Notes under the pieces: model-generated | The model's input: only the letters and a program-made list of their open reading frames with translations | Databases searched by the model: none | What the model was told of the DNA's origin: nothing | NCBI GenBank assembly: GCA_963736115.1 | Contig: CAVTNR010000002.1 | Span: forward strand, 64,001 to 128,000 | Direction: 5' to 3' | Source of the DNA: an uncultured bacterium | Lineage (GTDB): Bacteria > Zhuqueibacterota > QNDG01 > DTFT01 | DNA length: 64,000 nucleotides | Position numbers and translations under genes: made by a program | Shown here: one piece after another, positions 1 to 64,000 of the stretch | Numbering within the stretch: position 1 is the first letter of the stretch | Layout of the letters: each line of letters starts with the position of its first letter

Positions 1-443
1 CGCCTGCCGAGTCCGGCTGTTTCGTCCCGGTGAAAGCGGAGCGCAAACAGCTCATCCCCCGGAGCGGAGCCCTCACGCGTATCGAGGAGCACCCGGTTCA
101 TTCCGTCGAACAAGACGACGCGCTCGGCTCCGGTCAGGTCCCGGAAATGCCCGAGCTTGCCGCGGAAATATTCCAGTGTCCTGGGACCCGGTGAAGCGAG
201 CAGGTAGCCGATTTCCTCGGGATCGAACGCCGCGGCCGCCGCTCCCGCGACCGACTCGAGCTTACGCCCCAGCTCGTCCTCCAGCGCGCGCCGGACGGTC
301 CACTGCACGGACAGTCCGCCCAGGGCCAGCACGGCGATCAGCAGACCGGCAAAAAACAGGATCAGACGGACATGCAGACGGCTGAAGAAGGGGATGGAGC
401 GGCCGTCCGCCGCAGGATCCGGATGATGCGGTTTCCGGTTCAC
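1..443 (-). CDS. Partial membrane-anchored sensor protein, probably a histidine kinase N-terminus (runs off the window)
   Basis: Manually translated from GTG 443, which overlaps the upstream TGA: MNRKPHHPDPAADGRSIPFFSRLHVRLILFFAGLLIAVLALGGLSVQWTVRRALEDELGRKLESVAGAAA... This is a TM helix followed by an extracytoplasmic domain; the frame is open to position 1. The kinase core is not visible. Confidence 0.6.
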   Translation of the reverse strand, partial: MNRKPHHPDPAADGRSIPFFSRLHVRLILFFAGLLIAVLALGGLSVQWTVRRALEDELGRKLESVAGAAAAAFDPEEIGYLLASPGPRTLEYFRGKLGHFRDLTGAERVVLFDGMNRVLLDTREGSAPGDELFALRFHRDETAGLGR

Positions 444-1963
444 GGCTCGGGCGGGCGCCTGAGGCGCAGGATGGGTTCCATGGCGAGTGAATCGACTTGA
501 TGCGTGAGAAAGCGGACTGCTTCGTCGGGTTTCTTTCCAAACAGCGACACGGCATTTTTTTCGATCCGGTCGGCTTCCGCGAACATTTGTTCTTCGACGG
601 CCGCGCGCCATTCCGCGGCTCCGCCGATGAGACGGAAATAATCCCGGTCAATGCGGTCCACGTTTCTTTTCAGAATCCAGAACGCGGACGAATCGTCCGG
701 CGTGAACGTCCCCGGAAGCGGATTGAAGTGGCGGACAAAGGCTTCTTCTGCTGATTCGGATTCGGATTTGAATTCATATTCGGATGCGGACCCTGACCAG
801 GCGTGAAACGCCTCCGGCGTGCGTTCGATGCAGGCATACCAGGGTGTATAGGGTGTGACGTCCGGCCTTCCGAAAGCCGTCCAAATTTTAGCCGTCATCG
901 GATACGGAACGTCGGCGCGAAGCTCGGCGACCGTCGAGAAAAGCGTCACGGAATGGCAGATGGTCCGTTCACCTCCGCCATGTGGCGTCCTTCCCTCTCC
1001 TTCGGGAACGGCGTAGGGAGTGCCTTCATAATGGTCCCGCAGGACAGCCATCACGTCCTGCAACCGGATCTTCCTTCCGGGCTTCATGGAAAACGGAAGT
1101 CCTTCGCGTTCGGCCTCCTTTTCCGGAATCGGGTGGCCGGTGAGAAGGGACAGGCCGCGCCATTGCCTCAGGCTGAAGTTGCGCGGCTTCAGCGCCTCCG
1201 GATCGGATGAAGCGGCCCGATACGCCCGGCTGAAATCAAAGGGTCCGTCCGTATTGGGCGACCACCACCCTGCGGACCGGGCGTATGCCATGGGATCCTC
1301 GGACGAAAGCATGAAATTTTTCCTGTCACCGTCGGACACGCCGCGAACGACATAGGTGTTGGGAAGGACGACCACGGCGTCATCCGGGACGCGCTGTGCG
1401 ACCCAGTGTTTCCCGGCGGCTATGGACAGGAGCCACCCTTCTTTCGAATCGCAGATCACGAGAGTCCGACCGGATGACGGATAACCGAAGCGGTCCAGGA
1501 GTTCTCCGGCGATCCGCACTCCTTCGACAGCCGTTTTCGCGCGTTCGGCCACCACGCGCCTGAGGGGCCAGCCGGCGCCGCCTTCCGTAAGAACAGGATT
1601 CTGTTCGCGGGACGGGCAGGCGTCGCTGGCTACGGTCACGCCCCATTCGTTGCAGTACAGATCGGAATATTTCAGTCCATCGACCTGGAACCACAGCATG
1701 GCCCAGGTCTCGGCGGCCTGAGGAATTTCGGCTCCGCCAAGGAACCGGACCGTCTCTTCCGGGCCGTGCCGGAGACGCGGGACTTTCCAGACATGAACCA
1801 CACGGTCCCCAAAGTCGTCCTCGTTGTGGCCGAAGAGGACGGCGCCGGTCGCGGAAGCCTTGCGGCCTACGACCACGGACGTGCAGGCGTCCAGCGACTG
1901 AACCGCGAAAGCCGCCGCAAAGACGGCTGCGGAGATAAGGCGGAAAATCAGTTCTTTTCGCAT
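440..1963 (-). CDS. Secreted C69-family dipeptidase (Ntn hydrolase)
   Basis: Signal peptide followed by CTSVVVGRKASATGAVLFGHNEDD (N-terminal nucleophile Cys motif of C69); LRDHYEGT motif. Confidence 0.88.
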   Translation of the reverse strand: MRKELIFRLISAAVFAAAFAVQSLDACTSVVVGRKASATGAVLFGHNEDDFGDRVVHVWKVPRLRHGPEETVRFLGGAEIPQAAETWAMLWFQVDGLKYSDLYCNEWGVTVASDACPSREQNPVLTEGGAGWPLRRVVAERAKTAVEGVRIAGELLDRFGYPSSGRTLVICDSKEGWLLSIAAGKHWVAQRVPDDAVVVLPNTYVVRGVSDGDRKNFMLSSEDPMAYARSAGWWSPNTDGPFDFSRAYRAASSDPEALKPRNFSLRQWRGLSLLTGHPIPEKEAEREGLPFSMKPGRKIRLQDVMAVLRDHYEGTPYAVPEGEGRTPHGGGERTICHSVTLFSTVAELRADVPYPMTAKIWTAFGRPDVTPYTPWYACIERTPEAFHAWSGSASEYEFKSESESAEEAFVRHFNPLPGTFTPDDSSAFWILKRNVDRIDRDYFRLIGGAAEWRAAVEEQMFAEADRIEKNAVSLFGKKPDEAVRFLTHQVDSLAMEPILRLRRPPEP

Positions 1964-3138
1964 GTGCGGAGCAGATCCTTCACCGCGTCCCGGTGGACGA
2001 GGAAGGTGAGCATCTTGAACTTCACGAAATCGTCGCGATAAAAGGAATAACCCTTGTACGGGCCTTCATGCGCGCCGGAGCCCGAATCCTTGATCAGGAA
2101 CCAGTCGTGCCCGCCGACCTGGTATGTCCCGATGATGTGGATGCCGTGGTCATCGCCCGTGGTGCGGTTGTCGATGCGCAGTTCCCGGCTGCTCTGGTTG
2201 ATCCGGTCGCCTTGGATGTCGTATGTCGGGATGACGGCCAAACCGCTGTCCTTGTCCTTTCCGGATTCGGATACGTCGCCGCCGATGGCCACTGAGTATC
2301 CGTTCCGTATCGCCTGCGTGATCGCGGCGGACCATTCCTCCAGCGGGGCATTCCAGTATTCCCCGCTATGCCACCAGTTGTCCGGAACCTTGAACTCGCC
2401 TTTGGTGAAAAAGGTGTCTGTCATGCAGGACTGGAAGGAAACATACGCATCCACGGGAAAACGGAGCTTCTTTTCCAGAAAATCACGCGGGGTTATCCTT
2501 TTACCGGCCACGAGAATCGTTTCCGGCGGTTTGCCGAGATGCCGATCGAGAATGAGCCGGACATTGGCCAGGGCGTATTCCTCGTCCCAGTTTTCGTGCG
2601 CTTTCAGATACGAGAGGAAGTCCCGGAGCTCACGGAAGAGTTTTCCGTGGTTGTGCTTGACCGCGCCGTTCAGCAGGCCCGTGTAGTCGGACGCAGGCAC
2701 GATGCCGTACTCCTTCATCCGGAGAAGGACGGCTTCCTGTTCGGAGCCTTCCCCGAATTCGGAATTCCCCTTTTCCCGGACCCAGCGCCGCGCCTTCTCG
2801 ACATACTCCCAGTACACAACGTACATCTCGGACAGCTTGACCGGAGTGCCGTTCAGGCGGTGCAGTTCGGACTCCACGAAGGACAGACCGGAGAAGCACC
2901 AGCAGGTGCTCGTCGTATCCTGTCGGATCGGCGGCGTGTGGAAAACGGGACGGCAGTCCGCCACGGAGGCCGGATGCTCAATCCCCGAAAAATCCATGGT
3001 CAGTACGGTTTTCTTCTGTCCCCAGATGATCTTTTCCGCGTAGAATGCGGAATCCGGCTTCATGATCTGACCGGATGCGGCGGCGAAACCAAACGGGATC
3101 GCGAGAAACGGGATGGCTTTCGAGATAAAAGATCGCAT
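1948..3138 (-). CDS. Secreted C1 (papain/aminopeptidase C-like) cysteine peptidase
   Basis: Signal peptide; QDTTSTCWCFS, LSEMY, DDHGIHIIG and WFLIKDSG motifs. Confidence 0.85.
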   Translation of the reverse strand: MRSFISKAIPFLAIPFGFAAASGQIMKPDSAFYAEKIIWGQKKTVLTMDFSGIEHPASVADCRPVFHTPPIRQDTTSTCWCFSGLSFVESELHRLNGTPVKLSEMYVVYWEYVEKARRWVREKGNSEFGEGSEQEAVLLRMKEYGIVPASDYTGLLNGAVKHNHGKLFRELRDFLSYLKAHENWDEEYALANVRLILDRHLGKPPETILVAGKRITPRDFLEKKLRFPVDAYVSFQSCMTDTFFTKGEFKVPDNWWHSGEYWNAPLEEWSAAITQAIRNGYSVAIGGDVSESGKDKDSGLAVIPTYDIQGDRINQSSRELRIDNRTTGDDHGIHIIGTYQVGGHDWFLIKDSGSGAHEGPYKGYSFYRDDFVKFKMLTFLVHRDAVKDLLRTCEKN

Positions 3139-3155
3139 TATTTCCTCCTCATGAT

Positions 3156-3250
3156 GTACGCTCCGGGTAAACGTTCCGGGCCTTCAATGCGACAGTGTCT
3201 GATAAGTTTGGCCCCGCGCAGCGGGGAGGTTGGGAACCTCCCGGAGCGTT
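3156..3250. repeat. Composite palindromic repeat: acgctccggg/aggtt..aacctcccggagcgtt hairpin carrying a 46-nt insert (3181-3226)
   Basis: An uninterrupted version of the same hairpin is at 58554-58590. Confidence 0.75.
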
Positions 3251-3279
3251 CCGAATACAACGGAACGAGACCGTTCGTT

Positions 3280-3456
3280 TCAGAACCAGGTCCAGTCGTG
3301 ATGAGTGAAAAGATAATACACGACGTAAATCCATCCCAGCAAACCGTGAATCAGTGCCCAGATCACGGCCTTGTTTGCGGTCCACGACAGGATCATGGCC
3401 AGCACAGCCCCGAATCCGATCGACGATCCGGCTAAGATTCCCTTTCTTTCAGCCAT
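3280..3456 (-). CDS. Small hydrophobic membrane protein (58 aa), not in the ORF track
   Basis: RBS AAGGAG, then MAERKGILAGSSIGFGAVLAMILSWTANKAVIWALIHGLLGWIYVVYYLFTHHDWTWF*; two hydrophobic segments. Confidence 0.8.
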   Translation of the reverse strand: MAERKGILAGSSIGFGAVLAMILSWTANKAVIWALIHGLLGWIYVVYYLFTHHDWTWF

Positions 3457-3507
3457 TACATTCTCCTTTCCCGCACACGCTCCGGTGATTCGCGTATCTC
3501 TCGGTGT

Positions 3508-3586
3508 ACGCTCCGGGCCTTCAATGCGATAGCGTCTGATATGCTTGGCCCCGCGCAGAGGGGAGGCTCGGAGCCTCCATGAGCGT
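3508..3586. repeat. Second composite palindromic repeat with a 46-nt insert (3518-3563)
   Basis: Close direct copy of 3156-3250. Confidence 0.75.
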
Positions 3587-3595
3587 GATATAACA

Positions 3596-4696
3596 TCAAT
3601 CCCCCATGCACGTGCCCAACCTGCGGGCCACGTCCACCAAGGGATGGTCGGGGCTGACCAGCCGCATCTTTCCGCCGACGTCGCTCAGCGGAACAGCGAT
3701 GATGTCGTCGCCGCGCAGGGCCACCATGACCCCGGACGCGCCGTTCTGCACGAGCTCGGCCGCCTTGACCCCGAAACGCGTGGACAGGACGCGGTCATAG
3801 GGCGTGGGCGTGCCCCCGCGCTGAAGATGCCCCAGAACAGTGACGCGGCTTTCAAGTGCGGTGCCCTCCTCGATCGCCCGTGCCAGCACCTGTCCGATGC
3901 CGCCCAGCCGAATCGGGTCCGTGCTGGTCTTCACGGTCTGTTTCACCACCAGTTCGCCGCCCTTGGGCCGCGCTCCCTCCGATACCACGACAATGCTGAA
4001 TCGACGTCCCCGCCTGCTCCGGTCCAGGACCGCCGCGCATACTTTCTCGATGTCATACGGGATTTCCGGAATAAGAATCACGTCCCCGCCGCCCGCGATG
4101 CCCGCGGACAGGGTGAGCCAGCCCGCGTACCGGCCCATGAGCTCGATGACCATGACCCGGTGGTGCGACATGGCTGTGGTATGAATGCGGTCAATGGCCT
4201 CGGTCGCGATGGCAACGGCCGTGTCGAAACCGAAAGTGGTGTCCGTGCCCCAGATGTCGTTGTCGATGGTCTTGGGCACGCCCACGATATGCACGCCCTT
4301 CTGTGCGAGACCCTTGGCGATGGCCATGGAACCATCCCCGCCGATGGCCACGATGCACTCGAGACTGAGTTCATCGATGTAACGGACGACGTCGTCGGAA
4401 ACGTCCGCGAATTGGACGTCATCCCCTTCTTTTTTTACCGCCCATTTGAATGGATTGGCCGTGTTCGAGGTGCCGAGAATCGTTCCGCCGATCGTGAGGA
4501 TCCCGGATACCTGCTCCCAATTGAGCGGCATCACCCGTTTTTCGATCAATCCCTGGTAGCCGTCCTCGATGCCGACGATTTCCATGCCATAGGCTCCGAT
4601 ACACGCCTTGGATACGCCGCGGATAACCGCATTCAGGCCCGGACAGTCCCCACCGCCGGTGAGCACACCGATCCGCTTGGATGGTTTTACCGTCAT
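3596..4696 (-). CDS. pfkA: 6-phosphofructokinase (mixed ATP/PPi clade, group III-like)
   Basis: LTGGGDCPGLN, GGTILGT, GGDGS, PKTIDND, MGRYAGW and LGHLQRGG motifs; start chosen after the GGAGG RBS. Confidence 0.93.
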   Translation of the reverse strand: MTVKPSKRIGVLTGGGDCPGLNAVIRGVSKACIGAYGMEIVGIEDGYQGLIEKRVMPLNWEQVSGILTIGGTILGTSNTANPFKWAVKKEGDDVQFADVSDDVVRYIDELSLECIVAIGGDGSMAIAKGLAQKGVHIVGVPKTIDNDIWGTDTTFGFDTAVAIATEAIDRIHTTAMSHHRVMVIELMGRYAGWLTLSAGIAGGGDVILIPEIPYDIEKVCAAVLDRSRRGRRFSIVVVSEGARPKGGELVVKQTVKTSTDPIRLGGIGQVLARAIEEGTALESRVTVLGHLQRGGTPTPYDRVLSTRFGVKAAELVQNGASGVMVALRGDDIIAVPLSDVGGKMRLVSPDHPLVDVARRLGTCMGD

Positions 4697-4757
4697 GATT
4701 GCCTCCATATATGATAAAAAAGTATAGGCATTTTTTATTTTGAAATCAATTTAAATA

Positions 4758-4839
4758 TTGAAGGACCCCGCCGCAAGCAACGGGGGATCGCAAAAAACTT
4801 AGATGATGGACGCCCCAAGCGGCGGGGGATCAGACCCGT
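4758..4839 (+). mobile_element. Degenerate IS200/IS605-like palindromic element without inserts
   Basis: ttgaaggaccccgccgcaagcaacgggggatc...caagcggcgggggatc, same family as 41864-42117. Confidence 0.5.
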
Positions 4840-5001
4840 CGGAGCGGCCAGAAGCCCAATCATCAATCATCCAGAATAACTGGAACCAGAATGACCGGGC
4901 TTCTGGCCGCCCGATTGAGTGGATGCAAGGCGGCCCGGATAACCGGAAACCCTTTGCCCTTCCGCGTCGTTCATACATGGACAGACAGGAGCGGGACGCG
5001 G

Positions 5002-5940
5002 ATGAAACGAAGACATATCCTAATGATTCTAATGGGCTTGGCATTTCTTCAATGCCGGGCCGGAGCGCAGGATCCCATGCCCTACAACAAACTGACCGCG
5101 GAAGAGGAGAGGGTTATTCTCCATAAAGGCACGGAAAGGCCTTTCACTGGCCGTTTCGTCGATCATGATGAAAAAGGGACCTATTCATGCCGCAGATGCG
5201 GGGCTGAGCTGTACCGGTCCGAGGACAAATTCCGGTCGGATTGCGGGTGGCCGAGTTTCGACGATGAGATTCCGGGCGCGGTCAAACGCGTTCCTGACAC
5301 GGACGGCAGACGCATTGAAATCGTCTGTAACCGCTGCGGCGGGCACCTGGGTCACGTGTTCTCCGGCGAGCGACTCACTCCGAAGAACACGCGTCATTGC
5401 GTGAATTCGATCTCAATGGATTTCATCCCCGCGGCCGCCGCTCATGACGCGGCCAGCACGGACACAGCCGTGTTCGCGGCCGGATGCTTTTGGGGCGTGG
5501 AGCATCTATTTGCGGCGGAACCCGGAGTCCTATCCACGACAGTCGGTTACACGGGGGGCCGGAAGGAGAAGCCTTCGTACGAAGAGGTCTGCTCGCACGG
5601 GACCGGGCACGCGGAGGCCGTTGAAGTCGTTTTTGATCCGGCCCGGACGTCCTATGAGAAACTGGCCCGCCTGTTCTTCGAGATACATGACTTCACCCAG
5701 GTGGACCGGCAGGGGCCGGACGTCGGGGACCAGTACCGTTCCGCTGTGTTTTTTAGGAACGGGGATCAGAAACGGATCGCGGAGAACCTGATCCGGGCAT
5801 TGTCGGAAAAAGGACTCAAGGTCGCAACGAAGCTGGAGCCTGTGGAAACGTTCTGGAAGGCCGAGGAGTATCACCAGGACTATTATCGGAAAACCGGTAA
5901 ACAGCCGTACTGTCACTTCAGGAGAAAAGTTTTCGAATAA
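5002..5940 (+). CDS. msrAB: Exported bifunctional methionine sulfoxide reductase MsrB-MsrA
   Basis: Signal-like N-terminus; MsrB motifs GTERPF, CRRC/CNRC, GWPSF, HLGHVF, RHCVNS; MsrA motifs AGCFWG, GHAEAV, QYRS, AEEYHQDY. Confidence 0.92.
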   Translation: MKRRHILMILMGLAFLQCRAGAQDPMPYNKLTAEEERVILHKGTERPFTGRFVDHDEKGTYSCRRCGAELYRSEDKFRSDCGWPSFDDEIPGAVKRVPDTDGRRIEIVCNRCGGHLGHVFSGERLTPKNTRHCVNSISMDFIPAAAAHDAASTDTAVFAAGCFWGVEHLFAAEPGVLSTTVGYTGGRKEKPSYEEVCSHGTGHAEAVEVVFDPARTSYEKLARLFFEIHDFTQVDRQGPDVGDQYRSAVFFRNGDQKRIAENLIRALSEKGLKVATKLEPVETFWKAEEYHQDYYRKTGKQPYCHFRRKVFE

Positions 5941-5967
5941 AATTTTTTGGTCAGATTCAATACAGCT

Positions 5968-6010
5968 GTAGGTCCGAAATGGCCCGCATCTTCTTGCGGG
6001 CCTTTCGGAC
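5968..6010 (+). repeat. GTAGGTCCGA-type REP hairpin
   Basis: gtaggtccgaaatggcccgc-atcttctt-gcgggcctttcggac; near-identical inverted copy at 20394-20436. Confidence 0.7.
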
Positions 6011-6072
6011 GATCACTGCGGATGAAACCCTGAAGGGTAAATCCCAAACATAGAACCTTGAACTGTCTCCCC

Positions 6073-7262
6073 TCAGATCACCCCCAGCTTTCTCCCGATC
6101 CGCGTGAACGCCTCCACAGCGAAATCCAGGTCCGCCGTTTCGTGCCCGGCTGAAACCTGCACGCGTATGCGAGCCTGGCCGCGGGGCACGACAGGGAAGC
6201 AGAAGCCGATGACGTAAACTCCCTCGGCCAGCAGGGCGTCGGCCATGGACAGGGCGCGCCTCTCGTCGTAGAGCATGATGGGCACGATCGGATGGGTTCC
6301 CGGCTTGATGTCGAACCCGGCCGCGGTCATGCGTTTTCCGGAAATGCGCCGTGTTTTTCTCCAGCCGGTCCCGCAATTCGCGTCGTTCCGGAAAGCAGGT
6401 CCAGAACCGCGGATGTGGCTCCCGCCACTACGGGCGCGAGCGTGTTGGAGAAGAGGTAGGGCCGGCTCTTCTGCCTGAGAAATTCGATCATCTCCCCACG
6501 GCCCGCTGCGCATCCTCCGGACGCGCCGCCCAGCGCCTTGCCGAAGGTGGTGGTGACCAGGTCCACCTTGTCCCGCACGCCGAAAAGCTCGGGCGTCCCC
6601 CGGCCCGTGGGGCCGACGAATCCCGTGGCATGGCTGTCGTCCACCATGACAAGCGCGTCGTACCGCCCGGCCAGTTCGCAGATGCGGTCCAGTTTCGCGA
6701 ACGCGCCGTCCATGGAAAACACGCCGTCCGTGGCGATGAGTCGCAGGCGGCTGGACGCGGCTTCCTTCAGCTTGGATTCCATGTCGTCCATGTCGGAATG
6801 AGCGTAAATCAGTCTCTTCGCCTTGGCGAGCCGTATGCCGTCAATGATGGAAGCGTGGTTCAGCGCGTCTGTCAGGATCGCGCAGTCTTCGGAGAGGAAA
6901 GGCTCGAACACGCCGCCGTTGGCGTCGAAACATGCGGCATACAGAATGGCGTCGTCCGTTCCGAGAAAGTCCGCGATTTTCCGCTCGAGTGTCTTGTGGA
7001 GTCCCTGTGTGCCGCAAATAAAACGCACGCTGGACAGACCATACCCCCACCGGTCGAGCGCCTCATGCGCCGCTTCGATCACTTTCGGATGGCTGGAGAG
7101 GCCGAGATAGTTGTTCGCGCAGAAATTGAGGACCTCGCGGCCGTCCGCGAGCCGGATACGCACGGCCTGGGGTCCATCGAGCACGCGCTCGTTTTTATAC
7201 AGCCCCTCGTCCCGGATGCTTTTCAGCTTCGCGGTCAGGTCGTCTTTCAGCTTGCCGTACAT
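6073..7262 (-). pseudogene. kbl: Glycine C-acetyltransferase (2-amino-3-ketobutyrate CoA ligase) with two +1 frameshifts near 6381 and 6335, possibly sequencing errors
   Basis: NFCANNYLGL, SVRFICGT, LNHASIIDG, DDSHATG and TFGKALGG motifs. The C-terminus continues in two other frames (ELRDRLEKNTAHFRK, then RMTAAGFDIKPGTHPIVP...ARIRVQVSA). Confidence 0.9.
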
Positions 7263-7287
7263 TCGATATTCCTTTCTCCCGTAAAAA

Positions 7288-7363
7288 CGCACCCTGAAGG
7301 GTACGGCTACCAAACCATCTCAATATCACGGTAATCTCCGGTAGCCGCAGCCTTTAGGCTGCG
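7288..7363. repeat. Inverted REP doublet (REPIN/BIME-like) downstream of the RAYT gene
   Basis: cgcaccctgaagggtacggctacc, a 28-nt linker, then ggtagccgcagcctttaggctgcg. Confidence 0.9.
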
Positions 7364-7369
7364 CTTTTA

Positions 7370-7864
7370 TTACATTCCCCATGAATTCAAATCGTATACG
7401 GTTGAACCTTTGAACGGATAATCTTTCCATTCTTCCACTATACCCTTACGAACTGGATTGTCGAGTATGTATCCGACATGCCGCTTCAGATCTTCATCCT
7501 TCCTCAACACGTGGTCGTAAAAATCCTTCTGCCATTCAAAACCGGTATTATTTTTCGACATCCAATACCCGGTTTTTTGTTTAAAAAGAACCAGGCATTT
7601 CCGGATATCTGACTCCTCGGTTATCCCCTGAATGGTCAAATGCAGGTGATCAGGCATGAAAAGATAAATATGGGCCTGACAGTCATGACGCTCCAGTTCA
7701 TGAATCAGGATGTCTTTAAAAACAGTGACGAGGGACTGCTTGACGAAGGCTTTTCTTCGGTTCAGAATACAGCAGGTAAACGTCACAACGTTGAATCCTC
7801 GGTACAGGCCGCCATCCAGACGGTGTTTCTTTTCCTGTACAAACCGTGCGGGTTCGTTTGCCAT
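7370..7864 (-). mobile_element. REP-associated tyrosine transposase (RAYT/TnpA-REP, Y1 HUH family), 164 aa
   Basis: MPDHLH (HUH), FKQKTG, WQKDFYDHVLR and YILDNPVRKG motifs; AT-richer than its flanks; bracketed by REPs. Confidence 0.92.
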
Positions 7865-7879
7865 TCTCCCTCCCAAGAA

Positions 7880-8067
7880 CGCACCCTGAAGGGTGCGGCT
7901 ACCCAACCATCCCAATATTACGTTAATATCCGGTAGCCGCAGCCTTTAGGCTACGCAAAAGCGCAAGCTGAAGCTTGCGGCTACCAAACCATCCCGATAT
8001 CACGGTAATCTCCGGTAGCCGCAGGCTTTAGCCTGCGCAAGAACGCACCCTGAAGGGTGCGGCTACC
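7880..8067. repeat. Array of five GTAG-type REPs upstream of the RAYT gene
   Basis: REPs at 7880-7903, 7932-7955, 7962-7985, 8014-8037 and 8044-8067 in alternating orientation; the conserved 28-nt linker occurs twice. Confidence 0.9.
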
Positions 8068-8082
8068 AATGCCCGGCCGCGC

Positions 8083-9117
8083 TCAATCCAGCTCCAGCAC
8101 CACCTTCCCGCAGTCCCCGGACTCCATGACATCAAATCCCTTCTGGAAATCATCAAAACGGAACCGGTGGGTGAGCACGGGAGAAATGTCGAGCCCGCTC
8201 TGCAGCATGGTTTGCATCTTGTACCACGTCTCGAAAATCTCGCGGCCGTATATTCCCTTGAGCACCAGGCCCTTGAATATCACCTGGTCCCAGTCGATGC
8301 GCGTGCCGGGCGGCAGGATGCCGAGCAGGGCGATGCGGCCGCCGTGGTGCATGCTCTCGAGCATTTTCTCGAACGCGTCTCCATTCCCCGACATCTCAAG
8401 GCCCACGTCGAATCCGATCATGCCGAGTTCCCGCATGGCTTCGGCAATCGACGACTCGGACACATTGACCGCCCGGGTGGCGCCCAGCCTGCGGGCCAGA
8501 TTCAACCGGTACGCGTTGACATCCGTGACCACGACATTCCGTGCGCCCACGTGTTTCGCGATGGCCGAGGCGATCAGCCCGATCGGGCCTGCGCCCGAGA
8601 CGATCACGTCCTCCCCGACCAGATCGAAGGACAGGGCCGCGTGCGTCGCGTTTCCGTAGGGGTCGAAGAACGCGGCGATCTCCGACGGAATGCTCTCGTG
8701 CACGTGCCACGCGTTCGTCGCGGGCACGGACACGTATTCGGCGAAGCATCCGTCCCGTTGAACCCCGATGCCCACGGCATTGGTGCACAGGTGCCTCCGG
8801 CCGGCCCGGCACGAGCGGCACACGCCGCACACGATGTGCCCCTCGGCCGACACCCGCTCGCCCGTGTGGAAACCGCGCACCTCGCGGCCCCGCTCCACAA
8901 TTTCTCCGACGAACTCGTGCCCGATCACCTGGGGCGGATGGATGGTCTTTTGGGACCACTCGTCCCACTTGTAGATGTGCAGGTCCGTGCCGCAGATGGC
9001 CGTCTTGAGCACGCGGACGAGCAGGTCATTGGGGCCGAAGGCCGGAACGGGAACGTTCTCCATCCAGATCCCGGGCCCGGCTTCCCGCTTGACGAGCGCC
9101 TTCATGGTCTTCGACAT
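8083..9117 (-). CDS. tdh: L-threonine 3-dehydrogenase
   Basis: [42 protein letters not shown] and KGIYGRE motifs; RBS AGAGGAG; adjacent to kbl. Confidence 0.95.
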
Positions 9118-9235
9118 GTCCTCTCCTCTGAACTCTGTCCGTTGCATTCCCGCGGACGAAAGGACCCCTTCGGCCTCCTGAATACCGGGAAGACTCGAAC
9201 CGGCGGAATCGTCCCGACAAGGACGCCGGAACTCT

Positions 9236-10144
9236 TCAACGGGGGCCGTATTTCTGATTGAAACGGTCCTGGGGCAGGAACCGTTTTTCGATCTCCCGCA
9301 CATCCTGAAATCCCACGAGTTCCTTCCAGTAGTCGAAGGAAACGACGAGGTCCTCCCGTCCGGGCGCCACCCCGCCCTGCGCCGCGATCGCCTTGAGATA
9401 CTCCTCCATGCCTTTCACCGCGGCGAACGCCGTGCCCACCGGAATGGACACCCGCGCCACGCGGAGCTTCCGGAGTTCCTCGATCGGCATCACCGGCGTC
9501 TTGCCACCGACCACGCCGTCGAACAGATTGATCGAGATGGGGGCTTTAATCTCGGAAACGATGCGCCGGATCTGCTCGGCTGTCCGGGGCGCCTCGACGA
9601 AGATGAGATCAGCGCCGGCTTCGGCGTAGGCGTTGCCCCTGCGGATCGCCTCGTCGAGCCCGCTCACGGCGATGGCGTCGGTCCGGGCGTTGATGATGAA
9701 GTCCGGATCGGTCCGGGCCGCCTTGGCGGCCCCGATTTTTCCGACCATCTCCTCGACGGGCACAATTTCCTTGCCTTCAAGATGGCCGCAGCGCTTCGGG
9801 AAAACCTGGTCTTCGAGGTTCACGCCGGCGGCGCTGATGGCCTCGAACTCCTGGACCGTGCGGTACACGTTCACGGCCGTGCCGAACCCCGTGTCACCGT
9901 CGGCCATCACCGGCACGTCCACGGCCTGCACGATCTTCCGCGTCTGGTCGAGCATTTCGCCGTAGGAAAGTAGGCCGACGTCGGGCTTTCCCAGCAGAGA
10001 AGCCGCGATGCCGAATCCGGAGCACTGGATGGCCTTGAATCCCGCGCGCTGGATGAGGATGGCGGAAATCGCGTCGTAGGCGCCTACCATGACCAGGGGC
10101 TCCCTCGCTTCGAGCATCTTTCTCAACTGCGTTGTTTTTTTCAT
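9236..10144 (-). CDS. Isocitrate lyase/PEP mutase superfamily enzyme (2-methylisocitrate lyase-like)
   Basis: [33 protein letters not shown] and GADLIFVE motifs. Confidence 0.85.
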
Positions 10145-10287
10145 GGCGGCTTCTCCCGTCCGAATGGGTCAGGTGGCGGCCGGCCGGAACGCCGGGCGGC
10201 GTTCCCGGTCCGGCCGGAAAAGAAAAAGCCGGACGCGACTGCCCCGGCCTGGTGTCAGCGGTGAAACGGACATGGTCGTCCCGGCTG

Positions 10288-11399
10288 TCAGATCAGTTTA
10301 TCGGCCGGTGTGTATTTTAGATCGAACGCCTGGGCGACCGCCGAATGGGTGATCTCGCCCTTGTACATGTTGAGGCCCGTCCGGATCTCCAGAGATGTGC
10401 GGATCAGCACGTCCATCGCGACGTCCGCGATCCGGATGATGTAAGGCAGGGTGGCATTCGTCAGGGCGATAGTGGACGTGTAGGGCACGGCGCCCGGCAT
10501 ATTGGCCACGCCGTAGTGGATCACGCCGTCCACGACGAAGGTCGGATGGTCGTGCGTTGTCGGTTTGGAGGTCTCGATGCACCCGCCCTGATCGACCGAG
10601 ACATCGACGATCACGGAACCCGGACGCAGAAGCGACAGCATGTCGCGGGTCACGAGCCGCGGGGCCTTGGCCCCCACAACCAGGATGGCTCCGATCAGGA
10701 GGTCGGTGAAGGGAAGCAGATCCCGGAGGTTGTACTCGTTGGAAAAGACGGTCACCACGTTTTCGGCATCACGTCCTGGAGATACCGGAGCCGGTTCAAG
10801 TTGCTGTCGAGAATGTACACCTCGGCGCCCATGCCCGCGGCGATCTTGGCCGCGTTCGTCCCCACGACGCCGCCGCCGAGAATGGTGACCACGCCGGGAG
10901 GCGCGCCGGGAACGCCGCCCAGGAGAACGCCGCGGCCCCCGTTGAATTTCTCCAGGAAACGGGCGCCTTCCTGCGTGGCCATACGTCCGGCGACCTCGCT
11001 CATGGGAACAAGAAGCGGCAGACTTCCGTCCGGCAGTTCGACAGTCTCATAGGCGACCGCCGCGGCCCCTGTTTTCTGAAAATCCGCGGTCAGCTGTCTG
11101 TCCGCGGCGAAGTGAAAGTAGGTGAATACGATCTGCCCGCGCCGGATCATCAAAATTTCCGAAGGCTGGGGTTCCTTCACCTTGACGATCATGTCCGCTT
11201 CCCGGAACAAGTCCCCGGCTGTATCGACGAGCAGACAGCCGGCGGACCGATACTGCTCGTCCTGGAAACCGCTGTTCTGTCCGGCTCCTCTCTGGACGAA
11301 AACTCGGTGTCCGCGCTTGGTGAGCTCCGCAGCGCCGTGCGGCGTCATGGAGACGCGGTTTTCCGCGGTCTTGATCTCGGTCGGGACGCCGATTTTCAT
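10288..11399 (-). pseudogene. ald: Alanine dehydrogenase with a 1-nt deletion in an A run near 10760, possibly a sequencing error
   Basis: MKIGVPTEIKTAENRV, KVKEP, FTYFHFAA, PMSEVAGR and GGGVVG motifs, then in another frame VDVSVDQGG and GVANMPGAVP. atg ccg aaa acg tgg tga lacks one A relative to M-P-K-N-V-V. Confidence 0.9.
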
Positions 11400-11422
11400 A
11401 TGGAACTCCTCGCTTAAGACAG

Positions 11423-11446
11423 TTGAATATTCCGGGGAATATTCAA
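11423..11446. promoter_or_regulatory. Perfect 11-bp inverted repeat upstream of ald (candidate operator)
   Basis: TTGAATATTCC-gg-GGAATATTCAA. Confidence 0.45.
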
Positions 11447-11575
11447 ATATATCCATGCATCCTGATAAAGTCAAGATGATGTTATAGGCTGGAAACCGGC
11501 CATTCGGAAATGATGAATCGGACCGACTCGGTTATTCGGGAAAATGACGGAATATTCTGTTCTTCTATTAATTAT

Positions 11576-11604
11576 TTGACTTGAATTGAGAATCATTGTA
11601 CATT
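11576..11604 (+). promoter_or_regulatory. Sigma-70-like promoter
   Basis: TTGACT-17 nt-TACATT upstream of the DAK2-DegV gene. Confidence 0.55.
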
Positions 11605-11654
11605 AAAATCTTCCTCCCGATTTACGGATAGCGGAACTCGACAGGGGAGAACCC

Positions 11655-13436
11655 ATGAAATTACGGCATCTGGACGGCGAAAGTCTGTATTACGCCTTCT
11701 TCCACGGCCGGCGCGCGGTGGTTCACCGGCAGAAGCACCTGAACAAGATCAACGTCTTTCCGGTCGCGGACGGCGACACGGGAACCAACCTTGCCATGAC
11801 CATGCATTCCATGATTGAAGGCACATCGGGGACCGGAACCGTCGCGTCGGTGAGCCGAGGCATGGCGGACGCGGCCCTGTCCGGATCCAGGGGCAATTCC
11901 GGAATCATATTCGCCCAGTTCGTCCGCGGCCTGAGCGAGGCGGTTCAGGGCAAGGATAAACTGGACAAAAAAGAGTTCACCCAGGCCGCACGGCGCGCGG
12001 TGGATTCAGCCTACAAGGCCCTGGCCAAACCCGTGGAAGGGACCATCCTCACCGTGATGCGCGCCTGGGTCAATGCGCTCGACGCGCTGCATGAAAAAAA
12101 AGCGAGTTTTGTGGGTCTGTTTCACGAGTCGCTGGTCGCGGCACGCCGCGCGCTGCAGGAAACGCCGAAAATGATGAAAGCCCTCGAGAAGGCGAAAGTC
12201 GTCGACGCCGGCGCTGAGGGCTTCGTCACCTTTCTCGAAGGCGTGATGCATTTCGTCCGTTCCGGCGAAAAGCCGGAATTGCTGAACGAACCCTTGGCCG
12301 CCGCGGAAGCGCAGGACACGCACATGCTGCAGCCCGATGGGGAGATCCGGCATCGGTACTGCACGGAATTGCTCCTGGAAGGGAAGGATCTTTCTCTTGA
12401 CGCGGTCCGCGCGGCAGTGGAGAACATGGGGGACTCCGCGGCCGTGGCCGGGGGCGGCGACCGCCTGCGGGTTCACATCCACACGAATGAGCCTTGGAAG
12501 GTATACGAGACCTGTTCGCGGATCGGGCATATTGCGAAGCAGAAAGTCGATGACATGATCCGCCAGAACCAGATCGCACATCACCGCCGCGCCGGCATCG
12601 CGGTGGTCACCGATTCGGCATGCGATCTGCCGCAGGAGTGGCTGGACCGTTTCCAGATCCACGTCGTCCCGCTCAATCTCGCGTTCGGCGAGAAACAATA
12701 CCTGGACCAGCTCACGGTCAAGCCCGGCCAGTTCTACCGCATGCTGGACGAGGAACCGGACTTCCCCAAAACCTCACAACCCCCGGCGGCCGTTTTCGCG
12801 GACCTGTATCGCCGGCTCTCCCATCATTATCACTCGATCATTTCCATCCATCTGTCCGGCGGCCTGTCCGGTACGCTCAACTCGGCGCGCCTGGCCGCGG
12901 AGCAGGTGACGGGCGTGTCCATTGCGGTGGTGGACTCGAAAAATCTGTCCTCGAGCCTCGGCCTCATGGTGGTGACCGTCGCCGAAGCGGTCGCTGCGGG
13001 AAAGCGCTTCGCGGACGTGGTCCGGCTCGCAGAATCCCTGCCGGGGAAAACGCGCATTCTGGTCGGCGTCCCGGCCCTCAAGTCCTACATCCGGGGCGGA
13101 CGCATCTCGCCGCTCAAGGGCTGGATCGCCAATTTACTGAACCTCAAACCGATCATCTCGATCAATGCCGAAGGCAAGGGCATCCTGTTCGGCAAGGCGT
13201 TTTCCAGGAGCAAAAATCTGGAGAAAATCGTCGACATCCTTTCGCGACTGCACCAGAAAACCCCGGTCCGCAGGTATGTGGTGGGTCATACGGCGGACGA
13301 ACCGGCCGCCCGGGCCTTCGCAGAAAAGATCGAGCTGGAAATCGGAATGAAACCCGAATTCATCGCTTCGATCTCGCCAGTGATCGGTGCGCACGCCGGT
13401 CCCGGATCCGTGTGCGTGTGTTTCATGACGGATTGA
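11655..13436 (+). CDS. DAK2-DegV fusion (fatty acid kinase FakA-FakB-like)
   Basis: NVFPVADGDTGTN, SRGNSG, KPVEGTILTV, VVDAGA, YCTE and VHIHTN motifs (FakA), followed by VTDSACDLP, KTSQP, LSGT, GGRI and IGAHAGPG (DegV/FakB). Confidence 0.9.
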   Translation: MKLRHLDGESLYYAFFHGRRAVVHRQKHLNKINVFPVADGDTGTNLAMTMHSMIEGTSGTGTVASVSRGMADAALSGSRGNSGIIFAQFVRGLSEAVQGKDKLDKKEFTQAARRAVDSAYKALAKPVEGTILTVMRAWVNALDALHEKKASFVGLFHESLVAARRALQETPKMMKALEKAKVVDAGAEGFVTFLEGVMHFVRSGEKPELLNEPLAAAEAQDTHMLQPDGEIRHRYCTELLLEGKDLSLDAVRAAVENMGDSAAVAGGGDRLRVHIHTNEPWKVYETCSRIGHIAKQKVDDMIRQNQIAHHRRAGIAVVTDSACDLPQEWLDRFQIHVVPLNLAFGEKQYLDQLTVKPGQFYRMLDEEPDFPKTSQPPAAVFADLYRRLSHHYHSIISIHLSGGLSGTLNSARLAAEQVTGVSIAVVDSKNLSSSLGLMVVTVAEAVAAGKRFADVVRLAESLPGKTRILVGVPALKSYIRGGRISPLKGWIANLLNLKPIISINAEGKGILFGKAFSRSKNLEKIVDILSRLHQKTPVRRYVVGHTADEPAARAFAEKIELEIGMKPEFIASISPVIGAHAGPGSVCVCFMTD

Positions 13437-13476
13437 CGAATCATTAAACGCTGAGATTCAAGCAAATCGTCTCAAT

Positions 13477-13503
13477 GTCATCCCCGCGCAAGCGGGGATC
13501 CAG
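13477..13503. repeat. GTCATCCCCGCG-type REP palindrome (empty form)
   Basis: gtcatccccgcgcaagcggggatccag. Confidence 0.75.
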
Positions 13504-13658
13504 TCTTCCGTTATCCGGATAAATGGATCCTTGTGGAGGATTCTGAGATCCCTCGCCAGCGAAACAAGATTCGGTTTATCACGAAATACATCTATTATTA
13601 ATGGAATAATCCACTGCAGACACACGCCCAAATCACCGCCGCATTCCTCTTCGTCTAC

Positions 13659-14390
13659 ATGACGGCCTTCTACCTGGCCGCGCGCCGACTCCGCAACAAC
13701 GGCCTGGCGGATACGGCCTGGGGCCTGGGATTCGTCCTGGTCGCCTGGCTGAACCTTTTCCTGTCCGGCTCGGCAACGGCCCGGTCCCTTACGGTCACCG
13801 CTCTGGTGACAGCCTGGGGCCTCCGGCTCGCGCTCCATATTTTCGCCCGCAACCGCGGGAAGACCGAGGATTTCCGGTATGCGGAAATGCGGCGGAAATG
13901 GGGCCATCATGCGGAATTGAAAAGCTACGGTAACGTCTTCCTTCTGCAGGGTTTTCTTCTTTATGTCATCGCCTGGCCCATCGTGCTGGCGAATACGGCC
14001 GCGGTCAATGAGGGGTTCGGAGTCCTGGAATCGCTCGGCCTCGCAGTCTGGATAACCGGCTTCGTCTTCGAAGCCGTTTCCGACCGCCAGCTCCGCGATT
14101 TCATCCGGAAGGGTAAAACGCCGGAGAACCCGTACATGACCGAAGGCTTGTGGAAATACACCCGCCATCCCAATTACTTCGGCGAGGCGCTTCTCTGGTG
14201 GGGCGTTTTCCTGCTCGCGGTCCGCTCCCCGCTCGGATGGACCGGCATCGTCAGCCCATTTCTTATCGGATTTCTGGTCCGTTTCGTCTCCGGCGTGCCG
14301 CTTCTCGAAAAAAAGCACCTGCAGGATCCCCGGTACCGTCCGTACGCGGAACGGACGAACGTGTTTTTTCCGTGGATACCGAAAAAATGA
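13659..14390 (+). CDS. DUF1295 / steroid 5-alpha-reductase-like membrane protein; true start probably ATG 13601 with a +1 indel
   Basis: ADTAWG, WGLRL, EDFRY, GLWKYTRHPNYFGE and SGVPLLE motifs. Confidence 0.85.
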   Translation: MTAFYLAARRLRNNGLADTAWGLGFVLVAWLNLFLSGSATARSLTVTALVTAWGLRLALHIFARNRGKTEDFRYAEMRRKWGHHAELKSYGNVFLLQGFLLYVIAWPIVLANTAAVNEGFGVLESLGLAVWITGFVFEAVSDRQLRDFIRKGKTPENPYMTEGLWKYTRHPNYFGEALLWWGVFLLAVRSPLGWTGIVSPFLIGFLVRFVSGVPLLEKKHLQDPRYRPYAERTNVFFPWIPKK

Positions 14391-15397
14391 GAAAATCGCT
14401 GATCCGGGCCGTTCTGGCCGTACTGCTCGCCTCCGGACTTCGTGCCCAATCCCCCGACTCCCTCCTGCTCCCCGGCATCCGGCTCACGCTCGCATGCGAT
14501 TTCGACGCCGCCTTATATGTCTTCCGTTCCTACTGCCGTACGCACCCGCACGACCCCGCGGGACCTTTCTATGTCGCGGCCACATACCAGTCCGCAATGA
14601 TGGATGCGGAATCGGACCGGTACGAGAAGGAATTTTTCGAGGCCGTCAGCCGGTCCATACGCATGGCCGACTCCCTGATCGCGGCCGGACGGCCGGACAG
14701 CCGGGTTTATTTCCACCTTGGGAACGCCTGGAGCTACAAGGGCCTGTACGAAGCCAAGCGGGGCGGCCTGGCCACGGGCGTACTGCACGCCCACCGGGGC
14801 GTGGGCTACCTGGAAAAGGCACTGGAAGCGGACTCCCTGTATGAAGACGCCTACCTCGGAGTCGGCAGTTACAAATACTGGTCCGGCCGTTATTACAAAT
14901 ACCTGCGCTGGCTTCCCTGGATCCGCGACGAACGCGACCTCGGCATCCGGCTGGTCCGGCGCGTAATCGAGAAGGGAACCCTCTCCCGCTGGGTCGGAAT
15001 GAGCAGTCTGGGCTGGATCGAGTATGACCGGAAGAACTACAAAGAAAGTCTAAGACTTTTCAGGCAGGGGCTGGCCGAATTCCCCGGAAGCCGTTTTTTC
15101 CTGTGGGGGGAAGCGGACTGTCTTTTCGCGGACGGGGATTACCCTGAGGCGGTCGCACGGTATGAGAATCTGCTCGCTTCCATTCTCGGGGATAAAACCC
15201 AGAGCGGTTACAACGAGGCGGAATGCCGCACCAAGCTGATGACGGCCTATGACAAAATCGGCCGTCCGGAAGCTGCTGAGGCGCAGGCCCGTGCCGTGCT
15301 GGCCATACAGGCGGATCCGACCGTGAGAAAACGGATGGAACGTCAGCGCAAGGCCGCGGCCGAATGGCTCGACCGGAATCGCGGAGGGACTCGGTGA
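14387..15397 (+). CDS. Secreted TPR-repeat protein
   Basis: ATGA overlap with the upstream gene; signal peptide MRKSLIRAVLAVLLASGLRA; TPR-like helices (DAYLGVGSYKYW). Confidence 0.75.
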   Translation: MRKSLIRAVLAVLLASGLRAQSPDSLLLPGIRLTLACDFDAALYVFRSYCRTHPHDPAGPFYVAATYQSAMMDAESDRYEKEFFEAVSRSIRMADSLIAAGRPDSRVYFHLGNAWSYKGLYEAKRGGLATGVLHAHRGVGYLEKALEADSLYEDAYLGVGSYKYWSGRYYKYLRWLPWIRDERDLGIRLVRRVIEKGTLSRWVGMSSLGWIEYDRKNYKESLRLFRQGLAEFPGSRFFLWGEADCLFADGDYPEAVARYENLLASILGDKTQSGYNEAECRTKLMTAYDKIGRPEAAEAQARAVLAIQADPTVRKRMERQRKAAAEWLDRNRGGTR

Positions 15398-16518
15398 GAC
15401 GCCGTCTTTCCGTTGCAGCCGCGGCGCTCATTCTGCTGGCGGCACTCCGGCCGGGCGTCGGCATGTCCCGGTCGCTCGAGGACAGCCTGAGGTTGGACAT
15501 AGAGGACGGTCGGCTGGATGCTTTTTCGAAAATCGAAGCCGCCTTCATCCTGTCCGGCGTCGAGGATCCGGACAGCCTCACCGCCTGTGTGGACTGGCAT
15601 CAGAGTATTGTCCAGACCATTGAAAACTTCCGCTTCCAGATGACGGACCGCGCCGGGTCAAGCCGTCGCGTATTCGCCTGGCTGCACGGCGCCTGGCTCG
15701 TGCGATACGACGCGGAAGCCACCACGTTGACGGACGTACGCAACCGTAAAACCTACAACTGCGTTTCCGGCACTATTCTCTTCAATCTGACCTGCGAAAC
15801 GCTCGGCTGGTCCACGGACGCTTTTGAAACGCCCACCCACGTCTATACCTTTTTCAACAACTATACGGAGCGGATTCCCATCGAAAACACGTCGCCCATG
15901 GGGTTCGATATCATGAAAAATCTGGGCGAATACTCCCGCTTCCTCCTGCAGTATTATCCCGGCAACCGCGCCGCGCGCATCGGACTCGACCGGCTCTTCG
16001 CGCATGAAAACGGGAAAGGCCGCGAGATCAACAACACCGAACTGCTGGGCCTGCTCGCGTACAACCGCGCCTTTTTCGCGCGCAAGGACAGCAGTTACGA
16101 ACGGGCCTGGAATTACGTCCTGCTCGCTCGCAGGTTCAACCGGGATTCCCGCTCGAATGTTGATTTCGAAATCGGCCTGACCTTCGAATGGGGATCCGTC
16201 CTGCTCAAGCGGGGCGAAAACCGGACCGCGTTCGAGACATACGCCGAAGGCTTCCGCCGTTTCCCGGACATCGGCGATCTGCGGCAGAACGCCAGGGCGG
16301 CTTTCTTCCGTTTTCTCCATACGCCGCAGTCGTGGAATTCGGTACGGCCCGTGCTCGACGCGGCTCTCGATTTGCCGGCCTGGAACCGCGGCGATCTTCC
16401 CTTCCTCAGGAACCGGCTCGCCCTCCTGCTTTCCTCCAGTCCGGACCAGGCTGTCGCGGACGAAATCCGCGCTTATCTCGACGCGCTTCCCGGCTTGGCG
16501 GAGGAGTTGAAAAACTGA
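15394..16518 (+). CDS. Secreted protein with a transglutaminase-like Cys-His core and helical repeats
   Basis: GTGA overlap; signal peptide; YNCVSGT...ETPTHVY...IENTSPMGF motif arrangement. Confidence 0.6.
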   Translation: MRRRLSVAAAALILLAALRPGVGMSRSLEDSLRLDIEDGRLDAFSKIEAAFILSGVEDPDSLTACVDWHQSIVQTIENFRFQMTDRAGSSRRVFAWLHGAWLVRYDAEATTLTDVRNRKTYNCVSGTILFNLTCETLGWSTDAFETPTHVYTFFNNYTERIPIENTSPMGFDIMKNLGEYSRFLLQYYPGNRAARIGLDRLFAHENGKGREINNTELLGLLAYNRAFFARKDSSYERAWNYVLLARRFNRDSRSNVDFEIGLTFEWGSVLLKRGENRTAFETYAEGFRRFPDIGDLRQNARAAFFRFLHTPQSWNSVRPVLDAALDLPAWNRGDLPFLRNRLALLLSSSPDQAVADEIRAYLDALPGLAEELKN

Positions 16519-16581
16519 TTTCGCGGGAATGACCGGAAACCGATAAATCGGTTTCCGGGAGGGGACAATCATTCACAATTT

Positions 16582-16604
16582 CCCACGACTGAAGTCGTGG
16601 GCTC
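16582..16604. repeat. Solitary REP-like hairpin
   Basis: cccacgactgaagtcgtgggctc. Confidence 0.5.
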
Positions 16605-16773
16605 CGAATCCCGTTCCCCTTCCCGGTTTTTCGAGGGAATCCATCAGAAATCCGTGGCCCCGGCGGACACACCCGATTGATAAATATGATCTTACGATTC
16701 GGCATGCCGTTTGCGTGAAATGGTCCGTCAACCTCCTGACGCAATCCCGCATGTTTCGAAAGGAAGCCGGCAT

Positions 16774-19700
16774 ATGAAAAGAACAACCCTGTTTTTCAGC
16801 CTGGCGATTGCCTTCGCCCTGTCCGGAATCCGGCCCCCCGACGCGGGTGCGGCCGGGACCGCGGACTCGCCCGCAAGCCGTTTCGAACGTCTCCGAATGC
16901 ACAGGAACGTATGGCAAAAAGTTCTGGAAAGAAACGCCGGTTTCACGGCCGTCCGGATCTCGAGCGCGGACGACACCACTGGATCCATTTCCGGATTCGT
17001 CCTGGGGCTGGACTCAGTCGCGGTGCAAACCGCTTATGTCGAAGCCATCCCGATCCTCAGCATCGTGGACCGGGACACGGTTTTTGGGCCGAGCCATGGC
17101 GGCGTTTCCCGGGTCAGTCCCGATGACTTGTCATTCTCGATCACCGGCCTGGCTCCAGGCCCGTACTGGGTCTATGCCTGCGCGGACGGTTATACCCCCG
17201 AATACTACAACGGGGGCGGTGATTTCCCGGAAGCGGACACGGTGCATGTGGAGCCTGACCTGGACGTGTCGGGAATCGTTTTCAACCTGCAGAAAATCAC
17301 ACCCGGAACCGGCGGATTATCCGGATTCATTCTGGACGAGGCGGACGGGGCGCCGATCGGGGATGCCTGGGTCACAGCCGTGGCCTCATGGGAGCCCTAC
17401 ACCTATGGCAGGGCAATGACGGATAAACAGGGCCGCTTTGTCATCGGCGGACTGAAATCCGGGGCCTACACGCTTTCCGCGGGCGCTGAGGGATACATCG
17501 AGGAATTCTATTACAATGCGCCTGTCTGGGAGCTCGCCTCAGCCGTGACCGTCACCGAACCGGACACCGTTTCCGGACTCGTCATCCGCCTGACCGAGGG
17601 CGGCACTGTATCCGGACGCGTGACGGACAAGGAAGGAGGCCCCGTCTCCGACGCCTGGATACAGGTTTACTCGGACGCGTCCGGCGATTCGACATGGATG
17701 GATTCGACCCGGACGGAGGCGCGCAAGTTCGATGCCGGCGCCTCCACGGAAGAGGACGGCACTTACCGGATCACCGGCATACCGGAGGGCGAATACTTCG
17801 TCACCGCTTACTCACAGTGGAATCCCTGGATGCAGAACCAGATTTGGTACGACGGCGCGACGGATCCCTCGTCCGCGACGCGGGTTCCGGTCCGATCCGG
17901 AGTTGAAACGCCGGGCATCGATTTCGTTTTCGATTTCACCGCTGCGGACGGCTCCGTTTCCGGACGCGTCACCGATCTGGACGGCAGGCCGATCGAGTAT
18001 GCGCAAGTCCAGCTTTTTTCGGACGGATCCGACGCCTGGGGGAACTCGATTTGGATGACCGCCTCGACCGACGCGAACGGCGATTACAGCCTGTATTTCG
18101 TCCCAGAAGGCCGGTATTATGTCAACTGCTGGGCCCAGGCCGGATGGTCGAGCGTATTCCGCTACTGGCCCGATTCCGAGGATTTCGCGGGCGCACAGTT
18201 GATTTCCGTAGATGGTGTCACCGCGGTAGCCAACGTGGATTTCATTCTGCCGTTGGCGCCGGGCACGGCTTCCGTTGAGGGAACCGTGACCGATGCCGCC
18301 GGACATCCGCTGACCGGCGCGTATGTTGAAATCAATCCATTCCAGTCCGGAGCCGCGGACTCAGGCAAGTCGGGAAAGGAGTTCTGCGCCTGGGCATATT
18401 CGGACAGCGACGGCGTGTACCGGGTGAAGGGACTGCCCGCGGGACCGGTTCAGGTCCATTGCTCCTACTGGGAAAACGAAAGCCGCGGCGAGGAATGGTA
18501 CAGCGGCGCGTCCGTCCCTGAAGATGCGGATCCGGTGACCCTGTCGGACGGCCAGATGGTATCCGGCATCGATTTCAGCCTGACGGTCCGCCGCTTCTAC
18601 GGCAGCATCGCGGGAACCGTCATGGACGCGGAAACCGGAGCCCCGGTTCCGGGTGCGGTGGTGGAGATTCAGCCGCTTCGGTCCGATTGGGTCGGTTTCT
18701 GGCGGGGCACGATGAAAACCACACTGATCACGGACGCGGAGGGGAAGTACAGCGCGGAACGGCTGCTGCCCGGCGTCTATCTTTTGTCCGCCTATCGGAA
18801 AGGCGGATTCTCCTATTACCGGAACGCACCTGTTCCGGAGATGGCGGATTCCATGGCTCTGGAAGGAGGCGGGGAATTGACCGCCGATTTCAGCCTGGTT
18901 ATCCGGAATGAAGGCCCCGGTATCATCCGCGGCACCGTGACGTACGGACTCGGAGGCCCCCTGAGAGGCGGGTTGGAGGAAACCGGACCGGACGGCACGT
19001 CTGCGGGCCGGTCGCGTCTGCTCAAGGCCGACTCGGATATGCCGTTCCCGTATGCGGTCGTCATCGCCAAGCCCGTGGTCACCATCCAATCATGGCCCGA
19101 ATCCGAGCGGTTCTACAACACCTTATCGGCTCAGGACGGTTCCTACGAACTGACCGGACTGCCCGCGGGTGAATACTACGTCTGGAGCTTCGGCGGCTCA
19201 ACAGCACCCCAGTACTGGGATCATACCACGGATCCCGCTCAGGCGCAAACCATCCAGGTTGAAGCAGGCACGCCCGCGGATGGCGTCGATTTCGAGCTCG
19301 ACCAGATGCTGTTCTACGCATTCGACGCCATCGCGCCCGGCCGCAATCAGAACGCCGCATCCGTGCATGGAACCGTGCAGGACGGAAGCGGCGAACCGGT
19401 TTCATCCGCGGTCGTGCTTCTCCTGAACATCAGCGGACAGGCCGTGTCTTCCGCGGTCACGGGGCCGGACGGCGTCTATGCGCTTTCGGCCGCGGCCGGA
19501 GACTACGTTCTGCAGGCGGGTAAACTCGGGTACGGCACGGCTTTCAACGGCGGCGCCAAAAGCGCGGAGGAAGCGGTAGCCGTGAGGCTTGAAACCGGTT
19601 CCCTTGAGGTGAACTTTTCTCTCGGCGCGGCAAGCGCGGTCCCGCAGGGGCCGGTTCTTCCGGACCGGATGACCCTCGACGGAAATTATCCCAACCCGTT

Positions 19701-19941
19701 CAACCCCTCCACCGTGATCCGGTTCGCATTGCCCGCGGCCGGGAGGGCGAAGCTGACCGTTCTGGACGGCAGGGGCCGGACCCTCCGCGTTCTGATGGAC
19801 GGTCGTATTGCGGCGGGCCGCCATCAGGCGGTCTGGAACGCCACGGACGGGAACGGCCGGCCGGTCCCGAGCGGTTTGTATTTCTATCGGCTGCAGACCG
19901 GCGAAGGAACGCGGACAGGCAAGATGCTGTTCCTTCGCTGA
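16774..19941 (+). CDS. Large secreted protein with tandem carboxypeptidase-regulatory/Cna-B-like beta-sandwich repeats and a FlgD-Ig/T9SS-type C-terminal domain
   Basis: Signal peptide; about 7 repeats of GsisGxVtD..G.Y.i.GL..G.Y.v; C-terminal GNYPNPFNPST...GLYFYRL...KMLFLR. Confidence 0.85.
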   Translation: MKRTTLFFSLAIAFALSGIRPPDAGAAGTADSPASRFERLRMHRNVWQKVLERNAGFTAVRISSADDTTGSISGFVLGLDSVAVQTAYVEAIPILSIVDRDTVFGPSHGGVSRVSPDDLSFSITGLAPGPYWVYACADGYTPEYYNGGGDFPEADTVHVEPDLDVSGIVFNLQKITPGTGGLSGFILDEADGAPIGDAWVTAVASWEPYTYGRAMTDKQGRFVIGGLKSGAYTLSAGAEGYIEEFYYNAPVWELASAVTVTEPDTVSGLVIRLTEGGTVSGRVTDKEGGPVSDAWIQVYSDASGDSTWMDSTRTEARKFDAGASTEEDGTYRITGIPEGEYFVTAYSQWNPWMQNQIWYDGATDPSSATRVPVRSGVETPGIDFVFDFTAADGSVSGRVTDLDGRPIEYAQVQLFSDGSDAWGNSIWMTASTDANGDYSLYFVPEGRYYVNCWAQAGWSSVFRYWPDSEDFAGAQLISVDGVTAVANVDFILPLAPGTASVEGTVTDAAGHPLTGAYVEINPFQSGAADSGKSGKEFCAWAYSDSDGVYRVKGLPAGPVQVHCSYWENESRGEEWYSGASVPEDADPVTLSDGQMVSGIDFSLTVRRFYGSIAGTVMDAETGAPVPGAVVEIQPLRSDWVGFWRGTMKTTLITDAEGKYSAERLLPGVYLLSAYRKGGFSYYRNAPVPEMADSMALEGGGELTADFSLVIRNEGPGIIRGTVTYGLGGPLRGGLEETGPDGTSAGRSRLLKADSDMPFPYAVVIAKPVVTIQSWPESERFYNTLSAQDGSYELTGLPAGEYYVWSFGGSTAPQYWDHTTDPAQAQTIQVEAGTPADGVDFELDQMLFYAFDAIAPGRNQNAASVHGTVQDGSGEPVSSAVVLLLNISGQAVSSAVTGPDGVYALSAAAGDYVLQAGKLGYGTAFNGGAKSAEEAVAVRLETGSLEVNFSLGAASAVPQGPVLPDRMTLDGNYPNPFNPSTVIRFALPAAGRAKLTVLDGRGRTLRVLMDGRIAAGRHQAVWNATDGNGRPVPSGLYFYRLQTGEGTRTGKMLFLR

Positions 19942-19950
19942 TACCGGATC

Positions 19951-20091
19951 CGAATCTGTCAGCGAGCGTATTCCCCGGCTTCGCCGGACCAAGCTATCGG
20001 ATTATTTCATTATTGAAGGCCCGCGGCTTGTCTTCAATAACTTAGAAATACAATAGCTTGATCCCGCGCAGCGGGCGGCGGGGAGCTTCAA
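19951..20091 (-). mobile_element. IS200/IS605-like palindromic element carrying two 45-46 nt inserts (19974-20019, 20031-20075)
   Basis: Reverse complement reads ttgaagctccccgccg[ins]caagccgcggg[ins]gaatacgctcgctgacagattcg. Confidence 0.7.
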
Positions 20092-20100
20092 TCCAGTCAG

Positions 20101-20130
20101 GCCGGCTCCATTGGAGCCGGCTTTTTTATT
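20101..20130 (+). terminator. Rho-independent terminator
   Basis: gccggctcc-att-ggagccggc followed by TTTTTTATT. Confidence 0.75.
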
Positions 20131-20159
20131 CATCAAACGCATGCGGACCCGCCCCCTCC

Positions 20160-20436
20160 GTGGGTCCGAACTGCCTCGCATCCTCTCGGCGAGGCTATCG
20201 GCCATAAGGGATATCAGTTCCGAGTTCCATGTCTGCGACATCGAATTGGTTTTCCGTAGGGGCGACGCGGCGCGGCGCCCCTACAATCCGGTCGGACAGG
20301 GATATGGATTTCAGATGAGGCCGTAGGTCCGATATGCCGAGTCCCGCATTTACGGGACGAGGCTATCGGACAAAAAAAGCCTCCTCCGGAAGCGTCCGAA
20401 AGGCTCGCTGGGATGCGCGAGCCATTTCGGACCTAC
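20160..20436. repeat. Cluster of GTAG/GTGG REP hairpins
   Basis: Hairpins at 20160-20203, 20256-20284 (gtaggggcg...cgcccctac), 20323-20371 and inverted 20394-20436. Confidence 0.7.
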
Positions 20437-20520
20437 GCTTGCCAGGCCAGGGAGCCATCCGAACTTATTCGGAGAGGCAGATCGGACCCTCTGGACAATT
20501 GTGACAAAAAAGAAAAATAC

Positions 20521-20549
20521 TTGACAATGACGTAAAAATTGAATATGAT
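20521..20549 (+). promoter_or_regulatory. Sigma-70 promoter
   Basis: TTGACA-17 nt-TATGAT, 13 nt upstream of the ATG, so the transcript is near-leaderless. Confidence 0.7.
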
Positions 20550-20562
20550 ATTATATTAGAAA

Positions 20563-21426
20563 ATGGAATGGTTCAACGGTAAAAAAGTCTTCATCACCGG
20601 CGGCTCGAGCGGCATCGGAAAAGCCACCGCCCTGCGTCTGGCCTCCTGGGGCGCCGATGTCTGCATCGCGTCCCGAGGCTTGGACCGCCTGGAATCGGCT
20701 CTCGCCGAGATTCGCAGCCGCTCCGTCCGTCCCGATCAGCGGCTCCTGGCCCTTCCACTGGACGTGACCGACGTCAAGCAATGCCACGCCACGGCCGCGA
20801 AAGCCGTGTCCGCCCTGGACGGCATCGATGTGCTGATCAACAACGCCGGCGCCTCCTGGCCGGGCTATCTGGAGCGCATCCCGGATGCCGTGTGGGACAG
20901 GCTCATGTCCGTGAACTACATGGGCACGGTCAACTGCACCCGCGCCTTCCTGCCCGCTCTCATCCGCAGGCGGGGCGGCCGAATCGCCAATGTTTCGTCC
21001 GTTCTGGGTTTCATGGGCCTTTTCGGGTACAGCGCGTACGCGGCCAGCAAGTTCGCGGTGGTGGGTTTCTCTGAGAGCATACGCCAGGACCTGCTCCGGT
21101 ACGGCATCCGCATCTCGGTCTACTATCCGCCGGACACGGATACTCCCCTGCTCGAGGAGGAGAACCGGATCAAGCCCGAAGAGACCCGCATCCTGGCCGG
21201 CCGCATCAAGCCGATTTCAGCGGATGAAGCCGCCCTGCACCTGCTCCGCGGCGTGGCGAAAGGGAAATTTGTCATCATTCCCGGATTCATGTCGAAACTG
21301 ACCTATCATCTGAACCGGTACGCGCCTTTCCTGCTTCGCGGTATACTGGACCGGGAGCTGAGGAATTACCAGAAGAAAGCGGAATCCGGAACCGGCGCCG
21401 TGCTGGAGTCGAGACTCAATCCCTGA
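20563..21426 (+). CDS. SDR oxidoreductase, 3-ketodihydrosphingosine reductase (KDSR)-like
   Basis: TGGSSGIG, NNAG and YAASK motifs plus the KDSR-type YPPDTDTPLLEEENRIKPEETR segment. Confidence 0.85.
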   Translation: MEWFNGKKVFITGGSSGIGKATALRLASWGADVCIASRGLDRLESALAEIRSRSVRPDQRLLALPLDVTDVKQCHATAAKAVSALDGIDVLINNAGASWPGYLERIPDAVWDRLMSVNYMGTVNCTRAFLPALIRRRGGRIANVSSVLGFMGLFGYSAYAASKFAVVGFSESIRQDLLRYGIRISVYYPPDTDTPLLEEENRIKPEETRILAGRIKPISADEAALHLLRGVAKGKFVIIPGFMSKLTYHLNRYAPFLLRGILDRELRNYQKKAESGTGAVLESRLNP

Positions 21427-21506
21427 AGATCCGACGCATGTCGATCCGCCCGCGCTCGCGGACGGATAGGTGCGACCCGTCCACGCCTAACCCGAAGGAG
21501 GAGTTC

Positions 21507-21716
21507 ATGAGAGTCGTGTCTCTGATAATCGCCGCTGCGGGGGTCATTGTTTTCATCCTGGCCGTTCTCTCCGTCCTCACTCCGCTTCAACTGGGAATCA
21601 CGCCCGGAGGGCTTCTCCGGGGCACGGTATCGCTTTTCCTGATGGCCATCACGGGGATTGTGTACGACAAGGCCTATCCCAGGAAACCGGCGGCGCCCAA
21701 ACGGAAGAGAAAATAG
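21507..21716 (+). CDS. Small two-TM membrane protein (69 aa)
   Basis: RBS AAGGAGGAG; two hydrophobic segments and a basic tail. Confidence 0.7.
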   Translation: MRVVSLIIAAAGVIVFILAVLSVLTPLQLGITPGGLLRGTVSLFLMAITGIVYDKAYPRKPAAPKRKRK

Positions 21717-21745
21717 AGGCCGCAGGGCCCGACGCGGGAACCCGT

Positions 21746-21788
21746 AAACCGCTCATGCCGGACAGAAGGCATGGGCGGTTTTTTTGTT
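21746..21788 (+). terminator. Rho-independent terminator
   Basis: ccgctcatgcc...ggcatgggcgg followed by a T run. Confidence 0.75.
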
Positions 21789-21871
21789 GCGGCGGAACCG
21801 GACCGCCGGCCCGGTTGCCCCGCATTAGAACCGCTCTGCGCGGTCAACCGGGCGCAGGGAGACCTTTGGCC

Positions 21872-21900
21872 TTGACATTCTCGGGCTGAACAATTATACT
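21872..21900 (+). promoter_or_regulatory. Sigma-70 promoter of arfB
   Basis: TTGACA-17 nt-TATACT. Confidence 0.75.
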
Positions 21901-21947
21901 GAGAAACGAACAACGGCCGGGCCGGAAGCGGGACAGGACATCAAAAT

Positions 21948-22364
21948 ATGCGCTATTTCATCACGAATGACATCTTCATTGACGACCGCGAGATGGACTG
22001 GGACTTCATCCGGTCCTCCGGTCCGGGCGGCCAGAATGTCAACAAGGTCGCGACCGCGGTTCAGCTGCGTTATGACGCTGGACGCTCCCGGTCCCTGCCC
22101 GCGGAGGTCCGGGACAGGCTGATCCGGCTTGCGGGAAAACGCGCGACATCGGACGGGGTCCTGGTGATTCAGGCCCGGCGTTTCAGGACGCAGGAAGCCA
22201 ACAAGAAGGACGCGTTTGGGAGGCTGGAGGAACTGGTTCGGAAGGCGCTGGTCCGTCCGGTTGTGCGACGGCCGACCCGGCCTTCCCGCCGGGCGAAACA
22301 GCGAAGGTTGGAAACAAAAAAGAAGCGGTCGGAATTGAAAAAAACGAGGTCTTATCGGGAATAA
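21948..22364 (+). CDS. arfB: Alternative ribosome rescue factor ArfB (peptidyl-tRNA hydrolase)
   Basis: RSSGPGGQNVNKV motif, RTQEAN, basic C-terminal tail. Confidence 0.92.
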   Translation: MRYFITNDIFIDDREMDWDFIRSSGPGGQNVNKVATAVQLRYDAGRSRSLPAEVRDRLIRLAGKRATSDGVLVIQARRFRTQEANKKDAFGRLEELVRKALVRPVVRRPTRPSRRAKQRRLETKKKRSELKKTRSYRE

Positions 22365-22365
22365 A

Positions 22366-22458
22366 GCGGACCTCCCGAAGGCCTTCGACCTTCGGGAGGT
22401 CCGCCTCAGCCCCTGTAACAGAAAGACCTGAAAGGTTTCTGAGACCTTTCAGGTCTTT
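22366..22458. repeat. Two long hairpins of the GACCT..AGG..ACCT..AGGTC family between convergent genes
   Basis: 22366-22404 and 22422-22458; related hairpins at 58554-58590 and about 58638-58667. Confidence 0.65.
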
Positions 22459-22527
22459 CCATTTGACTTCATTCCCCTGCGGAAAACGGAACCCCCGGAA
22501 CACCGGGAACCGGAATCCGAAAATGCC

Positions 22528-23775
22528 TTATCCGACAGCCCCGCCCTCCGTCTCCACGTCCAGTATCACTTCGTGAATCTTGGACCGGCTGATCTTCCGC
22601 ACCGTGAAGGTCAGATTACCGTGCTTCAGCTTACCCTCGGTCTTCGGCCTGTCCTTGCACTGCTTCATCAGCCAGTCGTTGAGAATCATGTCCGATTCGG
22701 GAAGCGCCGGAGCGACGTCCTCCCGGAGCTCGCGAAGCGGAATCCCGCCGCCCACCACGTATCGGTTTTCCGTGATGGGATAGCAGAATGTGGGCAGAAG
22801 ATCGTATTCGTCATTGAGACTCCCCACGATGGACTCCACGATGTCCTCCAGGGTGATCAGGCCGGTCACTTTCCCGGTGTCGTCCCGTACCACCGCGATG
22901 TGCTGGTACCCCTTGGTCAGTTCGGTGAGGATGGCGGACAGCTTCAGCCCCGGTTTAACGGAAGGAATGGGCCGGCTGATGCCGCGCAGGGTCGGATCCT
23001 TGGGGTTCAGCCGAAGGACATTGACGATATCCTTGAAATTGACATACCCGATGACGTTGGCCGGGTCGTTCCCCTCAATGAGGGGGAAACGGGTATGATG
23101 GTGAATGTGGGCCTGAAGAAGCGCGTCCGTGAGCGACATGTCCGTGGAGAGCACTTTCATGTCCTCTCGCCTGACCATGATCTCCCCGACCGTCCGCTTG
23201 GACAGCTTGATGCTGCTCGAAACGATTTTCTCCTGCGCGGGATTGATCATGTTCTGGAGGCTGGCGAACCGGGCCAGAACCGAAATGTCGTTCAACGCGT
23301 CGGCCTCCCCGTGGAGCTTCTTCTTGCCCTCGAACGGCCGATTCATCCACTGCACCAGGCCCAGGTAGGGTGTGAATATCCGGACCAGTACACGCATGGG
23401 CGCCGCGACCAGGGAAGCGAAAAACGTATTGTACTTCACGCCGAGCGTTTTCGGCAGTATCTCCGTCCACTGGATCATCACGAGCGAAAAAACGATGGAA
23501 TACAGCGTCACCCATTTCGTGCCGAACAGTTCAGCGAAATGCGTTCCGGAGACGGCCGCGCCGATCGTGTGGGCGAATGTGTTGATGACCAGAATGACGG
23601 CGATGGGTTTCTGGATGTTCTCGCGGAGGTGTTTCCATGTGGCGCCCGCCTTGGGCCGCTTCTCGGACAGTTCGGCGACGTCCGCCAGGGACAGACTGAG
23701 CGCGCAGGCCTCCAGCAGGGAGCACAGGAACGAGATGGACAGCGCGATGAGAGCGATGAGAAGGAATGTGAGCAT
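22528..23775 (-). CDS. CNNM/CorC-HlyC family protein (DUF21 + CBS pair)
   Basis: SFLCSLLEA, EILPKTLG, HTRFPL and GLITLEDIVESIVG motifs. Confidence 0.88.
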   Translation of the reverse strand: MLTFLLIALIALSISFLCSLLEACALSLSLADVAELSEKRPKAGATWKHLRENIQKPIAVILVINTFAHTIGAAVSGTHFAELFGTKWVTLYSIVFSLVMIQWTEILPKTLGVKYNTFFASLVAAPMRVLVRIFTPYLGLVQWMNRPFEGKKKLHGEADALNDISVLARFASLQNMINPAQEKIVSSSIKLSKRTVGEIMVRREDMKVLSTDMSLTDALLQAHIHHHTRFPLIEGNDPANVIGYVNFKDIVNVLRLNPKDPTLRGISRPIPSVKPGLKLSAILTELTKGYQHIAVVRDDTGKVTGLITLEDIVESIVGSLNDEYDLLPTFCYPITENRYVVGGGIPLRELREDVAPALPESDMILNDWLMKQCKDRPKTEGKLKHGNLTFTVRKISRSKIHEVILDVETEGGAVG

Positions 23776-23873
23776 GTGAACCTGACCCCCTTCAGAGATA
23801 AAATTGAATGATTAATGATGAATGAAGGAGGGCACAGACATTTTATTCAACACTCATCATTCACCATTTATCA

Positions 23874-25868
23874 TCAGTATACTCGTATCGGCATGATGAC
23901 GACCGGAATGGCCTCGAAATGCAGTTTCCGTTGAACGGAGAAAATCGTGTAATTGTGCAGCCAGCGGTAGACGAAGGAGTCCTTCGAAAAAACGAGCTGG
24001 CCGCCGAAGAAGACGGCACCCGGGTATTTTTTCTGGAGTTTCACGGCCAGATCGACCATTTCGTCGACCACGTCGACGCCGATACCGGTCGCGGTTTCGG
24101 CATAAAATCCGTGCTGTTTCATGTACCGGACGTACCGGTCCGCATCGGCCTCCAGCTGTTTCTCAAGCGCCTTGATCTCTTCCGTGCTCCTGAAATTCGC
24201 CGCGTCGACCACTCCAACCCGGACAAACACGAAGTTGCGGAACAGGCCGGAAAAGCCCTTGATCACAGAGAACAAAGTGTGCAGACCCAGGCCGTTGAAT
24301 CCGTTGACGAAGATGACAGCGGTCTTGCCCTTGGGATGACGGCGCACGGACTTGCGTTTCCGGCCCTCGCCATTCTCGGTCAGGGGCACGGAAGGTTCGG
24401 TCACGGGCACCAGCGTGTCCAGGCGCTTCAGCATCTTCTGAACCCGGCCGTAATGACTGCGGACCTTGATGAAAAATGCAGCCAGCACGCCGGTGACGAT
24501 CAGCGTGATCCAGCCGCCTTCATGAAATTTAACCGCCACGACGCTGACGAGGATGAAACTGGTCACCACGAGACCCGTCCCATTGACCAAGAGGCGGCTG
24601 ATCCAGTCCCGATTCCGTCCCCGGTCCCGCAGGGCCTCCCGCACCATGCCCAGCTGGGAGAGGGAAAACGTGATGAACACATTGATGGAATACAGAATGA
24701 CGAGAATGCGCACCGATCCGCCAGTCAGCAGAACAACGGCCAGTGCCGAAACGCCGAGGATCAGCACGCCGTTCTGCGTGACGAAACGGTCCGACAGGGT
24801 TGAAAAACGCGTGGGCACCCAGCGGTCGGTCGCCATGTTGGCCAGCACGCGGGGCCCGCCCAGAAAACCGGTCTGCGCGGCCACGAACAGGAGAACCGCC
24901 TCGGACAGGAGGGTGACAAGCACGAAAACACGACCGGGCGCGCCCCAGCTCCGGGTGATGCTCTCGAACAGAACGGCGTTCAGGGTTTTGCCCGGCTGGA
25001 ACTCGACCTGGTACAACAGATAAGCCACCATCAGGCCCACGGCCATGACCGCCAGGGAAACGGCCATGTACAGCATGGTTCTCTTCGCGGTTTTCACGCG
25101 CGGCTCGCGGAGAATCGGCATGCCGTTGCTGACCGCCTCGATTCCGGTGTAGGTGCCGGCGCCCATGCTGAACGAACGCAGGATGATGAACAGCATGCCG
25201 GCCGCCCCGACTTCGGCCCGGGTCGTGGCCACATCCGCCGATACGCTGGACACGACGGAGGGGAGCTGCATGAGATGGGTCACCAGCGCCACGCCGATGG
25301 CCGCCAGATGGGTTACGATGAAAGTCAGAAAAATGGGAACGATCGGAGCCACTGACTCCCGGACGCCCCTCAGGTTCAGCAGAATCAGCAGAAATACGGA
25401 CAGCACGATGACGACAATGCGGTACGGGAGCCATTCGGACGGCAGAAAACTGAAGAGAGCGTCCGCGCCGCTGGACACGGACACCGCGATGGTCAGCACA
25501 TAATCGATCAGAAGCGCCGAACCGGCCACCATCCCGAGCCCCGGAGAGAGCAGTTTCGAGGCCACAATATAACCGCCTCCGCCCGAGGGGAAACGCTCGA
25601 TGATCTGCATGTAGCTGGCGCTGATGATGAAAATCGTGAAAGCGGACAGAAGCGCAACGATCAGGGAAAGCGCATAATGCCCGTTGAGACCCAGATAGGC
25701 TTCCTGCGGACCGTAACAGGCCGAGGAAATGCCGTCCGCGCCGAGTCCCACCCATGCAAGCAGGGCCACAAGCGACAGCTTGTGAAAAATATTTCGGTCG
25801 TGGAGGTCGCGTTCTTTACCGACGAGCAGGCGGATGAGACGCTGAGGGAGTGTCGGACGGGGCGTCAC
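23874..25868 (-). CDS. APC-superfamily permease, KimA/YdaO-like (paralog 2)
   Basis: AWVGLGADGISSACYGPQE, FPSGGGGY, DYVLT, TGIEAVSNG motifs. GTG 25868 chosen because it aligns with the start of the paralog. Confidence 0.85.
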   Translation of the reverse strand: MTPRPTLPQRLIRLLVGKERDLHDRNIFHKLSLVALLAWVGLGADGISSACYGPQEAYLGLNGHYALSLIVALLSAFTIFIISASYMQIIERFPSGGGGYIVASKLLSPGLGMVAGSALLIDYVLTIAVSVSSGADALFSFLPSEWLPYRIVVIVLSVFLLILLNLRGVRESVAPIVPIFLTFIVTHLAAIGVALVTHLMQLPSVVSSVSADVATTRAEVGAAGMLFIILRSFSMGAGTYTGIEAVSNGMPILREPRVKTAKRTMLYMAVSLAVMAVGLMVAYLLYQVEFQPGKTLNAVLFESITRSWGAPGRVFVLVTLLSEAVLLFVAAQTGFLGGPRVLANMATDRWVPTRFSTLSDRFVTQNGVLILGVSALAVVLLTGGSVRILVILYSINVFITFSLSQLGMVREALRDRGRNRDWISRLLVNGTGLVVTSFILVSVVAVKFHEGGWITLIVTGVLAAFFIKVRSHYGRVQKMLKRLDTLVPVTEPSVPLTENGEGRKRKSVRRHPKGKTAVIFVNGFNGLGLHTLFSVIKGFSGLFRNFVFVRVGVVDAANFRSTEEIKALEKQLEADADRYVRYMKQHGFYAETATGIGVDVVDEMVDLAVKLQKKYPGAVFFGGQLVFSKDSFVYRWLHNYTIFSVQRKLHFEAIPVVIMPIRVY

Positions 25869-25965
25869 GGGGGGGAGATCGTCCTTATTTTTTGTTTTTT
25901 CTTGAATTGCGTACTGGATCCCATATATGAAAAATACGACATTTGGAATCGACAAGCAAGGGGAA

Positions 25966-27960
25966 TCAATACACGCGGATCGGCATGATCATCACCGGAA
26001 TCCCCTCAAAATGGAGCCGCCGATGCACTGAAAAAATAGTGTAATTGTGAAGTGCCCGATGGAGAACCGATTCCCTGGAGAAGACGAGCTGTCCCCCGAA
26101 AAACATCGGATTCGGATACTCCGCCTGGATGCGTTTCGCCATCCGCATGATCTCATCGACCACATCCACCCCCACCGAATAAACGCCTTCCGCATAGATA
26201 CCGTGCTTTTTCATGTAATCGACGTACTTCTCACCCTCCTCCTCGAGGCGCCTGTCGATCGCCCGGATGTCCTTCTGTCCCTTGAAATTCCCCGCGTCCA
26301 CCACGCCGACCTGCACGAACACAAAATTGGTGAAAAATCCCGGGAACTGCCGGATGATGGAGAAGAGCGTGTGCAGGCCCAGTCCGTTGAAACCGTTGAC
26401 GAACAGCACGGCCGTGCGGCCCTTCGCATTCAGCTTCAGTCGTTTCACGCCCCGCGCCGGCTTTTCAGTGGGAGCGAGCAGGGACGATTCCGTGACCGAA
26501 ACGAGGCCGTCCAGCCGCTTCAGCATCTTCTGCACCTTGCCGTAATGCCGTTTGACCAGGGAGAAGAAGACGAACAACCCGCCGGTCACCAGCAGTGTGA
26601 TCCATCCCCCCTGGTTGAACTTCAGCACGGTCACCGTAATCAGAATGAACAACGTCAGGGTAAGACCGACGCCGTTGACGGCCAGTTTTCCCGCCCAGCC
26701 CCTGGCTTCGCGGCGCGATTGCCACCAGTGCCGCACCATGCCGAGCTGGGACAGTGAAAAGGTGATGAACACATTGATGGAGTACAGCACCACGAGCAGG
26801 GTCACCGAACCGGCAGTGGCAACCACGAGCGCCATGGCGGCGAGTCCCATGATGAGTATGCCGTTCTGGGTGACCAGACGGTCCGACAGGGTCGCGAAAC
26901 GGGTGGGTACCCAGCGGTCCCCGGCCATGTTGGACAGGACGCGGGGTCCGTCGAGAAATCCCGTCTGCGCGGCGACAAAGAGCAGAACGGCCTCGGACAG
27001 GAGGGTCAGCAAAACGAAACGGGGTCCCCATGCACCCCATCCTCGCGTAATGGTTTCGAACAATACCGCGTTCAGCGTTTTGCCGGGCACATGCTCAACC
27101 TTGTATAATATGTAGGCCAGCATCAGACCGAAGACCATAAAGGCCAGGGATCCGGCCATGTAGGCCATGGTCCTCTTGGCGGTCTGAACCTTGGGTTCGC
27201 GCAGGACGGGAATGCCGTTGCTGACCGCCTCGATTCCGGTGAACGTGCCCGCTCCCATGCTGAACGAACGGAGGATCAGCAGCACCATGCCCGTCACGCC
27301 CAGAGTGGCGCTCGTGGCGCGCACATCCGCCGAAACCGTGGCCGTCACTTCCGGAAGCTTGAACAGGTGAGTGACAACGGCGAGGATGATCACACCCAGA
27401 TGGGTGATGATAAAAACCAGAAAAATGGGAACGATCGGAAGAACCGATTCCCTGACACCCCTCAAGTTAACCAGGATGAGAACCAGAACGCCGAGCAACG
27501 CGAAACCGATCCGGTAGGAATGCCAGGCCGGCGGCAGAAAACTGAACAGAGCATCCGCGCCGGACGAAACGGAAACGGCGATCGTCAGAACGTAGTCGAT
27601 GAGCAGGGCGGACCCGGACAGCATGCCGGTTCTCGGCGAAAGCAGGCGGGTGGCGACCAGATACCCGCCCCCGCCGCTTGGAAACAGCTCGATAATCTGG
27701 GAATAACTCGCGCTGATAACCAGGATGGTGACCACGCTGAGCAGGGCGACGATGAGCCCCAGGGCGTGGTGCGAACCCAGCACCACGAAAGCTTCGGCAG
27801 GGCCATAGCATGATGAACTGATCCCGTCCGAACCCAGCCCAACCCAGGCGAAAAATGCGATCAGGGACAGTTTATGGAAGAGATTTTTATCCCGGACGTC
27901 CCGGCTTTTACCGATAAAAATCCGCTTGAGGCGGGATTTCAGTGAATAATTGGTCTCCAT
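25966..27960 (-). CDS. APC-superfamily permease, KimA/YdaO-like (paralog 1)
   Basis: AWVGLGSDGISSSCYGPAE, FPSGGGGY, DYVLT and TGIEAVSNG motifs, plus a cytoplasmic C-terminal domain. Confidence 0.85.
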   Translation of the reverse strand: METNYSLKSRLKRIFIGKSRDVRDKNLFHKLSLIAFFAWVGLGSDGISSSCYGPAEAFVVLGSHHALGLIVALLSVVTILVISASYSQIIELFPSGGGGYLVATRLLSPRTGMLSGSALLIDYVLTIAVSVSSGADALFSFLPPAWHSYRIGFALLGVLVLILVNLRGVRESVLPIVPIFLVFIITHLGVIILAVVTHLFKLPEVTATVSADVRATSATLGVTGMVLLILRSFSMGAGTFTGIEAVSNGIPVLREPKVQTAKRTMAYMAGSLAFMVFGLMLAYILYKVEHVPGKTLNAVLFETITRGWGAWGPRFVLLTLLSEAVLLFVAAQTGFLDGPRVLSNMAGDRWVPTRFATLSDRLVTQNGILIMGLAAMALVVATAGSVTLLVVLYSINVFITFSLSQLGMVRHWWQSRREARGWAGKLAVNGVGLTLTLFILITVTVLKFNQGGWITLLVTGGLFVFFSLVKRHYGKVQKMLKRLDGLVSVTESSLLAPTEKPARGVKRLKLNAKGRTAVLFVNGFNGLGLHTLFSIIRQFPGFFTNFVFVQVGVVDAGNFKGQKDIRAIDRRLEEEGEKYVDYMKKHGIYAEGVYSVGVDVVDEIMRMAKRIQAEYPNPMFFGGQLVFSRESVLHRALHNYTIFSVHRRLHFEGIPVMIMPIRVY

Positions 27961-28169
27961 GACGCCTTTTCGTTCCAATCTAAGAAAATATAAAACAGAA
28001 ACTTAAAACATGCCATCCTGCGGAAAACGATGAGAAAGATACAGAATATAATGCCTGGAAGCAAGTTAATTCGCTCAAAACCCCCTATTCTGTCCGGGCC
28101 CGACGGACTGAATGCCCTCCCTGGCCCGGCCCGCCGGAGAGGAGAGCAGGCCGGACCGGGAGGATCCTT

Positions 28170-28898
28170 CTATATATTGATATCCAATTGGGTTGTAAAC
28201 GTATTGTTCGGAACCACCTTGTTATTGTTGAAAACCACATATCCGAAAATGACGCTGACATTCGTACTGAAGGCATATGAGCAGCCGAAGGACAGTGATC
28301 CGTACCAGCTTTTGCCTGAAGCGTAATCAACGCTCGCCCATATTTTTTCGGTCAGCGTCTTGTCCCAGGTCGCGATGAATCCGCTTGCGGCCGCTTCCCC
28401 GGTCTCGTCAAGGAATAGATTTTCGTTCAAACCCGCATAATACCCGAGGGAGATACGTCCGACTGTCGGCAGGGTCTTGGCCGTAAGGCCGTACACCATA
28501 TTATAATCCGTTACATCTTTTTTGGTCCCGAAATTGAACGCCCCGACGGCCAGTGCCGGACGGGCCCCGCTTTCGGGAAGTCCCAGCTTGAGATTGAAAT
28601 ACACCGGATCCGCCGAGGGTTCGATCAAATCGAAGCCGAATTCCAGGTATTTCAAGACGCCGACCGTCACTCCCACATCCGGCAGGATCATATAGGGATT
28701 CTTGCCGTTGTCGGCGATCGAAAAGTAATTGTCGATTCCGAAATGGACCGTGCCCTTCCTCTGAATGTCGGTCGACGGATTCCATATCTGCGTCGAAGCC
28801 GTGGCCCCGGCCTGGACCGGCCGGAGAACGCCGGCCGTCAGAACCGCTCCCAGAAACACTCGACAGGCCATCCCGTCGAAAGAATTTTTCATGCGCAT
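28170..28898 (-). CDS. Secreted protein, putative outer-membrane beta-barrel
   Basis: RBS AAGGAGG; signal peptide; alternating amphipathic strands; ends FTTQLDINI. Confidence 0.6.
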   Translation of the reverse strand: MRMKNSFDGMACRVFLGAVLTAGVLRPVQAGATASTQIWNPSTDIQRKGTVHFGIDNYFSIADNGKNPYMILPDVGVTVGVLKYLEFGFDLIEPSADPVYFNLKLGLPESGARPALAVGAFNFGTKKDVTDYNMVYGLTAKTLPTVGRISLGYYAGLNENLFLDETGEAAASGFIATWDKTLTEKIWASVDYASGKSWYGSLSFGCSYAFSTNVSVIFGYVVFNNNKVVPNNTFTTQLDINI

Positions 28899-29025
28899 TT
28901 CATCCTCCTTCATTTTTTGTTTTTCCTTCGTTTGCCGTTCGCGCCCCTCCCGGGAACGGGTGCCGGCTGCGGGAGGCCCTGACCGCCCGTCGGGCCCCTT
29001 CGGCCGGACGGTGCGGATTCGCTTC

Positions 29026-29415
29026 TCACTTTTTCTTCTCCCCCGTCTTCCGGCGCGCGTCGATGTCGTCCGGATACATCAGCGCCTCGCCACCCCGCTC
29101 CCCGGTGCGGATCCGGATCACGTCCTCCACGGGATAGACGAAAATCAATCCGTCCCCCTGCTTTCCGGTCCGCGCCGCGGCGCAGATCACGTCAATGGCC
29201 TTTTCCAGGTTGCGGTCGCTGAGCACGATGTTAATCTGCGCCTTCGGAATCAGGTCCATTTGATACGAAGTCCCACGCCATGACAGGTCGATGCCCCCCT
29301 GTCTTCCATGGCCACGCACTTCCGAGACGTTCAAACCAACGATGCCGGCTTCGCGCAATGCATCCTTCACCGCGGTCACCGCCTCTTCCCGTATGATGGC
29401 TTCTATTTTTTTCAT
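29026..29415 (-). CDS. glnK: PII nitrogen regulatory protein
   Basis: MKKIEAIIR, GHGRQGG...RGTSY T-loop, TGKQGDGLIFV and IRIRTGERG motifs; next to amt. Confidence 0.92.
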   Translation of the reverse strand: MKKIEAIIREEAVTAVKDALREAGIVGLNVSEVRGHGRQGGIDLSWRGTSYQMDLIPKAQINIVLSDRNLEKAIDVICAAARTGKQGDGLIFVYPVEDVIRIRTGERGGEALMYPDDIDARRKTGEKKK

Positions 29416-29467
29416 GGATCCATTCTCCTATTCTATGAAAAGTGATCATGAACGACTCCCCTTCCGG

Positions 29468-31066
29468 TTATTTCCCGGCGTATGACTTGAACGTGACCGA
29501 CGGGATATGCAGCCGGCCGGAGTGCATGACCTCGTCGTCATGGATGTAGCCCTTGAGGCCCATTTCCGGCATATCCAGACCGAGCAGTTCGTCGGCCGGC
29601 GCGGAGCGAAGCAGTTTGAGGCCGGCGAGCGCCTTGAAGAACAGAAAACTCAATCCTCCGACGACAATCAGAATGGACGCGATCTCGGAGAGCTGGGACA
29701 GAATCTGCGTGTTCCCGCCGTGCAGGAGTCCACGGACCGGTCCGGTCACGCCGTTCCATCCGTCCGAAGCCGGGTTCCCGTTCGAGAAAATGCCCACGGC
29801 CAGAAGGCCCCACAGCCCGTTGGCGAAATGCACCGGAACGGCCCCGACCGGGTCATCAATTCTCAGCTTTTCGATGCCGAAGGTGACCGCGCAGACGAGG
29901 ATCCCGGCGATCAGGCCGATAACGACGGCCGAAATGGGGCTCACAAAGGCACATGGCGCCGTGATGGCCACCAGGCCCGCGAGAACACCGTTGACGGAGA
30001 GACCGGGATCGGGCTTTCGTGTCGGACCGAACCACCACATCGTCAGCATGGCGGAGCATCCGCCGGCCGCGCCGGCCAGCAAGGTGTTCACCGCCGCGGT
30101 CACGGCCAGGGACGCGCCCCCGCCGACGAACGCCAGCGAGGATCCGGGGTTGAAACCGAACCAGCCGAAAAACAGGATGATCGTGCCGAGAACGCCGAGC
30201 GGAATGTTGTGCCCCGGCATGGCGTTCGCCGAACCGTCCTTGTTGAATCGCCCGATCCGGGGGCCGATGACGATCGCGCCGACCAGGGCGAGCGTGCCTC
30301 CGATCATGTGCACGACGCCGGACCCCGCGAAATCCACGGCCCCGTTCCCCCATCCCGCGATACGGCCGAGATTCTGCAGCCATCCGCCGCCCCAGACCCA
30401 TCCCCCGACCAGCGGATAGATGAACATGCTCACCCAGAGCCCCATCAGGCAGAATCCGCCGAACTTGAGCCGCTCCGCCATCGAACCGGTGGGGATGGTG
30501 GCCGCCGTGTCCATGAACACCATCTGGAAGAAAAAGAAGGCCAGGACCCCGAAACTTCCGGCCCCGATGCCCTGCAGCAGAAATCCCTTGCCCCCCATGA
30601 TGCCGAACTGCCCGATAGATAGCAGTGGTTTGTCGAGCAGGCCGGTCCAATCACCGAGCGTCACGGGCGAGTGGGCCCAGGCGCCGAACGGACCGACGGC
30701 CGGCCAGGTGAAATTCACGGCGCCGAATTGAAGGGCAAAACCCGTCAGCCAGTAGCCGAGCGCACCGATGCAAAACACCATCATGTTCATCATCATGGTA
30801 TGCGCGACGTTCTTCGCCCGGGTGAAGCCCGTTTCCACCAGTGCGAATCCGGCCTGCATGAAAAAGACGAGGCCGCTGGCCAGGAGAACCCACAGTACGT
30901 TCAGGCCGGTGGTGACGTTGTTCGTGTTTTCCTCGACTTTCTGAACCGATTGCGCCAGGGCCGTGATATCGACCGCCGGCTCCCGCGCCATCAAGGCGGA
31001 TCCGCTCCACAACAGGAGCGCGAGAAAAAGTGCGGCTCCCGGTAGTTTTCTGATTTTTTTCTTCAT
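29468..31066 (-). CDS. amtB: Ammonium transporter (Amt family)
   Basis: FFMQAGFALVETG, GSMAER, DFAGSGVVH, FGWFGFNPGS and DDPVGAVPVH motifs; RBS GGAGG. Confidence 0.95.
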   Translation of the reverse strand: MKKKIRKLPGAALFLALLLWSGSALMAREPAVDITALAQSVQKVEENTNNVTTGLNVLWVLLASGLVFFMQAGFALVETGFTRAKNVAHTMMMNMMVFCIGALGYWLTGFALQFGAVNFTWPAVGPFGAWAHSPVTLGDWTGLLDKPLLSIGQFGIMGGKGFLLQGIGAGSFGVLAFFFFQMVFMDTAATIPTGSMAERLKFGGFCLMGLWVSMFIYPLVGGWVWGGGWLQNLGRIAGWGNGAVDFAGSGVVHMIGGTLALVGAIVIGPRIGRFNKDGSANAMPGHNIPLGVLGTIILFFGWFGFNPGSSLAFVGGGASLAVTAAVNTLLAGAAGGCSAMLTMWWFGPTRKPDPGLSVNGVLAGLVAITAPCAFVSPISAVVIGLIAGILVCAVTFGIEKLRIDDPVGAVPVHFANGLWGLLAVGIFSNGNPASDGWNGVTGPVRGLLHGGNTQILSQLSEIASILIVVGGLSFLFFKALAGLKLLRSAPADELLGLDMPEMGLKGYIHDDEVMHSGRLHIPSVTFKSYAGK

Positions 31067-31158
31067 GTCATCCTCCATGGTTTTAAATGCATTCTGGGAA
31101 GACGCTCGCGAACCGAATGAACCCTGCGACAATCGATTGTCCTCAGCCGAGATGAAAG

Positions 31159-31173
31159 GCAATCGAAGTGCCA
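31159..31173 (-). promoter_or_regulatory. Sigma-54 (-24/-12) promoter of amtB-glnK
   Basis: The minus strand reads TGGCAC-TTCGA-TTGC. Confidence 0.75.
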
Positions 31174-31252
31174 TAACGCAGACAGCTTTTTAATGTTCTG
31201 TTTTTTATATGTTAAGCTAACAGGAGGGTGATAGGGGATCAATATGAAAGGC

Positions 31253-31569
31253 TACGGTTTTGTAGTGGCGGGTATGGTGCGCTACATATTCGTAAATATA
31301 CCCAATCCCCACGCACTATCCATACTTCTGTTCGAGAAGGACGCACCGCATTCTTTCCGGCGAAGAACGAGAAAAAATATGAAACAGGGAAAACCCTGGC
31401 TGAAAAATTTACCGGAACGTATTTCAAAGACTCCGCATTGGAGGAGAGGCGACAATAAACAGGAGGAATGAACCGGGAGGAATTAAGCAGGAGGGAGATT
31501 AGATAAGCGGGTCACAAACCATAACTACATAACCGTACCCATCATGTCACGCGGATACGGTTTTGTAGT
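31253..31569. promoter_or_regulatory. Repeated 14-bp motif TACGGTT[T/A]TGTAGT (candidate activator sites)
   Basis: Copies at 31253-31266 (+), 31524-31537 (-) and 31556-31569 (+), and a degenerate copy at about 31281-31294 (-). Confidence 0.5.
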
Positions 31570-31600
31570 TTTTGTTAAAACGATCATTTTGAGCCGTCAT

Positions 31601-32497
31601 CTACAGAAAGAGAAGCGCCACTCCGCTGATCGCGATCCCGGCTCCCGCCGCTTCGCGGAGCGTGACCTTTTCCTTCATGAAAAGAACTGCCGGCGGGATG
31701 ATGAGAATGGGCACCGTGGCCATGATGGTCGCCGCAATGCCCGCGGCCGTGCGCTGCACGGCAAACAACGAGAACGAGACGCCCAGAAAGGGCCCGAAAA
31801 AAGCGCCCGTGGTCGTGAGGGCCAGCGCCTTTGTGTTTTTCAGAGCGGAAAAGGTCCGGCCCCATGCGCCGCGGGCGGTCAGCAGAACGGCGAATCCGAT
31901 CACGCCCGTGATGATGCGGATCTGGGTGGCTCCGAACGGGCTGTAGTCGGCCATCCCGATCTTGCTGAGAATCAACCCTGCCGCCTGCCCGACCGCTCCG
32001 CCGAACGCGAACAGAATGCCGGCCACCGGATGGGCCAGACGCATTGGCGTCTCGCCGGACGGCCTGTCGATCACGACCAAGGCGATTCCGGCCAGCGTCA
32101 GAGCCATCCCCGCGAAGGACAGGACCGACAGCCTTTCCCCGAGCACAAGCCATCCGAGCAGGGCCGTGATCGGTGGAGCGAGCGCCATGATCAGCATCGA
32201 AACCCGGGAACCGATGAGAACAAAGGAGCGGAATAGAAACAGGTCACCCAGCACGAACCCGACGAAACCGGAGAGGGACAGCCAGAACCAGGCGTGGGCG
32301 CTCGCGTCCAGGGGCAGGAAAAGACCCCTCTGAATCCGGGTGAACACTGAAAGGAAGACCAGCCCCAGAACAAGCCGTATCCAGTTGACGGGCAGGGAGC
32401 CCACCTTTTTGGATGCGGACTCGAATGCCAGGGCCGTGACCGTCCAGAATACGGCTACTGCGAGGGAAGCGATCTCCCCGATGTGAGAATGCGGCAC
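31601..32497 (-). CDS. DMT/EamA family transporter
   Basis: About 10 TM segments in two EamA repeats (GDLFLFRSFVLIG; KEKVTLRE); RBS AAGGAG before the GTG. Confidence 0.88.
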   Translation of the reverse strand: MPHSHIGEIASLAVAVFWTVTALAFESASKKVGSLPVNWIRLVLGLVFLSVFTRIQRGLFLPLDASAHAWFWLSLSGFVGFVLGDLFLFRSFVLIGSRVSMLIMALAPPITALLGWLVLGERLSVLSFAGMALTLAGIALVVIDRPSGETPMRLAHPVAGILFAFGGAVGQAAGLILSKIGMADYSPFGATQIRIITGVIGFAVLLTARGAWGRTFSALKNTKALALTTTGAFFGPFLGVSFSLFAVQRTAAGIAATIMATVPILIIPPAVLFMKEKVTLREAAGAGIAISGVALLFL

Positions 32498-32784
32498 CCG
32501 ACTCTCCTTTTCAAGCCGCCGGCCTTCCGAAATCCGGCGAACCACGGTCTGCATCATACGAAAACCGTCCGTGAATAGCAAGCCGGATTTGGGGTTTTTT
32601 CAGCGGCCCGGGGTTCCCGGTTCGGGCGCCGGCCCGTCGCGTTTTGACGGAATGGATCGGTTCCGGACCGGACCGGCACCGTCCGCCGGTCCGCGGATCC
32701 GCCAAAAAACCGCTTGACTGTTACGATTTTTTTCGGTATTTCAGTACAAAGGCAATTCTACCTTTTTCACAACCGGAGGAGCGC

Positions 32785-34305
32785 ATGATCCTTCATCATC
32801 AGTTCGTACGGACGGCCAAGCGTCAGGGTGACAAGCTGGCCATCGTGGACCGGATGCTCGAAAAACGGGTGACCTATTCCAAGGCGCTCATCGCATCCCT
32901 CATCCTCTCGAAGAAAATCGGCAAATTCAGGGAAGGGTACATCGGCATCATGATACCGACTTCGGCCGGAAGTTTTCTGGCCACGATCGGCACTCTGATG
33001 GCCGGCAAGGTTCCGGTGATGATCAACTATTCCACCGGCGCCGCGGATAACTGCGTGTACGCGCAGAACAAATGCGGATTTAAAACCATCCTGACGTCCC
33101 GGGCGCTTCTCGAAAAGATCGGATGCCGGCTCGTGCCCGGCATGATCTGCATCGAGGACGTCATGGACCGCATCACCGCCGCGGACAAGCTCAAGGCGGC
33201 GCTGAAGTCGAAGCTCCCCACTTCCATGATCATCCGCTCCTTCCCTCTCGCCCATCCGAACGACAACGTGGTGATCCTCTTCACCAGCGGCAGCGAGAAG
33301 GATCCCAAGGCCGTCCAGCTCACCCACCGGAACATCACGTCAAACATCGCGGACGTGAAGGAAATTTACGGCCTGAGCGACAAGGACATCATCATGTCCT
33401 GCCTGCCGCTTTTCCACGTGTTCGGCTACACCGTGAATTGCTGGCTCCCGATGACGATCGGCATGACCGCCGTCACCTACGCGAACCCGCTGGACTACAA
33501 GCGCATGCCCGTCCTCATCCGCGAGGAGAAGGTGACCATGATCGCGGCCACGCCGATATTCTTCTCCGGGTACGTCCGCGAATCCAAAACAGGCGACTTC
33601 TCCACGGTGCGCCTGATGGTGGCCGGAGCTGACAAGACGCCCGACTCCCTGCGAGACGAGTACATGAAAAAGCACAACATCGAACTGCTCGAGGGATACG
33701 GGTGCACCGAAACGAGCCCGGTGGTGTCGGTCAACCGGCCCGGCGCCAACCGTCCCGGCAGCATCGGCCAGGTCATCCCCAGCGCCCAGGTCCGCATCGC
33801 CGACATCGCCACGGGCCAGGACCTGCCGCCCGGGTCGGAAGGCAAGATTCTCGTCAAGGGCAACTGCGTGATGAAGGGGTATTACGACGACATCGAGGAG
33901 ACAACCCTGCGCATCCGGGACGGCTGGTACGACACCGGCGACATGGGGATGATGGACGCCGACGGATTCCTCTGGCACCGGGGCCGCCTGAAGCGGTTCG
34001 TCAAGATCGGCGGAGAAATGGTTTCCCTCGTGAAGACGGAGAGCGTGCTCGAGGAACTGCTGCCCGAAGGCGTCGACTGCTGCGTCGTGGAGGTTCCGGA
34101 TTCGCTCAAGGGCGCCCGCATCGTGGTCGTCATCACCCGCGAGGTCGACGAGAGGGACATCCTGAAGAAAATGGGGCAGAAACTCACTCCCATCGCCCTG
34201 CCGAAGCAGTTCATCGTGGTCCCGGAACTGCCCAAGCTCGGCAGCGGCAAGATCGACTTCCGTTCCGCCACGGAACTGGCGAAGTCCAAAGTCGCGGTTA
34301 AATAA
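32785..34305 (+). CDS. AMP-binding acyl-ACP/acyl-CoA synthetase (Aas C-domain-like)
   Basis: FTSGSEKDPK, LPLFHVFG, EGYGCTE, WYDTGD and GRLKRFVKIGGEMVSL motifs; RBS GGAGGAG. Confidence 0.88.
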   Translation: MILHHQFVRTAKRQGDKLAIVDRMLEKRVTYSKALIASLILSKKIGKFREGYIGIMIPTSAGSFLATIGTLMAGKVPVMINYSTGAADNCVYAQNKCGFKTILTSRALLEKIGCRLVPGMICIEDVMDRITAADKLKAALKSKLPTSMIIRSFPLAHPNDNVVILFTSGSEKDPKAVQLTHRNITSNIADVKEIYGLSDKDIIMSCLPLFHVFGYTVNCWLPMTIGMTAVTYANPLDYKRMPVLIREEKVTMIAATPIFFSGYVRESKTGDFSTVRLMVAGADKTPDSLRDEYMKKHNIELLEGYGCTETSPVVSVNRPGANRPGSIGQVIPSAQVRIADIATGQDLPPGSEGKILVKGNCVMKGYYDDIEETTLRIRDGWYDTGDMGMMDADGFLWHRGRLKRFVKIGGEMVSLVKTESVLEELLPEGVDCCVVEVPDSLKGARIVVVITREVDERDILKKMGQKLTPIALPKQFIVVPELPKLGSGKIDFRSATELAKSKVAVK

Positions 34306-34325
34306 GGTCGGAGAGGACGCTGAGC

Positions 34326-35018
34326 GTGCCCAGACACATCGGCATCGTCGCCTGCAGCGCGGAGGGAGCGGCCCTGTGCTACCGCACCATCTGCGCCGAG
34401 GCGCCGTCCCTCATGGCGGAGTACCGGCACCCGGAAATCTCAATGCACACGTTCCCGCTCGCCGATTACATGGGGCCGATCCGGAGCGGGGACTGGGACG
34501 CCGTGGCCGGACTCATGTCCGAATCGGCGCGCAGACTCGCGGCCGCGGGCGCGGAATTCGCCGTCTGTCCGGACAACACCATCCACCAGGCCTACGACGC
34601 CGCTGTGAAGGATTCCCCCATCCCCTGGCTGCACATCGCGGAGGAAGTGGCCAAGGCGGCCCATTTCCGGGGTTTTTCCAGACTGGGCGTTCTCGGCACC
34701 GAGGTTCTCATGAACGGGCCGGTGTATCCCGACACGCTCGAAAAATTCGGGATCTCCTGCCGGATGCCGGAACCGAAGGACCGGGTTAAAATCGACGGCG
34801 TGATCTACACGGAACTGATCAACGGCGTCATCCGCGGCCGTTCGCGCTCCCTGCTCAACCGGATTATCGGGAAGCTGAAAGACCAGGGATGCGAAGCGGC
34901 CGTTCTCGGTTGCACGGAAATCCCCCTGCTCATCGTGCCGGAAGAAAGCCCTCTGCCGGTTCTGGATTCAACCCGGATTCTCGCGCGGGCCGCACTTCGG
35001 GAGGCGCTGAAGGAATAG
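34326..35018 (+). CDS. Aspartate/glutamate racemase family protein
   Basis: CPDNT, LGVLGT and LGCTEIP motifs. Confidence 0.85.
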   Translation: MPRHIGIVACSAEGAALCYRTICAEAPSLMAEYRHPEISMHTFPLADYMGPIRSGDWDAVAGLMSESARRLAAAGAEFAVCPDNTIHQAYDAAVKDSPIPWLHIAEEVAKAAHFRGFSRLGVLGTEVLMNGPVYPDTLEKFGISCRMPEPKDRVKIDGVIYTELINGVIRGRSRSLLNRIIGKLKDQGCEAAVLGCTEIPLLIVPEESPLPVLDSTRILARAALREALKE

Positions 35019-35120
35019 ACGCGCATCTCTGCGATCACTGAAATTTGTCGACGGTTCGGCGGTATCAGATGAAAACCACAGCCCGGTTCCGCAAAGCGGA
35101 CCGGCGCCCGGAGGGAAGCA

Positions 35121-35795
35121 ATGGACGTCAAAAAACTCTCCATTCTGTTCGGTCTGATCGTGACCGGCCTGGCGGGATTCAATTCCTATTTCTACCTGGG
35201 CCGACACAAACCCCTGGCCGAGAAGGCCGCTGCGGCCGAACAGCAGGTCCAGGCCGTTCAGCAGGAACTGGACCGGAAGGTGACTGAGCTCTCGAAAACA
35301 GTGGAGTCCAAGCAGGCAGAGATCCAGACCGTTCAGTCGACCAAGGATTCCCTGATCTTCGAGATGCAGGAGGAAATCCGGAACAATCAGATCCAGATCA
35401 CCCAGATGGCCGATAAGCTCAAGCTCAGCATCGTGGACAAAATCCTCTTTCCTTCCGGAGAGACGGACATCTCCCCGGAAGGCCTGCTGGTGCTGGAACG
35501 GATCGGCAACATCCTGAAGAACACGAAAGACAAGGCCGTCCGCGTGGAAGGGCACACGGACAATGTCCGGATCGGCGGACGGCTGAAAACCGTGTTCCCG
35601 ACCAACTGGGAACTGTCCACTGCCCGCGCCACTCATGTCGTCCGCTTCCTCCAGGAAAAGACAGGCATGGACCCCAAGCGGCTCGAAGCAGTCGGCATGG
35701 GTCAGTACCAGCCCGTGGCAACGAACGACACACCCGAGGGCCGGGCTCAGAATCGCAGGATAGAAATACTTCTACTTCCAACGGATCTTCATTAA
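35121..35795 (+). CDS. OmpA/MotB-family peptidoglycan-binding membrane protein
   Basis: N-terminal TM, coiled coil, then LFPSG, VEGHTDN, NWELSTARA and NRRIEI motifs. Confidence 0.88.
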   Translation: MDVKKLSILFGLIVTGLAGFNSYFYLGRHKPLAEKAAAAEQQVQAVQQELDRKVTELSKTVESKQAEIQTVQSTKDSLIFEMQEEIRNNQIQITQMADKLKLSIVDKILFPSGETDISPEGLLVLERIGNILKNTKDKAVRVEGHTDNVRIGGRLKTVFPTNWELSTARATHVVRFLQEKTGMDPKRLEAVGMGQYQPVATNDTPEGRAQNRRIEILLLPTDLH

Positions 35796-35892
35796 TAACA
35801 TACGGTTGGGCTTCCGCAACCGACTATCCCGTTCCCCGTATTCTAATGGGGGCGGGATTTGTGCGTCCCGAGGCTGAAAATGTGGGGTTGGA

Positions 35893-35957
35893 TTGAAGCT
35901 CCCCGCCGCCCCGCTATTCGGGACCGGGGAATGCGCTCGCTGTCAGATTCGGTCAAC
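35893..35957 (+). mobile_element. Short IS200/IS605-like palindromic element
   Basis: ttgaagctccccgccg...ggggaatgcgctcgctgtcagattcggtcaac. Confidence 0.6.
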
Positions 35958-35970
35958 AGGAGGATTCCGA

Positions 35971-36900
35971 TTGAATAACCTTTCCATTCGAAACGTCTGC
36001 AAGTCTTTCGAAACGGTCCAGGCAGTCCGGGACCTGTCGCTGGACGTGCCCAAGGGGCAGATCTTCGGACTTCTGGGTCCGAACGGCGCGGGAAAGACCA
36101 CCACGATACGCATGATCATGCGCATTCTCCTGCCGGACAGCGGAACCATCGAACTGTTCGGGAAACCGCTCGAACCATCCACGACCGATCGGATCGGGTA
36201 TATGCCCGAGGAGCGCGGCCTGTACCAGAAGATGAAAACGCTCGACGTCGTCGCCTTTTTCGGCGAAATCAAGGGCATGCCCCGGGCGAAAGCCGTCGAA
36301 GAGGGCCGGCGCTGGATGAAAAAGCTGGATCTTCAGGACTGGACGGACAAGAAAGTGGAAACCCTGTCCAAGGGCATGCAGCAGAAAATACAGTTCATCG
36401 GCACCATTCTTCACCGTCCGGACCTTCTGATTCTCGACGAGCCGTTTTCGGGCCTGGATCCGGTGAACGTAAACACCTTGAAAGACGCCATGCTCGAGCT
36501 GAAGGACGCCGGCACCACCATCATTTTTTCGACGCACCAGATGGAGCAGGTCGAGAAACTCTGCGACGCGTTGTGCCTGATCAACCGCGGGAAATCGGTC
36601 CTTCAGGGAAGGCTGGCCGAGGTCAAGGCGCGCTTCGGCAGGGGCCGCGTGCAGATGCAGTACGAGGGAGACCTGACGGCCTTCCTGGGGGACAAACGCT
36701 GGGTCGAAGCGTCCGACGACTTCGGCAAGTACGTCGAGATCAAGCCCGCGGCCGGCGTTTCCGCCCAGGACCTGCTGAAGCGGGCCATGCAGGACGTCTC
36801 CATCGTCCGCTTCGAGGTCGCGGAACCCTCGCTCAATGAAATTTTCATCCAGCTCGTCCGGCCGGGCGAAGCCGGTCCCGGGGAAGGAGAAGCCGCGTGA
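35971..36900 (+). CDS. ABC exporter ATP-binding subunit
   Basis: GPNGAGKT, LSKGMQQK, ILDEPFSGLDP and STH motifs; TTG start after AGGAGG. Confidence 0.9.
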   Translation: MNNLSIRNVCKSFETVQAVRDLSLDVPKGQIFGLLGPNGAGKTTTIRMIMRILLPDSGTIELFGKPLEPSTTDRIGYMPEERGLYQKMKTLDVVAFFGEIKGMPRAKAVEEGRRWMKKLDLQDWTDKKVETLSKGMQQKIQFIGTILHRPDLLILDEPFSGLDPVNVNTLKDAMLELKDAGTTIIFSTHQMEQVEKLCDALCLINRGKSVLQGRLAEVKARFGRGRVQMQYEGDLTAFLGDKRWVEASDDFGKYVEIKPAAGVSAQDLLKRAMQDVSIVRFEVAEPSLNEIFIQLVRPGEAGPGEGEAA

Positions 36901-38168
36901 ACAAGACCTGGACCATATTCAAGCGCGAACTGCTCACGCGCGTCAAGACCCGGGGATTCGTCATCGGGACGTTCGTATCCCCTCTGTTCCTCCTGCTCGT
37001 CGTCCTTCTGCCGACCCTGCTCATGCGGCACGGCGCCGAAGCCGTTTCGACGATCGCGGTCGCGGACTTCACCGGCCGCCTGGTCGCGCCGATGCAGGCC
37101 TGGGCGCAGGGACACAAGAAGGACGCGGCCGGCAACGTTCTGTACACGATCAGCGCGGTGGAAGCCGATTCCAGCCGGATCGATTCTCTCAAACGCCGAA
37201 CAAACGACGACATCCTGGCCGGACGGATCAATGTGTTCCTCATCCTGCCCGCCGACATCTTCACGAAGAACGGATTCGAACTGTACGCCAGGAACCTCGG
37301 CAATTTCGAGCTCAACTATTCAATCAACGAAATGGTGACAAAGTCGGTGTCTGGAATCCGTCTGGCCGGGAGCGGGCTCGATCCCTCGCGCATGGAGGCG
37401 CTGACCCACGAAGTGTCCGCGGCGACGTTCAAGGTCCTCAAGGGGGGCGCGAAGGAGGAAAGCGGGGAGGCGGCTTTCTACCTCTCGTACATCATGGTCT
37501 TCATGCTCTACATGGTTCTCGTTTTCTACGGTACCTTCGTGATGCGCGGCGTGATCGAGGACAAGCAGTCGCGCGTGGTCGAGGTGATGCTGTCTTCCGC
37601 GCGTCCGTTTCAGATCATGGCGGGAAAGATACTCGGCATCGGGGCGGCGGGCCTGATCCAGATGGCGGTGTGGGCGCTGTGCATCCTCGCCGTGACCGCC
37701 ACCGGCGCGACGTTCGCTTCGGCGGCCGATTTCTCCCTGCCCTCGGTCTCGCTCTGGACGCTGGCGGCGTTTCTGCTTTTCTTCCTGATCGGGTATTTTC
37801 TCTATTCGGCCACATACGCGGCCATGGGCAGCATGGGGAACACCGAGGCCGAGATGCAGGCGCTCCAGTGGCCGGCCCTGGCCCCCCTGATCTTCTCCCT
37901 GGTCGTCATGATGATGGTCGTCCGCAATCCCGAGGGCACGGCGGCCGTGGTGCTGTCGATGATCCCCTTCTTCAGCCCCATGCTCATGTTTCTGCGGATC
38001 TCCATGAACGCGGCCCCGCTCGGTCAGGTGCTCGTGTGCATCGGGCTCTGCCTGCTCACCATTGCCGGCATGATCTGGCTCTCGGCCCGTATTTTCCGGG
38101 TGGGAATTCTCATGGTCGGAAAGCGTCCGACTCTGCCCGAAGTGCTCAAGTGGATCCGGCAGGACTGA
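36897..38168 (+). CDS. ABC-2 type permease (NatB/YhaP-like)
   Basis: One N-terminal TM, a large loop and six TMs; IEDKQSRVVEVMLSS and GKILG motifs. Confidence 0.88.
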   Translation: MNKTWTIFKRELLTRVKTRGFVIGTFVSPLFLLLVVLLPTLLMRHGAEAVSTIAVADFTGRLVAPMQAWAQGHKKDAAGNVLYTISAVEADSSRIDSLKRRTNDDILAGRINVFLILPADIFTKNGFELYARNLGNFELNYSINEMVTKSVSGIRLAGSGLDPSRMEALTHEVSAATFKVLKGGAKEESGEAAFYLSYIMVFMLYMVLVFYGTFVMRGVIEDKQSRVVEVMLSSARPFQIMAGKILGIGAAGLIQMAVWALCILAVTATGATFASAADFSLPSVSLWTLAAFLLFFLIGYFLYSATYAAMGSMGNTEAEMQALQWPALAPLIFSLVVMMMVVRNPEGTAAVVLSMIPFFSPMLMFLRISMNAAPLGQVLVCIGLCLLTIAGMIWLSARIFRVGILMVGKRPTLPEVLKWIRQD

Positions 38169-38746
38169 TGCCCCTCCTGCCCCGCATTCTCAACTGGTAC
38201 GCAGGCCGCCCATCGAGCCGGTCCCGGGAGATCATGGACCGGCTGGAACTGCGTCCGGGCCACTCCGTGGCCGACATCGGCGCCGGCGGGGGATACTTCA
38301 CGTACGAATTCGCGCGACGGGTGGGTCCGTCCGGCGCGGTTTACGCGGTGGACGTGAAAATCGCCTGGCTGGACGCCATCCGCAGGGAGTCCTTCCGGCG
38401 CGGCCTCCTTCAGGTCGTCCCCGTGTTCGTCCGCAGGGGCGACTTTGTCCTGCCCGAAGGGAAAATCGATCTGGTTTTCATGCGCGATGTGGTCCACCAT
38501 CTGCCCGATCCGGCCGCGGTCTTCAGTAAACTGCTCCACCACCTGTCCGCATCGGGACGTATCGCGATCGTCGATTTCAAGCCCGGAAAAAGCTTCGGAA
38601 GGGTTGGACACTGCGTTGATCCGAAGAAGCTCCGCTCCGACATGGACCGGTGGGGGTACCGGATGATCCATGACTTGGATTTCATCCCGAATCAGCATTT
38701 CCTGGTTTTCGAACCAAAGAAGAAAATGGAACACGGATTGAACTGA
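38168..38746 (+). CDS. Class I SAM-dependent methyltransferase
   Basis: VADIGAGGGYF, VYAVDV and DLVFMRDVVHHL motifs; TGATG overlap with the upstream gene. Confidence 0.85.
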   Translation: MPLLPRILNWYAGRPSSRSREIMDRLELRPGHSVADIGAGGGYFTYEFARRVGPSGAVYAVDVKIAWLDAIRRESFRRGLLQVVPVFVRRGDFVLPEGKIDLVFMRDVVHHLPDPAAVFSKLLHHLSASGRIAIVDFKPGKSFGRVGHCVDPKKLRSDMDRWGYRMIHDLDFIPNQHFLVFEPKKKMEHGLN

Positions 38747-38841
38747 TGAAGAAGAATGGAACGCGGACAGCGCGGACGTCATGGCGGCGCGGATTGACAC
38801 GGATAGACGGGCAATATGGTAATGCATTAATTGTAGGGCAT

Positions 38842-38893
38842 GTCATCCCCGCGGAAGTGTCTTTTTCATCCGCGTCAGCGGACGGGGATCCAG
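38842..38893. repeat. GTCATCCCCGCG-type REP with a 25-nt insert
   Basis: gtcatccccgcggaag[tgtctttttcatccgcgtcagcgga]cggggatccag. Confidence 0.75.
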
Positions 38894-39022
38894 AGCGGGG
38901 TGAGGGGCTGTTGAGTGGCTTTCTATAACAACTCCCCCGCAATCACATTGAAAACACAAGGGCCCGTCCCGGACATCGGAACAGGCCCCTTCCATTTTCT
39001 TGAATAGACAGACCGCCTCGCC

Positions 39023-39445
39023 TCACGGCGTCACTGGGGCGGACTCCATGACCGATTCCGGGACCCCCGCATACGCCCGCATCGTGCGGAGCAGGTCGTC
39101 GATTTCGGCCTGGGTGATCTGCTGATCCGACAGAACGGCGAAAACCCGTGCCCCCAGTAGCTGGACGTCGTCCGGCGTGATGCGGTTTTCGGAATACGCC
39201 CGCGCGAAGGCCTGGGCCGTCACCGCGATGTCGTCCTGCTTCTGCCCGATGTATTCCTTCGGAGCCGTGGCCACGGTTTTCTCTATCATCCGACTGACCT
39301 GCGGATACGCCACCTTCGTCATCACGGCCTGCGGATTTTTCATGACGTATCGCGCCGCAAGAATACCGGCAAGCGACAGAAGGAGGATGCCGGTGAAAAA
39401 TCCGACAAAGAACATGCCTGCTTTGGAAAAATGACCGTTGCTCAT
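39023..39445 (-). CDS. Hypothetical membrane-anchored protein
   Basis: RBS GAAAGGAAG; N-terminal TM (FFVGFFTGILLLSLAGILAA) and a helical C-terminus. Confidence 0.65.
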   Translation of the reverse strand: MSNGHFSKAGMFFVGFFTGILLLSLAGILAARYVMKNPQAVMTKVAYPQVSRMIEKTVATAPKEYIGQKQDDIAVTAQAFARAYSENRITPDDVQLLGARVFAVLSDQQITQAEIDDLLRTMRAYAGVPESVMESAPVTP

Positions 39446-39603
39446 TTTTCTTCCTTTCTGATGTAACAGAATGACTCTTCGGTGAACGCGGACCCGGTCC
39501 GCCGTGCTCCGTGCTCCGTGCGCATTGCGTATTGCGCTATGAGATATGCATGAATAATCCCGGCCTTCGGACGCCCTTCCGGGCCGGGCCTCCGGAAAAC
39601 CCC

Positions 39604-40617
39604 CTACCACACCCCGTCGATGACCGACGCGCATTTCGGGCACCGGCCCTCCCGGATGCGGTTCGCGGTCACCTGAAACCCCTCCCGCTCGACAAGAACT
39701 GCGTTGCATTTCCAGCAGAACGTGATCTCGCTCTCGTCCCCGGGCATGTTGCCGGCGTACCGGTACCGCAAACCCTCGCGGCGCCCGATCTCCAGCGCCT
39801 TGCGCACGGATCCGGCCGGCGTGGCCGGACGGTCCGTCATCCGGTACTGGGGAAAAAACCGGCTCACATGCCAGGGGATGGCCGGATCCACGGACCGGAT
39901 AAAACCCGCGATGTCGGACAGTTCGGACTCGGAATCATTGATCCCGGGGATGAGCAGGGTCGTGACCTCAACCCATACGCCGAGGGCCCGCATCAGCCGG
40001 ATGGCGTCCAGAACAGGTTTGAGCGTGGCCCCGCAGATCCGGCGGTATGTTTCTTCCCTGAACGACTTGATGTCCACGTTCGCGGCGTGCAGAACAGGAG
40101 CCGCGGCCCGTATTGATTCCTCGCTGAAATACCCGTTCGTGACAAAAGTATTGAAAAGGCCGCGCCTGGCGGCCAGGGTCGCAGTATCCAGGGCGTAATC
40201 GAAGAATACCGCGGGTTCCGTGTAGGTGTAGGAGAGGATGCGCGCCCCGGAAGCCACGGCCGCCTCGACGACCGCCTCAGGCGGGAAGTCGTGTCCTTCG
40301 TCCGGGATCCAGGCCCTTCCGCGCGGCGCCTGCGAGAGTTCCGAATTCTGGCAGTTCAGGCAACTCATGTTGCATCCCGCCGTGGCCACGGAAAACGCCT
40401 TCTCACCGGGATGGAAGTGGAAAAATGGTTTCTTCTCGACGGGATCCGTGTGCGCCGCGACGGCGCGGCCGTACACGAGGCTGAACAGGGCGCCATCGTG
40501 GTTTTCCATGACTCCGCAGACGCCCCGTTTTCCCTCCGCAATCACGCACCTGTGGGCGCAGGTGAAACAAGAGACGCGTCCGCCTTCCATCCGGGTGTAA
40601 TGTCGGGCTTCCTTCAT
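39604..40617 (-). CDS. amrS: AmmeMemoRadiSam system radical SAM enzyme
   Basis: CFTCAHRC..GVCG, DPVEKKPFFHF, GCNMSCLNCQN, YTYTEP, PWHVSRFFPQY and C-terminal CxxC pairs. Confidence 0.9.
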   Translation of the reverse strand: MKEARHYTRMEGGRVSCFTCAHRCVIAEGKRGVCGVMENHDGALFSLVYGRAVAAHTDPVEKKPFFHFHPGEKAFSVATAGCNMSCLNCQNSELSQAPRGRAWIPDEGHDFPPEAVVEAAVASGARILSYTYTEPAVFFDYALDTATLAARRGLFNTFVTNGYFSEESIRAAAPVLHAANVDIKSFREETYRRICGATLKPVLDAIRLMRALGVWVEVTTLLIPGINDSESELSDIAGFIRSVDPAIPWHVSRFFPQYRMTDRPATPAGSVRKALEIGRREGLRYRYAGNMPGDESEITFCWKCNAVLVEREGFQVTANRIREGRCPKCASVIDGVW

Positions 40618-40633
40618 TCCGGTCTCCGCCCGT

Positions 40634-41191
40634 TCAGGCGTCTCCTTCGGACGCCACCGTCAGATCCTTGAAACGTTTTTCGAAAACCTCGAAGGCGGCG
40701 CGATCGACGAGGCAGAAAACCACATGACCGATGGACCGGTGCGAACGGACGAATTCCAGGACGGTTCCGAGCATAACCGCGGCGCAGCGTTCCATAGCCA
40801 CGCCGAAGACGCCGGTGCTGACCGCGGGAAAGGCGACCGACCGGAGATTGTGCTTCTCCGCGGTTTCGAGGCAGGACAGCGTGGCCAGCCGGAGCTTGAT
40901 GTCCTCGTCCCCCTCGCCCATGCGCGGCCCGACCGTGTGAATGACGTACCGGGCCGCCAGTTTCCCGGCGCCGGTGATCGCGCAGGAGCCCGTGGGCACC
41001 GTGCCCCGGATCGTCACCCAGAGATCGCTCTCCTCCTGAATGGTCGGCCCGCCTTTCATGGCGATGGCGGCCGCCACCCCGCCGCCGTGGGAGAGCCGGG
41101 AATTCGCGGCGTTCACGATGGCATCGGTTTCCATTTCCGTGATGTCGCGGACCGCGATCTCCACGACCGTTTCACCGATGGTCCGCTTCAT
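40634..41191 (-). CDS. Macro domain (ADP-ribose-binding/YmdB-like) protein
   Basis: DAIVNAANSRLSHGGGVAAAI, VIHTVGP and AFPAVSTGVFG motifs. Confidence 0.9.
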   Translation of the reverse strand: MKRTIGETVVEIAVRDITEMETDAIVNAANSRLSHGGGVAAAIAMKGGPTIQEESDLWVTIRGTVPTGSCAITGAGKLAARYVIHTVGPRMGEGDEDIKLRLATLSCLETAEKHNLRSVAFPAVSTGVFGVAMERCAAVMLGTVLEFVRSHRSIGHVVFCLVDRAAFEVFEKRFKDLTVASEGDA

Positions 41192-41787
41192 GCCGGTTCC
41201 CCGGAACGGTTCCGGTTGCGGTCTTTCCGAACGCCCCTGCGGGAAGCCAGGTCCTCCGCCGTCCGCCAAACCCTCAGCACGGCCCATGCAATCAGAACGC
41301 CCGCCAGGAACCCGACCGCGACATCGGACGGATAATGAACGCCCACGACAATGCGCGAGAGACCGATGCAGAACGCGATGAAGGCAACGGGCCATCCCCA
41401 CCGGCCGTGTCGGACGCAGAACAGGCAGGCCATGGCCGCGGTGTTGGCGGCATGGGAGGAGGGAAAGGACCGGGAGTGCGGCTGGGAGATGAGAAGCCTC
41501 ACGTGTTCCAGCGTGTAGCACGGCCGGTCGCGGCCGACGAGCGGCTTGATGACGAAATTCACGATCTGGTCGGAGAAAACCAGAATGACCACCGCGAGCG
41601 CGGCCGTGATGCGCCCTTTTCTCCCGCCGAACACCACCAGCGCCAGAACGCCCAGGACAATGGGCGCGATCCAGTGCTCCTCTTCCGTAATGAACGGCAT
41701 CACGGCGTCGAGCACCGGATTCGCGATGTTCCGGTTCAGGAAATGAAAAACGGCCTTGTCGACGGAATACAGGAAATCGGCGATCAT
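41188..41787 (-). CDS. PAP2-family phosphatase (undecaprenyl-PP phosphatase-like)
   Basis: KPLVGRDRP, SFPSSH and SRIVVGVHYPSD motifs. Confidence 0.9.
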   Translation of the reverse strand: MIADFLYSVDKAVFHFLNRNIANPVLDAVMPFITEEEHWIAPIVLGVLALVVFGGRKGRITAALAVVILVFSDQIVNFVIKPLVGRDRPCYTLEHVRLLISQPHSRSFPSSHAANTAAMACLFCVRHGRWGWPVAFIAFCIGLSRIVVGVHYPSDVAVGFLAGVLIAWAVLRVWRTAEDLASRRGVRKDRNRNRSGEPA

Positions 41788-41863
41788 CAGGCTTTTCCCT
41801 GCCCCAGTGCTTGATAAATTCCCGACCTTCTAAAAAGAACCCCGCCGGAGGCCTGGCAGCTGA

Positions 41864-42117
41864 TTGAAGCTCCCCGCCGTCCCGCTGCGCGGGACCAAGC
41901 AATTAGATGCCTTCTGATTGAAGGCAAGCGGCGGGGAATCTTCTATCTGTAGAGAAGAAACATCTGAGATTCGCTCGCATAACCCCGCGGCCCCGCTGCG
42001 CGGGATCTAGCAATCATACTTACGAATTATTGAAGACAAGCCGCGGGCCTTCAACAAGAAAAGATCTTGTTGCTTGGTCCCGCGCAGCGGGGGAATACGC
42101 TCGCTGTCAGATTCAAC
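41864..42117 (+). mobile_element. Longest IS200/IS605-like palindromic element, carrying three 45-46 nt inserts
   Basis: TTGAAG left end, two ccccgcNg-caa-gcNgcgggg hairpins and a TTCAAC right end; inserts at 41880-41924, 41991-42036 and 42048-42092. Confidence 0.75.
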
Positions 42118-42173
42118 GGGGATATCGATCCTTCATAAATTAGCATTTGTTCGGGCGGGAGTCAACACATTCC

Positions 42174-43442
42174 TTACGCGAACACAACGCGCTTGTGACG
42201 TTTCTTGCCCGCAGACAGGACCAGGGCCCCGTCTTTCAAGTCCGCGGACGAGATCTCGAGGGAGGGGTCGCTCACGGGCCTGTCGTTGATGTAGGCGCCG
42301 CCGCCCTGGATGAGACGCCGGGCCTCGCCGTTCGAGGCGCACATTCCGGACTCCACGAACAGCTTCACCACCCAGAGCTTCTTGTCCAGGAGGGAGACGG
42401 GCAGGGTCACGGCAGGCAGTTCCGCCTGGCCGGACTCCACGCCGAGAATGCCGGACGATGTGGCGACCTTTTGTTCCGGGTCCGCGGAGCCGAACTGCGA
42501 GGTCATGGAGCGGTATGCGGCCACGGCCTGCTCACGTCCGTGGGACAGCCGGGTTGCTTCGTAAGCGAGAATCTCCTTGGCCCGGTTGACATTCTCCCCG
42601 GTCAGCCGCCGGACCTCGTCCATGGGGAGCCGCGTGAAGAGGCCGAGATACCGCTCGACATCCCGGTCGTCGGTGTTGCGGAAGTACTGGTAGAAGTCCA
42701 CGACGGGCGTGCGGGCCGCGTCAAGCCAGACGGCATTGCCCGCGGACTTGCCGAATTTTTCGCCCGACGCGGTGGTGATGAGCGGGAAGGTCATTCCGTA
42801 CACCTGGCGGTTGAGCTTGCGCCGCGTCAAGTCGGACCCCGCCACGATGTTGCCCCACTGGTCCTGGCCGCCCATCTGAAGCAGGCAGTCATGGTCGCGG
42901 GCCAGCACGTAGAAGTCGTACGCCTGAAGCAGCATGTAATTGAATTCGATGAAGGACAGCCCGGTCTCAAGCCGGAGCTTGACGCTTTCCGCCGTAAGCA
43001 TCTTGTTGATGCTGAAATGCACCCCCACGTCGCGCAGGAATTCGATGTAGTTCAGTGGAAGAAGCCAGTCCGCGTTGTTGAGCAGAAGCGCCCGGTCGGC
43101 GGTGAAGTCGAGGTACCGGGCGAACTGGCTTTTGATTTTCAGGCCGAACGCCTGGATCTTTTCGACGGTGAGCATCTGCCGCATTTCGGACTTACCGCTC
43201 GGATCGCCCACCATGGTCGTACCGCCGCCCAGAAGCGCGATCGGCCGATGGCCGCAGGACTGCATGTGGACCAGGGCCATGATGGGCACCAGACTGCCGA
43301 TGTGCAGGGAATCCGCGGTCGCGTCGAATCCGATATAGCAGGTCACGGGCTTCGAGCCGAGCATGGCGTCGAGGCCGTCGTCGTCGGTCGTCTGGTGGAG
43401 GAAACCCCGTTCTTTCAGGATGCGGAAGGCGTTGCCCGTCAT
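42174..43442 (-). CDS. tyrS: Tyrosine--tRNA ligase
   Basis: GFDATADSLHIGS, QAYDF, GGQDQWGN and KFGKS motifs; C-terminal S4 domain. Confidence 0.96.
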   Translation of the reverse strand: MTGNAFRILKERGFLHQTTDDDGLDAMLGSKPVTCYIGFDATADSLHIGSLVPIMALVHMQSCGHRPIALLGGGTTMVGDPSGKSEMRQMLTVEKIQAFGLKIKSQFARYLDFTADRALLLNNADWLLPLNYIEFLRDVGVHFSINKMLTAESVKLRLETGLSFIEFNYMLLQAYDFYVLARDHDCLLQMGGQDQWGNIVAGSDLTRRKLNRQVYGMTFPLITTASGEKFGKSAGNAVWLDAARTPVVDFYQYFRNTDDRDVERYLGLFTRLPMDEVRRLTGENVNRAKEILAYEATRLSHGREQAVAAYRSMTSQFGSADPEQKVATSSGILGVESGQAELPAVTLPVSLLDKKLWVVKLFVESGMCASNGEARRLIQGGGAYINDRPVSDPSLEISSADLKDGALVLSAGKKRHKRVVFA

Positions 43443-43485
43443 TCGGTCTCCGGTGTCATGAGTGATTTCCGAATCTACACTTCAT

Positions 43486-43668
43486 GTCATTCCCGCGAAA
43501 GTTTCATTTTGAATCCGCGTCAGCGGACGGGGATCCAGTCTTTGTATTACTTCTATAATAGCCTCGGCAGACCCTTCCCCCGCACCTGGACCTTCGGCCG
43601 CTTAAAAATCGCGGGCCTTCAATATATCGAGAATATAATCGCTTGGTCCCGCGCAAGCGGGGCATGAC
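43486..43668. repeat. REP pair: left arm with a 26-nt insert (43502-43527), right arm with a 47-nt insert (43616-43662)
   Basis: gtcattcccgcgaaag[ins]cggggatccag ... cgcggg[ins]catgac. Confidence 0.7.
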
Positions 43669-43719
43669 ATACCGTATTTGCTCATTAGAAACGGAGAAAT
43701 GTGATGAATCCTGCCTTCG

Positions 43720-44181
43720 TCACCCCTTCTTCCGCATCGCACGCTCGATGGCCCGCTTGGCGTCGCGCTCGGCCAGGTCTTCCCGGCGGTCGTACAGTTT
43801 CTTGCCGCGTCCCACCGCGAGCTCGACCTTGGCCTTGCCTCCTTTAAAATACACCTTCAGCGCCACCAAAGTCAATCCCTTTTCCTGTATCTTCCCGGTC
43901 AGTTTTCGGATTTCCTTGCGGTGCATCAGCAGTTTCTTCACGCGGAGAGGCTCGTGGTTGAACCGGCCGGCCTTCTCATAGGCGCTGACATGGAAATTAT
44001 ACAGAAAGACTTCGCCGTTCTCGATGCGGGCGTAACCGTCCTTGAGATTGGCGCCCCCGGCCCTGAGCGATTTGACCTCGGTGCCGTGCAGAGCCAGTCC
44101 AGCCTCGAAAGTGTCGAGGATGGTGTAATCATGCCTCGCCTTGCGGTTCTGTGTGACGATTTTTATATTGTCATCAGACAT
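43720..44181 (-). CDS. smpB: SsrA-binding protein
   Basis: NRKARHDY, EAGLALHGTEVKSLR and GRGKKLYDRRE motifs. Confidence 0.96.
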   Translation of the reverse strand: MSDDNIKIVTQNRKARHDYTILDTFEAGLALHGTEVKSLRAGGANLKDGYARIENGEVFLYNFHVSAYEKAGRFNHEPLRVKKLLMHRKEIRKLTGKIQEKGLTLVALKVYFKGGKAKVELAVGRGKKLYDRREDLAERDAKRAIERAMRKKG

Positions 44182-44211
44182 TCAGTCTAATCCTAAAAAT
44201 ATCAGCAGCTT

Positions 44212-44263
44212 GTCGTTCCCGCGAAAGTGTATTTTCCATCCGCGCCAGCGGACGGAGACCCAG
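44212..44263. repeat. GTCATCCCCGCG-type REP with a 25-nt insert
   Basis: gtcgttcccgcgaaag[tgtattttccatccgcgccagcgga]cggagacccag. Confidence 0.7.
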
Positions 44264-44307
44264 GGGTTAGGGAGGGGGGGTTATATGATACAACTCCGAC
44301 AAAACCC

Positions 44308-44336
44308 TTGACATTTCCCCCTGAAATCTTTATTTT
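44308..44336 (+). promoter_or_regulatory. Sigma-70 promoter of the tRNA gene
   Basis: TTGACA-17 nt-TATTTT just before the tRNA. Confidence 0.6.
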
Positions 44337-44345
44337 ACAGCCCTT

Positions 44346-44429
44346 GCCGAAGTGGTGGAATTGGCAGACGCGCTGCGTTCAGGGCGCAGTGTCCTTAAGG
44401 ACGTGTGGGTTCAACTCCCACCTTCGGCA
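44346..44429 (+). tRNA. tRNA-Leu(CAG)
   Basis: Acceptor stem GCCGAAG/CTTCGGC with discriminator A; D-arm GTGGAATTGGCAGACGC; anticodon arm CTGCG-TTCAGGG-CGCAG; long variable arm; GGTTCAACTCCC. The CCA end is not fully encoded. Confidence 0.95.
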
Positions 44430-44435
44430 CCCTTG

Positions 44436-44465
44436 GCCCCGGGCTTTCAGTCCGGGGCTTTTTTT
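44436..44465 (+). terminator. Rho-independent terminator after the tRNA
   Basis: gccccgggc-tttca-gtccggggc followed by a T run. Confidence 0.75.
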
Positions 44466-44472
44466 ATCGTCC

Positions 44473-47259
44473 TTAATGCGCCTCAAACCAGTTCTTTCCG
44501 AAGCCCACATCCACTTTCACCGGCACGGAAAGCGTAATCGCTCCCTCCATTTCATCCCGGACCATGGCCGAAAGCCTGTCCTTTTCCCCGTCCGGCGCCT
44601 CGAACACCAGCTCATCGTGTATCTGCAGGATCATCTGGGCCTTCCAACCTTCCTGCTTCAGGCGTTTCTCGATCCGGATCATGGCGATCTTGATCAGGTC
44701 CGCGGCCGCGCCCTGTATCGGCGTATTGACCGCGGTACGCTCCGCGAAATCCCGCAGGTTCCGGTTGTCGCTTTTCAGCTCGGGCAGGTAACGCCTGCGG
44801 TTCAGGATGGTCGTGACGTACCCGTTCCGGTGCGCCTCCGCGACCGTGCGGGCAATGAACTCGCTGACGGACGGGTACCGGGCGAAATACGCGGTGATGA
44901 AGCGCTGGGCCTCGTCGTTCGGAATGCCCAGCCGCGTCGCCAGGCCGAACGCGCCCATGCCGTACAGCACACCGAAGTTGATGGTCTTGGCCTGCCTGCG
45001 CTTCTCGTCCGTGACCTCCTCCGGCGCGAGGCCGAACACCTCGGCCGCCGTCCTGCGGTGCACATCCTCGCCGCTCCGGAACGACGCGGTGAGCGTCTCG
45101 TCGCCGGACAGGTGCGCCATGATGCGCAATTCGATCTGGTTGTAGTCCGCCGACAGGATGCTCCAGGACCGGTCCCGGGGAACGAAAGCCTTCCGGATCT
45201 CGCGGCCCAGGTCGGTCCGGACCGGAATGTTCTGCAGATTGGGGTCGCTGGACGACAGCCGGCCCGTCGCGGCCACGGTCTGGTTGAACGAAGCGTGCAC
45301 GCGGCCGGTCAGGGGGTTGACGAGCGCCGGGAGCGCGTCGACGTAGGTGGATTTCAGTTTCTGAAGCTGGCGGTAATCCAGAAGCCTGCGGGGAAGCGGA
45401 TGGCCGGAAAGAGCCTCGAGCACGCTCACGTCCGTGGCGTATCCGGTCTTGGTCTTCTTCGGTTTCTTCCAGCCCGCGGCCTCGTGGACTTTCAGCTTTT
45501 CGAACAGAATGCGGCCGAGCTGCTGGGTCGAATTGAGGTTGAACGGCTCGCCCGCGATCGACAGGATGTCGGCCCGTATGGACTCCAGCTCCTTTTCCAT
45601 GTCCCGCGACATCCGGCCGAGCAGGTCCGTGTCCAGTGAGACGCCGTTCTCCTCCATATCCGCCAGTACGCTGACCAGGGGCATTTCCACGTCGTGGAAA
45701 AGGGATTCGAGGGATGCCGCCTTGAGCCGCGGCTCGAAAACGCCGCGGAGCCGGAAGGCGGTTTCCGCGTCCTCGCATGCGTATTCCGCGATTTTTTCCA
45801 GTTCGACTTCGGCCATCGAAATCTGCTTCGCGCCCGATCCGATCAGCGACTTGGTGGAAATTTTCTCAAGGTTGAGATATTCAAGCGCGAGCGCGTCGAT
45901 TCCGAAAGCCCTGGCCGATGGATTGATCACATAGGCCGCCACCATGGTGTCGAAATCCACGCCGGCCAGTTCAATGCCGTGGCGGCGCAGGACCAGCATG
46001 TCGTACTTGATGTTCTGCCCGCATTTCCGCACCGCCGGATTCTCCAGAACCGGTTTCAGCCGCCGGAGCGCGGAAACGGAATCAGCGCCCTCATCCGACG
46101 TGAACAGATCGCCGCGGAAATGCGTCCCCGGAAGACGGACCGGCACGTACCACGCCTCGCCCGCCTTCCACGAGAAGGACAGGCCCACGATCTCCGCTTC
46201 CATCGGACGCAGGGAGGTCGTTTCAAGGTCCACCGAGAATACAGGGACGGACGCCAGCGAGGCCGCCAGGCTGTCGATTTCAGATTCGGTTTGCGCGATC
46301 CGGTAGTCCCGGCCAGCCGACGATCCGGCCCCCGTAGCGGCCGGACCGGATCCGGATTTTCCGGAATCCAGATCGACCAGGGCGTTGATAAACCGCGTGA
46401 ATTCCAGGTCCTTGAACAGCGCAATCGCCTTTTCCCGGTCAGCGGACCGGGCCGCGAGATCCTTCAGATCAACAGGGAGCGGAAGGTCGGTGCGCAGGGT
46501 GACCAGATCCCTGGAGAGCATGGCCTGCTCCCGTCCCGCGGCCAGCTTGTCCCGCAGTGCCTGTCTGGGGATGCGGTCCAGCTTTTGATAGACCGCGTCG
46601 ATGGATCCGAATTCCGTGATCAGCTCGCCGGCCGTCTTGGGCCCGATGCCCTTGACCCCGGGCACATTGTCCGAAGCGTCACCCATGAGGCCGAACAGGT
46701 CGACGATGCGGTCCGGCTTCACGCCCCATCTGGCCTCGACTTCGGATGGTCCGGTAATCTCCGCCTCGCCTCCTGTGCCGGCCTTGCTCAGGCTGTACAT
46801 TCGGATCCGCTTCGATACAATCTGCATCATGTCCTTGTCCGCGGTCACCAGATACACGTCCAACCCCTGTTCCGCCGCGCGCAACGCCAGAGTGCCCATG
46901 ACGTCGTCCGCCTCAAAGCCTTCGGATTCGATAACGGGAATATTGAAGGCCCGGACCAGATCGCGGATCACCGGCATTTCCGAGGCCAGTTCTTCCGGCA
47001 TTTTCTCGCGGGTGGCCTTGTATTCCGGAAAGGCCTTGTGACGGAAGGTCGGGGCGGCCATGTCAAAGGCGCAGGCGATGTAGTCGGGTTTTTCGTCGCG
47101 TAGGATTTTCAGGAGGGTGTTGGTGAATCCGAAAGAACCGCTCGTGTGCATGCCTTTGGAATTGACCAGCGGGTTCCGGATGAACGCAAAATGCGCCCGA
47201 TAGGCCAGGGCGGTTCCGTCCAGCAGAAACAGCCGCTCAGGACCGCGGTTGGAAGCCAT
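44473..47259 (-). CDS. polA: DNA polymerase I
   Basis: LLDGTALAYRA, EADDV, GDASDNVPGV, DLETT, TGRLSSSDPNLQNIP, ADYNQIELR and QIHDEL motifs. Confidence 0.97.
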   Translation of the reverse strand: MASNRGPERLFLLDGTALAYRAHFAFIRNPLVNSKGMHTSGSFGFTNTLLKILRDEKPDYIACAFDMAAPTFRHKAFPEYKATREKMPEELASEMPVIRDLVRAFNIPVIESEGFEADDVMGTLALRAAEQGLDVYLVTADKDMMQIVSKRIRMYSLSKAGTGGEAEITGPSEVEARWGVKPDRIVDLFGLMGDASDNVPGVKGIGPKTAGELITEFGSIDAVYQKLDRIPRQALRDKLAAGREQAMLSRDLVTLRTDLPLPVDLKDLAARSADREKAIALFKDLEFTRFINALVDLDSGKSGSGPAATGAGSSAGRDYRIAQTESEIDSLAASLASVPVFSVDLETTSLRPMEAEIVGLSFSWKAGEAWYVPVRLPGTHFRGDLFTSDEGADSVSALRRLKPVLENPAVRKCGQNIKYDMLVLRRHGIELAGVDFDTMVAAYVINPSARAFGIDALALEYLNLEKISTKSLIGSGAKQISMAEVELEKIAEYACEDAETAFRLRGVFEPRLKAASLESLFHDVEMPLVSVLADMEENGVSLDTDLLGRMSRDMEKELESIRADILSIAGEPFNLNSTQQLGRILFEKLKVHEAAGWKKPKKTKTGYATDVSVLEALSGHPLPRRLLDYRQLQKLKSTYVDALPALVNPLTGRVHASFNQTVAATGRLSSSDPNLQNIPVRTDLGREIRKAFVPRDRSWSILSADYNQIELRIMAHLSGDETLTASFRSGEDVHRRTAAEVFGLAPEEVTDEKRRQAKTINFGVLYGMGAFGLATRLGIPNDEAQRFITAYFARYPSVSEFIARTVAEAHRNGYVTTILNRRRYLPELKSDNRNLRDFAERTAVNTPIQGAAADLIKIAMIRIEKRLKQEGWKAQMILQIHDELVFEAPDGEKDRLSAMVRDEMEGAITLSVPVKVDVGFGKNWFEAH

Positions 47260-48532
47260 CTCGACGCACCCCCTCTTTCTCCGGATCGATGAAACGGAAC
47301 ACATCTCCGTCGGTCTCACGGCACCACGCGTGCCACGAACCCCTCGGCAGCAAATTGAGGGAGGCGAGGGCTTCGAAAGCCGCCCGCACATCCGTCGAGG
47401 CGGGAAGCCGGAGGGCATAACCCATGGGAATTTCCTTCTCCCCGGCCAGCACGGCTTTCCGAAACGCCGGATTCAATGCGGCCAGCGTGTCACCGTCCGC
47501 GCCGAAAACCCGCTTGACCGTTTCCAGCTTCAGCGGCACCGGAAGCGCCACAACCGCGAACCGGTCCGGAGGCATGGGGCTAAAAGAGCCGAAATGGGTC
47601 TCCGGATCGGAGGCCACACGCACCGCCGCCAGAAATTCCGCGTAAAAGTTCTTGGAGGCGAATCCGAACGGCTTGGCCTCATAGGCGTGGATGATTTCCA
47701 TGAGGTCGTCGGTGTTCAGCTCCTGCATGGCCTTCCGAATGGAAACCAGTCCATGGTTGTATGCGGTCACGGCCAGGGGCCACCGGCCGGTCTTCTCATA
47801 ATTGCGTTTCAGCAGACGCGCCGCCGCGTCCGCGGACAGCAGGGGATCATAACGTTCGTCGATCGCGTCGTCCACGGTCATGAACAGCCGGCCCGTATCC
47901 CGCGTGAACTGCCAGGCGCCCGCGGCGCCGGCCTTGGACAGGGCTTTGTGATTGAAGGAAGATTCCACGTGCGGCAGGTAAACCAGCGCATCGGGCAGGC
48001 CCCTGTCACGGAAAATCCTCCGGATTTCCCCGAGATACCGTCCGGACCGGATCAGGCCCTCCAGGAAGGATTCGGCCAGGCCGGACTGAGGCCGGATGCG
48101 CTCAGCCGAGCGGCGGAGCGTCTCCGGCGTCGGCGAAGATCCGAACAGCCGGATCAGGCGCTTTTCCTCGTCCGTTCCCGTCGTGTCCCCAGCGACGCGT
48201 TCCGCCAGCCGCTTGAGCATGGAGGCGATGCGGTCCCGCTCCTCCGCCGCCTTTTTCTCCCGCTTTTTTTTCTGGTTCGTAATATCGGGGGACAGGCCGG
48301 TGACGTCCACAATCGCATAGATCCGTCCGGGCTCGTCCATGTCGTGCAGGAGAATCCGGTCCCGCGAAGTGCGCGTGAAGACGTCCACCCAGAAGCGGAC
48401 GCTGGACTCCAGCTCGGGCGGAGAGGGAAAATCCGGACCGGCCGCGCTTCCGGCCGGACAGACAGCCGGAACCAGCCCCAGCGCAACGGACGCGGCGAGC
48501 CCAACGGCCAGCCGCCTGATTCCACATTTCAT
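47237..48532 (-). CDS. Lytic transglycosylase (SLT domain, MltD-like)
   Basis: Signal peptide; LPHVESSFN, AGAWQF and AVTAYNHG motifs. Confidence 0.87.
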   Translation of the reverse strand: MKCGIRRLAVGLAASVALGLVPAVCPAGSAAGPDFPSPPELESSVRFWVDVFTRTSRDRILLHDMDEPGRIYAIVDVTGLSPDITNQKKKREKKAAEERDRIASMLKRLAERVAGDTTGTDEEKRLIRLFGSSPTPETLRRSAERIRPQSGLAESFLEGLIRSGRYLGEIRRIFRDRGLPDALVYLPHVESSFNHKALSKAGAAGAWQFTRDTGRLFMTVDDAIDERYDPLLSADAAARLLKRNYEKTGRWPLAVTAYNHGLVSIRKAMQELNTDDLMEIIHAYEAKPFGFASKNFYAEFLAAVRVASDPETHFGSFSPMPPDRFAVVALPVPLKLETVKRVFGADGDTLAALNPAFRKAVLAGEKEIPMGYALRLPASTDVRAAFEALASLNLLPRGSWHAWCRETDGDVFRFIDPEKEGVRRDGFQPRS

Positions 48533-49986
48533 CCGTTTCCGCTCCGCTCCAGGGCTTCGGCCACGAACCTGCGGCATTTTTCGCGCCCCAGGATCTCGGC
48601 TGTTTTCGGAAGCTCCGGACCGTGCGCCTGGCCGGTCAGCATGACGCGGATCGGCATCCAGAGGTTTTTGCCCTTGATTCCCGTTCCCTTCTGGATTTCC
48701 TTCATCACCGCGAGAAAGAGCTCGGGATCCCATGCAACCAGGGGCCCCGTCCGTTCGAGAAAATCAACGCCGATGCGCCGCGCCTCCGGAGACCGGAGAA
48801 TCGCTTCGGCTTCGGCATTCTCCGGAACAACGGTTTCGGCGGAGAAAACAGCCGCTTTCTCAGGCACCTGCGACAGCCGGTCCACCGCGCTCTGCAGTAG
48901 GTCCGTCACCTTCCGGATTTCGGCATGCGGCCCACCGGTCGCTCCAGCGTCCCCGAAGAAGGGGAGCGCGAGTTCGTAGAACCGGCCGGGGTCCAGGGCC
49001 CTCAGGTACTGACCGTTCATCCAGTCCAGTTTTTCGGTGTTGAACACGGCCGGGGATTCGGATACGCGATCGAAATCAAACTCCCGGACGAGGCGCTCCA
49101 TACCGAGAATTTCGTCCCCGGACGCGGAGGACCAGGACAGCAGGGAGAGAAAGTTGACGAGCGCCTCGGGCAGATAACCCGCCGCCCGGTACTGGTCGAC
49201 GGACGTGGCGCCGTGCCGCTTGGACAGCCGCTCCCGGTCCCCGCCGAGTATCATCGGGATGTGCGCGAAAGCCGGCGGCGTCCATCCCAGCGCGAGATAG
49301 AGCAGAACCTGCCTAGGCGTGTTCGAGACATGGTCGTTCCCGCGGATGACGTGGGTGATGTCCATATCATGGTCGTCCGCGACGCAGGCGAAGTTGTACA
49401 TCGGCATGCCGTCGCCGCGGGAGAGAACGAAGTCGCCGATGGTTTCGTTCGCGAAACCGATGGGCCCCTTGATGAGGTCGTGGAACCGGGTTTCGCCGGG
49501 TTCCACGCGGAACCGCATCGCGGGACTGCGGCCTTCGGATTCGAAGGCTTTTCGCTTCGCCTCAGTAAGGTCGCGGCATTGGCCGTCGTAGGCCGGCGAT
49601 TCCCCGCGGGCCAGCCGCTCCTGCCGCCTCGCCTCGAGCTCGTCCGGCTTGCAGTAGCAGGGATACACCCGGCCCGATTGCACCAGCCCGTCCATCCGAT
49701 CGTGGTACAGATTCAGCCGCTCGGACTGGCGGTAGGGACCGTGCGGCCCGCCGCAATCCGGACCCTCGTCCCAGTGAAGACCGAGCCAAGCCAGGTCCCG
49801 CAGAATCGACATCTCGCTCTCGCGGGTCGAACGCTCCCGATCCGTGTCCTCGATGCGCAGGATGAAGGAGCCCCTGTGGTGGCGCGCGACAATCCAGTTC
49901 ATGACCGCTGTGCGCGCGTTGCCGATATGCAGGTGACCCGTCGGGCTCGGCGCGAAACGGGTGCGGACATTTTTTTTAGTGGTCAT
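48529..49986 (-). CDS. gltX: Glutamate--tRNA ligase
   Basis: RFAPSPTGHLHIGN, RIEDTD, YRQSER and RLSKR motifs. Confidence 0.95.
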   Translation of the reverse strand: MTTKKNVRTRFAPSPTGHLHIGNARTAVMNWIVARHHRGSFILRIEDTDRERSTRESEMSILRDLAWLGLHWDEGPDCGGPHGPYRQSERLNLYHDRMDGLVQSGRVYPCYCKPDELEARRQERLARGESPAYDGQCRDLTEAKRKAFESEGRSPAMRFRVEPGETRFHDLIKGPIGFANETIGDFVLSRGDGMPMYNFACVADDHDMDITHVIRGNDHVSNTPRQVLLYLALGWTPPAFAHIPMILGGDRERLSKRHGATSVDQYRAAGYLPEALVNFLSLLSWSSASGDEILGMERLVREFDFDRVSESPAVFNTEKLDWMNGQYLRALDPGRFYELALPFFGDAGATGGPHAEIRKVTDLLQSAVDRLSQVPEKAAVFSAETVVPENAEAEAILRSPEARRIGVDFLERTGPLVAWDPELFLAVMKEIQKGTGIKGKNLWMPIRVMLTGQAHGPELPKTAEILGREKCRRFVAEALERSGNG

Positions 49987-50108
49987 CTTGTCTTCAAATC
50001 CTTGAAATATCACTTCTTCATCAGGAGTTCTCTTTGTTCCGAATTCCGAGTTCCGGGTTTCGAGTTACGAACTTTTAAAACCCCCACCCACCCGGAACGA
50101 TCAACCGA

Positions 50109-50699
50109 CTATGACTTTTTCCTCTTCCTCAATATCCACCACGCAACCAGCCCGAGAACGAGGATGCCGAACGCGATCCGGTGATAGTTATCCACGATCA
50201 GCCGCCAGTTGTCGCCGGCCCACAGGCCCACGGCCATGAGAAGGCCGTTCCACAGCGTGCATCCGGCGAGTGCGTACAGAAAAACCTTCCGGCCGTCGAT
50301 CGCCGCAATGCCGGCGGCGAACGAAACCACGGCCCGGAACCCGGAGAGAAAACGGTTGAATACAAGCACCCGGTCGCCGTACCGGCTGAACCAGGCCTCG
50401 ACCCGGTCCAAGCGCTCCTGCGAGAAAAATCGCGCCCGCCGGCCCGTGAACCAGGCCCTTCCCCACTTCCGGCCGACCGCGTAGCATGCCATGAACCCGA
50501 GCACGCTTCCAGCCAGAGTCGACAGATAGGCGGGCAGAAAGGACAGCTTGCCCCGGCCCACGAGAAACGCGCCGAGCACCGTGACCGTGTCGCCGGGCGC
50601 GGGAGGGAACACATTCTCCGCAAAGGAACTGGCGAAGAGAATCACATATCCCCAGGGTTCGGCAACCGAAGAAAGCACTGCGCCGATCCGGTCGATCAC
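50109..50699 (-). CDS. DedA family membrane protein
   Basis: ENVFPPAPGD and NRFLSGFR motifs; GTGA overlap with ispF. Confidence 0.88.
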   Translation of the reverse strand: MIDRIGAVLSSVAEPWGYVILFASSFAENVFPPAPGDTVTVLGAFLVGRGKLSFLPAYLSTLAGSVLGFMACYAVGRKWGRAWFTGRRARFFSQERLDRVEAWFSRYGDRVLVFNRFLSGFRAVVSFAAGIAAIDGRKVFLYALAGCTLWNGLLMAVGLWAGDNWRLIVDNYHRIAFGILVLGLVAWWILRKRKKS

Positions 50700-51175
50700 G
50701 ATCCGACTTCCTCGATCAGAGCGACCGCCCATACCGCGACCGCTTCGCCGCGGCCGGTCGCGTCGAATCCCTCATTGGTCTTGGCCTTGACCGAAACCGC
50801 GCCGGCGGGCGCATCCAGCGCGGCCGCGAGATTTTCGGCCATCCGGGCTTTATAGGGCGACAGCTTCGGCGCTTCCGCGACCACGGTCGCGTCCACATTC
50901 ACCACGCGGTATCCCGCGTCCCGGACCTTGTCCCGCACGGCCGTCAGCAGGACCAGACTGTCCGCGTCCTTCCAGCGGGGGTCGGTATCCGGGAAATGCT
51001 CTCCAATGTCCCCCAGGGCCGCGGCGCCCAGGAGCGCGTCGGACACGGCATGACACAGGGCATCCGCGTCCGAGTGCCCGGTTAAACCCCGCGGGAAGGG
51101 AACATGTACGCCTCCGAGCCGGAGCAGGCGGCCCTCCGCGAAGGCGTGCAGGTCGTATCCGAATCCGATTCTCAG
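50696..51175 (-). CDS. ispF: 2-C-methyl-D-erythritol 2,4-cyclodiphosphate synthase (apparent CTG start)
   Basis: In-frame LRIGFGYDLH...GHSDADALCHAVSDALLGA...GDIGEHFPD...KAKTNE; no canonical start codon upstream of the conserved N-terminus. Confidence 0.92.
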   Translation of the reverse strand: MRIGFGYDLHAFAEGRLLRLGGVHVPFPRGLTGHSDADALCHAVSDALLGAAALGDIGEHFPDTDPRWKDADSLVLLTAVRDKVRDAGYRVVNVDATVVAEAPKLSPYKARMAENLAAALDAPAGAVSVKAKTNEGFDATGRGEAVAVWAVALIEEVGS

Positions 51176-51867
51176 AGGCCCTCCGCCGCGAGCCGCTCGG
51201 CGACGATCCGGTCGAACGGCGTCGTGATCTTGATGTTCGTCTCCTCCCCCTCGACCACTTCGACCGGCAGGCCGAGGCGCTCGACCAGGGCCGCGTCGTC
51301 CGTGGCGACAAAACCGTCCTTGATGGCCGACTCATAGGCGCGGACCAGAATTTCCGCGCGGAACGCCTGCGGCGTCTGCACTTCCCATAGGAGGCGCCGG
51401 TCCAGAGTTTCTTCCGCCCGGTCTCCCTTTCCCCGCTTGATCGTGGCTTTCGGCCGCACGGCCAGTATGGCGGCTCCGCTCCGGGCCGCGGCCGCGATGG
51501 TTTCGCGTATCCTGGAAACGGATACGAAGGGCCTCACCGCGTCGTGCACCAGGATGAAGTCCACGTCCTCCGGTACGGCCCGCAGGCCGCGGTATACGGT
51601 GTCCTGGCGCTCCTCGCCGGCTTCGACGATGACCACCGGGAGGCCGGACGGATTGCGGCCGATCCATTCCCTGACCGCGTCCGCGCACTGGGGCGAGACG
51701 GCCGCCACAATGCACCGGACTTCCGGAGTGCCTGCGAGTTTTTCGAGGGAACGGACGAGCGCGGACCGGCCGCCGAGCGGAATCAACTGCTTGGGAAGGG
51801 GGCCGCCCATGCGCTTCCCGCTTCCCCCCGCGGCCAGGATGGCCGCCGTTCTGACGGCTTCCGTCAC
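51172..51867 (-). CDS. ispD: 2-C-methyl-D-erythritol 4-phosphate cytidylyltransferase
   Basis: AAGGSGKRM, PKQ, LVHDAVRPF, QTPQAF, TDDA and NIKITTPFD motifs. Confidence 0.94.
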   Translation of the reverse strand: MTEAVRTAAILAAGGSGKRMGGPLPKQLIPLGGRSALVRSLEKLAGTPEVRCIVAAVSPQCADAVREWIGRNPSGLPVVIVEAGEERQDTVYRGLRAVPEDVDFILVHDAVRPFVSVSRIRETIAAAARSGAAILAVRPKATIKRGKGDRAEETLDRRLLWEVQTPQAFRAEILVRAYESAIKDGFVATDDAALVERLGLPVEVVEGEETNIKITTPFDRIVAERLAAEGL

Positions 51868-51876
51868 GGCTCCCCC

Positions 51877-52905
51877 CTACAGGATGAGCATGGCGTCCCC
51901 GTACGAGAAAAACCGGTAGCGGTCGCGGATGGCCTTGCGGTAGGCTTTGAGGATGAAGTCCCGTCCGCCGAAGGCGCAGACGAGCATGATGAGCGTTGAA
52001 TTGGGCATGTGGAAATTGGTGATGAGGGCGCCGGGCACGCGCACTTCATGGGGCGGATAGATGAACTTGTCCGTCCAGCCCTTTTCGGCCTTCACGTGGC
52101 CGTCCGAGGTGACCACGGTTTCGAGCACGCGCACGACCGTGGTCCCCACCGCGATGACGCGGCCACCGGCGTTGATCGTCCGGTTGATGGCTTCCGCGGA
52201 TTTCTCCGAGATCTCGAAGAATTCCGAATCCATCTTGTGCCGCGTGAGGTCCTCCACCACCACGGGCCGGAACGTGCCGAGGCCGACGTGCAGGAGAATG
52301 GGCACCACTTTCACGCCCCGGCTCTCCAGTTTCTTGATCATTTTCTTGTCGAAATGCAGGGCCGCGGTCGTCGCGGCGACCGCCCCTTCCTTTCTGGCGA
52401 AAACGGACTGGTAGCGTTCCTTATCCACGTTTTCAGGCTCGCGCTTGATATAGGGCGGCAGGGGGACCTTTCCGATTTTCTGGACGATGTCGCTGAAATT
52501 GCCCTTGCAGTGGAATCGGATCACGCGGCCGCCGGAGACCGTGTTGTCCACGACCTCGCAGGTGAGCAGGTTGCCGACATGCAGTTTGTTGCCCACACGG
52601 ACCTTCCGGGCCGGCTTGACCAGGACCTCCCACAGGTCCTTTTCGAGCTCCCGGAGCAGGAAAACCTCGACCTCGGCGTTGGTCTTGTCCTTGATGCCCG
52701 TCAGCCGGGCCGGAAACACCTTGGTTTCATTGACCACGAGGCAGTCGCCGGCCTTCAGGTACTCGGCCAGATCCGAAAACTGCCTGTCCTCGACCTGTTG
52801 CGTGTCGCGGTGGAGCACCATGAGCCTCGACTGGCCCCGTTTTTTGGGTGGGTACTGGGAAATCAGCTTCTCGGGAACCGCGTACTTGAAATCACTCAGT
52901 TTCAT
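51877..52905 (-). CDS. queA: SAM:tRNA ribosyltransferase-isomerase
   Basis: VNETKVFPAR, PLPPYIKR, LHVGLGTF, AVGTT, TNFHMP and YRFFSYGDAM motifs. Confidence 0.95.
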   Translation of the reverse strand: MKLSDFKYAVPEKLISQYPPKKRGQSRLMVLHRDTQQVEDRQFSDLAEYLKAGDCLVVNETKVFPARLTGIKDKTNAEVEVFLLRELEKDLWEVLVKPARKVRVGNKLHVGNLLTCEVVDNTVSGGRVIRFHCKGNFSDIVQKIGKVPLPPYIKREPENVDKERYQSVFARKEGAVAATTAALHFDKKMIKKLESRGVKVVPILLHVGLGTFRPVVVEDLTRHKMDSEFFEISEKSAEAINRTINAGGRVIAVGTTVVRVLETVVTSDGHVKAEKGWTDKFIYPPHEVRVPGALITNFHMPNSTLIMLVCAFGGRDFILKAYRKAIRDRYRFFSYGDAMLIL

Positions 52906-52936
52906 CTCGTGCTCCGGGATGATGATGGTTGACTGG

Positions 52937-52998
52937 TTGAAGCTCCCCGCCGCTTGCCTTCTGTTTGAAGGCAAGCGGCGGGGTAAGCGAGCGATCAG
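52937..52998. repeat. Rearranged palindromic element forming a 17-bp perfect stem
   Basis: ttgaagct-ccccgccgcttgccttc-tgttt-gaaggcaagcggcgggg-taagcgagcgatc. Confidence 0.65.
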
Positions 52999-53000
52999 AT

Positions 53001-54023
53001 TTAAAACAGCGATTGCTGGGGCGCCGCGCCCGGTGTCAGGCCCAGGGTCCGGTAAGCCAGCACCGTGGCTTCCCGGCCCCGGGGAGTCCGCTTCAGAAAG
53101 CCTTCCTTGATCAGATAGGGTTCGTAGATCTCCTCGATCGTTCCGCCGTCCTCGCCCACGGCCACGCCGACCGTGCCGATCCCCACCGGACCTCCTCCGA
53201 ATTTTTCGATGATCACGGAAAGGATGCGCTTGTCCATGTCGTCGAGCCCATGCGCGTCAACGTCGAGCCGCTCGAGCGACCGGCCGGCGACATCCTTCGT
53301 GATACAGCCGTCTCCCTCCACCTGGGCGAAATCCCGGATGCGGCGGAGAAGGCGGTTCGCCACGCGGGGCGTTCCCCGCGAACGGACGGCGATCTCGGAA
53401 AGCCCGTCCTCGTCCGCCTCAACTTTCAGCAGCCCGGCGGTGCGCCGCAGAATCAGGCCGAGCTCCGCGGGCAGGTAGTAGTCGAGCCGGTTCACCACGC
53501 CGAAACGGGCACGCATCGGGGCAGTGATAAGCCCCGCGCGCGTGGTCGCGCCAACCAGCGTGAAATGGGGCAGGTTCAGGCAGACGCTCCGGGCGTGCGG
53601 GCCGTGGTCGATCACGATATCGAGGCGGAAATCCTCCATGGCCGGGTAGAGGTATTCCTCGACCACGGTGCTGAGACGGTGGATCTCGTCGATGAACAGG
53701 ACGTCCCGGGGTTTCAGGTTCGTCAGGATTCCGGCCAGGTCGCCCGGTTTCTCGAGCGCCGGCCCGGTCGTGGTCTTGATGTCCGACCCGAGCTCCTGGG
53801 CAATGATGTTCGCGAGCGTCGTCTTGCCGAGCCCGGGCGGCCCGTGAAAAAGAACGTGGTCCAGCGCCTCGCCCCGCTCGTTCGCCGCGCGGATGAACAC
53901 ACGGAGATTCGCGATGACTTTCTCCTGGCCGACGAACTCCGCGAAGGCCCGCGGCCGGAGGGTCTGGTCGAAAGCCTGTTCGCCTTCGAGTGGGACGGGA
54001 TCGGTGATCCGGGTGTCGGTCAT
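53001..54023 (-). CDS. ruvB: Holliday junction branch migration helicase RuvB
   Basis: [33 protein letters not shown] and [10 protein letters not shown] motifs. Confidence 0.97.
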
Positions 54024-54066
54024 GGTCGCTTGTCTGGGTCTCCGGTTGATCAGGCCTGATCGCCGG

Positions 54067-54654
54067 TCACATCATCCGCAGCGCGGCCTTCAGCGCTTCC
54101 TCAAGCGATGCGGACCGGTTTGTCTTCAGGACCTTGCGAACAGCTTCCTGAGCCATGACGCGCTTGTAGCCCAGGGAAACGAGCGCCAGCACCGCCTCCT
54201 CCTCGACGGGGGACGCCGCGCCGGCCGGCGCGTCCGGGCCAGCCGCAGGGGCCTCGCCGATCTTGTCCCGCAGTTCCAGAACGAGCCGGTCGGCTGTTTT
54301 CCGGCCGACGCCCGGCACCTTGACCAGGGCGGCCGCATCCTGATTGCGGACCGCGGCCTCGAATTCATCCACGGATATGCCGGACAGGATGTTCTGAGCG
54401 AGCCTGGGGCCGACGCCGGAAACGGAAATGAGGAGCAGAAAAAGTCGGCGTTCCGCCTCGGTGGCGAATCCATAGAGCTGAAGCGCGTCCTCGCGCACAT
54501 GCAGATGGGTCAGCAGGCGCACATCCGATCCCGGCGCGCCGAGCGCGTTGAAGCTCGATACAGGGATAAAAACCTGGAATCCGACGCCGGCCGTTTCCAC
54601 GACCGCCCAAGTGGGCGATTTCGCCGCCAGTTTTCCGGTGATGAAGGCGATCAT
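54067..54654 (-). CDS. ruvA: Holliday junction branch migration protein RuvA
   Basis: [30 protein letters not shown] and LVSLGY motifs. Confidence 0.95.
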
Positions 54655-55148
54655 CGGACGTTTCCCCCGAAATCGGGTCCGCCGCTTCTGTACGCATGAC
54701 ACAACGCCGCGGCCAGCGCGTCCGCCGCGTCTTCCGACACCCGCGCCGGTTCCAGCTTCATCAGCTGGCAGACCATCCACTGCACCTGCGTCTTGTCCGC
54801 CCCCCCGTTGCCCGTCACCGAGGCCTTGATTTCCCGCGGCGCGTATTCCGCCGCTGGGACGCCCCGCAGGGCCGCGGCGAGCAGAATCACGCCTCGGGCG
54901 TGCCCCAGCCGGAGCGTGGTCTTGGCGTTGCTGGTGACATAGGTCTCTTCTACGGAAACCGCGTCCGGACGGACGCGGTCGATCAACTCCAGCACGGCTT
55001 CGTGAATGACTTTGAGCCGCTCGGGAAACACACAGGTCTGGGGCACACGGATCTCCCCGAATTCCGCCGCGGCCGCGGCTCCGCGCTCCATGCCGATTAC
55101 TCCGAAGCCCACGATCCGGGTGCCCGGATCGATGCCCAGAACCCGCAC
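54651..55148 (-). CDS. ruvC: Crossover junction endodeoxyribonuclease RuvC
   Basis: VLGIDPG, LGHARG, GNGGADK and DAADALA motifs. Confidence 0.95.
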   Translation of the reverse strand: MRVLGIDPGTRIVGFGVIGMERGAAAAAEFGEIRVPQTCVFPERLKVIHEAVLELIDRVRPDAVSVEETYVTSNAKTTLRLGHARGVILLAAALRGVPAAEYAPREIKASVTGNGGADKTQVQWMVCQLMKLEPARVSEDAADALAAALCHAYRSGGPDFGGNVR

Positions 55149-55155
55149 GCGGCCG

Positions 55156-55896
55156 CTATCCTTCCATGTCCTTCAGGTCGGCGTCGAAATTCGAGTACAC
55201 GTTCTGCACATCGTCCAGGTCCTCGAGCGCTTCCATGAGTTTGACGATCTGCTCCACCTGCTTGCCCACAAGTTTGACGGTGGTCTTGGGGTGGTTCGTG
55301 AGCTCGGCCGACGCCACGGGAATTTTCTGCCCCTCGATCGCCTCCTTGACCTTCGGAAACGCGGACGGGGGGCAGACGATCTCATAGCCGTCCTCGTCCG
55401 CGGTCACATCGTCCGCGCCCGCGTCCAGGGCCAGCTCCATGAGCCTGTCCTCTTCGCAGTCCGGCCGGTTGACGTAGATCACGCCCTTGTTCTCGAACAT
55501 CCACGAGACGCATCCGCTTTCACCCATGTTTCCGCCCAACTTCGAAAGCGCGTGCCGCACCTCGGAGGTGGTCCGGTTCGGATTGTCCGTCAGCGTATGG
55601 ACCAGAATGGCCACGCCGCCGGGCCCGTATCCCTCATACATCTTTTCGTCGTACACGACGCCCGGCAGTTCACCGGTTCCTTTCTGAACGGCCCGGGTGA
55701 TATTGTCCTGCGGCATGTTGGATGCCTTGGCGGCCAGCAGAGCGGCTCTCAGCCGCGGATTGGCTTTTTCATCCCCTCCGCTCTGACGCGCCGCTGTGGT
55801 GATTTCGCGTATGAGCTTGGTGAATATCTTCCCGCGCTGCGCGTCAAGCTTGCCCTTTTTATGTTTGATGGTGCTCCACTTATTGTGACCGGACAT
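55156..55896 (-). CDS. yebC: YebC/PmpR family protein
   Basis: MSGHNKWSTIKHKK, YEGYGPGG, TDNPNRT and DDVQNVYSN motifs. Confidence 0.95.
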   Translation of the reverse strand: MSGHNKWSTIKHKKGKLDAQRGKIFTKLIREITTAARQSGGDEKANPRLRAALLAAKASNMPQDNITRAVQKGTGELPGVVYDEKMYEGYGPGGVAILVHTLTDNPNRTTSEVRHALSKLGGNMGESGCVSWMFENKGVIYVNRPDCEEDRLMELALDAGADDVTADEDGYEIVCPPSAFPKVKEAIEGQKIPVASAELTNHPKTTVKLVGKQVEQIVKLMEALEDLDDVQNVYSNFDADLKDMEG

Positions 55897-56125
55897 GGAT
55901 CCTCCTCGATCAGGCCGTCAGATGCCTGTCGCTGATTCGTGTGCGTCCCATGATTGCATCGCCCACCGGTTTCTGACGACTCCGGCAGGTCCGATTCCTC
56001 CCGGATTGCGGCAGGAAAGAGGTTGTCCCGGCTCGCGTCATTTTCTCCGCGAAACCAGAAAACCGGTAACTTAAATAAATATAATCATTTTTTCAATTTT
56101 TTTCAAGGACAAAATCACAGAAAAA

Positions 56126-56179
56126 AACTCACTCTCCATTCTTTCCGTAATGATGGAAAGGATTTGGAGGGTGAGTTTG
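56126..56179 (-). terminator. Long hairpin with a T run downstream of the SPOR gene
   Basis: aaactcactctcca...tggagggtgagttt, preceded by an A run on the + strand. Confidence 0.5.
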
Positions 56180-56234
56180 AGTGGTTTCGCCGGCTTTCAT
56201 TCCGTCCGGGTTCAGCCGGATGGACGAAAAGCCG

Positions 56235-56747
56235 TCATTCGCCGGATTCCACTGCCGCGACCACGTTCGATTTGACAATCCATGCGTCCTGAAAACCGCT
56301 GGTTATCACTTCCTGCTTGAGAAGCCTGGCTTCGTCAAAAGTCCGGCAATCACCGACGCGGACCTTGTAATTGGGTGATTCGAAAATCAGGTAAATTTTC
56401 GCTTTCAGCTTCAACATCGCTTCCTTTTTCAGGTCACGCGCGCGGTTTTCGTCCGTCGTGGCCGCGAGCTGGACGCGGTACCCCTGGATGGTCTCTTCCG
56501 CGCTGTCCGTTCTCCGGTTTGTTTTAGCGACCTTTACCGGCTCATTGTCCGCGCCCTTGCTTTCGGTCTGATCAGGCGGAATCACCTTGAATGTGTCGTC
56601 ATCCAGAGTCAGGGGATCGAAATTTTCATCATAGGCTCCGGTTCCAGGCTTGTTTTTTTCCGCATCCGGTTTTCCTCCGACTCGGCCGAGCGAACACGAA
56701 AGAAGCGGCAAAACAATAAATAACAATAGGATGGCGGTTTTTTTCAT
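56235..56747 (-). CDS. SPOR-domain lipoprotein
   Basis: Lipobox LLSC; GYRVQL..., YKVRVGD and GFQDAWIV motifs. Confidence 0.85.
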   Translation of the reverse strand: MKKTAILLLFIVLPLLSCSLGRVGGKPDAEKNKPGTGAYDENFDPLTLDDDTFKVIPPDQTESKGADNEPVKVAKTNRRTDSAEETIQGYRVQLAATTDENRARDLKKEAMLKLKAKIYLIFESPNYKVRVGDCRTFDEARLLKQEVITSGFQDAWIVKSNVVAAVESGE

Positions 56748-57053
56748 GGCGGATCCTCTGTCGAATAACGAATGGATGCATGGAATCAGAATCGACTGTA
56801 ACGTAATTTACGGATGAAACCGCCTCGGTTCAAGCGGATTTTATCCCGGCCCATCCGTTTTCGCTCCAACGGATAGCCGGGCTCGGAGAAAAACCGGTTG
56901 ACAAATCCGAATTTTATTTTAAATTTAACAAAAATATTCCCATCAGGGAAGAAGGAGGTGAGCGCAGGAAGCACCCCTTTCTCGCGATTTCGAGAATGGT
57001 CAAGCGGAGTCTTTTATCCGCAAAGCGCAATCTCACACAAGGAGGAGGCTGTC

Positions 57054-58523
57054 ATGAGTCGTCGTATGCTGAGTGTTCTTATGCTTCTCGCACTCGTTTC
57101 GTCCGTTTTCGCCAGCAACGGCACGCAGATCGGAACCGTCGGCGCCAAGTCCACTGCCATGGGCAGCGCGTTCCGCGGCCTGGCCGATGACTGGAGCGCC
57201 GTGTATTTCAACCCGGCCGGCGCCACCCAGTTCGGCAAATGGGAAATCGGCTTTTCGGCCGGTATGATCATGCCGCGGGGCAGTTACGAAGCGTATCCGT
57301 ATCCGGCCGCTCCGTTCGCGGGGATGAAGACGGAAGAAGTGGATGCCGAAGCCAGAAACTTCCTGGTTCCGGCTCTGGGCATTTTCTACAAACCCTGTGA
57401 AAAATGGACGGTCGGTCTCGGAGTCTATGCCCCGAACGGCCTCGGCACCGAATGGGATCTGATGGACGTTCCGGCGGGGTACGGACCCTCCGCGATGACG
57501 AAGGAGAAAGAACACTTCAGCGACCACCAGGTTATCGACATTCAGCCGACCGTGGCCTACAAAGTGACGGACAAGTTTTCCGTGGGTCTCGGCGTGAAAT
57601 ACACGTGGGGGAAGATGGTCCTCGACCAGGTGGCCTTCCCGTTCAATCCGCTGCTCCCCCATGCGGCGACTCTTGCGACCTTCGGGCTCCCGTGGAGTGC
57701 AGACTACAATCGGCTCATCGCCGCAAGTAACCTCGACGGATCCGGATCCGCTTTTGGCGCGAACCTTGGACTCCTTTATAAATTTTCGGACAAGCTTTCG
57801 GTGGGTTTGAGCGGGCGTTACTCCACGGACCTCAAGCTCAAGGGCAGCATGAAAACGAAGGTTATTCTGCCCACAAATGCGGCTTATTACAGTGCATTGG
57901 TGGCTGCGGCTCAGAATCCGGCGTATGCCGCCTATGCGCCACTGCTTACCCAGGCCGCGGGCGCATTCTCCGGCGCCACCTATCTGGATGAGGACGTCGA
58001 CGGCATCGAAGCCGCATTGCCCCTTCCGTGGGTGGCCGGCATCGGCGTCGCTTTCAAGCCGATCAGCAAGCTGACTCTCACCGCGGACGTTTCCATGACG
58101 AACTGGAGCGCCTGGGACCAAGTCGAAGTTAAGAAGGGCGACGATGTGCTCCAAACCCTCCTGCTCGACTGGGAAAATACGCTGGAAATCGGAATCGGCG
58201 CCGAATACCTGGCCTGGGACGCCGGATGCAAGAAGCTGTTTGTCCGGGCCGGCGGATACACCGTGCCTTCCCCGGTGCCGGATGAAACGATGAATCCGAC
58301 ACTGCTCGATCCGAATACCCGCACGGTGATCACGGCCGGTCTCGGCCTGAACCTCGGCAAGCTCGCCCTGGACCTTGCGTACGAAAACGTCATGTTCGGG
58401 GAAAAGGAAATCGCGGAATACAATCCGGTCAATTCTCCGGACGGTATGTACGAAAATTTCGCCGGCAAGTACAATTTCAACGCGAACGTGTTCACGCTGG
58501 CGGTTTCGTATTCGATTCCGTAA
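57054..58523 (+). CDS. OmpP1/FadL family outer-membrane transporter
   Basis: RBS GGAGGAGG; signal peptide; AMGSA...ADDWSAVYFNPAG, GVYAPNGLGTEW and IQPTVAYKV motifs. Confidence 0.88.
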   Translation: MSRRMLSVLMLLALVSSVFASNGTQIGTVGAKSTAMGSAFRGLADDWSAVYFNPAGATQFGKWEIGFSAGMIMPRGSYEAYPYPAAPFAGMKTEEVDAEARNFLVPALGIFYKPCEKWTVGLGVYAPNGLGTEWDLMDVPAGYGPSAMTKEKEHFSDHQVIDIQPTVAYKVTDKFSVGLGVKYTWGKMVLDQVAFPFNPLLPHAATLATFGLPWSADYNRLIAASNLDGSGSAFGANLGLLYKFSDKLSVGLSGRYSTDLKLKGSMKTKVILPTNAAYYSALVAAAQNPAYAAYAPLLTQAAGAFSGATYLDEDVDGIEAALPLPWVAGIGVAFKPISKLTLTADVSMTNWSAWDQVEVKKGDDVLQTLLLDWENTLEIGIGAEYLAWDAGCKKLFVRAGGYTVPSPVPDETMNPTLLDPNTRTVITAGLGLNLGKLALDLAYENVMFGEKEIAEYNPVNSPDGMYENFAGKYNFNANVFTLAVSYSIP

Positions 58524-58553
58524 GGATTTGATGAAAACTCAGGGGTAACAGAG

Positions 58554-58590
58554 AAACGCTCCGGGAGGTTCCGAACCTCCCGGAGCGTTT
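58554..58590. repeat. Empty hairpin repeat, possibly a bidirectional terminator
   Basis: aaacgctccgggaggtt-ccg-aacctcccggagcgttt. Confidence 0.7.
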
Positions 58591-58677
58591 TAATTATCGG
58601 ATCATCATGACCCACCCCGGGATATTTTGTTTCCGGAAGACCTGGAAGGCCGGCGGCCTTTCAGGTCAGACTCTTGC

Positions 58678-61600
58678 TCACCGCATCAGCAGCATCTTCC
58701 GCTGCTTCACGAAATCCCCGGCCTGAATCGAAATCACGTACACTCCGGACGCCACAGGCCGTCCGCTGTCGTCGCATCCATCCCATCTGGATTCGTAATA
58801 ACCGGGATGGAAAGGCCCGTCCTCGAGAGTCCGCACGGTTCGGCCCCTCAGGTCGAATATCCTGAGTTTCACGGGTCCGGGCTTCGCCACCTGGAAGGGC
58901 ACGGCCGTGGACGGGTTGAAGGGGTTCGGATAATTCGGCTCGAGCCCGAAACGATCCGGCGCTTCCCGACGGGTCTCCACGGCCGACGGTTCGAACCGGA
59001 AATGGTGGACATAATCGCACACCGTTGAATTGCCCTTGCTGTCCTGCGCCACCACGCCCCAGTAATAATCCCCCCCGGACCGCGGCGACACGAACAGCGT
59101 CGTGTCCGGAATGAGCGACATCTTGAAGATGCCGGGGCCGGTCAGGTCCGGCGAAGTGGTGAGGAGGAAGCTGTATTTCACGCCGTCCCCATGATCCGGA
59201 TCCTGCGCCGCGCGCCACCGGAATTCCAGGGGGATGGGCCAGAGGTCGAGGGTCGTATCCTGCTGGGGATAGATCAGGGCAAAACGCTCGGGCGGATCCT
59301 CCACCGGCAGGACCTTGACCGTGAAGGTGTCCGCGTCGCTGATGCCGTAGGGGTCGATGGCCGTGATCACCACAACTTCCGTCCCGTTCCAATCCCTGCC
59401 GGGACGGATGGTCATGGTCCGTTCAGGGTAACTGACATCAAAAAACAGGTGATACGATCCAGTGAATTCGAAAATCATCGTTTCGATGGGGTCGTTGCGG
59501 TCCGCGACGTACTGCGCCAGCCAGCTGAAGGAATACGTCTGCGGCTCATCCTCCCTGAGGATCAGGTCCGGAAATCCGCTGACCACGGGCGGATCGTCCG
59601 GCACGTAGAACCGCCCGGTGATCGACAGTGGTTTCGCCACTGTGACCGTCAGCGGGTTGTCCGCACTGGTGATGTCACCCCGCCAGTTCAGGAACGGGTG
59701 GGCCGTGTCTTCCGCAATAGCCGTCAGGGTCAGGCTGGTGCCGAGCGTGTACCAGTCGGCCGCCGGAGCCCGCAGAATACGCGCCCCCGGCACGCTGGCC
59801 GGAAAAACGGCCGTCTGCACCCGGCACTGGGCGTCCCAGCGGGCCCGTTCGATGATGGGGCCCTGGACCGTGCACCGGATTTCCGGGGACGCGGACGTCA
59901 CGGATCCCGGGCCCGTTCCGATCCATCCCGCGAACCGCTGACGCGTGACGGACGTCACGGAAGCGGCTGTATCGATGCGCACCGTGGCCGAAACGCCGGA
60001 GGCGTACCACCCCTCGCCGGTGTGAGTGCCGTAATCCGACTGCACGTCGAGAAAATACTGAGCCCCGAATGTCGCGGTGATCCGCTGGGTGGTCCCCGTC
60101 ACCGTGATGGTGTGGGTGCGCGGCAGGCCGTCGCTCCAGCCCTGGAAGGCGTACCGCGTCGACACGCCGTCACCCTGCAGGGAGTCGACGGACAGCGTGA
60201 TCTGGGCCCCGGCCGTCTCGTCGAATACGACAGGCGCCGCGGCTCCGACGCCGTTGACCTTGACGACCAGGCCCGTCGGATCCGTGTTGATGAACACATT
60301 GCCCTGCTTGAAATGGGCGGTCACGGACTTGGGGCCGTCCACGGCCAGAATCAGCGGATTGACCGTCCCCGAAGCCGCTCCCGACCAGCGGGAGAAACCG
60401 TATCCGAGATCCGCCCGCCCCACGGCCCGGAGCTCGACATTGCCGCCGGCCCTGCTCCATCCGGATCCGGAAGTGAAGGGCATGACCGAACCGGTTCCGG
60501 CCGGGTCGATCGTGATCGAGACCCGATACTCCACATTCCATTCGGCCTCTTCGGTCACGGGATTGAGCATCAGAACCTCGCCCGCGGCGTCCGGCCCGGT
60601 ATAGGACCCGGATCCGATTCCCTGCCAGCCGGCGAACCGGTTCCGGACTTCCGGACTGCTCTGCACCAGCGTGTCGCAGGAGAACTGCGCGCGCGTGCCT
60701 TCATTGTACCATCCCGTTCCCGCCGGCGTGCCGTATTCCGACACCACGACCAGCAGGTATTGCGTGCCCCACTGGGCGGTTTCGGTGATCGGCCCGCTGA
60801 CCGTCACTGTCTTCTCCCGGATCGGTCCGGTGTAAGCGCCGGTTCCGCTTCCGAACCAGCCCGTGAACCGGACGCGCTTGCCGGTCTGAATCGCGACGGT
60901 CGAGTCGCAGACGATGACAGCCGTGCCGCCCTCCGCGTACCACCCTTCACCGGAAGGAGTCCCGTGTTCGGACACGATATCCAGAAAATATTCCACGCTC
61001 CACTCGGCCGTTTCAACGATCGGCCCTTGAACCGTAATGGTGGAGGGGTTCTGCGCGCCCGTGTATGCGCCCGCGCCGGTTCCGACCCACCGCACGAAAC
61101 GGTTGCGCCGGCCCGGGCCGGTCGGAACGTCGGTGGTCACGGAAAACGTCGCCGTGCCGCCGGCCGCGACCCAGGCCGATCCGGTCGTCGTCCCGTACGC
61201 GCTGGTGACGCGTACATAGTATTCGCCCGCTCCCCAGAAGGCTTCCTGGATGATCGGGCCGTTCATCGTGACCGTGGCGTTCAACTGGGTACCGGAATAA
61301 GAGCCGCTGCCTGTGCCCTTCCAATGATTGAACTGGTAGCGCGTGGTGCCCGCCTCGTCCAGAGCCGTGGCGTCCACGGAGATCGGCACCTGCGTTCCCG
61401 CGTCGTAGAAATCCGATCCCCTGGGATGCGCGTTTTTCCCGCCGTCCAGCACGCCGAGGAAGTACTGGATCTTGTAATTGGCCGTATAGGTGGCCGGCGT
61501 GGTGCCCACCGTGATATTGTGCGCGATGAGCCCGAGGTCGCTCCAGGACGTGTACAGGTACCGGGTGTCATCGGTGATATTCTGGATGAGCGGCGCTTCA

Positions 61601-63111
61601 ATGGAATGGGTTGTGCCGTTGCCCCAGTAGAAGGTTTTCGGCGTGGTGTGCAGAACGCCGTCCACCTTGACCTGAAGCCCGGCGGGATTGGTCTGGAAGG
61701 TTACGGGAATGCCGGTGCCGACCTCCACTGTGGTGGCGTTTGTTCCGGATCCGCCGTCGTCGTCCGCGACCCTGAGTCCGATCGGGTAGGTGCCGACCGC
61801 GGTCCAGGTTTTCGTCGGATCCGGGCCGGTGAAATCGTCGTACTGGCCGTCATTGTCGAGATCCCAGGTGTAGGTCAGCACGTCCGCGGATCCCGGATCC
61901 GTCGCGGTTCCGTGGAGCTGGGCGGCGTAATTCACCACCGCGTAATAGGGCCCGCCCGCGTTCGCGGTCGGGGCCACGTTATTGATCGTGACGGACACGG
62001 TTTTCGGCGTGGAGCCGTCGCCGTCGCTGACGGTCACGACCGCGCTGAACGTGCCGTTGTCGGCGTATGCGTGCGTGGGGTTCTGAAGCGTCGAGGTGCC
62101 GCCGTCGCCGAATGCCCAGCTGTAGGTGAGCGGATCCGCGGCGCCCGCCGGATCCGTGGCCGTGCACGTGAAGGCGACCGCCGCGCCTTCGTTCTTGGGC
62201 GCATTGGACGAGGCTGTCACGGTCGGAAGGATGTTGTTGATAACGACCGAGATCGTCTTGCTTCCGGTTCCGCCGTCCCCGTCGCCCACCGTCAGCACCG
62301 CGGAATACGTCCCGTTGTCCGCGTACGCGTGCGTCGGATTCTGAAGCGTCGAGGTGCCGCCGTCGCCGAAAGTCCAGCTGTACGTGATCGGGTCCGCGGC
62401 ACCGGCCGGATCCGTGGCGCCTCCCGTGAAGGTCACGGTCTCGGTTTCGCCTTTCGGCGCATTGGACGATGCCGTCGGTATGGGCGCCACATTGGCGATG
62501 ACGGCCGTAGTCGAAGAGGAATCCTTGACGCCGCTTCCGTTCGTGACGATGAGTTTGACAGCGTACGAGCCGTTGTCCGCATATGCGTGTGTGGTCATCA
62601 CGCCCGTGCCCGTGGTGCCATCCCCAAAGCGCCAGAGGTACGAGACCGCGCCCGTGGAGCCCGATCCGTTGAACGAGACCGCGCTTCCCTCGTTTCCACT
62701 GTAGGGGCCGCCGGGAACCGCGTGCGGCGGCAGGTCCGGCACGTCGAGGTTGACGTTTTTAGGCACCAGATTGTTGAAAATGCTGTTGCCCGTGGCATTG
62801 GCGGTTTCGCCGTTGATGGTGAAAGTGATGGTGCCGCCCTCCGGAGCGCCCTCGTCGGCCGGGGGAGGGGTTGAGGCGTCGTCGCCCTTGACGTAGATCA
62901 GGAAGCTTCCGCCCGAGGCGATGTATACATCGGACGTGCAGTCCTGGCCGCCCGCGTCTAAAGCCCGGATCACGTCGCCCGAATTGACGACCCGCCCCTT
63001 GTAAACCGCAATGCCGCTGAACTCGCAGAATTCACCGATGGCGAGCGCGGCTTCAGGGACGAGCATGCCCAGGATCGCGAGCCATCCCGGGATGAGTATT
63101 TTTTTCAGCAT
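58678..63111 (-). CDS. 1477-aa secreted surface protein: PKD domains, ~75-aa Trp/Gly/Tyr-rich repeats and a FlgD-Ig/T9SS-type C-terminal domain
   Basis: Signal peptide; W.FGDG..HAYADNG PKD repeats; YFL.V.S.YG...G.GWY repeats; PNYPNPFNPST...KMLLMR. Confidence 0.88.
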   Translation of the reverse strand: MLKKILIPGWLAILGMLVPEAALAIGEFCEFSGIAVYKGRVVNSGDVIRALDAGGQDCTSDVYIASGGSFLIYVKGDDASTPPPADEGAPEGGTITFTINGETANATGNSIFNNLVPKNVNLDVPDLPPHAVPGGPYSGNEGSAVSFNGSGSTGAVSYLWRFGDGTTGTGVMTTHAYADNGSYAVKLIVTNGSGVKDSSSTTAVIANVAPIPTASSNAPKGETETVTFTGGATDPAGAADPITYSWTFGDGGTSTLQNPTHAYADNGTYSAVLTVGDGDGGTGSKTISVVINNILPTVTASSNAPKNEGAAVAFTCTATDPAGAADPLTYSWAFGDGGTSTLQNPTHAYADNGTFSAVVTVSDGDGSTPKTVSVTINNVAPTANAGGPYYAVVNYAAQLHGTATDPGSADVLTYTWDLDNDGQYDDFTGPDPTKTWTAVGTYPIGLRVADDDGGSGTNATTVEVGTGIPVTFQTNPAGLQVKVDGVLHTTPKTFYWGNGTTHSIEAPLIQNITDDTRYLYTSWSDLGLIAHNITVGTTPATYTANYKIQYFLGVLDGGKNAHPRGSDFYDAGTQVPISVDATALDEAGTTRYQFNHWKGTGSGSYSGTQLNATVTMNGPIIQEAFWGAGEYYVRVTSAYGTTTGSAWVAAGGTATFSVTTDVPTGPGRRNRFVRWVGTGAGAYTGAQNPSTITVQGPIVETAEWSVEYFLDIVSEHGTPSGEGWYAEGGTAVIVCDSTVAIQTGKRVRFTGWFGSGTGAYTGPIREKTVTVSGPITETAQWGTQYLLVVVSEYGTPAGTGWYNEGTRAQFSCDTLVQSSPEVRNRFAGWQGIGSGSYTGPDAAGEVLMLNPVTEEAEWNVEYRVSITIDPAGTGSVMPFTSGSGWSRAGGNVELRAVGRADLGYGFSRWSGAASGTVNPLILAVDGPKSVTAHFKQGNVFINTDPTGLVVKVNGVGAAAPVVFDETAGAQITLSVDSLQGDGVSTRYAFQGWSDGLPRTHTITVTGTTQRITATFGAQYFLDVQSDYGTHTGEGWYASGVSATVRIDTAASVTSVTRQRFAGWIGTGPGSVTSASPEIRCTVQGPIIERARWDAQCRVQTAVFPASVPGARILRAPAADWYTLGTSLTLTAIAEDTAHPFLNWRGDITSADNPLTVTVAKPLSITGRFYVPDDPPVVSGFPDLILREDEPQTYSFSWLAQYVADRNDPIETMIFEFTGSYHLFFDVSYPERTMTIRPGRDWNGTEVVVITAIDPYGISDADTFTVKVLPVEDPPERFALIYPQQDTTLDLWPIPLEFRWRAAQDPDHGDGVKYSFLLTTSPDLTGPGIFKMSLIPDTTLFVSPRSGGDYYWGVVAQDSKGNSTVCDYVHHFRFEPSAVETRREAPDRFGLEPNYPNPFNPSTAVPFQVAKPGPVKLRIFDLRGRTVRTLEDGPFHPGYYESRWDGCDDSGRPVASGVYVISIQAGDFVKQRKMLLMR

Positions 63112-63125
63112 GACGGACCCCGACT

Positions 63126-63998
63126 TTATTTAAGCAGCAGGCATTTTCCGGTGCGGATTTCGCGGCCGGCTTTGAGCGCGTAAAAATAAACCCCGCTCGC
63201 CAGCGGGCGGCTCAGGTCGTCCTCCCCGTCCCACGACAGGGCGTGAAGACCCGGAGCCTGCGGGCCGGATGAGACCGTGCGGACACAGCGGCCCGCGGCG
63301 TCAAACACATCAAGCCGGACTTCCGCGGAACCGGACAGTTCGTACGTGAACTCGGTTCTCGAATTGAACGGGTTCGGGAAATTCCGGACCAACCGGATGC
63401 GGCCGGCCGCGGGATTCTCGCTCCGCTGACCGCGTATGCCGGAAGTGTCGGCCGCGAATTCGACCCGGTAGGATCCCTGCGGCGTCCAGACCGGTTTCGC
63501 ATCCGGGATGATTTCCGTCTCATAGCAGAGGGACGCGCCCGACACCGCGGCCGGACGGCCGTTCACCGTAAACCGGACCTCCTCGCCCGGGCTCGCGCCT
63601 TCGTCGATTTCGGGCGTCATGGGGTCGTCCCCGGCCGCGGCCACCAGAAATATGCCGCCTTCCACCGCCAGGGTGTCTCCCAGGAATACACCGGATTGAT
63701 CGTACACGCGTATCGTGTCGCCGGTCTGAAGCGCGCCGGGCTGCTGGCCCCAGAAATCGCACCATTCCGTCGTGACCGCGGGCGGCGATTCATCCAGAAC
63801 CTTCCCCGGCTGTCCGGGACGGGCGGCCGAGATTTTGGGTACATATCCGGAAGAGGGAAAAACCAAAGTGCCAAAACTGGACATCCGCACCCAGTAGGCG
63901 AGCAGGGACGAGAGCTTGGACAGCGGGTTGATGATCCTGTGCCTCTGCCAGCTTCTCGGCGAACCCGTGGCCGCGACAAAGGTCCAGACATAGGAGTA
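63126..63998 (-). CDS. Partial secreted protein with a FlgD-Ig/T9SS-type C-terminal domain (start outside the window)
   Basis: Frame open to the window end (YSYVWTFVAATG...AYWVRMSS); NFPNPFNSRT...SGVYFY...KCLLLK. Confidence 0.82.
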   Translation of the reverse strand, partial: YSYVWTFVAATGSPRSWQRHRIINPLSKLSSLLAYWVRMSSFGTLVFPSSGYVPKISAARPGQPGKVLDESPPAVTTEWCDFWGQQPGALQTGDTIRVYDQSGVFLGDTLAVEGGIFLVAAAGDDPMTPEIDEGASPGEEVRFTVNGRPAAVSGASLCYETEIIPDAKPVWTPQGSYRVEFAADTSGIRGQRSENPAAGRIRLVRNFPNPFNSRTEFTYELSGSAEVRLDVFDAAGRCVRTVSSGPQAPGLHALSWDGEDDLSRPLASGVYFYALKAGREIRTGKCLLLK

Positions 63999-64000
63999 AA

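Follow-up and report, generated by a model that had tools for sequence, protein, structure and literature searches.

A gene-less DNA unit of ~45 nt (about 42–47 nt) is present in 166–186 copies in the genome of an uncultured bacterium, against 0–4 in the reversed control. Its copy number, its precise insertion, its strand-specific use of hairpin loops, its nesting in itself and the base pairing between its two ends were all observed. We put at about one half the probability that this is a mobile unit that inserts without target duplication, mostly after G, likely as a folded single strand or circle, and is moved by an HUH enzyme (Y1, RAYT/IS200-like) encoded elsewhere.

Identification of the element

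The element was examined in the window, i.e., the whole 64,000-nt stretch of DNA analysed, and in the genome assembly. The eight copies of the original prediction were reproduced from the sequence with their coordinates, strands, cores and boxes, as was their base context, in which CGGG precedes five copies and CTTG three. The empty host hairpins at 58554–58590, 4758–4789 and 13477–13503 were also present. A covariance model, whose training set included the eight window copies, recovered the same eight at E<1e-6, with no other match in the window below E=0.23. When the genome was scanned with the exact predicted pattern, 80 matches were obtained and none in the reversed control, which is far above chance; with up to two mismatches allowed, there were 186 matches vs 4. 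The genome holds 121 right-box matches; 97 of them have an exact left box within range, and the remaining 24 nearly all have a degenerate or slightly shifted one. In metagenome contigs, the pattern found a left box beside 36 of the 102 right-box matches among the matches listed; those listed without one mostly resembled chance matches in coding DNA. Three congeners carry about 100 or more copies each. Carriers make up 14 of 31 genomes in the class, to which those with copies at kinase sites are added.

Viral contigs gave 84 loose matches, two of them with a loose hairpin, and none was a true copy. Two further candidate carriers were rejected: a Saprospiraceae contig (L082) with one atypical match, at about the chance level of the pattern, and a Leptospirales contig (L074), which is probably mis-binned, as its flanks are 87%–95% identical to this genome. 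An autonomous parent with the same ends was also discarded, as no long form was seen in the genome or among the metagenome matches listed. No published description of the 45-nt element or of its kinase-gene form was found in the main texts of a mostly open-access literature.

Core and terminal hairpin

The cores had been described as nearly invariant in length and mostly unrelated in sequence. Neither description held genome-wide: core length is trimodal, with classes of 14, 16 and 17 nt and a range of 12–20 nt, and the cores form three homologous classes with a mean identity of 0.59, vs 0.25–0.36 for shuffles. Each of the six window cores tested has a neighbour elsewhere that matches it at 13–17 of 16–17 positions. 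The suggestion that the core is a captured short sequence is not supported, because the cores are homologous; the AT-rich core may be an inherited spacer. No covarying helix was found inside it. A TATAAT-like hexamer is present in 86 of the 127 copies with 16- and 17-nt cores, with no −35 box evident at the proper spacing.

The predicted covariation of the terminal hairpin was confirmed. This hairpin is closed in 132 of 166 copies, with a 5-bp stem and a loop of mostly 3 nt, and the closed stems include CCCGC/GCGGG (102 copies), CCGGC/GCCGG (17), GCCGC/GCGGC (5) and CCAGC/GCTGG (3). Open hairpins mostly reflect nested insertions or one-mismatch stems. GNA triloops, which are stable in DNA, are present in 93 of the 132 closed hairpins.

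Pairing of the two ends

The first base of the element (Y) is the Watson–Crick partner of R in the TTG-R-T that precedes the hairpin, as C-G or T-A, in 156 of 166 copies. The same pair was found in 137 of 141 copies in relatives and in 23 of 24 scored copies at kinase sites. It is the top covarying pair in each core class, with APC values of 0.55, 0.49 and 0.62 vs ≤0.21. G occupies the position just ahead of the insert (−1) in 148 of 166 genome copies. In 28 rows of head-to-tail junctions, a purine precedes Y in 25, and Y does not track R in the unit ahead of it (GT 8, AC 3); thus, the Y:R pair belongs to the unit's own ends.

Its conservation in 156 of 166 copies indicates a pairing of the two ends that resembles that of an HUH guide with its cleavage site. 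According to the portion of PMC8266576 considered here, the third and fourth bases of the RAYT tetranucleotide pair with the cleavage dinucleotide. In the element, the T-G-R-T at the hairpin foot would be the guide, with its third base paired to +1 and its fourth to −1, and the cut would fall between the purine and Y. R and Y covary and T faces a purine, which may fit such a guide. Joining of the ends would produce a single stem, G-R-T-(5 bp)-loop-(5 bp)-(A/G)|Y-C, and an HUH enzyme encoded elsewhere would cut and rejoin this folded single strand or circle. However, no circle was observed, the Y:R pair was part of the lowest-energy form in only 75 of 132 circular foldings, and the target +1 base is variable, so that the guide rule explains neither the target nor the right-hand cut. 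Two other assignments were rejected because copies at kinase sites carry CTTCCT as their left box: a required CAA:TTG helix, which moreover never varies in A1, and CTTCAA as an IS605 right-end cleavage site.

Copies in the window and their hosts

The copy at 3181..3226 (+ strand; C-G type, 17-nt core) is old and decayed and lies in a ACGCTCCGGG-type palindrome (about 3169–3250). At this site, genome G001 has a truncated, rearranged form, after which the left arm of the host occurs a second time. A host of the same type (about 3506–3586) contains the decayed copy at 3518..3563 (+; C-G type, 17-nt core), for which neither G001 nor G003 yielded a syntenic orthologue.

The main host repeat behaves as an IS200/IS605-type PATE. 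A shortened PATE, read from the sequence at 19955..20091 (+), hosts two copies. One, at 19974..20019 (−; C-G type, CCGGC/GCCGG hairpin), is in the PATE arm on the host's opposite strand, and its core is identical at another locus; the other, at 20031..20075 (+; T-A type), is in the CTTG loop. Positions 19959–20491 are absent from G001. The PATE at 41864..42111 (−) is preceded by TTGAA, ends with TTCAA and has two hairpins and no target duplication. It carries three copies: the right-end CTTG loop holds that at 41880..41924 (−; C-G type, 16-nt core, extra 3′ A), the left-end CTTG loop that at 41991..42036 (−; T-A type, 17-nt core, extra 3′ G), and an arm on the opposite strand that at 42048..42092 (+; C-G type, 16-nt core). 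The entire PATE is missing from the orthologous site in G001 and from a contig of run X2. A 45-nt skip at 42044–42090 in a sequencing run was not accepted as an empty site, because its sides are 26–28 nt and may stem from other host copies.

For the copy at 43616..43662 (+; C-G type, 17-nt core, 4-nt loop), the insertion is precise and spans 47 nt. Its host is a REP dimer of the CGTC/TGTC type (43485..43669), a family described in the part of PMC3733652 used here. The orthologous locus of G001 carries this host without the 47 nt, i.e., an empty site. Such filled and empty orthologous sites, together with the lack of target duplication, bear out the predicted non-autonomous inserting element.

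Insertion targets

The proposal that the element inserts into hairpins was correct in that hairpins are enriched genome-wide, but they are not the sole targets: in other lineages the element also occurs at kinase codons, in a T-rich repeat and in a tRNA D-loop. The three host families originally recognised were too few, as 27 context clusters were found among 132 copies. The element's own loop also serves as a host, and many hosts are IS200/IS605-type PATEs, which many copies may ride on or may strike repeatedly; GTAG repeats of RAYT type are used as well. The preceding tetranucleotide (n=177) is CTTG in 61 cases, CGGG in 49 and GAAG in 10, with others rarer; in other lineages it is NATG, TTTG or GTGG. 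Host loops were filled in 34 and empty in 38 cases on the CTTG strand, vs 2 filled and 39 empty for CAAG on the opposite strand. No target-site duplication accompanies the insertions.

Three context clusters hold 102 of the 132 copies, and independent insertions are therefore far fewer than copies. This would also be expected if a few old insertions, whose enzyme has since been lost, had spread by hitch-hiking on PATEs and by gene conversion among repeats and kinase paralogues. The gain or absence of entire hosts between genomes, the age of the 3181 copy and the ragged cargo junction at kinases (see below) fit this explanation. It also counts against the mobile reading that an indel of the element alone was seen once in the window, while 48 orthologous pairs examined in relatives, most of which lacked the host too, showed none. 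We nevertheless consider the spread of a few old insertions unlikely, given the 19 singleton contexts, the precise indel at 43616, the presence of both Y:R types and of several core classes in a single context, and the retention of the Y:R pair in distant families.

The kinase-gene form in relatives

In other families of the phylum, the element is located at the kinase codons GGN-ATG|GG. Simple insertions of 43–46 nt without target duplication occur there, but most copies are part of a 113–116-nt unit that contains, besides the element, remnants of the codons targeted, a second ribosome site and the first 20 kinase codons, and the kinase is left intact. Comparison with an empty orthologue gave a 115-nt indel. 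Near-identical cargo was found on unrelated kinase bodies: the best N-terminal match was another cargo in 6/6 cases, whereas the best body match was a plain kinase in 5/6. The empty orthologue and the near-identical cargo on unrelated bodies indicate that the cargo moves. Codon usage of cargo and body did not differ significantly (p=0.46, n=12).

The spare gene start would keep the struck kinase gene working. A right-hand cut or joint further downstream would capture flanking DNA, and such a cut in kinase-rich relatives would generate the 113–116-nt unit that gives the hit gene a new, intact start. Capture of a downstream boundary by TnpA is described in the portion of PMC10055086 considered. 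The 3′ junction of the cargo is ragged (about codon 13 to 23), which is also expected from homologous recombination and thus counts against the mobile reading. Integrative elements and prophages can likewise carry a part-copy of their target gene, which leaves the gene intact after insertion. These are kilobase-sized and have an integrase, whereas the kinase form is non-coding, spans 113–116 nt and replaces the 5′ end.

Search for the enzyme

The guide- and cleavage-like geometry agrees with the predicted HUH mobilisation, but no cognate enzyme was found, and an HUH enzyme is suggested by this geometry. The RAYT gene at 7370..7864 (−), originally proposed as the mobiliser, was rejected: it is flanked by its own GTAG repeats, and the element uses such repeats as hosts. 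The expected Y1/HUH gene bounded by the same ends was not found either; among 60 Y1, Y2 and GIY-YIG loci there were three element matches, and no enzyme gene was bounded or flanked by the element. Other repeats lie beside the Y1 and GIY-YIG genes that were read, and the tandem element arrays in G004 and L336 adjoin no enzyme gene. The lack of an element-flanked gene and the scoring of all three Y1 genes of the genome as RAYT argue against HUH mobilisation. In its favour, Y1 genes are present in all six carrier genomes searched, and the five family genomes lack both reverse transcriptase and Y2 transposase. An IS91/Y2 mover was rejected, as none was found in the element's own genome (where the search control was silent) or in the family genomes (0/5, vs 6/31 in the class; incomplete MAGs).

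A folded single strand could also be moved by a small stand-alone GIY-YIG nuclease and host repair, the element being a split relative of the CGTC/TGTC repeats. The stems of these repeats also begin with R-T and end with A-Y, and the portion of PMC3733652 considered reports no transposase adjoining CGTC repeats. Two small GIY-YIG genes of the genome are flanked by CGTC/TGTC repeats, which beside one of them form tandem arrays whose junction is A|T, and three of the five small GIY-YIG genes lie <700 nt from an element, vs 8.7% of ORFs (p about 0.006). This proximity was not repeated in relatives (one match in 30 GIY-YIG loci), and GIY-YIG genes are present in 40/41 genomes, carriers or not. Moreover, a hydrolytic nuclease alone joins no ends, and we regard this route as rather improbable. 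Still less probable is a recombinase recognising folded single strands or small circles (an integron-like tyrosine recombinase, IS110-like) or an undescribed enzyme; the structural definition of the ends and the missing cognate Y1 would suit it, but the targets share little beyond G at −1.

Movement through RNA, as a self-splicing mini-intron or by reverse transcription, is very improbable: both ends meet at a single junction and T.G wobble is tolerated, but RVT_1 was found in 0/5 family genomes and 9/31 in the class (MAGs 76%–96% complete), Rfam gave no match, and few copies (19 of 166) lie inside long ORFs. A short variable part between constant boxes might suggest a bipartite transcription-factor site, or guides or spacers captured in the manner of CRISPR, TIGR or TnpB. 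These readings are largely refuted by the homology of the cores (of 109 distinct cores, a genome-wide search found one with an exact match beyond the called elements), the insertion polymorphism and the self-nesting.

Comparison with known repeats

The comparisons follow those portions of the cited papers that describe each repeat. Like REP/RAYT repeats (PMC8266576, PMC6006769), the element is a short GC-rich hairpin, strand-specific, intergenic and present in hundreds of copies, and the two bases at its cut would pair with positions 3 and 4 of a tetranucleotide at the 5′ foot of the hairpin. It differs in its tag (TGRT, not GTAG or GTGG) and junction (purine|Y, not C|T), in ending at the hairpin foot, in carrying a 14–17-nt spacer, in flanking no enzyme gene and in inserting into REPs. 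CGTC REPs (PMC3733652) resemble the joined-ends form in their stem from R-T to A-Y, their C-rich tail and the lack of a known transposase there. Their unbroken 8–9-bp stem with tail is not present in the element, whose 8-bp stem forms solely across the joined ends and in the chromosome is interrupted between A and Y; the element also has the tag TTG, not CGTC/TGTC, and occurs as single units and nests, not head-to-head dimers.

With IS200/IS605 and their PATEs (PMC6006769, PMC10055086), the element shares the absence of target duplication, guide-junction covariation and possible capture of the 3′ flank. Unlike these, it has one hairpin rather than a guide-bearing subterminal hairpin at both the left and the right end, and no fixed target tetra- or pentanucleotide, the covarying base being inside the element at +1. 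REPINs are also miniature and non-autonomous and insert into or beside each other (PMC3116915, the considered part of which also names the SDR elements of Nostoc). The element, however, has no inverted REP doublet and half the size, and its indel is a single 47-nt unit. The terminal inverted repeats and target duplication of MITEs were not found. The Nostoc SDR elements of Elhai et al. 2008 are reportedly very small, structured, site-specific and nested repeats with no known enzyme. They are about twice as long as the element.

Biological meaning

The element is among the smallest units with direct evidence for precise insertion. Its natural compensatory pair is a ready substrate for an enzyme hunt and bears on the spread of palindromic repeats without an enzyme (CGTC REPs, SDR). 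It is possible, though doubtful, that the element represents a separate class of minimal single-strand mobile DNA: a 42–47-nt dumbbell whose base pairing alone defines its ends, which can capture downstream DNA and whose enzyme has yet to be linked to any repeat. On this reading, it would have given rise in kinase-rich bacteria to a protein-free element of 115 nt, which spreads within a gene family and swaps in its own ribosome site and N-terminus, so that the host gene survives. The kinase form indicates that a non-coding unit of ~115 nt can strike a codon site conserved across a large gene family without disrupting the gene, for which it provides a replacement start. Such replacement starts would shuffle N-termini and expression signals among paralogues.

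Distribution and core of the element

The original prediction had placed eight copies of the ~45-nt element (left box YCTTCAAY, core, and a right box with TTG-R-T and a terminal hairpin) in the window, and all of them were recovered at 3181-3226, 3518-3563, 19974-20019(-), 20031-20075, 41880-41924(-), 41991-42036(-), 42048-42092, and 43616-43662. The insert is preceded by CGGG in five copies and by CTTG in three, and the three empty host hairpins (58554-58590, 4758-4789, and 13477-13503) are also present. The assembly containing the window (3.34 Mb, 31 contigs) yielded 80 exact pattern matches compared to none in the reversed control, and 186 compared to 4 when up to two mismatches were allowed. 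Exact matches were found in 8 of 41 genomes overall, including three congeners with 50, 44, and 36 matches, and a covariance model trained on 70 copies matched 14 of the 31 genomes of the class. With Rfam, a tRNA gene (44346-44429) was the sole match in the window and nothing was matched at the element copies. Although crude long ORFs make up 82% of the genome, only 19 of 166 copies lie within them. The 166-copy set does not include the 3181 and 3518 copies because its pattern demands T after R.

Core lengths peak at 14, 16, and 17 nt (23, 59, and 76 of 177 copies, respectively). Mean core identity within each length class was 0.59 (0.25–0.36 in shuffles), with a median nearest-neighbor identity of 0.88–0.93 per class. 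The suggestion that the core is a captured short sequence is not supported, because cores are homologous within length classes and just 1 of 109 distinct cores had an exact match beyond the called elements. No covarying helix was found within the core. The 14-nt class is the form sitting in the element's own loop (14/15 of that context cluster), and the element is self-nesting.

Elsewhere in the window, two housekeeping genes at 6073-7313 and 10288-11474, which we take to be a kbl-type aminotransferase and alanine dehydrogenase, each appear split across two frames, possibly by assembly frameshifts. A large membrane transporter is present as two tandem paralogues at 23874-27978.

Insertion sites and hosts

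Insertion is precise and occurs without duplication. In the related genome G001, the orthologue of 43616-43662 retains the host and lacks exactly those 47 nt. The entire host at 41864-42111 is missing from G001 and from a contig of run X2, and a larger stretch (19959-20491) is also missing from G001. The 3181 site in G001 holds an old, rearranged form, in which a truncated element is followed by a second host left arm that restores the host hairpin (L196). No syntenic orthologue of the 3518 copy was found in G001 or G003. Both flanks of 48 of 82 relatives' loci are present in the window's genome, with the element also present at 5 of these 48; there were no element-only indels among them. It is rather unlikely that copies spread by hitch-hiking combined with conversion.

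Of 166 copies, 148 have a G immediately 5′ of the insert. Reconstructed empty sites folded at a mean of -10.0 kcal/mol compared to -7.3 at random G sites, and at least six spanning pairs were formed at 104/132 compared to 491/1000, a comparison qualified by the non-independence of copies, as 3 of 27 context clusters contain 102 of the 132. Loop use is strand-specific: host loops on the CTTG strand comprised 34 filled and 38 empty sites, compared to 2 and 39, respectively, on the CAAG strand.

The main host has two hairpins and a TTCAA 3′ end, is inserted without duplication, and is preceded by TGAA at 13 of 19 left ends. Under the IS608 pairing rule, the GATT and CATT guides of this host would fit TCAA and TGAA. 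Compared with the family features described in the available parts of PMC6006769 and PMC10055086, this host behaves as an IS200/IS605-type PATE. PATEs of the 41864-42111 type (TTGAA target, TTCAA end) are abundant genome-wide. No IS200-type TnpA was found in the assembly, and none was flanked by this PATE in five relatives. Further hosts are the GTAG REPs of the genome's RAYTs (REP-associated Y1 transposases), CGTC-type REPs, and the element's own loop. In another family (f6), the host is a T-rich repeat cut at TTTG; loci L006, L013, L017, L005, and L012 of this family carry more nested mini-palindromes of other families beside it. A contig titled Leptospirales (L074), with flanks 87–95% identical to the window's genome, is probably mis-binned.

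Pairing of the two ends

The first base of the element (Y) corresponds to the R of TTG-R-T. Among 166 copies, the combinations were C-G (107), T-A (49), T-G (4), C-A (4), and other (2), and the same correspondence held in 137 of 141 copies from relatives' loci. Y:R was the strongest covarying pair within each core-length class, while the pair-count shuffle test for it is inflated by kinship among copies. Both C-G and T-A types occur in every core class and in both CTTG and GAAG target types. Joining of the ends gives a single stem, G-R-T-(5 bp)-loop-(5 bp)-(A/G)|Y-C. Among 28 head-to-tail rows, three of them probably chance, the base preceding Y was a purine in 25, and all 10 rows with A before Y formed perfect G..A|C stems. 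In these rows Y did not correspond to the R of the preceding unit, and the Y:R pair therefore links the two ends of one and the same unit. The 3′ end of the element is set by structure; copies with the GCCGC variant stem terminate in GCGGC, with an optional extra 3′ A or G. Against end pairing, the Y:R pair was present in the lowest-energy circular fold of only 75 of 132 copies. A CAA:TTG helix as a requirement of the element was rejected.

Derivatives at kinase and tRNA genes

A metagenome scan and covariance-model search revealed copies after kinase codons GGN-ATG in genes for Pkinase proteins. The junction pattern was positive in 13 of 167 phylum genomes, with no matches in the reversed control or in the window's own family. 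In 16 of 25 distinct kinase-site copies, a short linker comes after the element and leads to a repeat of the first 20 kinase codons, which continues into an intact kinase; three are simple 43–46-nt insertions at ATG|GGC, and six were assigned to neither layout. A separate tally gave a second start in 14/19. Y:R was Watson-Crick in 23 of 24 scored copies. The linker looks like a remnant of the target's following codons, and the hairpin end provides GGGAGG ahead of the new ATG.

The L391 kinase locus (G157) and its orthologue L413 (G160) share upstream DNA and differ by a 115-nt indel. As L413 lacks the 115 nt and carries its first N-terminus directly on the body, the first N-terminal copy in L391 is native. 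The cargo, i.e., the new kinase start, is mobile. Four cargo copies, found in three species of this family, agree at 55–58 of 60 nt, compared to 24–40 for each against its own upstream copy. For each of the six cargo-bearing kinases (18 compared), the best N-terminal match was another cargo (0.92–0.97), whereas the best body match was a plain kinase in 5/6. The cargo label changed six times on the body tree, with at least three changes forced by well-supported branches, in a short tree with long branches for three rows. Against a purely enzymatic origin of the cargo, the 3′ junction ranges from about codon 13 to 23, and a codon-usage test of the cargo was not significant.

The same disrupt-and-restore layout occurs in one tRNA-Val at a contig end (L406:1382-1544), where the element occupies the D-loop and a relic, a spacer, and the full tRNA come after it. 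Other small in-frame hairpin inserts lie in kinase N-terminal codons of L413 (30 nt), L389, L398, and L442. In L268, L338, L392, and L403, the reading frame of the orphan N-terminus stays open across the element and ends at the new start in an ATGA overlap, a possible coupled leader peptide; other copies stop earlier.

Candidate enzymes and mechanism

The window's RAYT gene lies between its own GTAG repeats (a REPtron at 7300-8070), and this repeat family serves as element host elsewhere in the genome. The original prediction had proposed testing this RAYT (7370-7864) on the element. A role as its enzyme is not supported in view of the gene's own repeats; all three Y1 genes of the genome score as REP-associated transposases, each with repeats of its own. 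No element-bounded enzyme gene was found among 12 relatives' Y1 loci and the five small GIY-YIG genes of the window's genome, and the covariance model detected three copies in 60 enzyme loci. Neither the window's genome nor metagenome contigs nor tandem arrays yielded an autonomous form.

We assign a probability of roughly 0.5 to movement through a folded single-strand or circular intermediate, with an HUH Y1 enzyme acting in trans. This enzyme would cut between the purine and Y, T-G-R-T would act as the guide, and the 3′ flank would be captured as for TnpA (described in the available part of PMC10055086). Under the RAYT rule given in the accessible part of PMC8266576, the third guide base pairs with +1 and the fourth with -1.

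Mobilization by a GIY-YIG enzyme is unlikely: three of the five small genes in the window's genome have a copy <700 nt away, but this proximity was not repeated in relatives. Two of these genes (C8:41063-41287 and C26:17760-17978) lie between CGTC/TGTC repeats, one with long tandem arrays, and may mobilize the CGTC repeats, for which the available part of PMC3733652 reports no enzyme. Another (L241, C15:2041-2290) lies amid tRNA-Ser genes, near partial tRNA copies with other mini-hairpin inserts in the T-loop. Movement by some other recombinase is less probable still. Neither a reverse transcriptase nor a Y2 transposase was found in five family genomes (76–96% complete).

Relation to known systems

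Compared with the systems covered in the available parts of PMC3733652, PMC8266576, PMC6006769, PMC10055086, and PMC3116915, the element is alike in its working to REP/RAYT and IS200/IS605 derivatives, but differs from them in their defining features of tag, cognate gene, two ends, and fixed target. A keyword search of the literature returned no published description of it. The element is real, a small mobile repeat of probable single-strand type with a gene-restoring derivative.
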